From Eukaryota sp. TZLM1-RC (taxonomy: Eukaryota > Protista > Metamonada: BaSk clade), in assembly GCA_040285825.1 (NCBI GenBank), contig JAUPSS010000005.1, positions 62,001 through 126,000 of the forward strand: a stretch of 64,000 bases of DNA. The letters run 5' to 3'. The position numbers and the translations under genes are program-made. The notes under the pieces were generated by a model. That model had not been told where the DNA came from. It was given only the letters and a program-made list of their open reading frames with translations, and did no database searches. Positions 1 through 64,000 of the stretch are shown one piece after another (position 1 is the first letter of the stretch; every line of letters starts with the position of its first letter).

Positions 1-1008
1 ATCAGGAAAAATATCTATAGATTTAAGAATTTGAAAAGAAAGATTTGGATTGGGATAAAAATCAATGCCTTCAAGATGCTGAACACTCAATCTATTACTC
101 CAGTTGGGGTCAGCCTTTGGTTGCTCTCCAAGTCTTAGACGCCTTCGTTTGGCAGGTGGAGAACTTGACGCAGAGAAGGACTGCATTATAAATTCACCAA
201 ACTTGCCAATAGAGACTTGTTCATGGGCAGCACTTCTGAACGCCTTTTCTCTCAAAGTCCTGAGATGAGTAAAGAATGGCTGTAGCCGTCGCAGATCCCT
301 TTCATCTACTACTTCAGCTACTGGTGAATTGAGTGAGATTTGGTTATTTGAAAGGTAAAGATGTATTTGGTGTAGAAAGATAGGTTTATCCGGCTGAACG
401 ATAATCACCACAGCTGAACAGAACGTGGAAACAACGATACTGTATAGGAGTTCAAAGAACTCAGTATCAAGTCCTCGCTGTTTAAAGGGTTCAGGATTGA
501 ATGGGGGTATAAGTGATAGATAACCAGGTGGTCTATTTGAATCGATCCTTTGCGGAGGGGGTAAGTTATCCAAAAACTCCATTATCTTACTTGGAAATAA
601 ACCACTAATGGTTGGAGGTAGACTGTCTGTACTCTTGGGTATGGAGTGCTTCTCCAATAGATGTAACTGTTGATAGTTTTTAGTATTTTCAAGATTAGAA
701 AATATATAAGCGTCACTCTTCCTGAATCGAGGAGATAACAGGGTCAGTGCTACCACATGTTGTGGAGATTTGACAAGTGGCTTGCTTTTTTGGACTAGAC
801 GATCAAGAGCCTTGTCCTTGAAGTATTGGCCAGCAAGGGACCACCTTTGATTTCGCGATTTGGAATCAATGGTGACACCAGAGGAAAGTAAAGTTGGTTC
901 TTCAAAGAACGCAGTATTAGACTGCGAACCATGTATTGATGGTGTACTATGAAGAGGGGGAGGCTGTAAAGGTTTTGTTAGGGATATTGATGCAGCATAA
1001 GGATACAT
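1..1008 (-). CDS. Hypothetical protein, runs off the window start (3' end not in window)
   Basis: Manual translation from ATG at 1008 (MYPYAASISLTKPLQPPP...) stays open for 336 codons to position 1. It is absent from the ORF track because there is no stop in the window. Confidence 0.7.
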   Translation of the reverse strand, partial: MYPYAASISLTKPLQPPPLHSTPSIHGSQSNTAFFEEPTLLSSGVTIDSKSRNQRWSLAGQYFKDKALDRLVQKSKPLVKSPQHVVALTLLSPRFRKSDAYIFSNLENTKNYQQLHLLEKHSIPKSTDSLPPTISGLFPSKIMEFLDNLPPPQRIDSNRPPGYLSLIPPFNPEPFKQRGLDTEFFELLYSIVVSTFCSAVVIIVQPDKPIFLHQIHLYLSNNQISLNSPVAEVVDERDLRRLQPFFTHLRTLREKAFRSAAHEQVSIGKFGEFIMQSFSASSSPPAKRRRLRLGEQPKADPNWSNRLSVQHLEGIDFYPNPNLSFQILKSIDIFPD

Positions 1009-1076
1009 ACAAGAAATAGCAGAAAAATGATTAATTTTTCAAAATACCAAAAAATACACGAAACAATCTAAAAAAA

Positions 1077-2666
1077 TCATATTGAAAACTCAACTTCCTC
1101 TAATGCCAAATTTAACATTTGTACTGCCAAAAAACTCTTTGGTACCAGGGTTAAATACTTTTGGTATTTAACTATAGCATCAGACAAACTTCCTTCATGA
1201 TGTAGAGAGACAGCAAGCACAAGCAAGGCAGACTCGTCCATGGAGAAAAGTTCCAAACACTGTTGTGCATAGAATTTTGCATTGGAATAATCAGAAAGAC
1301 GAAGACACACGAGCGCCAAATTCGAAAGTGTTGAACATTTCAAATCAAAAACTAAATTTCCAGACCCAAAAAAAGAATTCAAAAGACAATTTTTACCATT
1401 AGCAAATGATAACAAGAACAAATCACTGGGCAACATCTTTAACACCCTAATGAACACCTCTTTTGCTTCTTCAACCCTACCTTCCCCGACCATGAGAACC
1501 CCTTCCTCATGCAGAACACGAGGGTCGTTGGAATTGATAGCATTACAAAGGGAAATGAACCTTCTGGCCAACGAAAGACTGCTGTTTCTTAAATAAATAC
1601 TAGAAAGAGACAAAAAAGGGACAATGCAACCAATGTACTTCGTTGCACATAGTCTATATTGTAAAATTGCTGAATCTGTCTGCTGATTAAACAAAAGCAA
1701 ATGTCCCAATAGTAGATCACACATGTATTGGAAATTGATTGAGGTTGATTGATTGATTATTGACTGAATGGTCGAGACATAATCATCATCAGTATTGATT
1801 TTTGAATTAAAGAACACCAGCAAAACATCAATCAAATCACAAACTTCCTTGAACTTCTTTTCTCTAGAAACTGTACTTTGAATCTCCAACAATGTAGATG
1901 CATCACCCGCAAGAAAGGAACAAATGATCAGAGGAACAAACAAGTCTAGATCAAGAGGAAGTTTCGTAAAGGCGTTCCTGACACATCTGATTCCTGCAAT
2001 CGGGTAGCCGTTCGAAAGATGACCATTGACTAAAGAAGAGACGATAGAAACATTGGTGGCAAGTTCAGGGTTAGAGGAAAGCATTGTATCAATATTGTGC
2101 GAGATTTGACCAAATGTAAGGGGTTTCCTCAAGGAAGAGAGAGCTGAGAAAGGAAGGAAGGATTGGACGGCATCTGAGTGTTGTGACAGGACCTTGGAAA
2201 GCTGAGTAGGGGAGAGAAGACGCGAGTGGACAAGGAGATCGATTGCTTCCAGACAGAGGGGGTCGGAAGCTATGCATTTACAGAAAACAGGGGAAGCTTG
2301 TTCCGGGGAGTCCGATAGAAGATAAGATTTCGCTAAAAAAAGTAGCAGTGATGAACTTGATTCATAAACTTCGGGGCAAAGAGATGTGATAGTGGCAATA
2401 ACATCCTTGTATTTACTGAGCTTAAAAAGTGCACTTATGTAATATATTAAGAGTTCAGGAACTGTATGATAGTTGTTGGATTTCATGAACTCAACTATTC
2501 GTGTATGCTGTCCTAACTGGTTATAAACAGTGAGAAGAGGTAAACAGGACATAGGATCATCATCATTCAACGAATAATAATATTGTGCAAGGGGTGCAGC
2601 TGATTCCAGTGATCCTATCGATATTAAAGAATTGACCTTAGATCGGAGGTCCATTTCAAAGTGCAT
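1077..2666 (-). CDS. CDC16: Anaphase-promoting complex TPR subunit, Cdc16/APC6-like
   Basis: 529-aa helical TPR protein. DPLCLEAIDLLV, DPRVLHEEGVL and TLSNLALVCLRL match the Cdc16 C-terminal TPR pattern. Confidence 0.7.
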   Translation of the reverse strand: MHFEMDLRSKVNSLISIGSLESAAPLAQYYYSLNDDDPMSCLPLLTVYNQLGQHTRIVEFMKSNNYHTVPELLIYYISALFKLSKYKDVIATITSLCPEVYESSSSLLLFLAKSYLLSDSPEQASPVFCKCIASDPLCLEAIDLLVHSRLLSPTQLSKVLSQHSDAVQSFLPFSALSSLRKPLTFGQISHNIDTMLSSNPELATNVSIVSSLVNGHLSNGYPIAGIRCVRNAFTKLPLDLDLFVPLIICSFLAGDASTLLEIQSTVSREKKFKEVCDLIDVLLVFFNSKINTDDDYVSTIQSIINQSTSINFQYMCDLLLGHLLLFNQQTDSAILQYRLCATKYIGCIVPFLSLSSIYLRNSSLSLARRFISLCNAINSNDPRVLHEEGVLMVGEGRVEEAKEVFIRVLKMLPSDLFLLSFANGKNCLLNSFFGSGNLVFDLKCSTLSNLALVCLRLSDYSNAKFYAQQCLELFSMDESALLVLAVSLHHEGSLSDAIVKYQKYLTLVPKSFLAVQMLNLALEEVEFSI

Positions 2667-3269
2667 ATTATGTCCAGTTCATCAATGACCTACAACTATA
2701 GATGTTCAGATGTAGTGGTGACTGAAATGGGCAAATCCAAATTCAATTTGACAAGCAATTTAACAAGTAATTCAAGTATGATTCAAACTTATTCTGAGAA
2801 CTTTCGTTCTTGGTGAGATCCTTGAGAGAAAACTCAAAACCACATCTCATTATTGATATCAACAACGTGTTTCTCTGTGTTCATTTAAAACAATAATCTA
2901 CGCAATATTATTTCCTAAATATAAGGCTAGGAATTTGTGTAACTTCTTGGCAGAAATGGTTCATTTAATGTTACGAATTGAATGTTGTCATTTTTAAGCC
3001 ATCAGCGTTTAAGTTTGCTGATTGTTAAAAGCAGATACTTTTATTTTTTATTATGCACATTTATTCTACTAAATTTTATGAAATAATCCTCCATAGCGAT
3101 GTTCCTCATAATGTGAGTAAATATTATTTTTCTTCATTCTGTTGTTACAACCCACACGCCATTGTTTACGAACGGCAATAAAAAAAGAATAAGAATATTG
3201 TGTTTACGGTAGATCGATATTTCCGATTTTCCATTCAATTAATTTCAATCATATTTAGTAGCCATTATG

Positions 3270-3725
3270 TGAATTCATCTTATCAATCGCACAAGATCTG
3301 AGGCGAAGATGATTCAGAGATTCAAATCAGTAATTGGTGATCCCAGCCACATAGTAATCAGAATCGGAAAATGGGAACAACGAAAACACATGAAATTCAA
3401 AGAACCTACCAAAGGAAATGAAGTGAGAATTTTATTTAAAAAGGCTGGTTATAAGGTCTTTTTGATTGATGAGTTTCAAACCAGTTTCTGTTGTTTCAAC
3501 TGTAAGAAAGCGGAGAAAACAGTTGAAAGATCACGATAATGCAGAAATCCTGGGCCACAAAAGAGACATAAGATCTCTATTCGTCACAGGCTTACCATGT
3601 GTAAATCATGCAAAAGTTTGTGGAATAGAGATCGAAAAGCTTCGCTGAATATATTTGTAGTGATGGAAGCACATGTAAAAGAAGGAGATAGACCGGTATA
3701 ATTTACAGAGAGCCAAGGTTGATGA
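3270..3725 (+). mobile_element. Fanzor (TnpB-like) C-terminal fragment, degraded
   Basis: IGKWEQRKHMKFKEPTKG...GYKVFLIDEFQTSFCCFNC (RuvC-II Glu plus Zn finger). After an in-frame stop: CKSCKSLWNRDRKASLNI (RuvC-III). Confidence 0.85.
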
Positions 3726-3834
3726 AGGTTCAAAGAAAATGGTATCAAAGAGCAAAACCTCTTCTCAAAAACTCAAATTTCACGCTGTTCATAGACTCTT
3801 GGAACTATTCCTGTTTTATCATTTTTAAATAATT

Positions 3835-5255
3835 TTCCAGGTGTTGAAGTTAAAAGTTATTTAGATGATACATATATTCTTTGTCAGGAAGCAGTAAACA
3901 CTGAGTTGCTACTAAACGAATTAGAATTAATTTTCAAGCAAAATGGTTTGAAATTAAATTTGACAAAAACCGAAGTGATCTCAGTTGAAGATGATTTCAT
4001 GTGTTTGGGATCTTACAATTATATCAACTGAGTTTGAATCCTCTTTTAAAATTCGAAAAGTTCAAAATGAATTGATTCCAGGTTTATTTTTACTACAATC
4101 ATCACACTACAAAATCAATTTTTAATATTGAGACATTGTATTAATTCAATTTTGATGTACTGGGCCCGAACAGTTCCCTATGAATCCACCAGAATGGGTT
4201 TTCATCTTTGGGTTTCAGAATTTGTTGCTTATTTCAACTTAATAGGATTGGAAGAATCAAATAATTTTGATTTCATATATTTGCCTCATTCTTTGGGTGG
4301 ATTAGGGTCTCTCCATATGGGTCAAGTTGCACATATTTGCTATTCAGTTTATGTATACTTGGCTGTACGTGATCTTGATTTAACGCATTTAATTGCAAGT
4401 GATCAGTATAGGGTTTTACTATCAGCTTTATCACCTTCTTTTGCTGGTTTTGACTCAATCTGGGACAAACGAATTAAAATTTGCCAACGTCAAATCACTC
4501 ATTTGTGTTATAAGGAAGAATTGAATCTTTTGAAAGAAAAACTATCAGAATGTGAACGACTACAATTTATTTCAAATTGTGACAGTCAATCATCTTGTTT
4601 TTTGAAAGTTTTGCCTATTTCTCATAATTTCACGTTCTCAGATGATTGCTTTAAATACCTAAATCGGAGATTGCTTCAAGGAGAACAATTTGTGATATGT
4701 CCTTTCTGTGGTTATGGAAAACTAGGCTTAGATCACTCGTTTCAATGTAGAAAGGGCTCGAGAATGGTTACACAAAGACATAATAATAATTCTGAATAAT
4801 TCCATTGATGAATTAAATAATTTTGAATCTGAGAAGGAATTTAAATTTGGTTTAAATAAGTTTTTGCATGTTGATGGCTTTCAAACGTCAACAAAAAATC
4901 CTTTTGATGTAACCGTAGTTGGAGGTTATGGTAATAATTGGAGTGATGCTTTTTCGAAAGCTTATTCTGATAAGATCTCAAGTTATTCAATTAAAAAAGA
5001 ATTAAATTTAATTAACCAAATGGTACCTTTGGTTTTTTATTGTTCAGAGGGGAAGGGGTTTCACACTAAGACTAAAGTAATTTTTGCCCATTTTGGAATG
5101 AGTGAGGAGGCAGATGAAATTAGTTGCATCAATTTGAAGAATAGCTTTACTTGTCATAATGCTTGTAATTATATTCTTCAAAAAAGAAGAGAAGAACGTC
5201 AGTGTTGGTAGGTAGTTTTCAAATAGTTTCTCCCTAATTTTTAATAAAAGTAAAT
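3835..5255 (+). mobile_element. 5'-truncated, degraded non-LTR retrotransposon (RT + CCHC + restriction-like endonuclease)
   Basis: YLDD at about 3858 followed by GLKLNLTKT; LPHSLGGLG; CPFC..H..C zinc knuckle; DG...FDVTVV..K endonuclease motif; AATAAA at about 5243; several stops and frameshifts. Confidence 0.8.
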
Positions 5256-5271
5256 CTCGAAAGAAAACTCG

Positions 5272-5327
5272 GTCCCTCTACATCGTTGTAAAAAGGACAC
5301 GTATTTCATTGTTATAGACATCATCTG
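5272..5327 (+). promoter_or_regulatory. Conserved start-codon-proximal hairpin element, copy A
   Basis: GTCCCTCTACATCGTTGTAAAAAGGACACGTATTTCATTGTTATAGACATCATCTG ends 2-5 nt before ATG. Related copies occur at 5 other genes. Confidence 0.6.
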
Positions 5328-5329
5328 TA

Positions 5330-6106
5330 ATGATGACAAATCTAATATATCTCTTAATATGTTATTGGCTTTTTTGTATAGGAAGTTATGTACTGAAGAT
5401 CCGTGGGCTTCCTTTGTTTAACAGACTAGGGAATCTTGGTAAGCTCCAAACAACACACCAAAAGTTGGACTGGGGTCTTTGGTTCACACATAGAGTGTCT
5501 TTTGTAGTGTTTTATGGCATTGGTAGCATTGTCATTCCTTCTATTATGATCATCTCATGCTTTCGACCTACTTCTCTTTCAAATTCACTGGGCTGTTTGC
5601 TTTATACTCTACATTGTCTCCGCCGTCTGTTGGAGTCATTATTTGTACATAGGTATGGATCCCACAGAATCGGTTTTTTGAACTTCTTTGCAGGAATCTC
5701 TTACTATTTTGCTGCACCTCTTAGTGTTTTTGTTTCTTCTCAGTTCGAACCAGTATACTTTATGCCTTTTAACATTACCGTTGTTTTGACTATTTTTTTC
5801 ATTTTCATCTCATTTATTCAATTTTCCTGCCATTTATGTCTCTCTAGGCTGAAGAAGTACACCCTTCCAAGTATGTTGTGGTTTCGTTCTTTAGTTTGTC
5901 CTCATTATTCTGCTGAAATAACCATTTATTTTCTTATAATATTTTATTTTTCTGAAAGTTTAAACTCCCTAGCTTTACCTTTACTAGTTTTTGTTTTTGT
6001 TTTCATAAACCGAATATGGGAAACCAAACTCTCAAAACAATGGATGATTTTAAAGTTTCCTGAGTTTAAAACAGTAATCGAAAAAAGAAGGATATTTTTT
6101 TGGTGA
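5330..6106 (+). CDS. SRD5A3: Polyprenol reductase / 3-oxo-5-alpha-steroid 4-dehydrogenase (SRD5A3/DFG10 family)
   Basis: Multi-TM protein with HCLRRLLESLFVH, QFSCHLCL and LVCPHYSAEITIY motifs. Confidence 0.85.
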   Translation: MMTNLIYLLICYWLFCIGSYVLKIRGLPLFNRLGNLGKLQTTHQKLDWGLWFTHRVSFVVFYGIGSIVIPSIMIISCFRPTSLSNSLGCLLYTLHCLRRLLESLFVHRYGSHRIGFLNFFAGISYYFAAPLSVFVSSQFEPVYFMPFNITVVLTIFFIFISFIQFSCHLCLSRLKKYTLPSMLWFRSLVCPHYSAEITIYFLIIFYFSESLNSLALPLLVFVFVFINRIWETKLSKQWMILKFPEFKTVIEKRRIFFW

Positions 6107-6203
6107 TTTTCAGATTTCATTTACACTGTAAATTATATCCATGTTTAGTAAACTTCTATATACAAAATATATGCAAAAGTATTCAAATTATATATAAATA
6201 CAT

Positions 6204-6575
6204 CTATTCCATCACGACCTCTCCTTGTGTCTCCATTTCAGTATCAACTTCTTCAGTGGCCAATGCATGATGTTTTTGATGAAATCGCCAGCTTTGGAAT
6301 TGGGTGGATCGCAAATAGTTGAGAAAGTTTGGGTTTTTACAAGAAGATCGAAATTGATCATTCTGCAGTAGGTCAAGAACAACCAGAGCATGTGGGTACA
6401 TAATGAACTTGGAATATGGCTGCAACTTCCAGTACTGAAGATAATTGAGGTAATTGACAAATCGATGATCATCAAGATATTTGTTGTTTACAAGATGCTG
6501 TAAGTAATCAATACTGCCGAGTGCAGTGACGAACTCAAGTTCAGCTTGAAACCGAAAGTCGTTGCTCTCTTGCAT
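6204..6575 (-). CDS. MED31: Mediator subunit 31 (SOH1); start taken at the first ATG (the ORF track extends to a GTG at 6650)
   Basis: RFQAELEFV..L...YLQHL....YL.D.RFVNYLNYLQYWK...YSKFIMYPHAL is the SOH1 signature. Confidence 0.92.
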   Translation of the reverse strand: MQESNDFRFQAELEFVTALGSIDYLQHLVNNKYLDDHRFVNYLNYLQYWKLQPYSKFIMYPHALVVLDLLQNDQFRSSCKNPNFLNYLRSTQFQSWRFHQKHHALATEEVDTEMETQGEVVME

Positions 6576-6949
6576 TAGAGTTGACCAAGTCTTCCAATGA
6601 TGTTTGATTGTGATATGCAGTGGTTCAGTGTTTGATGGATTATCAGACACTGTTATTTGAAAGAAACAATGCTAGTAAAACAAAATGATTTCTTGTATTT
6701 GTTCTGTTTTACTTAATTATGATCTCAAATTATTGGATTAATTTACATATAAAACACGCTACTTAAAGCACTATAATGACACTATTTTTCCTAGCAACAG
6801 TAATCAAATTTTGATTATCTAAAGTTGTAGAGGTTGACAAATGTCACACTCTGACTCTTTGTTTTGTAGAACAAACCAAAAAATTGAAATTTACAATCTC
6901 AAGGAAACTAAAATATCTTACAGCACAATAAACACATTAAAAAATGACA

Positions 6950-7777
6950 TCATATTCTTCTCTTACCAAAAAATTTCAGTTTGACTCGTTTCCATAAACC
7001 ACTTCTGTAAACCACAACAGCACCATCACAATCCAGACCCGACACAGTTCCGACACAATCAAATTCTGACTCATCCACTTGCTGATCAGCGCTATTTAAA
7101 AGTACTTTGGTCTTGGGTAGGTCGGGGAATATGTCGGCGGTTTCCTTACCAAGTTTTTTCATTTTCAACATATGATAAGTGACTCCAAAATAGAATAGAT
7201 TCAAAAACAAAGGGATAAAGACCATCACAAACAACAACTCTATTCTAGGGTATTTCTCAAGAGGAAGCATTATCCATTCTGTAAAAGCAGTGAGAACAGG
7301 AATCCAAAGAGATATACCAAATGCAAGAATCAACTTTGTCACAACGACTATAGATAACCAAGCAATCATTTGTGGAATCCAGTATGAAAGGTCAGGAACA
7401 TTAGGATTAGCTCCATAGTAGCCAGACTTTAACTTGATGTAACCCATTTTAGTAACAAAGATTACTTGGAAGGCCCGGTGAAACAAAAAGTTGAGAAAGG
7501 TACCAAAGAAGGTATCTGCTGACGACACCACAACATAAAAACCACATGACGTGTCCCCTGTTTCACCAAAAAACAAAGCAATGAATATGTTTAGGAAATG
7601 CTGCAAAAAAGAAGAAAAGACAGATTTTGATACGTCAAAGAACCAAACACGCCACGGACGAAGAGGTCGTTCTCTAAATCTAAGGTAGAGTAGATATGAA
7701 AGTGCGAGGGCACCCATCAGTGACTGTACAAGGACACTGAAGATACCGACAAGGTCACATTGAGGTGTGTCATCCAT
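6950..7777 (-). CDS. STIMATE/TMEM110 (YPL162C-like) membrane protein
   Basis: CDL.G.FS..VQ.LMG...L..L...R.RERP.RPWRVWFFDVSK and SGYYG motifs; several TM helices. Confidence 0.85.
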   Translation of the reverse strand: MDDTPQCDLVGIFSVLVQSLMGALALSYLLYLRFRERPLRPWRVWFFDVSKSVFSSFLQHFLNIFIALFFGETGDTSCGFYVVVSSADTFFGTFLNFLFHRAFQVIFVTKMGYIKLKSGYYGANPNVPDLSYWIPQMIAWLSIVVVTKLILAFGISLWIPVLTAFTEWIMLPLEKYPRIELLFVMVFIPLFLNLFYFGVTYHMLKMKKLGKETADIFPDLPKTKVLLNSADQQVDESEFDCVGTVSGLDCDGAVVVYRSGLWKRVKLKFFGKRRI

Positions 7778-7804
7778 CGCTAGCTGAAATAATTATAGCA
7801 CTTA

Positions 7805-7860
7805 TAGATATTGTCTATAACAATGACACAAGAGTCCTTTTTACACTGATGTAGAGGGAG
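7805..7860 (-). promoter_or_regulatory. Conserved start-codon-proximal hairpin element, copy B
   Basis: Minus strand reads CTCCCTCTACATCAGTGTAAAAAGGACTCTTGTGTCATTGTTATAGACAATATCTA, 27 nt upstream of the ATG at 7777. Confidence 0.6.
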
Positions 7861-7995
7861 CTAGTTTTTGAGAAATGGAAGATTTCCCCTTGATACCCTT
7901 CTCCTTGAACCTTCATCAACCTTGGCTCTTTGTAGGTATACTGGTCTATCTCCACCATTTAATTCATTTTGTTTGTCTACATATCATAACCTACA

Positions 7996-8463
7996 ATGGT
8001 TCTTAGAGGTCCTTCTTTTTCTGGTGAACAACAGTCCTGTCACTCGCGCTCTTATTGGGATGTGCGTTTGGAAAAATTGGAAAAACAAAAGGAAGAGGCC
8101 ACCTCCGATTTGTTCAAAGACTGTTCGTTTTACTTCAATGGAAGAACTGGATGCAGTGTAGGTTCACATCACCTGACCAAGATTTGTCAAAGGAATGGAG
8201 GAACTGTCACTCCTCACTTTTCATGTAAACGAGTCTCTCATGTTATTTGCACAAATCTTAGTTCTTCCAAAACAACTGATGCCCTTACTCGCAATGCGCC
8301 AGGTCGAATGAAGAAGATTCACTACATTACAGGACAGTGGATACTAGATTCGATTCAGTTGGGACGTCTAGTTTCTGAACAACCATATTGCGTTTTACCA
8401 AAAAGGAAGAACACTATTAAAGATTTTTTCAAATCAGGAAATAAACAATCAAAAGCGGATTGA
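7996..8463 (+). CDS. Small BRCT-domain protein resembling the REV1 N-terminal BRCT
   Basis: YW..RLEKLEKQ...LFKDCSFYFNG.T, NGG, VSHVICTNL and QWILDSIQLG.L..E.PY. Confidence 0.75.
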   Translation: MVLRGPSFSGEQQSCHSRSYWDVRLEKLEKQKEEATSDLFKDCSFYFNGRTGCSVGSHHLTKICQRNGGTVTPHFSCKRVSHVICTNLSSSKTTDALTRNAPGRMKKIHYITGQWILDSIQLGRLVSEQPYCVLPKRKNTIKDFFKSGNKQSKAD

Positions 8464-8776
8464 TTCAACAGAGCCAGGGATAAATAAAGATGGTCAAGTT
8501 AATAGAGTCGGAAGCTGTCAATCACTAGTTTTGACGTATTATTTTATGCAAGCAACGTGGAAATTTGTCCCTAAAGAAAAAGTTTGCTCAAATATCCTCC
8601 AGACTTTGTTTGTTGTACCATTGATTGTTTTTGCAATATAAATCTGTTTCTATCTACTTTAACCAGTATTCATTACTTTATTGTGATTAGAAAAATTAGT
8701 TTTTTAGAAAATTTAATAAATTGTGCTGCATTGAATCATTAAACATTATATTTTAATTCATTCTAAATTGAATTAA

Positions 8777-9733
8777 TTAAGTCATTCTCGCGCTGATTGC
8801 TTCATTCTCAGCCATCAACATCATCTCTTTCATTCTATTCATCTCTTTTTCCATAATGGTTCGCTGGTCACCCTGCCTCAACCAATCTTCTTCCTTGTCA
8901 AACTCAGCGATTTCTTGCATTTTTTTAATTCTGCTAGTTAAAAAATCAATTCGTCGACCCTCTAAAATTAGTTTTTGGTTTAACTTGAAAATCATTTGCT
9001 TTAGGCTTTCTCTTTTTCCCTTTTCTCTTTCTAATTTGGTTCGGTAAGTATCCAATTTTGAATAGTAACCCATTTCAACTGCGGATTGAACACTGGATAA
9101 ACATGACTCCAACACCATTTGAGTTTGATGTTTGATTTCCAGATCGTTAAGTTTTGATTGATTGCTTGATTGAATTTGATTGAGTTCTGATAGAAGATTT
9201 GTATTTTCAGTTTTAACTTTTGCTATTGCACTATGATATTGTTCTACGTTATCAACAGATTGATCCACAATTTCCGATAAAGAATTGATTCGTTGACCAA
9301 ATTTAGAAAGAGAATTCACTATTGACATTGGAACTGATTGGTTAAATGAACCTTTGAACACACTGCGAAGGTCTTCTTGCTGCATAAAGGACCCTTCTAG
9401 TTCACATTGTAACGAGAAAACAGATTCTGAAAGAGTTTCGTAATCATCAACTAATATATTGTAGGCTGTTGTCTGTTGTTTAAGATCGACAACAAGCCTA
9501 TCATAGTCTTGTTGTATAGCCTCCGATTGAGCAGTAATATCGTCGATGTAAGACTGTGCTTGTTCAAGTTGCTCTGTGAGATGATTTGTGAGGGCTACTT
9601 TAGATTCGTATGCTTCATAAAGACGTTGGCCATTTTCACGGACATGAGAGGTTTCAAGTTCTAGTTGTTGCAGTTGTAATCTAGATGATTCAAGTTGCTG
9701 CTTGAGAGACAAGCACTCAGGACATGAGTCCAT
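8777..9733 (-). CDS. Coiled-coil hypothetical protein
   Basis: 318-aa intact ORF, E/Q/L heptad-rich. Confidence 0.7.
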   Translation of the reverse strand: MDSCPECLSLKQQLESSRLQLQQLELETSHVRENGQRLYEAYESKVALTNHLTEQLEQAQSYIDDITAQSEAIQQDYDRLVVDLKQQTTAYNILVDDYETLSESVFSLQCELEGSFMQQEDLRSVFKGSFNQSVPMSIVNSLSKFGQRINSLSEIVDQSVDNVEQYHSAIAKVKTENTNLLSELNQIQSSNQSKLNDLEIKHQTQMVLESCLSSVQSAVEMGYYSKLDTYRTKLEREKGKRESLKQMIFKLNQKLILEGRRIDFLTSRIKKMQEIAEFDKEEDWLRQGDQRTIMEKEMNRMKEMMLMAENEAISARMT

Positions 9734-9799
9734 TCTTTAGGGTATAGGAAATTCCCATAAATACACGATCAAATTTCGTGTGGAGCAATTACAAAAACT

Positions 9800-12083
9800 A
9801 TCAACTACACAGATACTGAGGTCTTTCATTTCCACCCCACTCTTGCTTCAGCAATTGCAAACATATTCAGACAAGCCAACTTATTTCTATTGAAGAGCTT
9901 TGTTGAGCGTTTGTTACTGAGTTTGCAACTCTCACTATTACAAGCTAATAAACCATGACATGTAGTAACAGCAGTCTTTTCTCTTCTATAGAATTTGGGA
10001 TTTGTGACTCTCAAAAACGTATGAACCTTTTCAAAACAAACAGGACATTTTGCTGAAGTGAAAGCCTCATTAATCATCAATACTTCAAATCTATTTCTTT
10101 TCAGAAATTGAATTTATCCAATGCCTCAAGTAGGTCTCTGATGTTTCAAATTCTTGGAACCTTTTTTACCATAATCACCCATTAGTATTAAAGTGTCTTT
10201 TGGGTCGCCAAAATTCTGAACCAGGCTTTTTAACAACCAACTTTCAGTCTTTTGCTTGTGAATAAAAGCTTGCATTTTATGAATGCTCCACATGTCAAGA
10301 CAGTAAAAGTCATTGTCAAAAAACTTGCCGATGTTTGGCAACCACAAAGTTGGAAAAATCTATAAAAGATGCTGATTTGGCAACAAACTTGGATAATTCG
10401 GTGTTTGCATCTTCAATTGTCATTTCGTTAGACTCTATCAATTGGTTCCTGTCGTTATCTACTTCAGTATACTTTGTCGCCCATCGATTTTGCTTTTCAT
10501 CCATCCTACTTTTCAAAGACCAGGACATCTGAGTCTTTCTCAACCATTTGTACTTCTTGTCTTGATTCATCACCCGACTATTTCTTTGCTGTTCAGTTTC
10601 ATGTTCAGGCACCATGGCTAATTCTTGATCCGTTTTTTTTGACTCCCAAAATACAATAAATCACGTTTTCCAGGATCACAAACAACAATTCGTTTGTCTT
10701 GAAAAGCATCAACATCAACATCATCAATATATAAATCAGAAATACTGGCCTTGTTGTCTGGCTTACATTTCTGACCTTGTTAATCCTGACGAACAAATTC
10801 TACTGCAATATTAAATCCATCTGTGTGGATAATATTGTTGAAATTATAAATCTTTTGCTTGAACATTGGTTGGTTTAAATCTAGAATATTAGACCAAAAG
10901 TCAAATTGCTGAGGTGGTTTCAATTTTGTAATTTGGGCTAGTGTATTGACCATTTTTAATCTCTGATCGGACAACAAATCGTCCATCAATGTTTGTCTAA
11001 TAATTGTCCATATTGTTCTTGTATCAATAGGAAAATATCCAGGGCCTACAGTGGTTGAAACAGGAGAAATGTGATAAGGTTTCCTCTGTACTGGAGATGT
11101 ATTGGGCAATTGTAATTGCTGGTTTTAGGAATAATTGAGGATCTATTTCAACAGCGTCTTCAAGAAAATGTATATCCACTGGAAATATGTTATCAACTAA
11201 ATTCACGTCAGTGACCAAATTCTCAATTTGGCAAGTAAATGGCTCAATAAGACCTTCAAATATGTCTCTAAGTTCATTATTTCTTATATGATGTTGTTCA
11301 CATAAATCGAAAAATTCATCATTCAGAAGGTCTGGAATATTTTCAGGATGATGAAACAAAGAACTCAAGCAATCTATTTCGTCCACTAAAAACAAGTTTT
11401 TGAATTGACGAAGTCTAAATGTATACAGTGAAATAATTGTAGATAATGGCGTTGAGTATCCACCCAGCTTGTGCATTTCTGATAACACATTTTCCACATC
11501 TGGTTTGTCAAAAAGACATTAATAAATCGATTAATATGTTTTTCATAATTTAGTTTAAAATTATTCTCAAAATTGGCAAACATTACTGGGGCCATATACT
11601 CAGGTGGTCTACTGAATCCATCAGTTGGAAATTGTGGAAAAACTCAGGCCTATATCTCAAATGGTCCTCCTAACTTATAGTTTTGTTCAACTTTTGTTGT
11701 TCAAAGGTAGTCGATAATCCATAATCTCCTGCACGATAATCAAAGTTTTCAAAATCCTCTGGAAATGCACTATTTGGTTTCAGCATTTCTTGCCCATAAT
11801 ACTCAGCTGAAATATAACGAATTCTGGCCAACAATGACTCATATAATTGGGCAGATATTCGTGGTGGTAAAAAATTACGTTCAAAACAAGACTGTAAATA
11901 CAGCTTTAAGCAACAAGTGGTGTGAATACGTAACTGTTGAAATTTTACAGCAGTTTCTCTCAATTTGAGTATCACATTTGAATGTTTAACCATTGAGTTG
12001 ACGGTTGCTCGAATGGTTTTATCAGATGATATAATATTTTGTCTTTCTGAAACAGCACAAAAAGTTTCAGACAAAGGATACAA
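9800..12083 (-). mobile_element. Near-full-length Fanzor pseudogene (family 1)
   Basis: Colinear pieces: N-terminal HTTCCLKLYL; FENNFKLNYEKHINRFIN; IHTDGFNIAV; RuvC-I VVCDPGKRDLLY (about 10650-10690); ILMGDY; RuvC-II INEAFTSAKCPVC; CHGLLAC...C; RuvC-III FNRNKLACLNM; ERPQYL. Many frameshifts and stops. Confidence 0.9.
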
Positions 12084-12950
12084 TCATGAAGCCCATATTG
12101 AATCGAATTTTGCATTAGAGGAGAAGAAGCTAAACAATCAATTGGCAACACATGGGAAAATTCCTGATGAAGTTTGATTTTCTTTTCATAAATCATTTTG
12201 TATGCCAGATTGCCTAATCCATGTCCGTAGGGTATTTTAATAAATTTTTTGGCAAATAACAAATTATCTAAAAGAAAAAAGCCATTCTACCCTGATGACA
12301 ACTTCTCTCCATCTTGGTGAAAGTTGATTGAGTACACCAATTGTTGAATCATCTGGAACAGCAAATCAAAGTAATTCAATCTATTTTTTAAAACCTGTAA
12401 ATCAAATTGCATTAAATTGTGATTAGGAAAACAATGGGGTTGATGATTACCAATAATGTTTAAAAACCTACGAAGCAAGGTTTTTTCGTCAGAGAATATT
12501 TCTACCTGAACATCCATATCAATGTCTGGTAATCTGATTTGAGGACTCATTCTCAATAAAAGTGAATATTTACTCTCCAAAAAGAAATTATGGTGATCAA
12601 ACTTCCCATCAACAATCGAAATTAAAAACACTTTTTAATCAAAAAATCCACTCACCCATTGGCTCATCAGTTTTCTTTGTCAAAAGATTTGCACCCTCTT
12701 TTCTCTTTTTGTTGATAATGTCGTGAGGAAAAGGAAATTTGCCATCACGATTTTGGTAAGGATGAGCATTCTGATAGGTTTCAAAATCAAAGCACATAAC
12801 AGTGGGAAGATTTTAATTTGGGGTCATTGATTTGAATTGAATCAATGGATCATGCTTGAAGTCACTCAAACTTGGCTCAATTTTGTTGACCATACTCGGT
12901 TTCAATGGTTTTTTTGTCAAAATCTTCCTGTTCTCGATATTCAACATTGT
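12050..12950 (-). pseudogene. Family-B DNA polymerase-type 3'-5' (DEDDy) exonuclease domain, degraded, directly upstream of the Fanzor
   Basis: ExoI MCFDFETY (about 12772-12797); FSDEKTLLRRFL; ExoII HNLMQFDLQVLKNR; GFFLLDNL..AKK; GLGNLA; ExoIII YGLHDCILCLKL. No polymerase palm motifs follow. Confidence 0.75.
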
Positions 12951-13034
12951 ATTCTCAATACGAATTTCTCGTTCAGTGCTTTGTGTGGTTTTTTACGCTT
13001 TTCTAATAATTTCTGATTGAATCTAAAGGAAGAA

Positions 13035-13220
13035 ATGTAAACCCCAAGAAACAACAAACTTAAAAACATCAAAATAAAAATTCAAAATAAAACATAAACA
13101 AAAAAAACATCCGATATCTAATGTGCAAGTACAAAAACCCCACAAAACAAACTCAAAAACATCAATGTAACAATTCAAAACAAAAAAAGAACAAAAGAAA
13201 CACCTCGTATCTGAAATGAT
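13035..13220. repeat. Diverged tandem duplication, unit about 95 bp
   Basis: aaaccc..aacaaact.aaaaacatcaa..taa.aattcaaaa.aaaa...atct..atg occurs twice in tandem. Confidence 0.55.
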
Positions 13221-14236
13221 TAGCACCATGGCTGATTCAACAGCACCCATATCATGACTCACATGATGACTGAAAAAAGTGCAAAAAAAAGACTAAAAGT
13301 ACTCTGCTGTTCTTGTTAAGAACAGGTTGAAGGAGGAGGTGGGAACCGGGTCCGTTACCTCGTTATCATTTTTCTCGTTTCGCTGCATAAGGTTAGAGAA
13401 ATGGGAAGAGTCAAGATAATCTCGCTGTCTGACATGCTGATTACAATTTCAAATTGTTTGTTAATTTCCACAATAGTATCAAATGCCTATCTACTGTATC
13501 TCTATTAGTGGTCATCAACATCAGCTCAATTTACTCTCTAGCTGTTCTGGTCGTTGTTACTCCGTCTGAACTCTATGTTTTTTTCCAGTTTCCTTCTCCT
13601 TCCTTTACCTCTTGTCCTCTTCCCATTCAGCTATCCCAACAATTCTCCCTTGCTCTCTCCCTCCCTGTTTCGACGGGACCTAAACAAATGCTTGTTTCCC
13701 TAGTTTCTACTCTGTCCACAATTCTAACTCAATACAGTCTTCTTCAGGGTATGGATTTATTTGATTTTCAGATTTTCAAAAGCAAAACCATTGTTTATTC
13801 AAAGACTGAGCCAGTGAATTCGATTGCAATTGGGTGGAGTTGGAGTGTTATTTAGACAACAAGGCTAAGGAAGATGAAGACACTTTGATTGATTAGTTCA
13901 AAAGGGAAATATTTTCGTAATTTTTGCCGTTATTGTAACGTGGAAAACTTTTTGGAAACCTTTGAACAGAACAATATAATTATGCATTTCTAATAGTCCA
14001 ATCTGGGATTGATCTTGAAACAATCCTTTCATATTGTTCCCAGACAAAAATTCTTTAAAATCGTGAAAGAGTCATAATTGTTGGGTTCAGTATATTTGAC
14101 TTTGGATTTTGAGTTAGTTTCAAATTGGTACACAGTGCAAAAAGTAGGGGTATATTTTCAATCTTTTGTGGTCATTCACTTACAATTGAACTCATTAGCT
14201 TTGAGCTGTTAAAATTTGAAATAGGGGGAATTGATT

Positions 14237-15420
14237 GTATTTATTGAATTTGCACACTTAATTAAATTAACTCATAACTAATGGGACGACTATCATTAAA
14301 CCAAGATTTCCTCTACAAAATCTTGATCTGCTTGCTGTCTAGCTAAAGCTTCTCTTAATCGATTGAAAAACCGTGGTAATCTATTAATAATGGCAAATTG
14401 AATCCGTGAACGCCATAAAAAAATATCAAATCTTTTCATTGTTTTTTCTTGCACCATTTTTTGGAAGTCATTCAAAAAAGTTTCTGCTTCATCTGATAAT
14501 CTTCCATTTATCGAAAATGGGAAAGCAATAAAAACCAGCTGTGTATTTCTATCGACATTGGCCTCTTCAATATCTTTATCATATTTTCTATGTTTCTCTT
14601 TTGCTTTAAAATCCAGAGCAGCCACAGGATTAAGTTTTCTTCTGTGAACCAAAGTATCATTTGCAACATTACATGAGACAAAGTCAACAATAGCTTCAGA
14701 ATTATCAATCCAATCACAGTATACATCACCTTTATCATCAGAACCAAAATTATTCAGAGAAAGTGTTTCCTTCAGCAGAAGCTCTTTGATACACGATATT
14801 CTTGCAGTTTGTGCCATATTGAAAACAGTGTCTGTAGCAGCATCATGTAATGAAGAACGATAAGTTATCATATTAGAGCAATTCAGAGCATGGCGCAAAG
14901 TGAGTAGAGGTGAATTCGAACAAATACATTTTCTTTTGATAATAATTGATTAATGGGGATGTTCAAATATAATCTCATTTTTGTTACAAATGCTTCATAA
15001 GTGGCACACAATCCAAATCTTCGTGGTACAATGGTTACAAAAAGTAAAGAATCTGACGACTTGTTTTCACAAACACCCCTTTCCAATAATAATGAGTGAA
15101 GATCTTGATTTAAAACAGCCGAGCTGCATTTATTATTATAAAGATCTTTTTCGTACATTCCAGTCAATCGTTTCTGTAATGTTCGAAGAGTGTACTTCAA
15201 ATTTAAAACATTTTTTTCTGGAATATTGCCATTGAATGATTGGGGAAAACATCGAACCCATTTTTCTACATCAATTTTTGAAATTTCTTCATTTAATGCA
15301 AAAACAATGGAACATTGCGTTGTCATCAATAAATCTTCCCAATCTGCAAATCTTTCGGAAAACTCAAAGATTGCATTTCTGCATCCACCAACAAAAGGGG
15401 AATTGAGGAATTCTAAAATG
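14237..15420 (-). mobile_element. 5'-truncated RLE-type non-LTR retrotransposon, family A copy 1
   Basis: LRHALNC...LHDA, GDVYC...IVDFV...KEKHRKY, FIAFPFSINGRL; 3' AATAAA. Nearly identical to 62011-63015. Confidence 0.88.
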
Positions 15421-15617
15421 ATATAAGCAACAATTCCAAGGAGTATTGAGGAACGAATTGATGTCTACCGTCTAATACATTACTCAATGAAGCAACACAT
15501 AATTATGAAAAAATAATTAAAGTTAATTAAAGATAATTAAAAAAATTGAATTTATTCATTTACAAATTGAAAATACAAATTATTCACAAAGCCTATCGAT
15601 AAACAATATAGACTTGT

Positions 15618-16685
15618 TCACTGGGGTTCCTGACATTTAATATTTTCTTCTGCATTACCATCTCCTTCACTGGCGTTAAAGTTAAGGTTAGGGTTAGAGT
15701 TAGGACTGGCAAATTTATCCATAGAAACAGACAAAGAACGTCTCAATCTATAAACCACAGACAGTGCAGTGACAGCTTTCTTCATTCTCCTTTTGGTGTT
15801 ATAAACCTTCATTTGGTCGAGTACCGAGTTTAGATGTTGAATTGGTTGTGTTGACCTAGACTGGGTGAGAAAAGGGTGGTTAAGAGCTTCAGAAGCAGTT
15901 ATCCTGTGTTGAGGATCCAAGACCAACATTCTGGCAATCAAATCCTTGGCCTCAGCGGTGAAATGGTCACAATAAGGGGAAGGAAATGAATAATCACCAC
16001 ACACAATTTGATGCATCAACTCTTGCTGATCTTCGCAAAAGAAGGGAGGAAATCCAGCCAAGAGGGTAAAACAGACGACCCCTAGGCTCCATACATCAGC
16101 AGAAGTCCCAACACGTTGTTTGAGGATAACTTCAGGGGCGAGGTAGGGGATTGTACCGGAAATGCTCTGAGTGGGTGGAAGGCTTTGCTTGTCTACAACT
16201 TCAGCTAGACCAAAATCAGAAATCTTAATTTCTGAATCTGGATCATCAGTTGAAAGTAACAGGTTTTCAGGTTTTAAATCTCTATGTACAATGTTGTTCT
16301 GGTGAAGATATTGTAACGCAAATAGCATTTGACGAATAATACATGCTGCTGAAGAAACGCTATAGTGGTGGAGTTCGATTATCTTTTCAAATAGCTCACC
16401 ACCTTTTGCCAGTTCCATTATAACATAAAGTTTAGATGAAGATTCTATAGCATCAAAGAACTTAATGATGTGTGGATGATTCAATGAACGTAAAATGCCT
16501 ATTTCGTCCATTATTTTGTTATACTCAATACGATGCTTCTTTAAAATCTTGACAGCAACATGTTGATTATCGGAATAACACCAGGCACGACGCACAGTGG
16601 AGAAGTGTCCCTTACCGATGACATCAGATAGTTTGTAAAGATCTTTGATTGATGGTGGTTTAGTAGTGTGTAGTTCGCATGTCAT
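15618..16685 (-). CDS. Calcium/calmodulin-dependent protein kinase (CaMK1-like)
   Basis: GKGHFS, VAVK, HRDLKPENLL, DFG and APE motifs, plus a C-terminal calmodulin-binding segment NTKRRMKKAV. Confidence 0.92.
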   Translation of the reverse strand: MTCELHTTKPPSIKDLYKLSDVIGKGHFSTVRRAWCYSDNQHVAVKILKKHRIEYNKIMDEIGILRSLNHPHIIKFFDAIESSSKLYVIMELAKGGELFEKIIELHHYSVSSAACIIRQMLFALQYLHQNNIVHRDLKPENLLLSTDDPDSEIKISDFGLAEVVDKQSLPPTQSISGTIPYLAPEVILKQRVGTSADVWSLGVVCFTLLAGFPPFFCEDQQELMHQIVCGDYSFPSPYCDHFTAEAKDLIARMLVLDPQHRITASEALNHPFLTQSRSTQPIQHLNSVLDQMKVYNTKRRMKKAVTALSVVYRLRRSLSVSMDKFASPNSNPNLNFNASEGDGNAEENIKCQEPQ

Positions 16686-16744
16686 CAACCAGTAAGGAAA
16701 AGAATACTAAGAAAAGGTGTTGTGAGGAAATGCTAACAAAATGC

Positions 16745-16965
16745 TTTGCCATGATCACCCAAAATCTCAAAAATTCCTTTTAAAGGTTTCCAGTATTTTG
16801 AACAAAGGTTTTTCAACAACCAATTTTTAGTATTTTGCTTGTAAATAAAAGCCTGCACTTTATGAATGAAACAATGAAATCCACAAGTCAAGTCTGTAAT
16901 AGTCTATTATCTAAAGAAATTTGCTGAAGGGTGACAATCAAAAAATCGGAAAATTCTACAAAAGT
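16745..16965 (-). mobile_element. Diverged internal fragment of Fanzor family 1
   Basis: Nucleotide similarity to 10190-10370 (caacaaccaa..ttttgcttgt.aataaaagc.tgca..ttatgaatg); ILGDHGK corresponds to LMGDYGK. Confidence 0.65.
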
Positions 16966-17646
16966 GAATCAAACAGCCTCTTTTTTATTGATCATGATTA
17001 TCATTATGATTATCATTATTACTCTTTCTTTTGATGGGATACTGTATGTATTGCATTTAGTAGAGGCCTAATTTGACATCATGTTCGTCATTGAAGTGAA
17101 ACATAACGTTTTTATCTGTTGTTTAGAGGAATTTTATTTATTAAACCTTTGTTACAAAATAAAATATAGAATAACGTTACGAAATACAATAGACCTAGAT
17201 TCGCTCTGTCTCAACAACTGATCTGCTTATTTTCTCACAGTACCTGTGCTTTCATGATGATTGACAAATGTTTGACAATGGTGATAATTTGTTGAACAAA
17301 TTAGATTCCAGAACAGTATAATGAAACAATAAATCACTTCCTCATTTTCTTTCGGACATTCGAAAATTGCTTCTGCTAATTGTCTTCCGTTCAAAAATAG
17401 AAAGGAAAATGCACAACACAACAGAGGCAAAACTGTTTATATTAGCTTTAATTTCTTCGATATCATTATCTATGTGTTTCTTTTGCTCTTTATCCACCAG
17501 TGGAAATAAAAAAAAATCTGTCACCATTCCAAAAATAAGATTTGGTTTTGCCGAAAAAAGATGCAAAAACTATATTTATAAAACTAACCAAAAAATACAC
17601 GGACTAAAAAACAAAAAAAAGTTGATAATTTAACTAAAACAAACAA

Positions 17647-19099
17647 TCAGCTTTTCTTTTTATATTTTCTAAATCTATTTAAATAAGCCTTACCACTATC
17701 TTCATTTTCAATCTTATCATCAACCCTTTTATCGAGTTCTTCTCTTGCAGCCAATCGTTTAGCATCATAAACATTCTTCCTTTTCCTTACAAATCTTTTC
17801 AAGGCAGTGTTCCTCCCCCTAGTTTTCCTTTTCTCTCTTGCTTCAGCTCTTTCTTTTTCTGTTTTTTCAGGACGAAGACCAGCAGCCATTTGCTTCGAAA
17901 CAATTCCTTTCATGCGTCGGCTTTCGCTGCAGAAAGTCTTTCCTATTGAAACATTTTTATCATAGACAATCATCTCATGTGGAATCTTTTCCAACAACCT
18001 ACGAACTTCATTTTCCCTACGCTGTTTCTTTGTCTCGAATGGATTACCAGCATTATGATCAATATTGGCTTCCCCAGCACCTGGGACCAAAATACTTGAA
18101 TAACCATGGTTACTACCAACGCCCAAAACATCTTCAAATGGACAAAACTCTACAGATTTGACTAAAGTGTTTAATTTATGGTTGAGATAGGGTGAATTTG
18201 CTTTGCTTTCAATAGCATTGCTCCATACTTGTACCTTAGTTCCTAGACCCACAGCCAGCATTCCAGAAGAAGAAACATCCAAAGAAGTGCAGGGTGAGGT
18301 AATCTTGTAGGAATGCAAAAGAGACAGAGTTCGTAAATCATGAACGGCCATTTGGAAATCTTTTCCTGTCGATATCAGGTAATGACCACTCTTGTCCACC
18401 ACCATTGAAGTAACAGGGCCCATGTGGCAAAACATTTGAACATGAGGCTCACTAACTGAAGGGGACCATAAAGTCACTACTCCTCTTGAATCACCATTGA
18501 AAATCAAGCCACTGGTTGGGTCCTGTGATAGGCATGAGCACGGCCCTGCTTTGGTTTTATGGGAAGCAACTACATCGCCTGTGCTGGTATCTTGATAAAC
18601 TAACCTTCCTGTTTGACATCCAGAAACTAAGAGGTAATGGTAAGGAAGATACTGCAGGTGTCGAGGCTGAGGATGGTGCTTGAGGGCATGAACTTCTAGT
18701 CCTTGGTGATCATAGATGAAAAGACCTGGGGTTAATGGAGTGGAAATAAAAAGAATTACCTTTGGACTGAGCTATAGCATATAAAGAGTGATTGTGCAGG
18801 AAACAAGCATCATAGCAACTATCTCCAGTGTTGAACTCTGTCAATATGCGCCTCTTGCGCCATTCCATTAATGAAGTATGTCCTGATGATCCAGCAAGTA
18901 ATAAGTGTTGTCCATTACGGTCAAAGCGAGCTGTATGAGGTTGTGATAGTTTAAGATCAAAGATTTTCTGTTGGGATTGCTGATCAATATGTTGGGCGAT
19001 ATCAGATTGTGTAAACTTAAAGGTACGTTCTACCCCTTCAGTTTCCAGACACCCTGATGATTCTGTCAGAAGAACAGTCTCATCATATTTCAAGGACAT
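17647..19099 (-). CDS. UTP7: WD40 SSU-processome protein Utp7/WDR46 (BING4), two exons with intron 18726-18759
   Basis: Splicing GTAATT...TTAACCCCAG restores AQSKGLFIYDHQGLEVHAL and joins both ORFs. FCPFEDVLGVG and PGAGEAN.D....NPFETKKQRRE.EV form the BING4CT domain. Confidence 0.92.
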
Positions 19100-19133
19100 T
19101 TTTTGAGTGTGATGGAGTTGTTATAATTTTGAA

Positions 19134-20072
19134 ATGGATTCACCTTCTCTTGCGATTCTTGTATTATGCCTTGTCATACTATCTACAACACATCCTGATT
19201 ACAAGACTGTAGATCCCTATAGCAACAATAGGTTCCCTTCTCCAACAAACTCTGATGATTTCGACCTCTATCATCTAGCACAACATCCATCTCCACGACC
19301 ATCGTTGATCGATTTTGAGCAAATCCAGTCAATCGGCCATTTCAGTGGTTTGCCAATTGTTGCCCATAAATTGATTATGGATAATCCAGTAGGTAACTTG
19401 GCAGCACTACCTCCAATTGGTGGATGTGGAAATCGCGTGGATGTCGTTGAATCTGCCAAACATTATAACTGCAGTGCTGCAGTAAATGCTGGGTTTTTTG
19501 ATATGGCAACTGGAGCTTGTTACACCTGGCTTGTCTCAAACAGCACATGGGTCAATCAACATGGTACAGCAAATGCGTTTTGGGGAATCACTCGTGCCAA
19601 TCAATACATTAATGGTTACCTTACTCAGAACACTATCAATGAATTGGTTGAACAGGGAGAACTCTTAACAGGGTTACAAGGTCTAACATGGCTAGTGAGA
19701 GGAGGAGAAGTTTACATTGATGAAAGTATTCAACGAGAGAAGCCCTCCAAGGCATTTGTTAAATTGATTGCTCCAAGACTAGCTGTTGGTCATGACAAAC
19801 TAGGAAGGTTCATTGCCATTCAAGTTGATGGTTTTGAGCCAGCGAAATATGGTGTTGATCTATATGACTTTGCACATCTATGTAAACAACAAGGGATGAT
19901 TTCTGCCATTAATCTAGACGGAGGAGGTTCAGTCACTGTACTTTACAACAACCAAATTAAAAATAGTTGCTCTGATGCTTGTAGAGGGGATATCTTGGAG
20001 AAGCGGTGTCCGGTACCTTATGGTGGTTCCAAGTGCCTTCGAAAAGTGTCTTCCTTTGTTTGTTTAAAATAA
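19134..20072 (+). CDS. NAGPA-like phosphodiester glycosidase (uncovering-enzyme/DUF2233 family), probably secreted
   Basis: Signal peptide; AVNAGFF, APRLAVGHD..G, VDG and AINLDGGGS motifs. Confidence 0.85.
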   Translation: MDSPSLAILVLCLVILSTTHPDYKTVDPYSNNRFPSPTNSDDFDLYHLAQHPSPRPSLIDFEQIQSIGHFSGLPIVAHKLIMDNPVGNLAALPPIGGCGNRVDVVESAKHYNCSAAVNAGFFDMATGACYTWLVSNSTWVNQHGTANAFWGITRANQYINGYLTQNTINELVEQGELLTGLQGLTWLVRGGEVYIDESIQREKPSKAFVKLIAPRLAVGHDKLGRFIAIQVDGFEPAKYGVDLYDFAHLCKQQGMISAINLDGGGSVTVLYNNQIKNSCSDACRGDILEKRCPVPYGGSKCLRKVSSFVCLK

Positions 20073-20699
20073 AGTTTATTTGTATATTTAAAGTGCCTTT
20101 TGTACTTATTTTTTGAATTTTGGTTCTTCTAATGTTGGTTGAAGTTTTCTGAAAATAAGGGTATTGAGAATTAATTTGAGAAGTAATTGCATTTTTGAGA
20201 ATAAATTTTTTCAGTTGTAAGTTCATTATGCCCAACAGTCAGAACTGTAAACTAAGTCTATCAGTCCTTTTTTGTCTGGACCTGATTGCTCATATGACAT
20301 TATGTCTGAAGAAGTTTTGAACAAGCAATAATTCAGATCGGAGTGGATTAGGACTCTGTTGGGTTCAAATGACTTTTGTTGTTCGATCCATCATTTTCAA
20401 AGAATTCAGGAGTTATTACACTAGAGGAACTCTTTGTTTAACGAATTTTTTCCTATTAGTTGTGATTATATTACTTTCAATATAAAAGTTGAACAAATGT
20501 GTTGTTGAAGGTCGCCTGAAGGAAGGGGTTAGAAGACGGTTTCATGAGATCAAAGATATTCAACGTATTCAGTATTCATGGCTTCTTGTTGCAATACTTG
20601 CCAGAACTGCTGCCGTATTTTTTAAACAAGCTCATTGAACTCATTTAAATAATTTGAATAATTTAAATAATTTTATTGCTGATTGTGTATTCAAAGCAT

Positions 20700-21190
20700 A
20701 AGTGATGATAAAAAAATATACTAGGACAATTGGTATTTTGCATCACTCAGAACCCAGATTAATGACGTAGAAATACAATTCTTATTACATTCATCTTATG
20801 CAAATTCGTCGCTTTCCCCCCTTTTTGGATGATCCTGAAAACAAAAACCATCAACTGAAACTACATCCACAACATCAAGTGTACCATCAAGTCCTGGAGT
20901 AACTAAATCTGCCCTGCTTCTGCCAATAGGAATCATTATCTGGCAATGATGATATCTGTAATATCTAACAATGATTTTGATATTAAAAATTTTCCACATT
21001 ACAATTTGACCACAGACTTATTCATTATGGATTGAACCGGGACTGATAGAATTTTTGCAATCGGAAAAATGAAAGCGAAAATGTTTTTCTGCAGTCGTAA
21101 ATAACATTAATCAAAATGGAACAAGGATAAGAAATACATTACATTCTGAAGTCCATTACTGGTCAATAAGCAAAAGACCATTGATCTTGG
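20700..21190 (-). mobile_element. Degraded RLE-type non-LTR retrotransposon fragment (family B)
   Basis: RADLVTPGLDGTLDVVDVVSVD resembles RRADLITPGSDG at 61.5 kb. Confidence 0.7.
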
Positions 21191-21214
21191 GAATTTGGAA
21201 GATGAGACAATTTA

Positions 21215-23878
21215 ATGTCTGTTCCTCTATCAGTACTTCATCAACGCATTGCCAGTAAGCTACGAGTAGATGTACACACTCTCTTTACACAACTTCAAGC
21301 AGCTGATACCACGGAGCAGCAGGTCTCCCAATTTAAACACTTCTTAACCAATGCCAAAACCATCACCGCACCCTTATATTACCTATGTACAAACTACTCG
21401 CCCCAAAAATCAGCTGAACTCTCCTCTCGTTCTCAACGTCTTGCAATGTTCATGGACCAGTTATTATCTGCTCCAGACTGCTTATTTCAAGTCAAAAATA
21501 ATCACCGATCCATACGATCGACGTTCCATGATGTTGATTGTTCACTCCAATTACTCATGAACCCCAGTCTTCCTCCCCCCTTTCCGACTTGTTTGAGACC
21601 CAAACCTGTTCCAGAGAAGAGTCTGGTTGGGAAAGAGGAAGCGAAGTTGTTGTTTTGGTTAGAGAGCGCGGTCGCTGCCACATCACAAGTAGCAAAATTA
21701 AAGATTTCTTTTGACCTTCCAGGAATTTTTCTGACTTTTGTTGACTATTTTGTTGTACTTTTGACCCTCGATATCAGAAAATCAACTAGCACTTCACTAC
21801 TTCCTTTTTTAGATCCCGTCATTGAAAAGTTCAAAACTCAAGCTCAAAAACCAGAAAATTTGATTGTTTCTTGGAAAATCAGTGGGGTGAAGTTCATTTT
21901 TGAGCCAACTACCAAATTTTCAGTTTCCCAGGCCAAATTTCTGTTCAAAAAGATTCAGGCCTCACTTGACACGTCACCACTGAGCTCTTTTCAGAATATT
22001 GTGAAAATTCTGCTTCCAGTGGCTAAGGCTGGTATTTTTTCTGTAATTCTTGATCAACTTAATAATCATTTAAAAGGTCAAAATATTTATGGCCTTTATG
22101 ACGTCACATTTGACCCCCAAGTAGCCGACTTTTCGAGAAAACGTCGACATTCAGATCAATCAATCACAGAAGGGGTCGTTATTAAATATTGGAAAGGCAA
22201 AACTGTTTTTTCTATTTCTATTATTTCTAAAAACAATTCTTTTGAAATAATTCACCATCCCAAACATTTAAAAGAATTAAATTTAAAAGTAGACCTACAT
22301 CCAATTAATGCTCTGAAGATAGTGGAAGACACTTTGAATTTTCGAAAGGATTATTTAATTTCAAAGTTAAGTACAATGGACTTCTTCTCTCTGGTTAATA
22401 ACTCATTGTTTTTAAATATCGGAAATTTTCACATTTTGATTGAATTTTTGCTCAATACAGGGAAATTTGAAGTTGCTATCAATGACTTTGAAGTTGGTTA
22501 TGATTTTCATTTCAGAATTAAACACAAGATTACCCCAATATTAGACCAACTAACTTATTCTCTTCATCTGTCTGATCTCATTGTATCAGAATTTGAACAA
22601 AAAATGAGACAAGTTGTCAACTCGCTTGCTTGTGAGCTTTACTTGTCAGAATTTCACCAAATTTTGAACACTAGAATTGATTGGATTGTTGATTATGCAG
22701 ATGATCCTTTTTTTGTCAGTCTTACTTATCCTCAGTGTCAATATTTGAAAATCAAACTCAAAATTTCCGGTCTCTCAGTTGATCCCTTCTTGACATGTGT
22801 ACTAAATGAATTTGATCTTGTTCACCATTTCAATATTAACCCAAATTTTGAAAATTTGATTCTGTCTTCGACACCAGATGCAATCATTCAATCAATTAAT
22901 GATTGGATATTGAGTGTTCCATCATTTTTGATTAGTTATGCGCTCAATCTTTTCACACTTTTACCCAGCAGTTGTACCATAACAAGTTTTGAACAGAAGC
23001 ACTTTCTTATATCCAAAATTCCTTTTTTAAATGCTGATTTGTACGAATTAAATTCCAAATCATCGCTAGTTTTGGAAAGAAACCACTTTTCTATTGAAAT
23101 TCCCTTATCATTTTCTATTCAAAACATGCCAGAAAATTTCATTTTTGAGAATCTCAATTTTTCCATTGGTTTTAAAAATAATTCGTCTTGTTTAATCGTC
23201 AGTGGCTTAGTTAATTGTAGAGTGTTTCTTCAAATAGCTTGCGTTTGCTATCTGTTAACTTTGTTTTCTCAAATTCATGAATCTGTTGAAATTTATGATG
23301 TGGATTATGATGTAAAATTCACTCCTGATTCTTCTCTAATTGTTTCTAATAGTGTGCGAGATTCATTTGTTTTGTATCTCGACTCAAATTTATTATCCTA
23401 CAATGATTTAATTTATGGAAATTTGAAAAAGGCATTATTTTGTGACTTATACAACAAGATATTCAATGATTATTACCTACAAATTCAAAGAATTACGAGG
23501 AAAACCCTCTCTTCAAAACCAGTTGTCGTATTTATTAATTCTCTTTTTTCTTTTATTTCTTCATTTAGATCATTAGCCAAGGTTCCAATGGAGCTGTATT
23601 TGAATTCTTTTGGTTCATTTAATCTAATTGCTCCAAAATTCTGTTTAAAAGTTACTTCTACGATTTCAAATACATTTTTTGTTGATTATATTGCCCCAAC
23701 AGTTGAACTGTCAAGTAGAAGTTCAATGAGTTTGATAACATATGAAGCTTTTATAGAAGCGTTCAAAAGAGTTCGTGGGATTTGCATTGTTGACAAGGAA
23801 GACTCCAATGATAAGTTTGTTTCCTTCTCATTTGATTCAATATCAGCATTTATTCAAGTTTTAAAAAAATTAATTTGA
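21215..23878 (+). CDS. Large protein, probably divergent Mediator subunit 14 (Rgr1)
   Basis: 887-aa intact ORF. The N-terminus (VPLS.L..RI......L...L...) resembles the Med14 N-terminal domain; the rest is unassigned. Confidence 0.5.
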   Translation: MSVPLSVLHQRIASKLRVDVHTLFTQLQAADTTEQQVSQFKHFLTNAKTITAPLYYLCTNYSPQKSAELSSRSQRLAMFMDQLLSAPDCLFQVKNNHRSIRSTFHDVDCSLQLLMNPSLPPPFPTCLRPKPVPEKSLVGKEEAKLLFWLESAVAATSQVAKLKISFDLPGIFLTFVDYFVVLLTLDIRKSTSTSLLPFLDPVIEKFKTQAQKPENLIVSWKISGVKFIFEPTTKFSVSQAKFLFKKIQASLDTSPLSSFQNIVKILLPVAKAGIFSVILDQLNNHLKGQNIYGLYDVTFDPQVADFSRKRRHSDQSITEGVVIKYWKGKTVFSISIISKNNSFEIIHHPKHLKELNLKVDLHPINALKIVEDTLNFRKDYLISKLSTMDFFSLVNNSLFLNIGNFHILIEFLLNTGKFEVAINDFEVGYDFHFRIKHKITPILDQLTYSLHLSDLIVSEFEQKMRQVVNSLACELYLSEFHQILNTRIDWIVDYADDPFFVSLTYPQCQYLKIKLKISGLSVDPFLTCVLNEFDLVHHFNINPNFENLILSSTPDAIIQSINDWILSVPSFLISYALNLFTLLPSSCTITSFEQKHFLISKIPFLNADLYELNSKSSLVLERNHFSIEIPLSFSIQNMPENFIFENLNFSIGFKNNSSCLIVSGLVNCRVFLQIACVCYLLTLFSQIHESVEIYDVDYDVKFTPDSSLIVSNSVRDSFVLYLDSNLLSYNDLIYGNLKKALFCDLYNKIFNDYYLQIQRITRKTLSSKPVVVFINSLFSFISSFRSLAKVPMELYLNSFGSFNLIAPKFCLKVTSTISNTFFVDYIAPTVELSSRSSMSLITYEAFIEAFKRVRGICIVDKEDSNDKFVSFSFDSISAFIQVLKKLI

Positions 23879-24324
23879 TGAAACAATAATTGAATTTGGG
23901 TAATAAATACATTTGATAACTGTTTTTTCTTTTTTATTATCATCAAACCTTTTGCTACTGTATCTCGTTTCCTATTCAGCGTTCTATTTAATAAAATTTA
24001 ATGAATTTAAAAGTTTGGTTGGGTGTTTATCTCTTAACCTTCATTTTTTGCCAAAAATGTTTTATATCAACAAAAAGATTTGAATATGTAAAAATGCTTT
24101 AAAATAAAATCAAAAAGAATAAATTTATTTTTTTCAAAGCAAGAAAAGACTTGATTGAAAAAAAGCTTAACATTAATAGAATTTAATTAATACTTTACAA
24201 AAAAAACAAAAAACAGCAAAAAACCACAAAACAGTGAAAACATAATTAACAAAATCCCCAAAAAAATAAAATAAAATAACCTCCAAAAAATAAAATAACC
24301 CTCATAATCAAATCTTTTTAGTAA

Positions 24325-26487
24325 TTAATCTTCTGGCACAACAAAACTTGACCTTCTTCTATATTCTGATGATAATTGCATATTCATTTGTTCAAGATGA
24401 TAGACATTTTTGTAACTGAAGCCTTCAAAAGCGGGATCATCTCCTGGTGGACTAAACGGGTGTCCATCAAGAGTACTATCAAACAAAGGACTTTTTGGAC
24501 TATCAAATTGATTAGCTTCCGGTGGAGGTGATCGTGAATCAAAGTAAGAGGTATCAAATTGCTCAGTAAGCACAGGAATAAAAGGCCCCCGTTCTGTGAG
24601 AACTGTATCCCAATTGATTTCCCTTAAAAAAGGATGCTGTTTAATTTCATCAATTGAATCATATCCGAGACGATTTTTAGGATCTAATTGCAATAGTTTG
24701 GTAATAAAATCTTTTGCGTTATTTGAGAAAGTAACGTCAGCTGGCCATTGTATATGACAAGAAAGAATTGCTTCAAATAATTGTTCTTTTGATTCTCCCT
24801 CAAAAGGCGGCACTCCAGCAATCAACTCAAAGGTTAATACCCCCACCGACCACCAATCAATCATACAATCATGACCCCTACCAATCAAAACTTCAGGAGC
24901 TAAATATTCCGGGGTTCCGACACACGAGTACCTCCGTTGAGGACGCTCTGCATCAAAGGAAAGTGATTGAGAAAAATCTTGAGATAGAGTGGTCGAGTCT
25001 AGTTCAATATCGGAATCTGTATCACTGACTGATTTATTAGAATCAGAGTGACTCTCATCAGACTCACGTGACCGTTGCACTCCAAAATGGGAAAGTCCAA
25101 AATCAATCAGTTTAATATGACCATCTTCGGAAACCAAAAGATTATCTGGTTTTACATCACGATGCACGATTCCATGTTTGTGCAGGTATTCAAGAGACAA
25201 AACAAGTTCTGCCACGTAATGCTTTGCTGTCACTTCCGGGAGTGTTCCCACATTGTTTAAAAGAGAATACAAATCCCCTCCCGAAATGTATTCCATTACT
25301 ATATAGAGATGCCTTGTCGACTGGAAAGTCCAAAAACATTTGATTAAGAAAGGGCAATCAGTTTGAGTAAGGATGTTTCTTTCAGTTTTGACTCGATGAA
25401 CTTGATTCTTTCGAACCATGTCATCTTTTTTTAGAATCTTAATCGCGTAGATATCACCCGTTCTTTTCTTTACAGCGAGATAAACTCTACCAAAAGCACC
25501 TCTAGAAATGGGTTTTACTATTTCAAAATCTGAAATTGAAGGCAGTCTGTGAGGCGAAGAAGAGCTCCCTGCTGAAGAAGGTCTTGAACGGTGGGCATTG
25601 TTAAAGCTGCTGGTCATGGAAGGAGGGCAGAGCATTGGTGGAGAAGAGCTCATCTCTCTCTTTAAGGGAGAAGCGGTTTCAGAACGAGGAAGTGGAGAGG
25701 GAAGATAAGAGCGGGAAGTGTTTGGGGAGAGGTTAGGAGAGGCAGATGAGGACGATTCAGCTGCAGCAAACTTCTCAACGACAAGCCTCTCTATTCTGGT
25801 GATGAAATGGGTTAGAGCAGTTCTTGAATCTCTTCTCCCGTCTGTTATGCTGCTGGATCGTTGTCTCCCGTCAAATTCAAAGATATCAGCTGAAGAGAGG
25901 AGAGGTGATTCATGAAGAGTAAAAGCTCGAGAAAGGAGATTACGGAGACGATCAAGTAGATGGTCCTTGTGCTGTTGAAGCTGTATAGTAGTGACAAAGT
26001 CATCAGAGAGGTTCCTTGTCTGGTTGGCTACATCCGCAAGGTCCTCAAGAATAAAAATAGCATCCCCATGAAGAGGTTGAGAAAAGAATTGGTCAGAAGA
26101 AGATGAAGAGAATGATTTTGAGGTACAGGTACGTTGGTTGAGGATACGACGGTTTATAGCAGCGATAATCTTATCTAAACGTTCATCACATGAAGATATG
26201 CGCATGTCAGCTCTGGACACGACAGAACAGTAGCGAGAGTGGTCTTCTAGGTGGCAAAGAGGGACGTAATCTTCACAAATACGACATAGAACTTCAATAG
26301 CATCATCTTGAGGTGGTGAAGGTTCTAACGATTCAGCAAGTTTATTTATGGGAATTGGAGCAGAAGAAGTACGAAGAGGGGAGGATCTAGCAGAAGACAT
26401 CAAGCCTGAGGGTGATTGAGCTACATCTGAGGGAGATTCTGAAGCATGGAGGTCTTTGGTGGATCGTTTACGAGTCCACAAAGGCAT
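24325..26487 (-). CDS. IRE/RIM15/Greatwall (MAST-like) AGC serine/threonine kinase
   Basis: CRICE...LEDHSRYC zinc motif; SISDFEIVKPISRGAFGRVYL; HRDVKPDN; DFGLS with insert; AGC tail DTSYF. First ATG at 26487. Confidence 0.9.
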   Translation of the reverse strand: MPLWTRKRSTKDLHASESPSDVAQSPSGLMSSARSSPLRTSSAPIPINKLAESLEPSPPQDDAIEVLCRICEDYVPLCHLEDHSRYCSVVSRADMRISSCDERLDKIIAAINRRILNQRTCTSKSFSSSSSDQFFSQPLHGDAIFILEDLADVANQTRNLSDDFVTTIQLQQHKDHLLDRLRNLLSRAFTLHESPLLSSADIFEFDGRQRSSSITDGRRDSRTALTHFITRIERLVVEKFAAAESSSSASPNLSPNTSRSYLPSPLPRSETASPLKREMSSSPPMLCPPSMTSSFNNAHRSRPSSAGSSSSPHRLPSISDFEIVKPISRGAFGRVYLAVKKRTGDIYAIKILKKDDMVRKNQVHRVKTERNILTQTDCPFLIKCFWTFQSTRHLYIVMEYISGGDLYSLLNNVGTLPEVTAKHYVAELVLSLEYLHKHGIVHRDVKPDNLLVSEDGHIKLIDFGLSHFGVQRSRESDESHSDSNKSVSDTDSDIELDSTTLSQDFSQSLSFDAERPQRRYSCVGTPEYLAPEVLIGRGHDCMIDWWSVGVLTFELIAGVPPFEGESKEQLFEAILSCHIQWPADVTFSNNAKDFITKLLQLDPKNRLGYDSIDEIKQHPFLREINWDTVLTERGPFIPVLTEQFDTSYFDSRSPPPEANQFDSPKSPLFDSTLDGHPFSPPGDDPAFEGFSYKNVYHLEQMNMQLSSEYRRRSSFVVPED

Positions 26488-26853
26488 TGGTTCGCGAGAC
26501 AAAGGCACTCGCTGTGGTCAGGAATGATTGATTACTTGATAGTTTTTTGAATATTTGTTAATTAAACAACTTAGTTATAAATCAACATCTTAATAATCCA
26601 TGTCTTTCTAAAACAAAACAACTCTCTCACAGTGAGATCCAAGAGAAAGCAAAGCATCAGAATCCTCCACCAAAGAATTTCGTGATACATTCATGAAGCT
26701 CTATTCAACTAACCAAAGTGAAGCGGCTCAAGCTCAAAGAAGTTAGAAATTTTTGTGAAAGATATAGAATGTAGAACAAGAAAAAAATACAGAAATTCAT
26801 TGGAAAATAGAATACCAAAAAAACAAATTAAAATAAAATATATCAAAAAAAAA

Positions 26854-27561
26854 CTATTGGATTTCATTAACAGATGGATTAAGAGGACTGTCAAGATTCG
26901 TTGCATATAGTAAAACCTTTAGTTCGTCAACAGGAACGTTATCGTTGTTTTGACTTAATTGTTCAATCATCAGTAGCTTCTTAAAGTAAAAGTTCCTTTC
27001 CTTTTGAAGAACATCAACTTGTTTCTGTAAGGCAGTAAGTTGAGCCTCGTCAACAGTGGTTCTGTTCGTATCTTGGGAAGAGAAGCTTGGGTTAGATGTG
27101 GATCTGCGGGGGGCTGTTCTTCGTGGTAGCATTGAGGGTCTCCGTTGGCGCTGTCCCTGGTTAGTCTGGTTAAGCTTCTCTACTGGTATGCCGTCACTGT
27201 TGGACTTGCTGTCAAAAAAACTTTTGAACCACTGAATAGTTTCTAAATTGCACATGTAGTTTTTGGTAGATAATCTCGCTAAGTCAATGTCTCTTTTAAT
27301 ACCAGCCTTTCGGAATATAGACTGTAGGTATTTGAGATTGCGTAGATTGTCATGTTCAAGAATTGCATTGAAGTTGACTTTTGAGAGGTTCACCAGGTCT
27401 GGATAGAGGAGGTGCATAATTTGACAGTAAACAACACCGTTGCCCAGCTCCTCAATTTTTTGGACATTTGTGTTGAAGAGAGTATTAATCCATTCTAAGA
27501 TCTCTGTGCGGGATACAAAGAACGCACCATTCATCATACCAAGAGAGTCAGACTTGCTCAT
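26854..27561 (-). CDS. EB1: Microtubule end-binding protein EB1 (MAPRE/BIM1)
   Basis: FVSRTEILEWIN...KIEELGNGVVYCQI CH domain and KERNFYFKKL..IE EBH domain. Confidence 0.93.
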   Translation of the reverse strand: MSKSDSLGMMNGAFFVSRTEILEWINTLFNTNVQKIEELGNGVVYCQIMHLLYPDLVNLSKVNFNAILEHDNLRNLKYLQSIFRKAGIKRDIDLARLSTKNYMCNLETIQWFKSFFDSKSNSDGIPVEKLNQTNQGQRQRRPSMLPRRTAPRRSTSNPSFSSQDTNRTTVDEAQLTALQKQVDVLQKERNFYFKKLLMIEQLSQNNDNVPVDELKVLLYATNLDSPLNPSVNEIQ

Positions 27562-27619
27562 AAGATAAGCTGTTGAAAAGAGTAATGTCTTTGATGTAAA
27601 GACAAATGTTTAATTAATG

Positions 27620-27770
27620 CATACTTTCTTCAAGCATCATTTAAACTTATTCCAAGAACTTTCATCCTTGGTGAGATCGTCCACAGACGTTCTAGAATCC
27701 TCGAATAATTGGCCACCAATCTTAGTGGGCCCATTTCTCCTCTAGAACAATACGTAGCTTTGAAGCTAGT
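27620..27770 (-). ncRNA. Putative Fanzor omegaRNA scaffold
   Basis: Five stems directly 3' of the Fanzor stop codon: TAGCTT/AAGCTA; GTTCTAGA/TCTAGAAC enclosing GGCCCACTA/TGGTGGCC; CGTC/GACG; CCAAGGA/TTCTTGG. Confidence 0.6.
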
Positions 27771-29617
27771 TTCTTTGTGGTCTATGGAACGCTTCTGGTC
27801 TTGCTCCATAGTAGTGCTCACTAATTGCAATTTCTAGCTGATTTAGTGATGCAGAAATGTCTCTAGACCATACTTGATTACATTCCGAACAACTGAAATA
27901 GGCGTTGTGAACTTTAACTTCACCATCAACTTCTCGATAGATCTTTTGGTGTAGCATCTTGCAGCAGTTCACCTTTTGAGATGTCATATATTCATCTCCG
28001 ATCTTCACATTAGCAAATGAACGTTGTAACAACTTGAGAAACGTCTTACGTGGAGTTTTCACTTTTTGACGTGATGGACCACCACCTTCATTGCCAAACC
28101 ACACCTTTACTTCTCGACCGTCTGCAAATTTTTTCACTTTGTTGATAATGGAGCTAAATCTTTTCTGTTTTCTTGTAAAGAAGTCAAATGTGTTTCTCCC
28201 AAATGTTTTTCGAGCATTCAGATATAATTGCTGCTTTAGCAATGATCGTCTTACGTTATTACCTTCATAGTCCTTATAGTCTCCGATAGTTGATATTTCA
28301 AGCAGATAATGGTTCAATTTCTGCACGTCATAAACATCTATTGATGAGTGGGTAAGTGAAGCGGAGTGATTCATTTTTCGTTGCTTTGGTGCCAAAAAGA
28401 TATTGGATACGGTCGGTTCTGAACATGTTCCAATGCTTGAACCACATAGATTTGAGTGGTTGATGACCCAGAACACCATTTCCATTTGGTCATCAGGTGC
28501 CTGCCGCTCAGTAGCTTTTGGTTTCTGGCGAGGTCTTGGCCGTTCAACCTTGGCTTGCAAGGTATGTTTTCTATTCCGAGTGGTTTCGTAGTAGTCAAGT
28601 TCCCCTCTGGATTTCTTATCAGCCAGGGCTTCTCCAGACAATATCACTCGTGTTGCTTTTGGGTGGGGTTTGAAAGTTATAGGGACACTATCACCATTAG
28701 AAGACATGGTGTGGTCATCAGCTTTTGTTCTAAAAAATAAGGGTTTTTCAAAGTTGTTTGTAATGTGTTTTTGGAGATAAAATGGCTGAGAACTCATGTG
28801 GAAAAGGGAACAAAAGCAAGCTTCAAACTAGCGATATGGGTGAGTCTATGTCGTCTAAAGGTATGTGCAAAGGCTTGCTCCAGGTAGTTTTTGATTGTTA
28901 ATCCGCAACGAAAGATGTAGGTACTATTCCCTTGATTAAGAGTCACTCTTCGGGAAGAAAGAAGAGTGTTGTACCTTTGTGGATAACCAACCAAGAAGTT
29001 GAATAGAGTGACGGCCATGGTATGGTGTGTGTTGATCCAAGAAAGAAGAGGTTCCTGAAAGTTCGTGCTGCTGTGAAGTACAAAACCAGCATAAGTGGCT
29101 GGTGCAGGGCAGTTATGACCTACTGCATACGAGCGGAAGAAGTTGAGCTTCCAAGACACAAGACCATCAGCTAGGAGCTGCTGGTAGTTACCTTGCAGCT
29201 GGCGGCACTTTGCATCCACTAGTTGTTGGAGAGGCCCACTAGTGCGCAGTGCAAAATTACGACCTGTTCTTGACATGAACAAAGCAGCAAACGGCCATGA
29301 TGTTGAAATTCGTTGGAGCTCTCATACACATGGCATTTGTCAGGTCTGTTGAATGGATGTCTGACTATTGCCTCAGTGACCGCCACAAAATCAAGACATT
29401 GACTCCAGAATTGATGCTGAGTCAGGAAATGACTGTCTTTAGGGAAGCGCACAGCAAACACTCTGGCCAGCAAGTTGCCCAGGTGAGCCATGGTGGTCAC
29501 CTTGGTCAGCTGTCCCTCAATATAATCACACACTGGCCGCTCAAAGAACTGATGAAGGGAGCAGGCACGTGTCCATGACTTCATAAACCTTACTGGAAGT
29601 GGAAGGCGCACAGTCAT
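27766..29617 (-). mobile_element. Fanzor (family 2), about 615 codons split by two frameshifts
   Basis: ORFs 29219-29617, 28794-29282 and 27766-28797 are colinear. Motifs: VWFGNEG; RuvC-II DEYMTSQKVNCC; CSEC; RuvC-III WSRDISASLN; ARPEAF. Homologous to the 54-56 kb locus. Confidence 0.88.
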
Positions 29618-30809
29618 TCAGAAATGATTGATTTCTGAGTTTCAGTTACTTTTAAAATTTGGTCTATTTCGGATTCAACAAGGAAGAACCCAGTGTTTTG
29701 GCTTTGTTAGTTTTATTATTAGTTTGTTAGTTATTATTATTAGTGATTTTGGTATTATTAGTTTGTTATTGTTTGTTGGTTTCGTTCAATGTGCTCAAAC
29801 CTTGACTATAAAACATTGGATCCCATAAAATAGACTAGCGGAGATAACTAACAATAAACAGTCTATGGAGGCACTAATGGCTAGTCTTGAGTCTTAACTC
29901 GAGTCTATTGCAGATCGTCCATCTCAAGCTGCTCCAACAACTTCTTCTGCGCCACCTCTTTCAGGTGCACTTCTTGTCTTGAAACTAGACATCTGAATAC
30001 TTAAAATAACCTTATCTCTCTACTTCGCCCTCTTCACACTCTTTCTACTCATTTCTCCTCCATAGAAGATGTTCTCACTTCCAAAAATTGTTACTTGGCT
30101 ACAGATACATCGTGATATACCAACTCCTGTCTTCACTTGTAGTACCATCAGTTGTCAATATATAACCTTACACCTCTAGTATCGTTTGATCACTCTCTAC
30201 GAATCAACTCACTCCAACCTCAACCTACACCAGTCTAACCTACTACGATATACATGAACTTCTAGAGTCTAATGAGCAGAAGACTTTTGAACTAACTGAA
30301 CTTCAATTGAAACTCAATTGAAGACACTTGTTATGTTAGTCAACATGGTTTCCTTGCAGAGATTGATTTTGACCAATTTCATATTAATGTAGTCTGATAC
30401 TGATTGTTTTACAATAAATACGATTTTTCTCCATTAATTAATTTATTTCTTCAGATTAATCAATAAAACTGGGCGTCAAGTTCATTCAATTGTTCATATA
30501 CAAGTGTTACCGTCCTCTCACATTCTTCTTTCACATGATTCTTCTGTTGTCACTAATGGTGATCTGTGGTGAGATTTCCTGTTTGCCTAGGCAAAGTAGA
30601 ATGTGTGTTATGATGAAGGTAAAGGGACTTTCTTCAACTTTTTTTTTGCCATTATATAAAAAACTATAAAGTAATACCAATACTAATTTATTTCTAAAGC
30701 TAAATAAGGCTACCAATATTCAACAATCAGGCAACTGTCCACTCAACCGCATGCAAATATAATTTGTATCCACTTATATTTTCTGTTCAGTTGTTTGTTC
30801 AGTGTGAAC

Positions 30810-31050
30810 CATTTTGTTCAGTTGCTTCCAACGGCTTACTTTTTGGGGAGCTTTTGAACTATTCATCAAAAGAAAAATTAATAGAAATTTTCACATTTTT
30901 TGGTTAAAAAATGGTGTTTCTGAATTTTAAGGAAATGATGAAGCTAGTGTTTGATACATTGCCCTTTCTTGGTTCTCATTATGAGAAAGCATCTGGTAGT
31001 TGATGTATAATTTATACAAGGTTACTCAAAATTTTTGTTGAAAAAAAAAA
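30810..31050 (+). mobile_element. 3' remnant of an RLE-type non-LTR element with poly(A)
   Basis: MVFLNFKEMMKLVFDTLPFLGSHYEK resembles the element C-terminus; A10 run at 31041. Confidence 0.55.
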
Positions 31051-31359
31051 CAATTTTCAGAAAACCATTTGGTCCTTGAAAATACATTTTTTGTTTTACC
31101 TAAATTGTGTTGATAACAGATACCGTACTTGAAAAAAATATAGTTTTTGTTCAGATCATCAAGTTGAACATTAACAAATCCCAAATCATCTGGGTTATCC
31201 ATGGAAGATTAGGTTCTATCCGTTATCTATCCATAAGAGAAGAATGTCCTCGTTAGCGCACTGGATCTCAATGAATGAAGGGATGACCAGAAAAATGTAT
31301 TCCTGGTCATGCCCACTTTCCACAAAAGTCAATTGTCGTGAGTCATCGTGACTAGAGTT

Positions 31360-31522
31360 AGTTAATTTTGTTGTTATTATCAAATAAATGGGTAACCACC
31401 AATAATTTTGGTTAGTCAGTTTTTCTGTTTTAAACAAAAATGTACGTGTTTATCTAATTCATCTCTTTTATCAAAAATGAATACCTCAACAACATCAACA
31501 TAACGAAAACATTTCTAAATAA
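31360..31522 (+). repeat. Dispersed ~165-bp non-coding repeat, copy 1
   Basis: Closely similar to 58244-58415; contains TAACCA-CCAATA...TTGGTTA inverted repeat. Confidence 0.8.
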
Positions 31523-31766
31523 ATATCTGAATCATATTAATTAAGAAAACCAAAATGTTGAATAATATGCAGAAATTGTCGAACACTCATCTTCTTGTAA
31601 CGCTGCATTGGACAAACAACTTCCTTTCTTTTTGTTTCTTTTTGTTTCTTCTTCTGCTAAATTTGACAAAAATATAATAAAGTCGTTTATTTTTACAATT
31701 CTTAAAATCGAAAATTATTTAAAAAAATACAATAAAATACAGCAAAAAAAAGTAATTAATTAAGAA

Positions 31767-34619
31767 TTAAACCAAATAATGGTCAGTAAGTTCGGAATTT
31801 TGATTTAAAATCAAAGGAAGGTATTTGGCAATCAAACCCTCAATTGAGTAATTACTTTCCTGAATCAAGGCTTCTCTGAGTATGGTAAAAGCATCTTCAT
31901 ATAGTAATTGAGCCCAACTTTGATTCACAAAATCAAACAAGTCAGTGATTAAATTTTGCTTGAATCGTTCAATTAGATGGTTCAATGTATTAGAATCAAC
32001 AGCTAACAATTTGGAAAATTCAAGCAACTTACTTGCACAAAGATTATCACTTCTTAAAGCAATTCCTGTTAGAATGGAATTTTCAAATCCAAAGCACGAA
32101 AAAGAATCATTATTTGCACTTTCAGCAAAAAAGGGTTCTGGTTCGATGTCATTTTGATTGAATTTTTGATTGTTGAACAAGGAAGAGACCAAAAATGATT
32201 TAGAAGAAAAAGAATTATCCAATATTCTTACAATAAAGGTACTTTTAAAAGGCTCATTAGGCAAGTGCAAAGGGGACAGAACACAATTTAGCAAGGGCAA
32301 TTCCTTAACCATTGACAAAGAGACCTGGGGTTGAGTGCAAGAAAGGTTATACATTGAAGGAATTAGGTCTGCAATATATCTTCCAATTGAAACTAAACAT
32401 ATTTGGTTTAGGTCAAGCAGTTGACCTAAATTAAGGTGTGATCTTCTTGATAAATTAGTTAAAGGACCAATACTGAAAATAAAACGATCGTTAGTCAAAA
32501 GATGTTGATCAACAAGTAACGTATCATTTGAAACATCGGAAATTAAATCTAAATTACTTGCCAAATAGTTATTGATGTCAAAACTAGGAAGAAAAAGGGA
32601 GAAAAAGTAGCAAAAATCAAAATTTAATTGATTGGATTCGGAGGTTCCCAAATATTCAACGGAATTTTCAGTTAAATCAACCACTTTATCAGCATAAATG
32701 ACTTCAATTCCAGTGAAAGTGGATAATAAAGAAACCAAATAATTAAAAGATTTAATTAGAATTGAATCATTTGTTTTGTGGGAATTACCGGTAGCAATTA
32801 GTAATTTTAAATCGAGTAATGAATCATTTTGATTGATTAGGTCAATAATACCAAATATTGATCCAATCGCCGCCAATTGGTGACTGCATTCTGGAAAATC
32901 TTGATTGAGGGAATAAACGTCATCAACAATAATCAAAAAGGAAAGATTTTGACCGCCAATCAAACCTTGATTAATTACACTCAAAGAATTATCAAGACTG
33001 GTTGCCGAAACTGGAGAGAAAACTCTGGAATTACTATCCTCACTGGTTAAAAGGACTGGAGAAACAATCAAAAAATCATAATTAATGACCTTTTCAACTG
33101 AATTATGACCCACTATCGTGATCTTTTTGGACTCTTTAATTATATCCTGAACAAACCCTTTTTCAATTGAAAATATATCAAATCCATAATTCTTAAATAA
33201 CGAATCAACATTAAAATCTGCATTGACAGGCCAATATTTAGAACTAGTCGATAAATGTTCATCTGGATCAATGATAGTAATTTTGTATTGGAAATTCTTA
33301 TTAATAATCAAATTTTTTACCACTTCCAAAGACCAACTCGAAAGCCCAATAATAACAATATGGAAAGGTACCTTTGTCAGGGGTCTGACAAGCTGAAATT
33401 TTGAAAAAAACTTGCAAGGTGCCGATGGCAGTTGAATTGATTGTTGACTGGTTGCTGAAATTTTGGCAACTTCACACGTCATCAAAGGCAAATTTGAAGT
33501 TTGAGAAACCAAAAGACTTGATTGAGTGAGGGTCATAATTGCCAAGAAAATGTGAGAAAATGACGTCATCAGAGTCGGAATATTGACCTGCTCTATAGAT
33601 ACAGCAGAAATTTGACCAAATATAGATAAAACATTTAAATTGTCCAATGAATTATTCAAGCCAAAGAGATTACCAAAATGATATAACTTGCCATAATCAG
33701 TCACTTGATTACAGGAAAGTCGTTGAAATTTGATTGAAATCAACCCCTCAGAATCATGGATCACGTGATCATCACTCAAAATAAAAGACTGGTCAACAAC
33801 GGTCAAACGGTCAATAAAATAAAGAGAATTACTACTTTTCCAACAAAATTCAGCAACTGGATGATCAAAAATCGTTAAATTTGATTGGCAATTTGATTGA
33901 TTACTAACATTCTCAATGACTGCAACATCAATCTTTAATTCCTTCATAAAATCGGCAACTAAACGTCTAACTTCTGTAAAAATTTCATAAGTTTTGATTG
34001 AAAACAGGCAAAGCTTTCCAATCCTCGTCTCCCTACCGTAAACGTCCCTCCAATTGACAGTTGAATGATCTTCTCTACTTAGAGTCAAAGCTTCGTTTAC
34101 CACGAATCCTGAAATAATTCCTTGATACTCTCCATTCAATTCAACTACCTTGCAGTAGTAATCACTCTCTTCTTCACCCTTGACAAGAAAATCTACCAAA
34201 TCATCAGTGGAAGGGAGAAGATTGGGAGGAAATGAGTCACAAAGATCATCAAATTCTTCGAGGTAAACATTGCGTAAGGCAAGGTTGTTGTTGAAGAGGC
34301 AAACATCCCGTTGGACAGTGCCAATAGGGGATGATATCGAAGTGACGAAGGGTAAGGTAGAGAAGGCTTGCTGGAGCATGAAAATCAAAGAGTCTTGGGT
34401 TTCCCAGGCATAATGTGTAATGGAAAGAGTGTTCAATGAGGAGGAATCAAGAAATATAACTGCTGAGATGTTAGAGTAATCACCAATGGTGACAAGAGAG
34501 AGGACAGAGGTAGAAACTAAGAGGAATGCATCATTTTCAGTGAGTGGTGTAGCATTGAGAGAGTTGTAGAATAGCACCGCATCAGGTATAAGATCAGAGG
34601 TGAGACGCTGAACTACCAT
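31767..34619 (-). CDS. Cilia/flagella-associated protein 61-like
   Basis: 950 aa with a degenerate FAD/NAD-binding-like fold (HIVIIGLS, INYDFLIV, VD..LLTND.FIFSIG) and C-terminal LIERF...LITDLFDFVNQSWAQLLYED.F. Confidence 0.65.
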   Translation of the reverse strand: MVVQRLTSDLIPDAVLFYNSLNATPLTENDAFLLVSTSVLSLVTIGDYSNISAVIFLDSSSLNTLSITHYAWETQDSLIFMLQQAFSTLPFVTSISSPIGTVQRDVCLFNNNLALRNVYLEEFDDLCDSFPPNLLPSTDDLVDFLVKGEEESDYYCKVVELNGEYQGIISGFVVNEALTLSREDHSTVNWRDVYGRETRIGKLCLFSIKTYEIFTEVRRLVADFMKELKIDVAVIENVSNQSNCQSNLTIFDHPVAEFCWKSSNSLYFIDRLTVVDQSFILSDDHVIHDSEGLISIKFQRLSCNQVTDYGKLYHFGNLFGLNNSLDNLNVLSIFGQISAVSIEQVNIPTLMTSFSHIFLAIMTLTQSSLLVSQTSNLPLMTCEVAKISATSQQSIQLPSAPCKFFSKFQLVRPLTKVPFHIVIIGLSSWSLEVVKNLIINKNFQYKITIIDPDEHLSTSSKYWPVNADFNVDSLFKNYGFDIFSIEKGFVQDIIKESKKITIVGHNSVEKVINYDFLIVSPVLLTSEDSNSRVFSPVSATSLDNSLSVINQGLIGGQNLSFLIIVDDVYSLNQDFPECSHQLAAIGSIFGIIDLINQNDSLLDLKLLIATGNSHKTNDSILIKSFNYLVSLLSTFTGIEVIYADKVVDLTENSVEYLGTSESNQLNFDFCYFFSLFLPSFDINNYLASNLDLISDVSNDTLLVDQHLLTNDRFIFSIGPLTNLSRRSHLNLGQLLDLNQICLVSIGRYIADLIPSMYNLSCTQPQVSLSMVKELPLLNCVLSPLHLPNEPFKSTFIVRILDNSFSSKSFLVSSLFNNQKFNQNDIEPEPFFAESANNDSFSCFGFENSILTGIALRSDNLCASKLLEFSKLLAVDSNTLNHLIERFKQNLITDLFDFVNQSWAQLLYEDAFTILREALIQESNYSIEGLIAKYLPLILNQNSELTDHYLV

Positions 34620-34656
34620 AAACTTTGAGTTGAAGCAAATTGATAGGAATTACTCA

Positions 34657-36288
34657 ATGTCAATCTCTCGCAGCAAGGTGTTCCTTTATGGCACGTATGT
34701 CCTCATTCGATTGGTGTTGTCATACTATGTTCTTTTTGATGATTGTGACGAGACTATGAACTACTTTGAACCATTACATTACTTACTATATGGTAAGGGT
34801 CTTCAAACCTGGGAATACGCTCCTTCTTTTTCCCTACGATCTTATTTTTACCTCATGGTCTTTGGACTTCCTGCGTTCATCGCTAAATTACCTATTTTTT
34901 CATTTATACCCAAACCAGTCATTCTCCATCTAATTCGTTCTTGGCTCGTCATACTTTTTAGTGCCTCAGAACTTACCCTCTTTCATGCCCTCTCTTCTTA
35001 CTCCTCTCACTTCACTTCATTCCTCTCGATTGTTTCGCTATTCTCTTCCCCTTTGATAAAAGCATCTGTCGCCTTCCTTCCTTCTTCTTCTGCTCTTTTC
35101 TTTTACAACTTATCCTCTGCATTTACCCTGAGTGATCATCATTGGTTATCATTAGTATGTGTTTGCTGCTCGGTTCTTTGGACTTGGCCTTTCTCAGGCT
35201 TGGTGTTTTTAATTAATTTTGTTTTCAATTATTTTAAGCTTTTAAAATCCGAATCTCTTAAACGTGTTATTATTAAATCTTTTTTAATCTTTTCTTTCAG
35301 TTTACTTCCTCAATTTTTGTTAGATTCTTATTTTTATGGTAAGCCAGTTATTCCTTCTTTAAATATTGTATTATACAATGTTTTCTCAGATACCTCAAAG
35401 GGACCTCACTTATATGGGGTAGAACCTTGGTATTATTACTTTTTAAACCTTTTTGTTAATTTAGGCCCTGTTTTAATTCTTTGTTTTTTAGGTGTTTGTT
35501 TTTTAATTTATCATTCAACTTTGATGTTGAAAGAATCCTATTTCCCCTACTACTTTTTCCCTTCAATTTTATTATCTTTTTCTTCTATTATTTGGACCAT
35601 ATTTATGTCATTCCAACCACACAAGGAAGAACGATTCATTTCTCCTGCTTTGAATGGAATTCTAGTTTTAATTACCTATCCAATTGCTTGCGTCTATGAT
35701 GAAATCAATGCAGTTAAGCCGAGCAGCTTCTTCTTCAGGTTTAGAAAGTTTTTAATGAGATTTTGTCTCTTTATTTTGTTAATCCCTATTTTCTATGGAG
35801 TGTTCCGAATTGCTGGTCTCTATGCCAATTACGGTGCTCCACGTTTTGTTTTTGATGACTTCTATTACTCAAATTATAAACACAACCATGAACACAACCA
35901 AACTATTTGTCTGGGAAAAGAATGGTACCGCTTTCAAACACACTTTTATGTTCCAAATAATTTCAAGTTGGAATTCATTAAATCTGGTTTTGAAGGACAT
36001 TTGCCAAAGTTATTTTTGGAGGATAATAAATTGACGACTAATATCGATCGAAAAGGTTTTAATGATCTTAATATTGGGGATTTTTCTGTTTTTGTCGATG
36101 TTTATGACTGTGATTACGTGATTGATTTAGAATTGATTGGCCAGAATGAAGAATATTTATCAAATTTAAATGAATTTACCGTTTTAAATTCTTTCAAATT
36201 CTTAGATTCCAACAGCTCTCCTTGGTATTGTAGAATTATTTACACTTTTTTCAGAAAAAATGCGTATTTGGAAATTATTTATTGCTGA
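34657..36288 (+). CDS. ALG9: Dol-P-Man alpha-1,2-mannosyltransferase (GT22)
   Basis: DCDETMNYFEPLHYL..G.GLQTWEY.P...LRSY; QPHKEERF; CLGKEWYRF. First ATG at 34657. Confidence 0.93.
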   Translation: MSISRSKVFLYGTYVLIRLVLSYYVLFDDCDETMNYFEPLHYLLYGKGLQTWEYAPSFSLRSYFYLMVFGLPAFIAKLPIFSFIPKPVILHLIRSWLVILFSASELTLFHALSSYSSHFTSFLSIVSLFSSPLIKASVAFLPSSSALFFYNLSSAFTLSDHHWLSLVCVCCSVLWTWPFSGLVFLINFVFNYFKLLKSESLKRVIIKSFLIFSFSLLPQFLLDSYFYGKPVIPSLNIVLYNVFSDTSKGPHLYGVEPWYYYFLNLFVNLGPVLILCFLGVCFLIYHSTLMLKESYFPYYFFPSILLSFSSIIWTIFMSFQPHKEERFISPALNGILVLITYPIACVYDEINAVKPSSFFFRFRKFLMRFCLFILLIPIFYGVFRIAGLYANYGAPRFVFDDFYYSNYKHNHEHNQTICLGKEWYRFQTHFYVPNNFKLEFIKSGFEGHLPKLFLEDNKLTTNIDRKGFNDLNIGDFSVFVDVYDCDYVIDLELIGQNEEYLSNLNEFTVLNSFKFLDSNSSPWYCRIIYTFFRKNAYLEIIYC

Positions 36289-36359
36289 AAAGAAATAAAT
36301 AATTATTAAAAAGATAAATGATTAAACAAAAAACAACTAATTTATTTATTTTCTAAGAA

Positions 36360-36655
36360 GAATCAAATCAAATCAAAACAAACTAAAACACTTAAGAAAC
36401 AAAATTCTCCACGCCAACTCTTGATGAATCCTTATAAAGTTTGGACATCATTAAACTCAAGTACTTGAGAACACTTCATTACAAAGCAAAAAAGACACGA
36501 TTCTTCCATAAATTCATTGAAAATTTTTCCACATGAACGACACAAATTATCAAAATCATTGAGAAAAACCAAGGCAGATTGACCAATGTTGCCAAAAATC
36601 GAGGAGGCAAAAGGAATAAACGAAAACTTCAAGTAAAGGTTCTTATTTGAATCAT
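36360..36655 (-). mobile_element. 3' fragment of an RLE-type non-LTR element
   Basis: FSFIPFASSIFGNIGQSALVFLNDF matches the C-termini of other copies. Confidence 0.7.
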
Positions 36656-36687
36656 TTAATATAATCACTAATTAATGAATTAAAATT

Positions 36688-37290
36688 CTACCAATCACTT
36701 GGACTTGAATCATCAGGAATCTCGTCCTCACCATCAATTTCTTCTTCACTACTCGAACACGAGCTTGCACCACCAAGAGAAAACACATTACTTGGTAGAT
36801 CAAGTGAAATGGCAAAGTCGGGGTGGGTAGGAACCTGTGGAGAACAAGGGGTAACTATTTCTGGACTTGAAGGAGGTTCGGGTTCAGGGATCTTTTTGAT
36901 TGGATGGAGATCAATCTCAGTAGATACTTTATCATCGTTATCTTGTTCTTGTTGGTGTTCATGTTGGGGAGATGCGGGTGGTGAGACGACAGGTCTTTTG
37001 AATGCACTTTTCCCTTCAATATACGCCTTGACCTTGAGGTTGTGGGATTTAAGAATACGACCAAGTTGGTAACGGGCAAATTTGTAGCCTTTCTTTCGAA
37101 GATATTGCTCCATTGTCGTTTGGTTGTGCTTTTTCTCTATAAGTTCCTTAAGAAGTGAAACAGGAACATCAGTCGACTGCCCTTTGAACAACCTATTTCT
37201 CCTACGCCATTTGCCAGGAGGTCTATTCTTAGGAACTGGCCGATGGCCAATGTCAAAATTGGCCAAGTCAATGGGAGGATTGGAAGTCAT
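36688..37290 (-). CDS. Hypothetical basic protein with a possible HTH and an acidic/proline-rich tail
   Basis: 200-aa ORF. LLKELIEK......EQYLRKKGYK.ARYQLGRILK is HTH-like. Preceded by the conserved upstream element. Confidence 0.65.
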   Translation of the reverse strand: MTSNPPIDLANFDIGHRPVPKNRPPGKWRRRNRLFKGQSTDVPVSLLKELIEKKHNQTTMEQYLRKKGYKFARYQLGRILKSHNLKVKAYIEGKSAFKRPVVSPPASPQHEHQQEQDNDDKVSTEIDLHPIKKIPEPEPPSSPEIVTPCSPQVPTHPDFAISLDLPSNVFSLGGASSCSSSEEEIDGEDEIPDDSSPSDW

Positions 37291-37295
37291 TCTTG

Positions 37296-37540
37296 CAGAT
37301 ACTGTCTATAACAATGGAATAAGTGTCTAATGTAGAGGGACAAGACTGAGGGATTTGGTCTGTGGACTCTGATTACATCTACTCCAATTCGATTAAAATT
37401 GCCCACCTCTAATGAGCAATCAATATCCTGTGGAATACTGCTTTCGCCAGACTCATCTTTTAATAATCTAATTGTTTTTTCAGTCATTTGATTAATTATA
37501 CTGTTGTTTAAATCCATCCCATGCTGTTGGTCTTCACATG
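37296..37540 (-). repeat. Upstream cassette shared with 51374-51602, including conserved element copy C (37296-37341)
   Basis: 37413-37538 aligns closely with 51479-51601; the terminal motif ends 5 nt before ATG. Confidence 0.75.
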
Positions 37541-37669
37541 GTTGAATGGATGAATTACCATGCCAGAAGAGGTACTTATTGATATAAAGTCTCATTATGA
37601 ATATCATCCCTTATTCTTTTAGATTTGGACCTTTTCAGTTCAAAACTTTTCTTTATACATATTTGTTTC

Positions 37670-38520
37670 AAACAAAATTGTAAAAAACTAAAAATCAATC
37701 TCCTCAAACTCCACATCTACTATGGAAAACTTACGTACAGCATTTTCCTCATAAAATTTTTCTAGTGATAACAACGAGCTAGACACGAGGCTATACATTC
37801 CCTTAAAAATAGAAAATACAATTCTGTTTTGCCAAAAGGTTCGGTCAAATATTCTTCCAGTTCTGTTTTTGACAATAGAAGAGAATTCGTCCTCAAAACT
37901 TCGTACTTGATTGCACTTGAAAGGAACAAGTCTGTATGAAAGGTTTTTTGAATGAGTCATTCCTGTTTGTAAATTATGCAGAAAAACAGAGTAGATTTAA
38001 CTAAATCAGCAGCAAGGGTCATTTTTGGATATTGGGAAAATTTTATGCCAGTGTCTTCAATGTATTTTTCTTTTTCTTTGAATATTTTTGCAGTTACCTT
38101 GTGTTGTGTCAAGGATGTACTTTGAATTTTCTGAACAAAGTTTGGTGTTTGTTTCGTATCTATTTTCCAAATAGTGTTTCATGCAGAAACAAATGAGCAG
38201 TTTTGTCCTTACATTGATCAGCCAACTTTTGACCAAGAACGTCTTTATCTTAGGCAAAGAACAAGTCCAACACAGATCTGCCTTACACAAAGTTGGTTTC
38301 AAACACATAAAAGGAACTTCTGCTTCCAATTCAATAATTGGAACCGAAAATGTATTTGTTTGGGTAAATAGGGGTTTGAGAACTTCAAATTTATTCAAAG
38401 ACCTCAATTCTTCACAGAAGAGTTCCAATTTGGTCGTGGATATTTTTCATAACGTTATGTGTTTTAAGTCATAAATTTAATACTTTTGAGATGATTTAAG
38501 CATAAATTTCGAGTGCAAGG
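37670..38520 (-). mobile_element. Internally deleted RLE-type non-LTR element remnant
   Basis: YRLVPF...GRIFDRTFWQNRIVFSIFK C-terminus, with upstream post-RT-like sequence. Confidence 0.7.
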
Positions 38521-38949
38521 GGCCTGTAGCCTTATATGATGTGAATACTCAATAATAGCATCCTTGTTTCATTCTGATGACTTGAATCAGTAAATATAAT
38601 TATATCAATAGAAAAATAGAAAGAGAATTTGACATAGACTGATTAGTTAGCTCGAATCGACTGACATTCGAGTCGATTCTGTGCCTAATAGTCTAATTTT
38701 GGGACCCAGTTCCTTTAAAGAAAACCAATAACCAGTGTTGAGAGAAATTTCAATTATTGATAATTTGTATTTATTAACAGTTGACGTGTAGTTGAGTTCC
38801 TACTTGTCTTGTGAAAACATTAAGGTGATAACTACAGCTACGTGCTTTGGATCAAAGAAGGAATCAGATTGATGAAAAGTTTAATAAGATAAATGAAATG
38901 AAGTTAGTAAAGGCATTTAATACAAAAATTTATTTGTTTTTAAAACTGG

Positions 38950-39250
38950 AATAATTATTGAGATAAAAAAACCCATCTAGAATTCAATATCCTCCAAACA
39001 AGCGTCCCTATTACTGAACCTACTCACAGCATTACGTTCATATTCTACACCGATAGCTAAAAGTGCCTTTGAAATCATTGTTGGAATAGACTTGAAAATG
39101 CAAAAAACAATTCTATTTAACCAGGAAGTGGAGATCATTGTTTTACCAGACCTATTCAGTAACACTTTTTTAAAATTTTCAAAATAGTGCAACCCTGAAG
39201 GTCCAATATTGCCAAAAAGAGAAATTGCAAACGGCACAAACTGACACAAA
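38950..39250 (-). mobile_element. 3' fragment of an RLE-type non-LTR element (family B)
   Basis: QFVPFAISLFGNIGPSG...WLNRIVFCIFK...LEDIEF matches the 61.0-61.3 kb element end. Confidence 0.8.
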
Positions 39251-39364
39251 ATACAAAAATTAAGAAATTAATTTTACAAAAAGATAATAACTAAAATTAC
39301 AGAAATAAAAACCATTTAAAACACTTGGACAGCCAAAAAAACCATTTAAAACCATTTAAAATCA

Positions 39365-41110
39365 CTATTTAATAAAAGAATCTGTGGAAAACGGGTGTAA
39401 GGTAGTCAGATCAGCAGAAATGCTTTGACTTCTACGGACGTCTTGATTTTGAGCTGATTTTGATCCACTTGAGAATCTACCGGAACTTCTAGAACTTTCT
39501 GATAGGCTTTGCAAATAGCTTCGTTGCTTACTAATTGCAGCAGAATCCTGATTCATTTGACTTAAAGCTTCCTTTTTTAATTGCTCAAGCTTGGAAACAT
39601 TTAGACCAAATGACTTCTTTTTAAAAGAACTCTGTCCAAAATGAGCTTCATCGGATCGTGGTCGTCGAGTTTCTGAGTTGATCACATCATAGTCTTCCAT
39701 AGTCTTGGTTAATTTTGACCGTTGCTGTTCCAAAACATCCATTTCAGACTTCAATTCTCTTCTTAACTGATTTATTTTCTTTTCTTCTTCAATCAATTCA
39801 GCTCTCTTGTTTTCTAATTCACTTTCTTTATCTTCTTGCAACTTTCTGCTTTCCCGAAGTTCATTTACCAATTGCTCACAGTGACCGTAATCCCTTCCAA
39901 GTCTGTCCTGTTCTTCTTTGACTTCTTCTGACTTCTGTTTGACTTGTAGAGAAATTTCTGTCATCCTTTTGATATCTTCATCTAAAGTTTGTCTTTCATT
40001 CGCAATTTCAGCTCTAGTTTTGGCTAATTGTTCTCTTTCCGAGTTTATTGTGGACCTTAATGCATCAAGTTCCGCCCTTTCCTTAATCAAATTTGATTGA
40101 CTCTCAGAATAATCATTGATCAGTTGCCGATATTCATGTTCTCGTCTGTTTGAAACCTCAATTGCTTGTAACAATTCCTTTCTAGTTTTTTGCATTTCAG
40201 ATCTTTCTGATTGAAGAACATTGACTGAGTCACGTGAAGTCAACTCAATTCTGTCCAATCGCTCAAAAATCATACTTGATTGGTCTTCTGATAGCTTCCT
40301 ACACTCATTTAACTCTGCAATTAAGTTTTCACTCAATTTATTACTATTTTCAAGCAATAAATTCAATGAATTTCGTTCCCTTAATAAAGAATTTCGATCC
40401 AAAACCAATTCTCGTTGTTTTGAATCTAAGTCATTTTCCTTGATTGACAAAAGCCGTTGCTTTTCTGTAATTTGGGTGGACTGAGCTTCATCAACTTTAA
40501 AAGAGAAGGTCGCTTGAAGCCTTTGGATTTCCTTGACGGCCGAAGAAATGGTGGTGCAAAGAGAAGAGAGCTCCTCAACCAAGTTGGGGGGTAGAGAGGG
40601 GTTTGGTGTAGGGGGTCGAAGTTCTTCTATTCGTGGAATTTCCTTGGTCCTTTTATTACCAGAGATTTGTTTTGAATCAGAATGCCTGCGGCTTTCCCTA
40701 TCAGACTCTCCATCAAAAATTTCATTGGTCTTGGGATTTGCTTGTTTGGATGGCTTTGGTTGATGGACTTGAAGAGAGGGTTTGTGATCAGGAAGCTTCT
40801 TTTCTATAGGTTTGTCTAGAGAAAACGTAGATTTTGGGGTTGTGCGTTTAGACCCAAGGTCTGAGGAAATATGGTTGGGTTTATCAGCTGAAGATGTAGG
40901 TTCATTAAATAAAGAAAGAGATGGTGAAGAAGAAAGGGAGGCAACATCTTCCCCTTCAGACTCCGTATCGGCTCCAAGCCAATCAGAGGTGTTCTTCTTT
41001 GTGGATTCAGGAGAAAAATTAGGTTCAGGTGATGGTGTAGAATTAAGACGGCTGGCAAATAAAGAGGAGCCCCGGGAACGTCTGCTGCCAATCTCCTGAA
41101 AAAGGGACAT
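39365..41110 (-). CDS. Long coiled-coil protein with a disordered Ser/Pro-rich N-terminus (possibly FBF1-like)
   Basis: 581-aa intact ORF; family assignment is weak. Confidence 0.7.
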   Translation of the reverse strand: MSLFQEIGSRRSRGSSLFASRLNSTPSPEPNFSPESTKKNTSDWLGADTESEGEDVASLSSSPSLSLFNEPTSSADKPNHISSDLGSKRTTPKSTFSLDKPIEKKLPDHKPSLQVHQPKPSKQANPKTNEIFDGESDRESRRHSDSKQISGNKRTKEIPRIEELRPPTPNPSLPPNLVEELSSLCTTISSAVKEIQRLQATFSFKVDEAQSTQITEKQRLLSIKENDLDSKQRELVLDRNSLLRERNSLNLLLENSNKLSENLIAELNECRKLSEDQSSMIFERLDRIELTSRDSVNVLQSERSEMQKTRKELLQAIEVSNRREHEYRQLINDYSESQSNLIKERAELDALRSTINSEREQLAKTRAEIANERQTLDEDIKRMTEISLQVKQKSEEVKEEQDRLGRDYGHCEQLVNELRESRKLQEDKESELENKRAELIEEEKKINQLRRELKSEMDVLEQQRSKLTKTMEDYDVINSETRRPRSDEAHFGQSSFKKKSFGLNVSKLEQLKKEALSQMNQDSAAISKQRSYLQSLSESSRSSGRFSSGSKSAQNQDVRRSQSISADLTTLHPFSTDSFIK

Positions 41111-41445
41111 TGTGTTGTTACCAAATTAGGGGTATTGTCTTGAGAGCAAATTTATATTTGGTATCCAGCATTGCGATTTTGGCGCCACATTTGGCATGTG
41201 CTTGCATTGTTTCTACAGAGATCTTCTAGACTGAATGATTGCTCGTTACTCCTTTCATTTCTTCTGAACCATTTATTTCAATCATTTCCCCATTTTGTTT
41301 TCACTATTTTGTTCCTTCAATTTTAACTATAGTTTTGTGCTGTTTGAAATCGCTTGTTGCCGGGAATTTTTTTGATAATTCATTGAAAAAAACTGTAATA
41401 AAATTAGGCAGAATAGTCAAAAATTTATAATAATCCTCTAAACAC

Positions 41446-43080
41446 TTAATAATCAAAGCTACCAGACCACCTGCCCCTATTTGGCTGTTGTCTTCCTCCC
41501 CCTCTTCTAAAGTCCTTACTTCCGTACCTAGAACCACCTCTTCTAGAACCACCAGACCTGAAAGATTGGCGAGACATTTCAATCAGCCAACTAGGGACAA
41601 TCTGCCCAGAGTCTTCCAAAATTTCCTTTAACTTTTGGAAAATTCCAGCATCACTTTCATTCAAAAAGGTAGTAGCAAGTCCTGTATTACCAGCTCTTCC
41701 AGTTCTACCAATTCTGTGCACGTAATCATCAATGTTGTTAATACCTCCATAATTGATGACGTGAACAACGTCTGAAATATCCAAACCTCTGGAAGCAACG
41801 TCTGTAGCAACCAAAACAGGAGTTTCACCTTTTCTAAAAAGAGCCAATGCTTCTTCGCGTTCTCTCTGGTCCCTATCGCCATGAATAGAAGTGGCAGGGT
41901 ACCCATTTTCATTTAAGAATATTTCTAGATGATCAGCATCTCTCTTAGTTTCTACAAAAACCAAAGTTCTGCCAGGTACATCAGCTAAGAGATTCATCAA
42001 CATGTGTTTCTTTTCTCTATCTGGAACAAGTTCGAGACGTTGAGTAATGTTATCAGTAGTTGATCCAACTCGGCCAATTGCCAAAAAGACATAAGAATCC
42101 AAAAAATCCTGAGCTAAGCGTTGAATTTGCTCAGGAAACGTGGCGGAAAACATCATAGTTAATCTATTAAACTTATCTGGCATCTTGTAACCATCCACGA
42201 TTTCCCTGATTTGAGGTTCGAATCCCATATCAAGCATCCTGTCAGCCTCATCCAAAACAAAGTATTGAACATTAGCAAGAGACACTCTGTAACGATGACA
42301 GTAATCAATAAGTCTACCAGGGGTGGCAACAAGAATATCACATCCAAACTTTAATTCTCGTAATTGAGGGCCTTGAGGAGCACCACCGTAAACAACTACA
42401 GACCGAAGACCAGTCTTAAAAGCAAACTTCTTGCACTCAACATGAATCTGACTTGCTAGCTCACGTGTGGGCGCCAACACGAGGACAGAAGGGGAGGCGG
42501 AAGATGAACTTGAGGGAGGAGGGGGAGGGGAGGAGAGGAGGTCAGCAATGCAAGGGATGAGAAAGGCGGCTGTTTTACCAGAACCTGTCTGGGCACAAGC
42601 CATCAAGTCTCTCTTTTCTAAAGCTACTGGAATTGAGTGCTTTTGCACAGGTGTTGGCTTGCGGAATCCAGCTCTTTCCACGTTCCATTTTAGCTGGTGT
42701 GGGAGGTCAATTTCGGTGAAGAGGGTTATTGGGGCAGGGGCTGGAGGATTGGCTGAGGTCTCAACGGGTATATCATCATAGCGGTCAAAGTTAATACCAG
42801 TGTTAACGCTGTCACCAAAGATTTCCTGTTCAGACTCATGGAATGTACGGAAACTTGTATGAGAGCGAGAACGGGGTAGATGACGACGGTGGTTATCTCT
42901 ATGATGACCACGATATTCGGGAGGGGGACTGGGTTCAACAAGAGCACTAAAACGGTCTTCGCTAGAAGATTTTGGTGTGGAAGTTCTGGGAGGAGCTGAC
43001 CGAGATGGTGCGGGTGGAGCGGTGGGTTGCTGTTGTTCAGCAGCCATTTGAGCACGTTTTGCGGGCGGAATATAACTCAT
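41446..43080 (-). CDS. DED1: DEAD-box RNA helicase DDX3/Ded1
   Basis: NTGINFDRYDDIPVE; AQTGSGKT; PTRELA; DEADRMLDMGFEPQIR; SAT; HRIGRTGRAG. Confidence 0.95.
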   Translation of the reverse strand: MSYIPPAKRAQMAAEQQQPTAPPAPSRSAPPRTSTPKSSSEDRFSALVEPSPPPEYRGHHRDNHRRHLPRSRSHTSFRTFHESEQEIFGDSVNTGINFDRYDDIPVETSANPPAPAPITLFTEIDLPHQLKWNVERAGFRKPTPVQKHSIPVALEKRDLMACAQTGSGKTAAFLIPCIADLLSSPPPPPSSSSSASPSVLVLAPTRELASQIHVECKKFAFKTGLRSVVVYGGAPQGPQLRELKFGCDILVATPGRLIDYCHRYRVSLANVQYFVLDEADRMLDMGFEPQIREIVDGYKMPDKFNRLTMMFSATFPEQIQRLAQDFLDSYVFLAIGRVGSTTDNITQRLELVPDREKKHMLMNLLADVPGRTLVFVETKRDADHLEIFLNENGYPATSIHGDRDQREREEALALFRKGETPVLVATDVASRGLDISDVVHVINYGGINNIDDYVHRIGRTGRAGNTGLATTFLNESDAGIFQKLKEILEDSGQIVPSWLIEMSRQSFRSGGSRRGGSRYGSKDFRRGGGRQQPNRGRWSGSFDY

Positions 43081-43085
43081 TCTTG

Positions 43086-43111
43086 CAGATATTGTTTATG
43101 ACAATGGAATG
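43086..43111 (-). promoter_or_regulatory. Partial conserved start-codon-proximal element, copy F
   Basis: Minus strand reads CATTCCATTGTCATAAACAATATCTG-CAAGA-ATG. Confidence 0.55.
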
Positions 43112-43156
43112 GGAAGATGATAAAGTAATCAATAATACAACATTTCAAGACCACTG

Positions 43157-43410
43157 CATCTGAGTCATTCTCAACCATTTGAATTTCTTGTCTTGATTCA
43201 TCAACTCTTCTTTGCTTTCTCTTGGATCACACTATGAGAGAGTTGCATCTAGTGTTTTTGTTCTGGGAGAGATGGATTTTTTAGATGTTGATTTATAGGT
43301 TTTGAATAAAATTAAAATTTTGGTAAAAAAAGATTCATCAACCGAGTATTTCTTTTGCTGTTCAGTTTCATGTTCAGGATCCGGGCTAATTCTTGATCCG
43401 TTTTTTGATC
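43157..43410 (-). mobile_element. Fanzor family-1 internal fragment interrupted by a retro-insertion
   Basis: 43157-43203 and 43341-43408 match contiguous 10525-10642. Confidence 0.8.
43206..43331 (+). mobile_element. 126-bp 5'-truncated non-LTR insertion with an 11-bp target-site duplication
   Basis: GATTCATCAAC at 43195-43205 and 43332-43342. The insert encodes SSLLSLGSHYERV...DFLDVDL*, then AATAAA and an A-tail. Confidence 0.85.
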
Positions 43411-44074
43411 CGTATTCCTCTTTTCCCATTAGTCATTGTGCTAGACTGAGGCCTTCAATTGCAGAAACTACTTAAACAAATGCAAAAGTTAATATAGAAT
43501 TGAGGCATGCTCAATACCTTGAAAAATTTATTTATCTATATTTTGGGAAAATCGAAGAAGAAGTAATGGTACAAAAAGCAAAATCCTTTTTTCGTTGGAG
43601 ATTACGACAAGTCAAAAATCTAAACTATTAATTTTAAACAATACTCATTTCAAAATTTATAACTTATTACAAGATGAAAATGGAATTCAACCAATTTTTC
43701 CATAATCTGTTGTTGTTAAAAATTAAAAAGATTAGAAAGATGAGGAAAATGCTGTTGAAAATACGAATTTTGACGGAAAATGACATTATGACATTTTGTC
43801 AAAACCTTTTGCCCATTTATTTTCAGCAAAATTTTTCAGTCCAAAATCACCCCAGATTCCCTTAGTTGGGACATAATTTGCATTAAACACAAACAGGTTC
43901 CGTGTTTGGATCAGAAGGCACCTTGGCAATAAGTTTCTAAACGAAGTGATAAGACATGAGGCAGAATGAATGTTGATCAGTTACAGACGCGGTAAGGAAT
44001 ATTCTTGTACAGTAGACACTTAGTCTATTACATTCATTATCATAGATCACTAGTGATGGCCTTTATAAGGGCCA

Positions 44075-45860
44075 GTGAAACTCAATAAATTATCTATCTC
44101 AATACTGTCACTTTACATGTCTAACCTTACAGCATCATTAATTAATGGCTCAGTCGGCCAAAACATTAACAGCAATCCTCCTCACCAGGAGAGTCCTCCT
44201 ACAAAGAAGAGTTATCTTTCCGTCAGGAAGAGTAGTCCTCCCCCTGGGAAGAGAAGCACTTCACCCGCAAAGAACGCTCCTCCTGCGGAGAGTAACATAG
44301 GCAACCACACCTATGACCCACACAACATTCTCCCTAATGAGATGAAGTTACCTCTTGGTGCGGGAAACCACCAGCTGCCTTCTAAAGTGACGGAAAGAAA
44401 TGAAGAGGATACCTCTAACACGTTCACCGGCCTCTGCGTTCTTGAATAAATTATTCAAAGCCCAACAGAGAGTTCCAGATAATGATCCTCTGTTCGCTAA
44501 CTGCCTCATCGACGCTCAGTCTGGACTAAAACTTTCCAAATCCGGAAAGATACTGGTTCCCTCATCCATGCGCTCTGAGATCCTTCTGCTTGCCCATGGA
44601 TCTATTGAAGCTGGCCACCCTCAATTTGCCGAATGCTGGAAATCTCTTCAACAATCTGATTTTCAGCGGCCTGATATGCGAAATGATTTATTAACCCATG
44701 TTAACGCCTGTATACCCTGCAAAAAGACTGCCCCTGTCCCCAAGACCACTATCTCCTCTACTGGATCTCTACATTCTGTTTGTCGCCCTTTTGAGAGTTT
44801 ACATTGTGATTCTATCGGTTCGCTCTCAGCCGATATTTATGTCTATAAGTATATAGTGCACTTCGTCGATGCTTTTTCTAAATTTTGCATCCTTGTCCCC
44901 ACCAAGGACCTTAAGGCCACTACCATTGTTAATGCCTTGATTTCCTCAGTTTACTCTGTCTTCGGTGCTCCTCGTCGAATCCACTCTGATAACGGCCCTG
45001 AATTTGCCAACAAGATATTCAGTTTGCTATGCCAATTCTTGAACATAGCACATTCACAATCACTTCCTCACTACCATCACTCCAATGGCCTAATCAAGCG
45101 CCAACATCGTTGTTTCCTCCAAGTAATCCGCCGAATGTTACTCGATTTCTCTGACTACCATAACTGGTCAGACTATGTTCCCCTGTGTCAAATGGTTTTG
45201 AATTCGCAGGAAAGAAAGGCTTTGAACACATACCCTTATTGTCTCATTTTTGGATCCGACACCTCTCCCCGTTTATTGCCCAACCAGCTTTTGAATTCAT
45301 TGTCCACACACCCTCTGCCTCCAGACAAACCCGAGTTCATCGATCACCTTCTGACCATAACGAAGAAGCTTCTAGCCTCATGGGAAGCAGTAACTCTATC
45401 CCCTGTTCCACTCCCCTCTGACGTTCCTGTACCTGCATATTGCCCTTAGACCAATGATAGAGTTTTTGTTCTGCGTGAGAAGCCAGACAAACTCCACGGT
45501 CACTTTGTAGGCCCCTATGTCGTCCTCAAAGTTCTCTCCCCTAGCTCTCTCCTGGTTCAGAACCCTGTCTCGGGATCATCTCTCAAAACAGCCACCCACC
45601 TTGTAAAGCCCTGCCTGTCCTCGTTGCCTCCAGAGATACTCGACGCTTATGTAGCTGCCGATTCAGGTGAGCTGATTCTTGACGCTATTATCGATATCAC
45701 TGATGAGTCCGCCACCGTGCTCTGATCCGATGGAACCACTACTGTTCAACATGTTTCCTCTATTCGGAACACTGCCGCGTACTCTAGGTACATCAAGCTT
45801 TCCGCCGATCCTCCTAAATCCCGCCGAAAAAGAAAAAGGAGGCAGTGTTAGCTGTGGCTA
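44075..45860 (+). mobile_element. Ty3/gypsy-type LTR retrotransposon remnant (integrase, PPT, start of 3' LTR)
   Basis: HHCC zinc domain (AHG....GH...CIPC); HCDSIG and HSDNGPEF; NGLIKR (Glu to Lys); GPY motif after a stop; polypurine tract 45826-45845 followed by TGTTAG. Confidence 0.88.
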
Positions 45861-46859
45861 AACGTGACATTCCCCTTTAGGAAAGTGGATCACATTATCA
45901 TGAGTTTAAATTGTAGTTAATATTTATTTTTTTTATTTCTTATATTCTGTCCATAAACTTCTGTTTTTGTTTATGTTTAGTGCACGAAAAGCAACACGTC
46001 AACGGTAATATAGGAAGTTATATCAGGGAAATGAGGAAACAATAAAAATCAACCAATTTAAGCAAATTTGTGAGTACATTAATGCACAGAAATCTTTAGA
46101 ATGAAAACTTGGAATTTATTTAACCAAATACAATACGGAAAGCAAGATTTTTCCAACACAAGGGAAAACAAAAAGGTAACTTAGAGTCGAAGTTGATTCG
46201 TTAAATTAAACAAAAGTTTGGCAATCCCGCACACGTGTTCATGATTGCTTTCTAGTCATTGGTGATTGGAGTAAAAAATCTGGATTTAAAAGGAAAGGAA
46301 AGTAACCATCTAAAAGTACAAGTATAAAAAAAGTAATGAGACAAGCCAGTTACCTTGTTTACTTAGTCAGTGAGAAATTTACTTCAAAAAGATATCGTAA
46401 CTGTGCGGAAAAGGGTGAAATTGGAGAAAACGTAGAACTTTATTGAAATAAGATGATCCAATTCTTACAGAAAAATTGAACTCAATTAGACAGGCGATTC
46501 ATGTCAAAAAGAAGAATTGAAAGTTGAGAAACAATGTATAGTTTTGAAGTAACTTAAACTATCATCGTTTGTCTCGCGATTCAATGCCTTTGTGGACTCA
46601 TGAACAATCCACCATAGACATCCAAGAGTAACTTAAACTATCAATAACTTGCCAAAATTTGCTGTATCAAAATGTTAAAAGATTTGTTCTGATCTTGAGT
46701 GTGCATGTTCCAAAAATAAATCTTGAATGAATTAGATATTTACATGCAGCTATACGACTATTTAGTGTTCATTGTTATTCAAAAATTGAACACAATTTCT
46801 GTACAATTAATCCCAATAATGGTTACACATGATCATTGATCTATCTTCAATATTAGTCA

Positions 46860-47185
46860 AGTTTGCAATTATTTCTTCCGCAATTCCATTATCTTCGGCT
46901 GATTAAATTTGTCCAAAAATTCCCAATGGATCTAAACTATTGTCTCCAGTGTGCTCATTATGTCAATCTAGACCTGCTACGTTGAGTCACATTTTGTGCA
47001 TTTGTCTTAGTTATCAAATCCCCGAAATAGCCAATCAACCTAAATGCTTACATAAATCAATTTCAAATAATTTTGTAAAGCACTTTCTTCTTTTCCTAGA
47101 CCATTATCTGATAACGACTCTGAATTTCCCTCTTACAACAATCCATATTGAGATTTTCCTTTTGGTTGTGACTCAGTTGTGACCT
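46860..47185 (+). mobile_element. Degraded non-LTR retrotransposon zinc-knuckle fragment
   Basis: CSLCQSRPATLSHILCIC (C-X2-C-X8-H-X4-C-like). Confidence 0.45.
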
Positions 47186-47804
47186 AATTTTTTTCTTATA
47201 ACATAAGATACAAATGAAAAAGAGGGGGAAGGGGGAGGAGTGAAACATCCTTTATTAGTGTATCAACGATGAAGCAGTATTTAGACAGTGAAAGTATACC
47301 GAAAAGTACGAAAAATCAAAAAAACTGAACTGTTATTGTCTTTTTCCTGGTTGAATTATTTCATTAATATTTTGAGATTCATTTTCATTTATATTCATTA
47401 TTTCTTCAACCCCGATACAATTTTTTGTAGTAGTTACTGTGCTCAATCACTCATCTCATTTATTGTTGTTCCGTTGATACTGAGACTATGGTGTCAAAGT
47501 TTTATTCATATAGAGAATAATGCATATTGTGCATTGATGTCGTAGCTTGCCAGGGGAAAAAGCGACGAGTTGTTGTTAAGAGGTGATATACCATGATGGT
47601 GTCTTTTTCCAAATTGTGCACAAAGCAAGAGCAAATTTTGTAAGATAAAATCAGCAACAACAACAGAAAATATCAGTCCATCTTAAACGATGTGGCAGCT
47701 CAATAGTGTCTAGAGTTGTAATGAAGAATGGGTTTCCAATGTAGGTTTGGTAAACGTATTTGGATTTGCACTCACAAAGCAACAACAACATCTCTCTGAC
47801 CTCA

Positions 47805-50561
47805 ATGTTTAACAAGTTCCTTCTACTGGATTCAGAAACTTATCTGCAAGAATATCTTGTCCTCATCAATAATGAAAAGACTACTCTTCGTCTTTGTACG
47901 TCTTCTCTGTATTATGATACTGATGATGCAGTTGTACGTATCCCTTTGAAATCAATTTGTGATTTGAACTATTCATCTAATGAAATCTCTGTTACTTCAA
48001 CTGAACACACTGTCATTAAACAACGCTCTCCCTACGTCACCAAATCTGGCTCTACCACTTTCACCTTCTCATTGCTTCTCACTACTTCCAATTCTCTATC
48101 TCAATCCATTCACAAGCTTCTTTCTCTCCAGAATCTTACTTCACTTGAAAGACAAACCTCCATAAAAGGTATCGTCAAGGATTTGTTACTAAGCAAACCT
48201 TTTGACATGACCTTTCTTAGGTCTATCAGTGAGAACGTTCTCCTCCAGACAACAGCTAAGAGCCTTTCCTTGGTGGCCAGTAACCCTGGTCATTTAGTAC
48301 TAACCAATCAGTATGTCTATTTCAGTGAGGTTGTGGACGATTTCTCTGCATTTCCAGTCAGACATTTCCCTTATTCAATCATTAAATCAATCAGTTTCCG
48401 AACTTATTCTGTTGAATTTCCAGGGATTGAGCTCTTTTTTGACCATGATGATGTTGGTCAAATTTTTGGATTTGATGAATATTATAGACCAAAATTTGCA
48501 TTACCATCATTATATTTCGTTTTGGAAAGCAATCAAATAAGAAATCAAATATTGACACTGATTAGCCAGAATTTTAAAGAACACACAGGAAACAGCTTGA
48601 CCTTGAATGACCATTCAAGACTTTTGGACATCATGTCTTGCTGGCATTCCAAAAAACTATCCAATTTTGATTATCTCTTAGCCCTAAACGATGCTGCTGG
48701 TAGAAGTTTTCGAGACTTGACCCAATATCCAGTATTCCCTTGGATATTGAAAGATTACAAAGCAGAACAATTTGATTTGAATGATCCTTCCATTTATAGA
48801 GATTTGTCTAAGCCAATTGGAGCAATCAATCAAAAAAGATTGGAATCATTTCAATCAAGATATGCAGAAATGATGTCAATTTTCCATTCTAAATATGACT
48901 TTAAGCCACTTCCAGGGCAGTTATTACCAGAAAAAGTCCAAAATCAGTGCAATCTACTCGAAATTCCTTATATGTTTGGTTCTTTTTACAGTTGTCCCGG
49001 GTTTGTTTTGTATTATTTGGTAAGAGTTTGTCCTGAATTAGTTTTAAGGTTTCAATCAGGTAGTTTTGATAGTCCTGATCGATCATTTTTCTCAATCATC
49101 GAATCTTTTGATCACGTGTCTCAGTCAAAAACTGATTTAAAGGAAGCAATTCCTGAACTCTATGGGGATTCTTCGTTTTTAATCAATAATTATGATCTTG
49201 ATTTGGGAATAAGGTCAGATGGAAGACAGATCGGTGACGTTCACCTGCCTAATTGGGCAAGTGACTGTGATGACTTTGTTACTAAAAATAGAATGGCTTT
49301 GGAAAGTGATAACGTCAGCAATCAATTACAACATTGGATTGATCTCATATTTGGATTTAAGCAAAGAGGCATTGAAGCTCTGTCTAGCTCCAATGTCTAC
49401 TGCCACTCCACTTACCCAAATGCAATTGATTTATCAATATTATCTTTTAATGAACGCATTTCAGTCATTGACCAAATTAAAGAATTTGGGTCTTGTTGTC
49501 AACAATTATTTATTAAACCACACCCTAAAAAAGGTGATGTTTTTGATCTTGAAGTCTTTGAAAGTCTTGTTGATGAAGGTCAAAAAGAGGTTAATAAAGC
49601 TGCTGATTTTGATACTCCAATAATGGATGTTACTGAAGAAGTTGAATCTCTTTCAGTGTCTGAATGCAAGAAAATCCAATCATTTAAAACCCCAATCACG
49701 TTCGCCAGCTTAATCAATCATCAATCTGATTTGATAGTTGCCTTTTGTTGTAATGATGGCGTTTTACGATTGATGAATCTAACCTCGAGTCAAGTTGTTT
49801 CGGTTCCTCTTTCAAGACTTTCCTTGACTTCGATCAAACATCTGAAAACCAGTAATGACGTGTTACTTTTGATTGGTTGCCTGGATAACTCAGTTTACTT
49901 CTATTCAATCAATCAATCAAGAGTAATCAATGTGGTTAATAACCTTTCCGATGCAGTGTCGTGTCTTTCAATCATCAGGAGGGAAACTGATGATGTTATG
50001 ATTGCAATCGGCCTTTGGAGTTCTTGTGTGGAAACTTTTGTTTTGAGTGAAAATTTTGAACTTTTGAACGATCAAGTCTATTCTGATCATGATTCGGAGG
50101 TTTCCTGCATATTATTAGATTATATTGATAGTAAAGAAGTGCTTGTGTCAGGCTGTACAGATGGAGTAATTCATTTGTACCAAAATTTGGGGCAAAATTT
50201 TGATTTGATCTCTTCTTTCGATGGATTAGGGTCGATTAATGGAATTTTCTTGACCAATGACGATACAATATTAGTTTGTACAGAGGATTCTCTCCACGGT
50301 TTTCTATTTCAAGACGATGAATTAGAAACTAAATTTGAAATTAATTCTTCTTTGGGTTTTACAAGTTCCTGCTACCTCTGCTTTGGAGATTTAGTAGTAG
50401 TTGGTACTTCAGAATCTAGTTTATTATTTTTTGATTCAAATGGACAATCAATTTTGAGCCACACTTTTGAACTTTCCACTGTTAAAAGTGTTTGTTGTTT
50501 AGGCAATAAAGTTAGTTGTGGTTTCGAGGATGGTTCTATTTGTATAGTTGAATTGTGCTAA
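47805..50561 (+). CDS. BEACH-domain protein, FAN/NSMAF-like (PH/GRAM-BEACH-WD40)
   Basis: LSNFDYLLALN..AGRSFRDLTQYPVFPW; RDLSKPIGA; FDSPDR.F; IPELY; WIDLIFGFKQRG; C-terminal WD repeats. First ATG at 47805. Confidence 0.9.
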   Translation: MFNKFLLLDSETYLQEYLVLINNEKTTLRLCTSSLYYDTDDAVVRIPLKSICDLNYSSNEISVTSTEHTVIKQRSPYVTKSGSTTFTFSLLLTTSNSLSQSIHKLLSLQNLTSLERQTSIKGIVKDLLLSKPFDMTFLRSISENVLLQTTAKSLSLVASNPGHLVLTNQYVYFSEVVDDFSAFPVRHFPYSIIKSISFRTYSVEFPGIELFFDHDDVGQIFGFDEYYRPKFALPSLYFVLESNQIRNQILTLISQNFKEHTGNSLTLNDHSRLLDIMSCWHSKKLSNFDYLLALNDAAGRSFRDLTQYPVFPWILKDYKAEQFDLNDPSIYRDLSKPIGAINQKRLESFQSRYAEMMSIFHSKYDFKPLPGQLLPEKVQNQCNLLEIPYMFGSFYSCPGFVLYYLVRVCPELVLRFQSGSFDSPDRSFFSIIESFDHVSQSKTDLKEAIPELYGDSSFLINNYDLDLGIRSDGRQIGDVHLPNWASDCDDFVTKNRMALESDNVSNQLQHWIDLIFGFKQRGIEALSSSNVYCHSTYPNAIDLSILSFNERISVIDQIKEFGSCCQQLFIKPHPKKGDVFDLEVFESLVDEGQKEVNKAADFDTPIMDVTEEVESLSVSECKKIQSFKTPITFASLINHQSDLIVAFCCNDGVLRLMNLTSSQVVSVPLSRLSLTSIKHLKTSNDVLLLIGCLDNSVYFYSINQSRVINVVNNLSDAVSCLSIIRRETDDVMIAIGLWSSCVETFVLSENFELLNDQVYSDHDSEVSCILLDYIDSKEVLVSGCTDGVIHLYQNLGQNFDLISSFDGLGSINGIFLTNDDTILVCTEDSLHGFLFQDDELETKFEINSSLGFTSSCYLCFGDLVVVGTSESSLLFFDSNGQSILSHTFELSTVKSVCCLGNKVSCGFEDGSICIVELC

Positions 50562-50615
50562 AAATTTTAATTAAATTTAGTATCATCTTTTAAAAACTTT
50601 TTTAACCTTATTGTT

Positions 50616-51368
50616 TTATTTTAAATAAACTATACTTCTTTCAGCTTTTCTTCCTTCAATGTGCAGTAATACTTTGTTTGGAACTTCAAAAACCATAGAT
50701 TTACCAACTGAAATTGGTAAATTAAATAGAGAAACTAAATTCATTATATCAAAAGGGGCTCTCAGATCAAAAGGATCACGTGATCCGCTCGAAAAGAAGC
50801 AATTTTGACCCTTTGTGACTGAAAGTAATTGACTGACGTTGGAAATGAAATTCATTCTGGGTGTATTAAATGAATTATCTGGATCCATCAATAAATTGAA
50901 ATAAATTATTTCGAAATAAACTCCCCTTTTGAGAGCTTGCTTCAATTGTGTATGCTTGAGATGAAATGGTAGACGTTGAGACAGGTCAATTGAGATTACA
51001 TCCACTTCAAGCTCACCACAAGCTAACCTAAATGTATCTTCAGTGGTGGGTCTCACAGCCACCAGATCATACCCACGAAGATGACTGGAGTTTGTATTGA
51101 AAAAGTGGAGAAAGCTTCGTGATTCCAATACTATGGTGATTCTAGGGAGTAGTTGGACTGGGGGATTGAGAGAAGCTTGTATGTTGTGGAAAGAAGATAA
51201 AGGTGAGGACTCTATCACTGTATTTGGTGGAGGAACAGTGGCTTTGGGTGATGGCTGAAATATGGTTTCAATGGCTGCTATACCATATCCAAAGAGTCTA
51301 TGCTGGGCTATAATGCGAGACAACGTGCCTTTGGGACAGTTGCCACTCACACAAAGGTCTGCTATCAT
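50616..51368 (-). CDS. RPP30: RNase P/MRP subunit p30
   Basis: YDLVAVRP.....F..AC..LEVDVISID...RLPF.LK......A..RGVYFEI.Y; SSG......LRAPFDI. Confidence 0.9.
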   Translation of the reverse strand: MIADLCVSGNCPKGTLSRIIAQHRLFGYGIAAIETIFQPSPKATVPPPNTVIESSPLSSFHNIQASLNPPVQLLPRITIVLESRSFLHFFNTNSSHLRGYDLVAVRPTTEDTFRLACGELEVDVISIDLSQRLPFHLKHTQLKQALKRGVYFEIIYFNLLMDPDNSFNTPRMNFISNVSQLLSVTKGQNCFFSSGSRDPFDLRAPFDIMNLVSLFNLPISVGKSMVFEVPNKVLLHIEGRKAERSIVYLK

Positions 51369-51373
51369 TATTA

Positions 51374-51602
51374 CAGATGTTGTCTATAACAGTGGAATAA
51401 GTGTCCTATTTACTCTAACGTAGAGGGGATGAAAATCCTTTCAATAGACTAAATTCAAAAAGTTTGATCGCTATTTAGGAGCAATCAATATCTTGTGGAA
51501 TACTGCATTCACCAGACTAATCTTTAAATAATCTAATTGTTCTTTCAGTCATTTGATTAATTATACTGTTGTTTAAATCCATCCTATGCTGATGGTCTTC
51601 AG
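51374..51602 (-). repeat. Upstream cassette shared with 37296-37540, including conserved element copy D (51374-51429)
   Basis: Minus strand reads TCCCCTCTACGTTAGAGTAAATAGGACACTTATTCCACTGTTATAGACAACATCTG-TAATA-ATG. Confidence 0.75.
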
Positions 51603-51955
51603 AGTATTCTTTGTTGGATGGGTTACTTACCCTGGCAGTGTAGTTTGTTTTCAGTGTAAGCAATTGTTGTTTTAATAATACATTAATTCATTAATCATAT
51701 TCGATTTTTTCAAATGTCATTCTGTATCCTGCCTGTCATTTTTGGAATATCGTATTTTTATGATCAATAGAGTTTGTAACAATGCAGTTTGTAAAGCCTC
51801 CTTTGAATGTAATGAAATTGAATATTGCACGTCATGTTGAGATGTAACCACAAAAAGAATGCGACGAAATAACGTGAAGCCAGTCATGTTGTAATCAATG
51901 AATCTAAATGAACAAGGACTTTTGATTATTCTTTGCTTTTGGTTGTGTCACAGAG

Positions 51956-52011
51956 TGTCCCTCAACACTGAGTGTTAGGGACATCTTTATCTATTTTATA
52001 CACAACATCTG
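51956..52011 (+). promoter_or_regulatory. Conserved start-codon-proximal hairpin element, copy E
   Basis: TGTCCCT-CAACACTGAGTGTT-AGGGACA hairpin, then ...TTATACACAACATCTG 7 nt before ATG. Confidence 0.55.
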
Positions 52012-52018
52012 GACATCA

Positions 52019-52744
52019 ATGATCAAAGCAATACCTTCCAAATACAAGTTCTCTTGTCGACCTCATTGCAATGTTTTGAAGCCCACACAATTTGCTGGTC
52101 TTCCCAAAGACCCAGTTGATGCTCAAGAAACTTTCAGGCCACTATATTCAAGCAAATATCACAACTCTGATCACAAGGTGCAGATACTTGATGTAGGATG
52201 TGGATATGGGGCTCTCCTGCCCAAACTTTCCGTCTCCTTTCCTGAACAACTTATCATGGGCATTGAGATTCGTCTTCCTGTTTCTCTCTATGTTGATGAG
52301 TTGATCAATCAAATGCGTGAGCAAGAGGATATTTGCCATAACGTAGCGGTTTACAGAGCAAACTTTATGAAACATGCCAGTAGGCTGTTTTTTAAGAATC
52401 AGCTATCCAAGATATTTATTCTTTACCCAGACCCAAATGTTAAAAAAGGTGCTTTTAGAAGAAGAATTTTAAATTCTTTTTTGTTAACTGAATATGCATT
52501 TGTTTTAAAACCAGGGGGTTTCTTGTACTTGGCCTGTGATTTGGAGGACACATTTCGGTATGGTATGCAGCAAATGGAAACCCACACACTGTTTGAACGT
52601 GTACCAGAAGCAGATCTCGTCAATGATCCTGTGTATTGGTCACTTAATGAAGTTACAGCTGATGCAAAGAGGGCCGTTAGGAAAGGAAGTGGTGCATTTA
52701 AAGTTGTCTTTAAAAGAGTTGAAAAATTACAACCAACGTTTTAA
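52019..52744 (+). CDS. TRM8: tRNA (guanine-N7)-methyltransferase Trm8/METTL1
   Basis: RPHCN; LDVGCGYG.LL..LS..FP...IMGIEIR; QLSKIFILYPDP. Confidence 0.9.
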   Translation: MIKAIPSKYKFSCRPHCNVLKPTQFAGLPKDPVDAQETFRPLYSSKYHNSDHKVQILDVGCGYGALLPKLSVSFPEQLIMGIEIRLPVSLYVDELINQMREQEDICHNVAVYRANFMKHASRLFFKNQLSKIFILYPDPNVKKGAFRRRILNSFLLTEYAFVLKPGGFLYLACDLEDTFRYGMQQMETHTLFERVPEADLVNDPVYWSLNEVTADAKRAVRKGSGAFKVVFKRVEKLQPTF

Positions 52745-53879
52745 ACCCTGGAACAAAAAAAACGATCGGGCATGACAAAGCCATACCCACTGAAACGAGA
52801 TAAAATCTATACAATTAGGTACAAATTACCATTCAAGTGCTGGGAGTTGTCCAAAAATTCGTTTTAAAATAGTTATTAAATTAATAAAACTGTTTAATTT
52901 TTATCAAGTTGAACCACTTCTTCCTGGCATGTTTCCTACATGATGCTCGCTTTTAGCTCTTGGTTTTGGCACAGATTGACGCTCATGCTTTCTTTGCTTC
53001 AACTCTGCACTGCCGCCTTTGGATTTGGCCTTCTGTCGCTCCGCTTGAGGTGGAGTCGGATGTTTGTGTTCCCTTCCAGGAAAAGGCTGTTGATGCTTCA
53101 AAGGTGACATTAATAATAACAGTGGTGTATTTGGGAATTTTTTTGTAACAAAGTTGGTAGGTTTCAAATTTATCTTGATTTTGTGCTAGATCCATAGTCT
53201 TTGAAGTAGTAAGTGATCTCACGTCACCAATAGTGTTCGGTGACGTGACTTTTTCCATAATGGTTTTCTATTCCATTTGTTTACTCGCGAACCCCGCACA
53301 TTTTTGATATTATTGATCGCCTTAACAAAACAATGATATTCACCTTAACAAGTTTTTAAAATTGTGAGACAAGTAGTTAATAGAACTGAGGAATCTTTGT
53401 TTATGAATTAAATACCAATTTATTTCTACCTTTGCACAGAGTATTTGTTCCAAAACAAGGTTGGATTGGGTCTATATTCCAGGGGACTAATTATTATCAA
53501 CAAAAAATCTTTGTTTGGGAATGTTCAGTAACTCACTTTCCAGTAATGTATGAGTCATACTCTGACTTGTTCTGAAACGTTGACTTTTCGTTCTTTTTTA
53601 AATGATACTGTTAAAGATACTGATTTCAATATGGCAAGAAGTGTAACATTCTGGTTTGTTAAAGACACGCAGCCATAATATTTCACACTAAAGAAAGAGG
53701 AAATTTAGTCCTGTAGAAACACTTAATTCGATGCAAGAGAAAACATTGAAATTGTGATAGTGTTATGGAAAAAGCAAAAGTGCTGATCATTTATTAGAAA
53801 TCATTTTGCATACTGTGAATTAACTATTTATCATGCATTCCCCTGTGAAATTCACTCCTGTTTTCAACTTCTCATTGAC

Positions 53880-54060
53880 TACTCACAGGCTGTAAGAGAC
53901 ATGAGCATCATTTGACAAAGACAATTATGATCTTCATCAATGGGCTACCTCACTTGAATACACCTACTGCTTTCACAGAACAAAGCCTCGCGACTTGAGG
54001 TATCTAAGTGGATCTACCAAATGCTACTAAGGCATTTATAGATCTGTCTCAAAAGTTTTG
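53880..54060 (-). ncRNA. Putative omegaRNA-like structured region 3' of the Fanzor
   Basis: GATCTA-TAAATGC/GCATTTG-GTAGATC hairpin (54011-54044); CACTT..ACCT/AGGT..AAGTG stem; GAGACA/TGTCTC long-range pair. Confidence 0.4.
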
Positions 54061-54134
54061 AAAAAAATTAAAAAAACTCAAAATACAATATAAGATTTTC
54101 AAAAGTTTAGTTTCTATATGCTCAGGTTTCCCAT

Positions 54135-56110
54135 TCATCTCCTCAACAGAGCTTCTGGGCCAATATATCTTTCTGGCCACAATTGCGCTTTCTTCTTAGT
54201 TTGAATATTTGTTGCAGCAGAAATAGTTCTGTCACATACTATTTGACACTCAACACAAATACGCATCTGCCATGAGCCTGTTTCAATATTCTCAACCATA
54301 CAACAATTGGAAAGTTTGCTTGTATTAAATTCACTGGTTGACAAGTGCTTCACGTCCTTTAGATAACACAAACATTTTCTCAAAGCCCCTTGCTGCTCCA
54401 TATCGATTGACTTTTCGGCAATGAGATGTGAAATCAGCAAAACCCACAGCAAGGTGGAATTTTTCAGGATGTCCAGCTAGCCTTTGAAATTTGTTGAGAC
54501 TCTCTCTGAACCGTCTCTCTTTTCGTCTGCGGTTATCAAATTTAATTATTTTCCATTTCTGGCGATTACTTTCCAAATACACATTCCTCCTAACCAAGTT
54601 TCAATGGTTCAAATATTGGTTGAAATTTTGAACGGAATATTGGTTGGGAGACTGTTTACTGGGTGAAGGTTTTGTCATGTATCTTCTTCCAGTTGGACAA
54701 GGGATAACTCCACATTGATTATCATCTAAGAAGTAACCAAATAATCTTGATTGGCCCAGATCAACACCAACAAGGGGCCTTTCAGGTAAAATTTCGACTG
54801 GATGTATACGTCTTCGACGGGGCATTTTTTAGTGCCCTTCAACTGTGTTTCTCTGGTTTTGTTGGCATTAGGGTCACTTTTCATGACTTTTATCAATCTA
54901 TCTTTCTTTTTCGGTGGTTCATCCAGCTAATCTGTGTTTTCTGAGTCTTTATTTTTACCTTCAAAAGTCAAAAGCAGTTCATTACCATTAGTTTTCAATA
55001 TCAATTTTTAAATTTATTTTTCAAACTTTTTCTGTTGATATTAAATTTTTGGCAAGGACATTGTTTGAGTATTCGTTTCAGACATGTATTTCTGATAAAC
55101 TTTGTTTTGGAAGATAATCCTTCAATAAGTGGAAAATCTTTCACAGAGTGGAAAACATGTGAAGGTACCTCATGAAATTTAGAACCTTTATAAGAAGCTA
55201 AAGGTATTATTCTAAATTTCTTCCAGCAATGCATGTGAGAAAAGAAAGTGAGTAAGTATTGTGAAATTTTAAGATTAAAGAGAAAAAGCTCACCAATTTC
55301 TTTTGATGAAAAGGTGATTATATCATGTGAAAACATTAGAGAAGCAGTGGCAGGAAATCTCTGAAGGAGATTCAAGATAGATTTACATGCATTTAATAAA
55401 AAGAAACTTTCTCTTGAATTATTCATATTGAAAATCATTTAGTGTTCGAGAACAGAATCAACAACTACTTTTTTGGGTTGGGCTAAGGGTTCATCTGCTA
55501 AAAGAGAGAGAAAATAATTGGCACAGACATTCGTTTTATCTAGAGCTCTACAATGAGCACGAATAAAATTTTTTGTCCAGGATTGACAAATTTTAGGTAA
55601 ACTTGTCCTCACTTTAGACGCCAATTGACGAGTTCGACAAGCAAGGTAAGGAGAAAGCCCGTTTCTATTGATAAAACTACATTTCTGCGACTGCAGCCAG
55701 GCATTGAGAAAAAGACTGAATGAATTTCTTTAAGGCACCAAAGAATTTTCCCATGAAGAAACAAGAGACCTGTCTTGTGGGCATTCAGGAAGAAATCCAA
55801 TGTAAAAGATATGGAGTAATTGGCGTTGGCCTTTAGATGTGGAAGGCTTAGGAAAAGAACCAGTGGTGATGACGGTCATAAACAGATACCATACATTATG
55901 TTCCACTAAAGCTCTAGATGCCAACGGAAAATTTATAAGAAAAGATTGAAGCAACAAAGAAGCTTCATGACAAATCTCGGTGACCAAAAGAAGGTCAGTC
56001 CGAATTTGTTGCACCGCTGCAGGGGTCAGCAGTGAGTTAAGTGCACAAGCCGATTGAATAAACGTAAGACAGAATGGGTGTCTGTCATGTAGTGAGAATA
56101 AACAGCTCAT
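54135..56110 (-). mobile_element. Fanzor pseudogene (family 2), heavily frameshifted
   Basis: N-terminus similar to the 29.6-kb locus; SWTKNFIR corresponds to SWKLNFFR; RuvC-I LVGVDLGQSRL; AVGFAD; RuvC-II SEFNTSKLSNCC; CVEC; CDRTISAATNI. Confidence 0.85.
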
Positions 56111-57505
56111 CTATCACATTTTACACTTGTCACCCCATTTTCGACTTCCGGTTGCCGGTTCTGGGAGATTTTTAACCCTCAACTTGATTTTGGCAGGTTT
56201 TCACTATTCCCACACTTTCCCCTTTGATAAACTAGGTTCTTATTTCCCTCACTTACCTTCTTTACCGAGCTTTAGCACTTTCCGTGTACTTTTTTTACCG
56301 GTTTTTCTACTCATTTTTAATAACTATTGTTTACTCATAGTGTGGTGATTAACTCCACACTTTCTACTTGTACAGAAATTTCTATACTACACTTAAATAA
56401 GAAAATGGCATTTCTTTCATCCACAGTACATTCCACAACTTGCCGTGGTTGTTGAAGTCACAGCGAAGGTCATTTTACATAACACTGTAAATACTATTCT
56501 TTTGAATAGTGAATCACTGCAGTCCTTGGAATATTCCTTGCATATAGCCTGATGTTCTCCTCCTCACCAGAATAGAGTACTTTCTTCATATGGTGCAGCA
56601 TTAGAAGAGGTCTACTTCATCTTTGGGCCATTAAACAATGTTATGTCATTAAATCTTCAAACTTTTCCGCATGTTTCATTTGGCTGATTCATTAATTCAA
56701 AGGAGGTAATTACTGTCGTCAATTTTTCATATATATAAATGCTACATATGGCTAAATAGGTATTTAACAAAAAGTGTGATTGATGATTCATTTGTGGAAA
56801 TAATCCTTTTTGACAATCCACATTTCCATTTTTAATCATTTCCAATCATATTTGGAAGACTAAATTTATCAAATATTTTATGACTATTTCAGGTGAATTA
56901 AAACGACTGTTTGTGATGGGATCTGTTTCAGAGTCCTTTAAAATTACAAAAATCTTGGAGTTGGCGATTATATTTGCCAAAAACCAACTTGGATGATAAC
57001 CATAAACTCTTAGCTTATATTTCTGCAATGAAGTTAAGTTTTAAGTTTGAAAATTTAATTGATGCCAGATGCCCAAGAACTTTCTGATAGTGGTTTTGTA
57101 AAAGCTAATCAAGTTTTAAATAAACTTTCACAACGATCTTCCCTACAACCTCTATTAAATGCTCATGATTTAAGAATTCTTCCAAGGGACCGATTTGTTC
57201 TATCAGATTGAGATTTATTTAAGGTTTTGTCTTATGGTTCTGTTTTCTCAATCTTACATAAATTAACTGTGTTAATGAATTGTAAATGTATGTAAATGTG
57301 TTACAAAAATGTTGACTCTTTCAAAGGCATCTCAATAAGTCGGAAACACAAAAAAGGGATTAGGTAGGGATCAGGCAGGGAAGGGAAAAGAAAAGGGATT
57401 GGTATTCAACCTAAAATTCATCCACAATAATCAAAAATTGAATTTCTGCTTCATAGAACAAATTCTTTCCCTCTATAATCATATTCCTTAGAGTTCATCT
57501 CGCCA

Positions 57506-58225
57506 ATGTCCCCAGGGCCCACTGATCCGTTTCAGTGTCCTTCTAGAACAGATACTATCTTCTGTAAATACTTTGAATGGAAACCTCCAAAACGTACTGT
57601 CATTCAGGTCCAAAATTGGATATGGAACAGACAAATTGCCATCCGAAAAGAACTAGAAGTCAGACAACACGAAGAAAAGGCCGCGTCTTCCAAGAAACTT
57701 GCTGAACAGCGTGCAATGTACAAAGAAAAGATTGGCAAGTTGGAAAGTGAACTAGGAACTCTAGACAACACAAAAAAACAATACTTTTCTTTATTAAAAC
57801 ATGTCATAAGAACTGAAGAAGCAGAAAAACAAAAACGGGAACAAGAGGAAAATGAACAACGAAAGTCAACTCCATCACCTACAGAACAGGATCAGAAGGA
57901 CATTAAACCCGCAACACAACAACGAAACTACCTCAATCCAAGAAACCAACATAGGCCCAATTTAGCCCCCGCAAAGCCCTCCAACAAGGAGTTCTTCAGT
58001 CGTCCAGCACCACCGATAGAACATGGGGCGGTTGGTAAGCAATCCAAACCACCAGGATTCAATGGGTATCGTGGCAGGGGAGGGTTTAGGGGACGTGGAG
58101 GTTACAGAGGAAGAGGTAGATTTAGCAGAGGTCCATCGAAACCCTTCATTCAGAATGCATTTACTTCTCAGCACTTTCAACAAAAGACCATGGGGAATAG
58201 GCCATCTTGGGGTCAGCGAGGCTAG
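57506..58225 (+). CDS. Coiled-coil plus RGG-box protein, possibly GPS2-like
   Basis: EKIGKLESEL..L...KKQYF.LLK.V...EE resembles the GPS2 coiled coil; RGRGG repeats. Confidence 0.6.
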   Translation: MSPGPTDPFQCPSRTDTIFCKYFEWKPPKRTVIQVQNWIWNRQIAIRKELEVRQHEEKAASSKKLAEQRAMYKEKIGKLESELGTLDNTKKQYFSLLKHVIRTEEAEKQKREQEENEQRKSTPSPTEQDQKDIKPATQQRNYLNPRNQHRPNLAPAKPSNKEFFSRPAPPIEHGAVGKQSKPPGFNGYRGRGGFRGRGGYRGRGRFSRGPSKPFIQNAFTSQHFQQKTMGNRPSWGQRG

Positions 58226-58243
58226 TTTGTTTTAGAAAATATG

Positions 58244-58415
58244 GTTAATTCTGTGTTTTGTTATTATCAAATAATTGGGTAACCACCAATAATATTGGTT
58301 ACTCAGTTTTTGTGTTTTAAACAAAAATGTACGTATTTATCTAATATATTATTTTTATTAAAAATGAACACCTCAACCTCAACAACAATAGTAATCACTG
58401 AAACCTTTCTAAATA
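58244..58415 (+). repeat. Dispersed ~165-bp non-coding repeat, copy 2
   Basis: Matches 31360-31522. Confidence 0.8.
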
Positions 58416-59649
58416 AGGCAAGTCTGACTTCATGGTTTTTTAGTTAAAAATGTAGCAAACTCTAATACAAACATGGAACGGATTGAAATAAAGAAACATC
58501 ATAATGATAACATACTTTGAAAATAATTCATTTTGTAGATTTCAGAAGAAGATTTTCTGGTTAATAACCTATTTCTGAACCTTCACTGTTTTTAATGTGC
58601 ATGGTTGATAATAATTTGTGTAAATACTAGTGAATAATATTTATATAATATATATATCATTATTATATATAATATTAGTGACGGTAGTATTGTAATTGAT
58701 TTAAATTGTAACTAAAAGTGCTAATACTCACCACATAACTAATAGTTCCAAAATAAAATATTATCGATTCTTTTTTTTATAGTGTTCGTTCAAGTGTTGG
58801 TAAAAAGAACAGTGTTAATGAAAGAAGTGGTTTGGTGAAAGAGGATTTTATAACTGTGTTTTATAGCTGTGTTACAAAACGAACACTGCAAATGAATTTT
58901 GGCAATCTTCCAACAACACATTGAAATCTCGTGTTTTGGATGTCAATACCTCGCCATCTTCCATTGTGTGGTGAGAAGCGGTTGTTTGATGTCTATCATG
59001 ATCTGCTGGGGTTTTTTCATGGACATGACATGAAGATAAAATATCACAATTTGCAGTGAAATGGTTGTTTAACATTATTTCTATCCCTCAATATGTGGGT
59101 TGCAGTTTCTTTTAACGCGTTCATCATCTACACGCAAAGTCAAAATTGAAAGAATAGTTACCACCTTGTGAATAATCAACCCTTAATGAGTACGATTTAG
59201 TAGACTGCTGATTCCAGATACCACAGTATCTTTGACTCCAAATTAAGTCTCAAAAAACACTGATTTTTAAAAAAAGTCTTCTTCCAGAAATCGAAAGCTA
59301 AAGAACGAAAAGGAATTAAAACAAAATGAAGCAATTGAAAAAGTGATCAAAACCACATTCCAATTCTTGTCATGCACGGTTGAAACCCACTTTAAAAACT
59401 TTCAAATAAACTGATGATAATTGGAAAATTCATAGAAAATAAATCAAATATAACTTCATGAAAATGGATACTAGAAATTTTCCAAATTCAACTTCAATGC
59501 TTTAGTCGTGGATCTGATAGCTGTCTAGGGGCGAAAAGAGGGTTGGGTATAGAGGAATTGATAAAAGATTATATTTCACAATTACAATTCTCATGTTGAT
59601 TTTTCCAACTTCTTGCTGTTACCTCTTGTCAATTGATTGGTTATAGCCA

Positions 59650-60294
59650 ATGTCCAATGGGACAGATCAGCATTGTCGTACAATGCAACTATTTGAGCAA
59701 CTGAGTCAAGTTGTTGCTGATGGTAATGCTGATAAATTATCTCAACTTCTGGCTAGCAGATTCAGTGTTAATCAGTCAACATCTCTATTCAACCTATGTA
59801 CATTACTTTTACACACTTTGATCACTGAACCTGGTATGACCATAGAGACCTATAAACATTGCATTGATGTCATTGAGCAGTGTGTTTCCCTTCATCCAAT
59901 GGTTGATTCGTCCCTCATGAAGAAGGTGACTGTTTTGTTGGATCATTGTATAATGGTGTCACAACTGGACTGTTTTCCCCAAGTTGAAATGCAGTTTTTT
60001 TCAATGAATTTCGATATAGATTTTATCAAAGTACCAACCGCTTTTCAAACCGCAATACTCGAAATTGCTTGTAAATACGCACAAATATATTCAGACAATC
60101 ATCTTGAAGCATATCTGCCGTTATCAAGGCATGGCATGTCAGAGTTGATCAAGAAGGTTCGACATATGAATCAGATGAAGCCCATCAAGGCATCAAGTAA
60201 TAGTTGGGTTCAAAAGTGCAGGGATGAAGATGAGTTCCCAAGAGGAGTAGCTGATACTTATTCTGATCTCGATGAGTTCATTGTACCCAGTTGA
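59650..60294 (+). CDS. Hypothetical protein
   Basis: 214-aa intact ATG-initiated ORF with host-like composition; C-terminal DTYSDLDEFIV. Confidence 0.65.
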   Translation: MSNGTDQHCRTMQLFEQLSQVVADGNADKLSQLLASRFSVNQSTSLFNLCTLLLHTLITEPGMTIETYKHCIDVIEQCVSLHPMVDSSLMKKVTVLLDHCIMVSQLDCFPQVEMQFFSMNFDIDFIKVPTAFQTAILEIACKYAQIYSDNHLEAYLPLSRHGMSELIKKVRHMNQMKPIKASSNSWVQKCRDEDEFPRGVADTYSDLDEFIVPS

Positions 60295-60999
60295 ATCAAT
60301 AATATCAGCTTCTAGAATTTGCCACTAGCATGTTTTGGGTCTCTCTCAACACATAAAAGGTATCCTGAGAAGATAGAAAGAATACTGCAGAGATACAGTG
60401 ATTTTTGGTAGACAAATGTCAATTAGCTATTCAACTTCCAGTGTCAAATAAGAATTTAATAAAAATCTTGTTCAATTAAAGTTGATCAATTGAGCTGGAT
60501 ACTGTATAACTACACACCACATTGTGTTGTTGCCAAAAGTGTTCAACATCACCACCATTGACGATCATTTAGCTTGTGTTTCATTGTAAAAGAACTTTTG
60601 ACTTGTATGTTAAGTTGATTCTGTCTCAATTTATCATTTCTCAAGAAAAAAACAAGATCTTGAAGACCAATTATCGTCATTGATAAAATAAGGTTGATAG
60701 GTGAATTGTGCTAAAAAGTAAAATAATATGATACCAAAAAGTATTAAAAAGAAGTGTAAAAAATATTAAAATTTATTCCTGGAATATTCACATTTTAAAA
60801 CTCAACCACACCTCTTTAACTAATGGTATTACCTACTCAAACCCCATCAGTTGAATGACGGGGGATTTTCGCTATTCACCTGGATAGTAACTTGCTTGCT
60901 ATAAAACCACGCAATGTTATTCACAATGGAGTTAATAGAAGGAGGAAGGGCTTTCAATAACGAAGTACGATTCTTTTTTTAAAAGATTTGAAATTTATT

Positions 61000-62010
61000 T
61001 TGAAACTCAAACAAAACATTAAACAAAAAACTAGAACTCAATATCTTCGATACACGCATCAACATCATCAAATCTTTTAAGCGCGCGATTTTCATACTCT
61101 ATTCCTAATTGTAACAGTGCTTTGGTCAACATTTCTGGAATTGCTTTAATAATACTGAAAACAATTTTATTGTGCCAGAAATTGAAGTTCAATTCATCTC
61201 CTGCTCTTTCTTTTATTAAACTTCTGAAACCTTCAAGAAATTAAATGCCAGATATTCCAATGTTACCAAAAAGAGAAACAGCAAATGGAACCAACTGATA
61301 CTTGACATGCTCAACACGTCCTAGCTGAGATAATGGTTCATTGTACTTTTTGATTTTGCTCTTTTCAGCAAAGCAAAGTGAGTTTTAATCTCTTTTAGCA
61401 AAATCAATTGCTGAGTCTTTACAAACATCAACAGTGACAATACCAACAACTTTAATAACACCATCAGACCCAGGGGTAATTAAATCAGCACGGCGTTTCC
61501 CAAAAGTATTTTCATCTTCATTTTCAGATGAGAACCTTCGCACAAGTGGTTCAACAAAAGCTTCAATGTGATAACTTTTACACATAGCGTATAGTTGGTC
61601 TCTAACAGCATCGTGAATTACTGAGCGATATGTAATATTAAATTTGCAATTAAATAAATGATTCAGATTAATGAGCTGACCACAACGACAAATCAAATCA
61701 TTTGGCACACTACATGGCCACAGAAAACACCTAATCCTGAAGGCAGTTGTCCATTGATGGTCATTTAATAATAGACCATATACATTTGGAATCTGGGAAA
61801 TAAGACAACTTGAGCTACTATCCTTGAGGTCAATTAAACAGTTTTTAAAAATGGGATTCTTTTCTTTAGCCAAGCTAAGACGAACAGTGAAATCCAAGTT
61901 TTCAAAAATACAATTCTGTTCTTCCAAATCAAAGAATCAGATGTACGACCACTTTCTTTGAGAAATTTTTCTAAATCATCAAAGACATTGAGATCTTCAT
62001 TTCCAATGGT
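61000..62010 (-). mobile_element. 5'-truncated RLE-type non-LTR retrotransposon, family B
   Basis: CRCG.....NHLFNC...HDAVRD; RRADLITPG; KYN; FAVSLFGNIG; frameshifts. Confidence 0.88.
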
Positions 62011-63015
62011 ATCATTCAATGGCAATATTCCAGAAAAAAATGTTTTAAATTTGAAGTACACTCTTCGAACATTACAGAAACGATTGACCGGAATGTATGA
62101 AAAAGATCTTTATAATAATATATGCAGCTCGGCTGTTTTGAATCAAGATCTTCACTCATTGTTATTGGAAAAGGGTGTTTGTGAAAACAAGTCGTCAGAT
62201 TCTTCGCTTTTTGTAACCATTGTACCACGAAGATTTGGATTGTGTGCCACTAATGAAGCATTTGTAACAAAAATGAGATTATATTTGAACATCCCCATTA
62301 ACCAATCATTATCAAAAGAAAAATGTATTTGTTCGAATTCACCTCAACTCACTTTGCGTCATGCTCTGAATTGCTCTAAATTGATAACTTATGGTTCTTC
62401 ATTACATGATGCTGTTAGAGACACTGTTTTCAATATGGCACAAACTGCAAGGATATCGTGTATCAAAGAGCCCCTGCTGAAGGAAACACTTTCTCTGAAT
62501 AATTTTGGTTCTAATGATAGAGGTGATGTATACTGTGATTGGATTGATAATTCTGAAGCTATTGTTGACTTTGTCTGATGTAATGTTGCAAATGATACTT
62601 TGGTTCACAGAAGAAAACTTAATCCTGTGGCTGCTCTGGATTTTAAAGCAAAAGAGAAACATAGAAAATATGATAAAGATATTGAAGAGGCAAATGTCGA
62701 TAGAAATACACAGCTGGTTTTTATTGCTTTCCCATTTTCGATAAATGGAAGATTATCAGTTGAAGCAGAAACTTTTTTAGATGACTTCCAAAAAATGGTG
62801 CAAGAAAAAACAATGAAAAGATTTGATATTTTTTATGGCGTTCACGTATTCAATTTGCCATTATTAATAGATTACCTCGGTTTTTCAATCGAATTAGAGA
62901 AGCTTTAGCTAGACAGCAAGCAGATCAAGATTTTGTGGAGGAAATCTTGTTTCAATGATAGTCGTCCCATTAGTTATGAGTTAATTTAATTAAGTGTGCA
63001 AATTCAATAAATACA
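62011..63015 (+). mobile_element. 5'-truncated RLE-type non-LTR retrotransposon, family A copy 2
   Basis: Near-identical to the reverse complement of 14237-15240; ends AATAAATACA. Confidence 0.88.
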
Positions 63016-63039
63016 TATTATAATGGTACCAAAAAATGA

Positions 63040-63600
63040 AATAGCAATTGGGAGAAATTTGATGTTATTGCCCCTTGTTTCATTGAGATGTTGAAGAAGG
63101 GTTTCGTATTTGGATTTCTTGGAAAGTTCTGCAACATGGAGTAAATGTTTGTCAGAATTAAAACTTCTTTCTTTTTCTTATGGAGATACGGTAGTACAAT
63201 CGGTAATTAGTTCAGTTCCATCATAGCATTCACATTGAATATCACCTCGCTTTTTGCTCAAGCTACAAATTAATTCATCAAACAGAGATTCTAAACGAAC
63301 TGGTTGATGAGCACATTTCAACAGATCATAAATACAATCACGAACAGCATTGTGGAGAGTTGATCTTTTTTGAGTGAATTTAAAGCAGAAAACAATGTGT
63401 TCAAAAGGAGCATAAGCACCACATTTACATTTCGTATCTGATAAGCATTGAGGAGGAGTTAGATTAAGTTTAACTCCCATGACTGTCAAAAATTGAATAT
63501 CTAAAAGCAGTAATCCAAACATGATTTAACTAAATAACACTATCAAAATTTAGGTAAGGTTGATGTGACTTTCCTTGAGGATTTCAATGTAGCTGCAAAA
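63040..63600 (-). mobile_element. Degraded RLE-type non-LTR fragment (third family)
   Basis: CKCG.....EHIVFC...HNAVRD...RGDI........ITDCT. Confidence 0.75.
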
Positions 63601-63674
63601 AGATGAAATATTTGATACTTCTTGGTTTCTGTTATTGTTGTGGTCTGGGATACCTTTGCAAAATTTTGGAAATA

Positions 63675-63832
63675 CAGTTAACCCTCTATATATGCACACA
63701 TTTTATGTCGACTCAAAATGTGCATTAAAGTTAATACAAATCACTAAATAATTAAACAGTTCACTTAGGTCCTTCAATACAAGAACTAATTGAAGATTTT
63801 TGAAAAAGTGTGCAATTATAAAGGGTTAACTG
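63675..63832. mobile_element. 158-bp MITE with 25-bp terminal inverted repeats (Tc1/pogo-like)
   Basis: CAGTTAACCCTCTATATATGCACAC versus the reverse complement of the right end, CAGTTAACCCTTTATAATTGCACAC (3 mismatches). TA on the left flank, AA on the right. Confidence 0.8.
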
Positions 63833-64000
63833 AAATTCCAAACAGTCTACAAAGGTGTAAAGCTGCCTTTATTGGAGGTGGAAAGAATTTTATTTATGAA
63901 TTTGTGAATCGTTTTCCTGAAAAAATTCATCTCATTGAAAATTGTGGCAGCTCTTATCTTATTTCTTTGCAACAGGAAATTGAAACTCTTTCACCCAATA

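Follow-up and report, generated by a model that had tools for sequence, protein, structure and literature searches.

Solo LTRs, MITEs and Helitron ends can drive neighbouring genes, usually from variable distances and as alternative promoters. In the related fornicates Giardia and Spironucleus salmonicida, ~75 bp (~50-90 bp) before the ATG suffice to contain the complete promoter. A TATA-like box stands at -20 to -60, a second motif is found around -10 or -50 and the ATG itself has an A-rich initiator, all at positions set relative to the start codon; the 5' UTRs measure only a few nt (PMC1885649; PMC3916229). The element described here from the skoliomonad metamonad 'Eukaryota sp. TZLM1-RC', a free-living anaerobic protist, resembles these compact promoters in size, direction and order of boxes, and in all eight copies it forms a directional unit within ~75 bp upstream of the ATG. 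In contrast to the fornicate motifs, which are short, degenerate and presumably independent at each gene, its entire ~65 bp is homologous between genes and linked to longer repeats. With transposon-derived promoters it shares the character of a dispersed lineage-specific repeat, the outward end of which stands in sense upstream of host genes and plausibly provides signals for their transcription; it differs from them in that the repeat end abuts the ATG and seems to replace the sole promoter, essential single-copy genes included.

The window, a stretch of 64,000 nt on NCBI contig JAUPSS010000005.1, was searched with an nhmmer profile built from the element copies, and the same profile was then run on a 191 kb sample of the TZLM1-RC genome from several contigs (190.8 kb non-redundant). 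Eight matches with E <= 3e-8 were obtained, six in the window and two outside it, one of the eight on a different contig. The matches in the window were exactly the six copies listed in the preliminary description, whose coordinates, co-orientation with an ORF and distances to the ATG were all confirmed. Seven of the eight lie within 60 kb of a single contig, none was detected in 62 kb from three other TZLM1-RC contigs, and our genome-wide view of the element depends on one additional clear copy (L205). All eight are co-oriented with an ORF and abut its annotated start codon, the ATG of an ORF of at least 189 aa being found within -7 to +3 nt of the match end in every case (+23 at the STIMATE gene). 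Since by our own estimate only ~0.7% of strand-specific sample positions lie that near upstream of an annotated ATG, this adjacency is not due to chance. The earlier remark that no copy occurs away from a start codon held for the whole 191 kb sample, and two weaker partial matches (Arf and a V-SNARE pair) were likewise co-oriented and abutting start codons. Shuffles of the window gave an expectation of 0.00 chance occurrences for the 23-nt core. A literature search for the element sequence returned nothing relevant, and the genome paper, which gives RNA-seq and not start sites, makes no mention of promoters or motifs.

The ORFs of the window agree with the NCBI gene calls, and the gene identities proposed earlier are consistent with the ORFs and Pfam matches, the hypothetical gene (hyp200) having no Pfam match. 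On the forward strand, a subfamily I copy at 5264-5329 (nhmmer E 4e-20), with the AAAACT extension, inverted repeat 1, the core ...TTGTTATAGACATCATCTG and a TA, precedes the intronless gene of an SRD5A3-like polyprenol reductase (5330-6106, 258 aa); a second in-frame ATG at 5333 has the canonical spacing to the element, so that the gap from ...ATCTG/A to the ATG is 2 or 5 nt. Another subfamily I copy, ending in ...ATCTA, occupies 7802-7868 on the reverse strand and is separated by a 27-nt spacer (together 7778-7868) from the STIMATE-family gene (6950-7777, reverse strand, 275 aa). The copy before hyp200 (37291-37344, reverse strand; gene 36688-37290, reverse strand, 200 aa) belongs to subfamily II and has lost the 3' arm of inverted repeat 1 through a 10-nt deletion; its gap is 5 nt, as are those of the next two. 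The variant before the DED1/DDX3 DEAD-box helicase gene (copy 43081-43135, nhmmer E 1.3e-8; gene 41446-43080, 544 aa, both on the reverse strand) retains the 3' core alone (43081-43115), joined on its 5' side to 20 nt of other sequence, which also occur in the Arf copy in L204. A subfamily II copy (51369-51431) precedes the RNase P/MRP p30 gene RPP30 (50616-51368, 250 aa), both on the reverse strand. The most divergent copy (51952-52018, forward strand; 68-76% identity to the others) has the strongest hairpin 1 and is followed, 7 nt past ...ATCTG, by the ATG of the tRNA (m7G46) methyltransferase gene Trm8/TrmB (52019-52744, forward strand, 241 aa).

The unit is longer than the ~55 nt first assigned to it: three copies have an additional 5' AAAACT in common, the conserved block extends through YAAK(A) up to the ATG, and the length amounts to ~65-72 nt. 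As a consequence of this extension, the distance to the ATG is the same (5-nt spacing) in five of the eight copies. Identity between genes is 70-94% across the entire ~65 bp, spacers included, and the 3' half is much more conserved than the 5' half, being kept in DED1 and Arf, two variants devoid of hairpin 1. The served genes are unrelated and include the conserved single-copy genes DED1, RPP30, Trm8 and Arf along with a bacterial-type gshB; since they have no obvious common function, no regulon can be named. Space is tight at these loci, the gshB intergenic region measuring 155 nt and the divergent spacer between STIMATE and BRCT 218 nt.

Homology between copies reaches 85 to 950 nt farther upstream of the element in at least four of them, and none was found beyond the ATG. 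The STIMATE and L205 copies display continuous homology over 145 nt, and hyp200 and L205 are collinear over ~950 nt. A repeat body termed R490 (3372-3769, forward strand) shares 85% identity with the DNA immediately preceding the L205 element; the match extends over 492 nt and stops at the element start, and the window body terminates in ...CAAAAACTC with no element behind it. About 100 nt of R490 (7866-7965, reverse strand), homologous to L205 4974-5085 and to window positions 3650-3769, is contiguous with the STIMATE copy. Upstream of the hyp200 copy, repeat blocks A (37410-37648) and B (37944-38270), together spanning 37410-38270 on the reverse strand, are collinear with L205 5655-6336, and block A recurs 49 nt upstream of the RPP30 copy (51479-51638, reverse strand). 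Subfamilies I and II are distinguished by diagnostic bases, which correlate with the kind of body found upstream (R490 or blocks A/B). The 5' extent varies from ~70 nt (SRD5A3, gshB, TRM8) through 152 nt (STIMATE) to ~0.95 kb (hyp200) and ~1.4 kb (L205). Because of this upstream homology in at least four copies and the existence of two subfamily bodies, the element most likely constitutes the 3' end that copies of a longer dispersed repeat share.

The genomes of two sister species provide a view of the state without the element. No copy was found in 84 kb of these genomes, and the sequences upstream of DED1 and RPP30 in both species are unrelated to those of TZLM1-RC. The DED1 start codon is genuine, given that the N-terminus MSYIPP agrees with its orthologues; it is ancestral, and the element junction falls exactly at this ATG. 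Taken together, these observations argue that the native DED1 and RPP30 promoters were replaced in the TZLM1-RC lineage. The element, dispersed over at least two contigs, is lineage-specific.

On balance, we consider it somewhat probable that the element is the 3'-terminal ~65-70 bp of a lineage-specific transposon-like repeat, now serving as a complete, directional compact promoter with a very short leader. Judged from its position, it would comprise an upstream C-rich/inverted-repeat box (TCCCTCTACA...GGAC) at ~-65 to -40, a CCATTG box at ~-30 and a TATA- or initiator-like TTATAG at -21, followed by ACAAYATCTG and by an A-rich YAAKA directly before the ATG, with transcription probably starting between TTATAG and the ATG. 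The copies would have arisen from duplication or transposition of the repeat and not from convergence, and would have taken the place of the ancestral sequence as far as the ATG itself; the homology of the spacers and the physical linkage to longer repeats indicate that the element was copied and did not evolve in place. The promoter cassette from a transposon end that was proposed earlier therefore gives the best fit to a dispersed sequence with a common 3' end facing the ATG, except for its assignment to a Tc1/mariner terminus. Against it, insertion at random would not produce an identical 5-nt spacing to the ATG in five of eight copies, and either targeting or a start context supplied by the element is needed. 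If this reading is correct, whole promoters are copyable parts, a ~65-bp module, with its start context, having replaced the native promoters of conserved genes within one species lineage, and at least one other module, borne by a still-active transposon, behaves alike. The genome would then offer a clean natural system for the study of compact eukaryotic promoters, of transposon rewiring where intergenic space is minimal, and of the way in which genes gained by lateral transfer, the bacterial-type gshB for one, come under eukaryotic expression signals. It would also supply a ready candidate promoter for genetic work on a deep-branching anaerobe only recently brought into culture.

An action at the RNA level, in which the element is transcribed as a 5' leader and its hairpins or an RNA-binding site control translation or stability of unrelated genes, would account for the strict co-orientation and the fixed spacing to the AUG, and two inverted repeats are indeed foldable. 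The second of them, TTATAGA-N5-TCTRTAA, adjoins the ATG in three copies and shows one G.U to A-U change, and in the TRM8 copy hairpin 1 is shifted in register and has 11 bp. The foldable 5' half claimed in the preliminary description is nevertheless confined to about five copies: inverted repeat 1 is missing from two or three, including hyp200, with its deletion, and DED1, where other sequence replaces it, and hairpin 2 is broken in four. Two-sided compensatory changes were found in none of 15 pairs, the observed values being reached by all 500 shuffles; the folding z-scores are inconsistent (-2.4 to +0.8), and Rfam gave no match at the gathering threshold across the window and none at E<=1 across 51300-52100. 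Conservation of the element resides in primary sequence and not in pairing, the 5' UTRs of relatives measure just a few nt (PMC1885649), and we regard a leader of this kind as unlikely. The short variable distance to the ATG, the co-orientation and the intronless genes would also suit relics of a ~55-nt spliced leader left by retroposed trans-spliced mRNAs. Such relics are carried by dinoflagellate retrogenes, where a conserved leader-like sequence likewise stands just 5' of the ATG in many unrelated genes; the TZLM1-RC element differs in its variable 5' boundary, its upstream homology and the lack of tandem relics and of evidence for trans-splicing, a process which to our knowledge is not known in metamonads. 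The homology that in four copies runs past the presumed 5' terminus of the leader by 85-950 nt, a donor/Sm-like context behind none of the eight (an ORF follows all of them), the absence of poly(A) relics 3' of the genes, the DED1 junction exactly at the ancestral ATG and the presence of a second family within a transposon effectively refute this origin for the examined copies and leave it scarcely any probability. An origin as the terminal inverted repeats of a MITE or of a DNA transposon of Tc1/mariner type is equally improbable; in its favour, a TA after ...CTG/CTA in three of the six window copies and the inverted RPP30 and TRM8 copies ~520 bp apart could be cited. The RPP30/TRM8 pair is only 73% identical, however, each member being nearer to other copies; the six remaining copies are unpaired, the TA is missing from the hyp200, DED1 and TRM8 copies, and the repeat has no terminal inverted repeats, with no inverted terminus at the 5' boundary of the long copies.

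The copies might also be functionless relics of a transposable element whose integration prefers A-rich DNA 5' of start codons, for instance the 3' tail of a non-LTR retroposon with priming at the A-run ahead of the ATG, while other signals or read-through drive the genes. The common 3' end with variable 5' truncation is what non-LTR elements leave, the element has a terminal stem-loop beside a TGTAA-like end, the genome contains reverse-transcriptase genes, and a TnpB-type transposon too stops 12-39 nt before ATGs. LINE and SINE partner families share 3' tails, and in a comparable manner two distinct bodies, R490 and blocks A/B, share one ~65-nt 3' tail with terminal stem-loop, along with 5' truncation and internal deletion. 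The element differs from such tails in that its sites are start codons only and no LINE with this tail was seen; the sample yielded no autonomous partner either, and the element has no poly(A), A-rich or microsatellite tail. Short direct repeats, as candidate target-site duplications, flank the gshB copy (AATGGA) and the SRD5A3 copy (AAATCT) at a frequency that is not significant in shuffles (p ~0.10-0.14). Moreover, conservation is markedly higher in the 3' than in the 5' half, and the element fills the sole plausible promoter space of essential genes, so that some promoter function must reside in it, as these genes would otherwise be silenced. We consider inert relics distinctly improbable, and retain the repeat-borne compact promoter as the preferred reading.

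The element is one of several such repeat families in the TZLM1-RC genome. A second ATG-abutting family of ~70 nt was found within a 2.65-kb TnpB/Fanzor-like transposon and before five host genes. This transposon, with copies 98.9% identical, is active, and four of its seven copies have their right end 12-39 nt ahead of the ATG of a host gene in the same orientation. The first family was considered as an end of the same transposon and rejected, as no TnpB-type ORF adjoins it; tblastn with the transposon proteins gave no match upstream of its copies, nor did the profile of the first family match the transposon copies. Such a derivation holds for the second family and for the right-end motif. 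In the 191 kb sample, roughly a quarter of non-transposon genes have one of three repeat-derived upstream ends. As a tentative extension, which we hold to be possible and rather doubtful, a considerable share of the genes of TZLM1-RC may be wired by a small number of mobile, complete promoter-leader modules targeted to start codons, for example through priming of integration at the A-rich initiator that directly precedes the ATG. Wholesale replacement of promoters by transposition would then be routine in the regulatory evolution of this compact genome.

The element may also carry the generic start-proximal motif of the genome, as suggested by the sequences before genes outside the families. 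CTATA and TATAG were the top enriched 5-mers at -40 to -1 of 56 non-family genes (8 versus 1.4 and 6 versus 1.4 expected), an enrichment that is marginal after correction for multiple tests (p 6e-5, ~0.07 corrected). A YTAT(T)AG motif, defined post hoc, was present in 7 of 47 non-family genes against a background of 1.9%.

All six copies of the start-codon-abutting element placed in the window by the preliminary description were recovered at their positions, each co-oriented with an open reading frame and at the described distance from its ATG. The reading frames behind them, which agree with the NCBI gene calls, encode an SRD5A3-like protein, STIMATE, a hypothetical 200-aa protein (hyp200), DED1/DDX3, RNase P p30 (RPP30) and Trm8, and a profile made from the copies returned these six and no others in the window. 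The chance expectation for the element core was 0.00. The unit proved longer than the proposed ~55 nt, as a 5' AAAACT is common to three copies and conservation continues through YAAK(A) up to the ATG, so that the distance to the ATG is fixed in five copies.

The profile search, with the distance to the ATG checked, was carried out on 190.8 kb of non-redundant TZLM1-RC sequence, of which 88 kb came from the window and its surroundings and the remainder from five loci of 20 kb each on other contigs. It revealed eight significant copies, each directly before the ATG of a reading frame of at least 189 aa and none in any other context, and the claim that no copy lies away from a start codon thus holds throughout this sample. 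The two new copies precede the bacterial-type glutathione synthase gene gshB, immediately beyond the right edge of the window (L201 15413-15486), and, on contig 7, a 200-aa gene unrelated to hyp200 (L205 4924-4973); the two 200-aa hypothetical proteins are not paralogues. Seven of the eight are confined to a 60-kb stretch of a single contig, and no copy was present in 62 kb from three loci elsewhere, on other contigs. Sub-threshold partial matches to the profile were found at an Arf GTPase gene and at a pair of V-SNARE paralogues, in both cases exactly at the start codons, and a search for weak copies at the ~16 remaining gene starts of the window gave alignment scores inside the null distribution. 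The V-SNARE paralogues are divergently arranged (L202 4018-4665, minus strand, and 5346-5993, plus strand) and identical between positions -22 and +30 relative to the ATG, and their upstream stretch (GCTATAGGGACTACATCTAACA-ATG) is similar to the 3' core of the element.

A reading of the partial DED1 copy as truncated by a repeat insertion was rejected in favour of a variant subfamily, in which the DED1 and Arf copies have a different 20-nt 5' segment in common. Upstream of both variant copies, at a distance of 80-220 nt and in either orientation, there is a young ~120-nt repeat with copies 96-98% identical (window 43129-43400; L204 1739-1859 and 2785-2906; L198 392-496 and 857-958; L203 19586-19691). 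The prokaryotic-type gshB gene, which now bears the element (L201 15484-16497, ~window coordinate 65133-66146, outside the window), has a single eukaryotic relative among those found, in strain TZLM3-RCL (44%), all others being bacterial (33-38%), and was probably acquired by lateral transfer into the skoliomonad ancestor.

Comparison of the copies with one another revealed homology extending well upstream of the element. The STIMATE and L205 copies share unbroken homology over 145 nt. The L205 copy is preceded by a 490-nt stretch (R490) that is found again at window 3372-3769, where the repeat stops exactly at the expected start of the element. Upstream of the element the hyp200 and L205 regions are collinear over ~950 nt, a stretch with blocks A and B, with no similarity past the ATG, and block A also lies upstream of the RPP30 copy. 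The copies before SRD5A3, gshB, STIMATE and the L205 gene form one subfamily (pairwise identity 82-94%), those before hyp200, DED1 and RPP30 a second, with the TRM8 copy as an outlier, and this split agrees with the attached upstream body. A common 3' end, unequal 5' extent and internal deletions are typical of a dispersed repeat that is or once was mobile, and the element is most likely the end of such a repeat.

The kind of repeat was narrowed by several observations. An origin as relics of a spliced leader, suggested in the preliminary description, is not supported, since the shared 3' end, varying 5' extent and internal deletions are incompatible with a relic of a capped leader, and poly(A) tracts, a sign of retrogenes, were absent 3' of the six window genes. 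The proposed resemblance to Tc1/mariner ends likewise found no support, as the long copies carry no inverted terminus; the flanking direct repeats (AATGGA at gshB) were not significant as target-site duplications. A link to the ends of the TnpB/Fanzor-like transposon of this genome was rejected for the element, there being no sequence or positional tie, and no TnpB-type coding sequence was found beside its copies.

The window occupies positions 62001-126000 of contig JAUPSS010000005.1 (NCBI assembly GCA_040285825.1), and the proteins encoded nearby carry the label 'Eukaryota sp. TZLM1-RC'. Strain TZLM1-RC, probably the skoliomonad Skoliomonas litria, belongs to the free-living anaerobic metamonads, kin of barthelonids and Fornicata; RNA-seq reads of the strain served for annotation in its genome paper. 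The closest homologues of its DED1 and RPP30 (55-65% identity) are those of 'Eukaryota sp. TZLM3-RCL' and 'GEM-RC1', and in both sister strains the sequence upstream of these orthologues is unrelated. No copy was detected in 84 kb of sister-strain genomes, nor any shared cassette among ~20 upstream regions per sister species. The DED1 N-terminus MSY[IV]PP is conserved, and the ancestral upstream sequence was therefore replaced as far as the original start codon in TZLM1-RC. Scanning metagenome and viral contigs with a 16-base core, a pattern too short for such collections, gave 193 loci, all chance matches with the rest of the element absent, and a full-text literature search with sub-strings of the element returned nothing relevant.

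Promoters of Giardia and Spironucleus are contained entirely within ~50-90 bp of the start codon; they combine a TATA-like box with one further motif, have an A-rich initiator at the ATG, and give 5' UTRs of a few nucleotides (PMC1885649; PMC3916229). The element resembles these promoters in size, direction and box order, and in at least two cases it takes up most of the available space, namely the 155-nt intergenic region of gshB and the 218-nt divergent spacer of STIMATE. Of the earlier proposals, a portable promoter from a transposon end fits best. With moderate confidence, the element is regarded as a putative repeat-borne compact promoter with a short leader, copied before unrelated genes. 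Possibly the copies are instead neutral relics of an element that targets start codons.

Action as a 5'-UTR element is also possible. The 5' half, described earlier as foldable, can indeed form a hairpin (hairpin 1), which is weakly supported: one arm is gone in the hyp200 copy, and other sequence occupies the site in the DED1 and Arf copies. A second inverted repeat that can fold (TTATAGA-N5-TCTRTAA; hairpin 2), likewise weakly supported, adjoins the ATG. Folding z-scores of the copies ranged from -2.4 to +0.8, the seven-copy alignment held no compensatory change in the hairpin pairs, the shuffle control was also unsupportive, and Rfam and tRNA scans gave no match. The strongest conservation is that of the primary sequence in the 3' half. 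GTAAT, GCAAG or ATAAG following ...ATCT is donor-like; an intron donor was rejected, as genuine introns in this genome measure 31-37 nt and have a CTAAC-type branch, and the reading is also contradicted by the normal hydrophobic N-terminus encoded past the SRD5A3 ATG.

Start-codon-abutting repeat families are a general phenomenon in the TZLM1-RC genome. When the sequence from -80 to the ATG was listed for every called gene, a second family of ~70 nt (...TCCTCCATTAATCTCAAC...TGTGCTATTAGCCG), unrelated to the element and reaching ATG-TCY, emerged before five host genes (those of a 1605-aa TPR protein, Paf1, a radical-SAM enzyme and two others). Its copies lie at L003 13510-13587, just left of the window, L198 14916-14995, and L204 13753-13828, 17953-18018 and 581-614. 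It also occurs within the left part of the 2.65-kb TnpB/Fanzor-like transposon, before a leftward transposon ORF (~9740-9817 in L197, L198 and L203), and its 3' core (GCTATTAGCYR-ATG) precedes one sister-species gene and one more window gene. Among 56 genes outside the families, CTATA and TATAG were the most enriched 5-mers from -40 to -1, a signal that is marginal once corrected.

The region has a G+C content of ~35%, high gene density and few introns, those present being 31-37 nt long (L003 18990-19737; L197 6683-8294; L198 13976-14921). Their donors read GT(A/G/T)(G/T)GT, and a branch-like motif, CTAAC/TTAAC, stands a few nucleotides 5' of the AG. Two divergent ATG-initiated ORFs at window 18710-19099 (minus strand) and 19134-20072 (plus strand) stand 34 nt apart; one is probably spurious, or else their shared promoter is extremely small.

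The TnpB/Fanzor-like transposon (~2.65 kb; L197 9588-12230, L198 9587-12230, L203 9507-12235), with copies 98.9% identical, is apparently active. It codes for two proteins, one of 231 aa (27-member 90% cluster) and one of 249 aa, the latter bearing a Cas12f1-like TNB domain. The right end of the transposon (...TTCACAGT; ...GTGAAATTCACAGT), with inverted repeats, lies 12, 27, 35 and 39 nt upstream of a co-oriented host ATG in four of seven copies. Older copies occupy window 53810-56221 (minus strand), L204 ~9870-12116, L205 ~10000-12419 and L202 ~1130-2206. A second TnpB-like family, with 343-aa and 162-aa ORFs and a TNB domain, is present at window 27766-29282 (minus strand), L197 15245-16310 and 19534-19917, and L203 5785-6233; its window copy ends ~200 nt upstream of EB1 (26854-27561), a gene in the same orientation, and a piece of the EB1 spacer (27629-27687) has a second copy at 2771-2829, on the upstream side of the TPR gene. 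A 1-kb inverted repeat with short ORFs inside (window 14236-15240 and 62011-63015; 96% identical, 47 kb apart) has related copies in L198 and L203 and is therefore probably another repeat family. Retroelements are represented by an LTR-type integrase fragment (rve and zinc-binding domain) just upstream of the DED1 region (window 44075-45449, plus strand) and by reverse-transcriptase ORFs at L203 1-1459 and L204 4240-5007.
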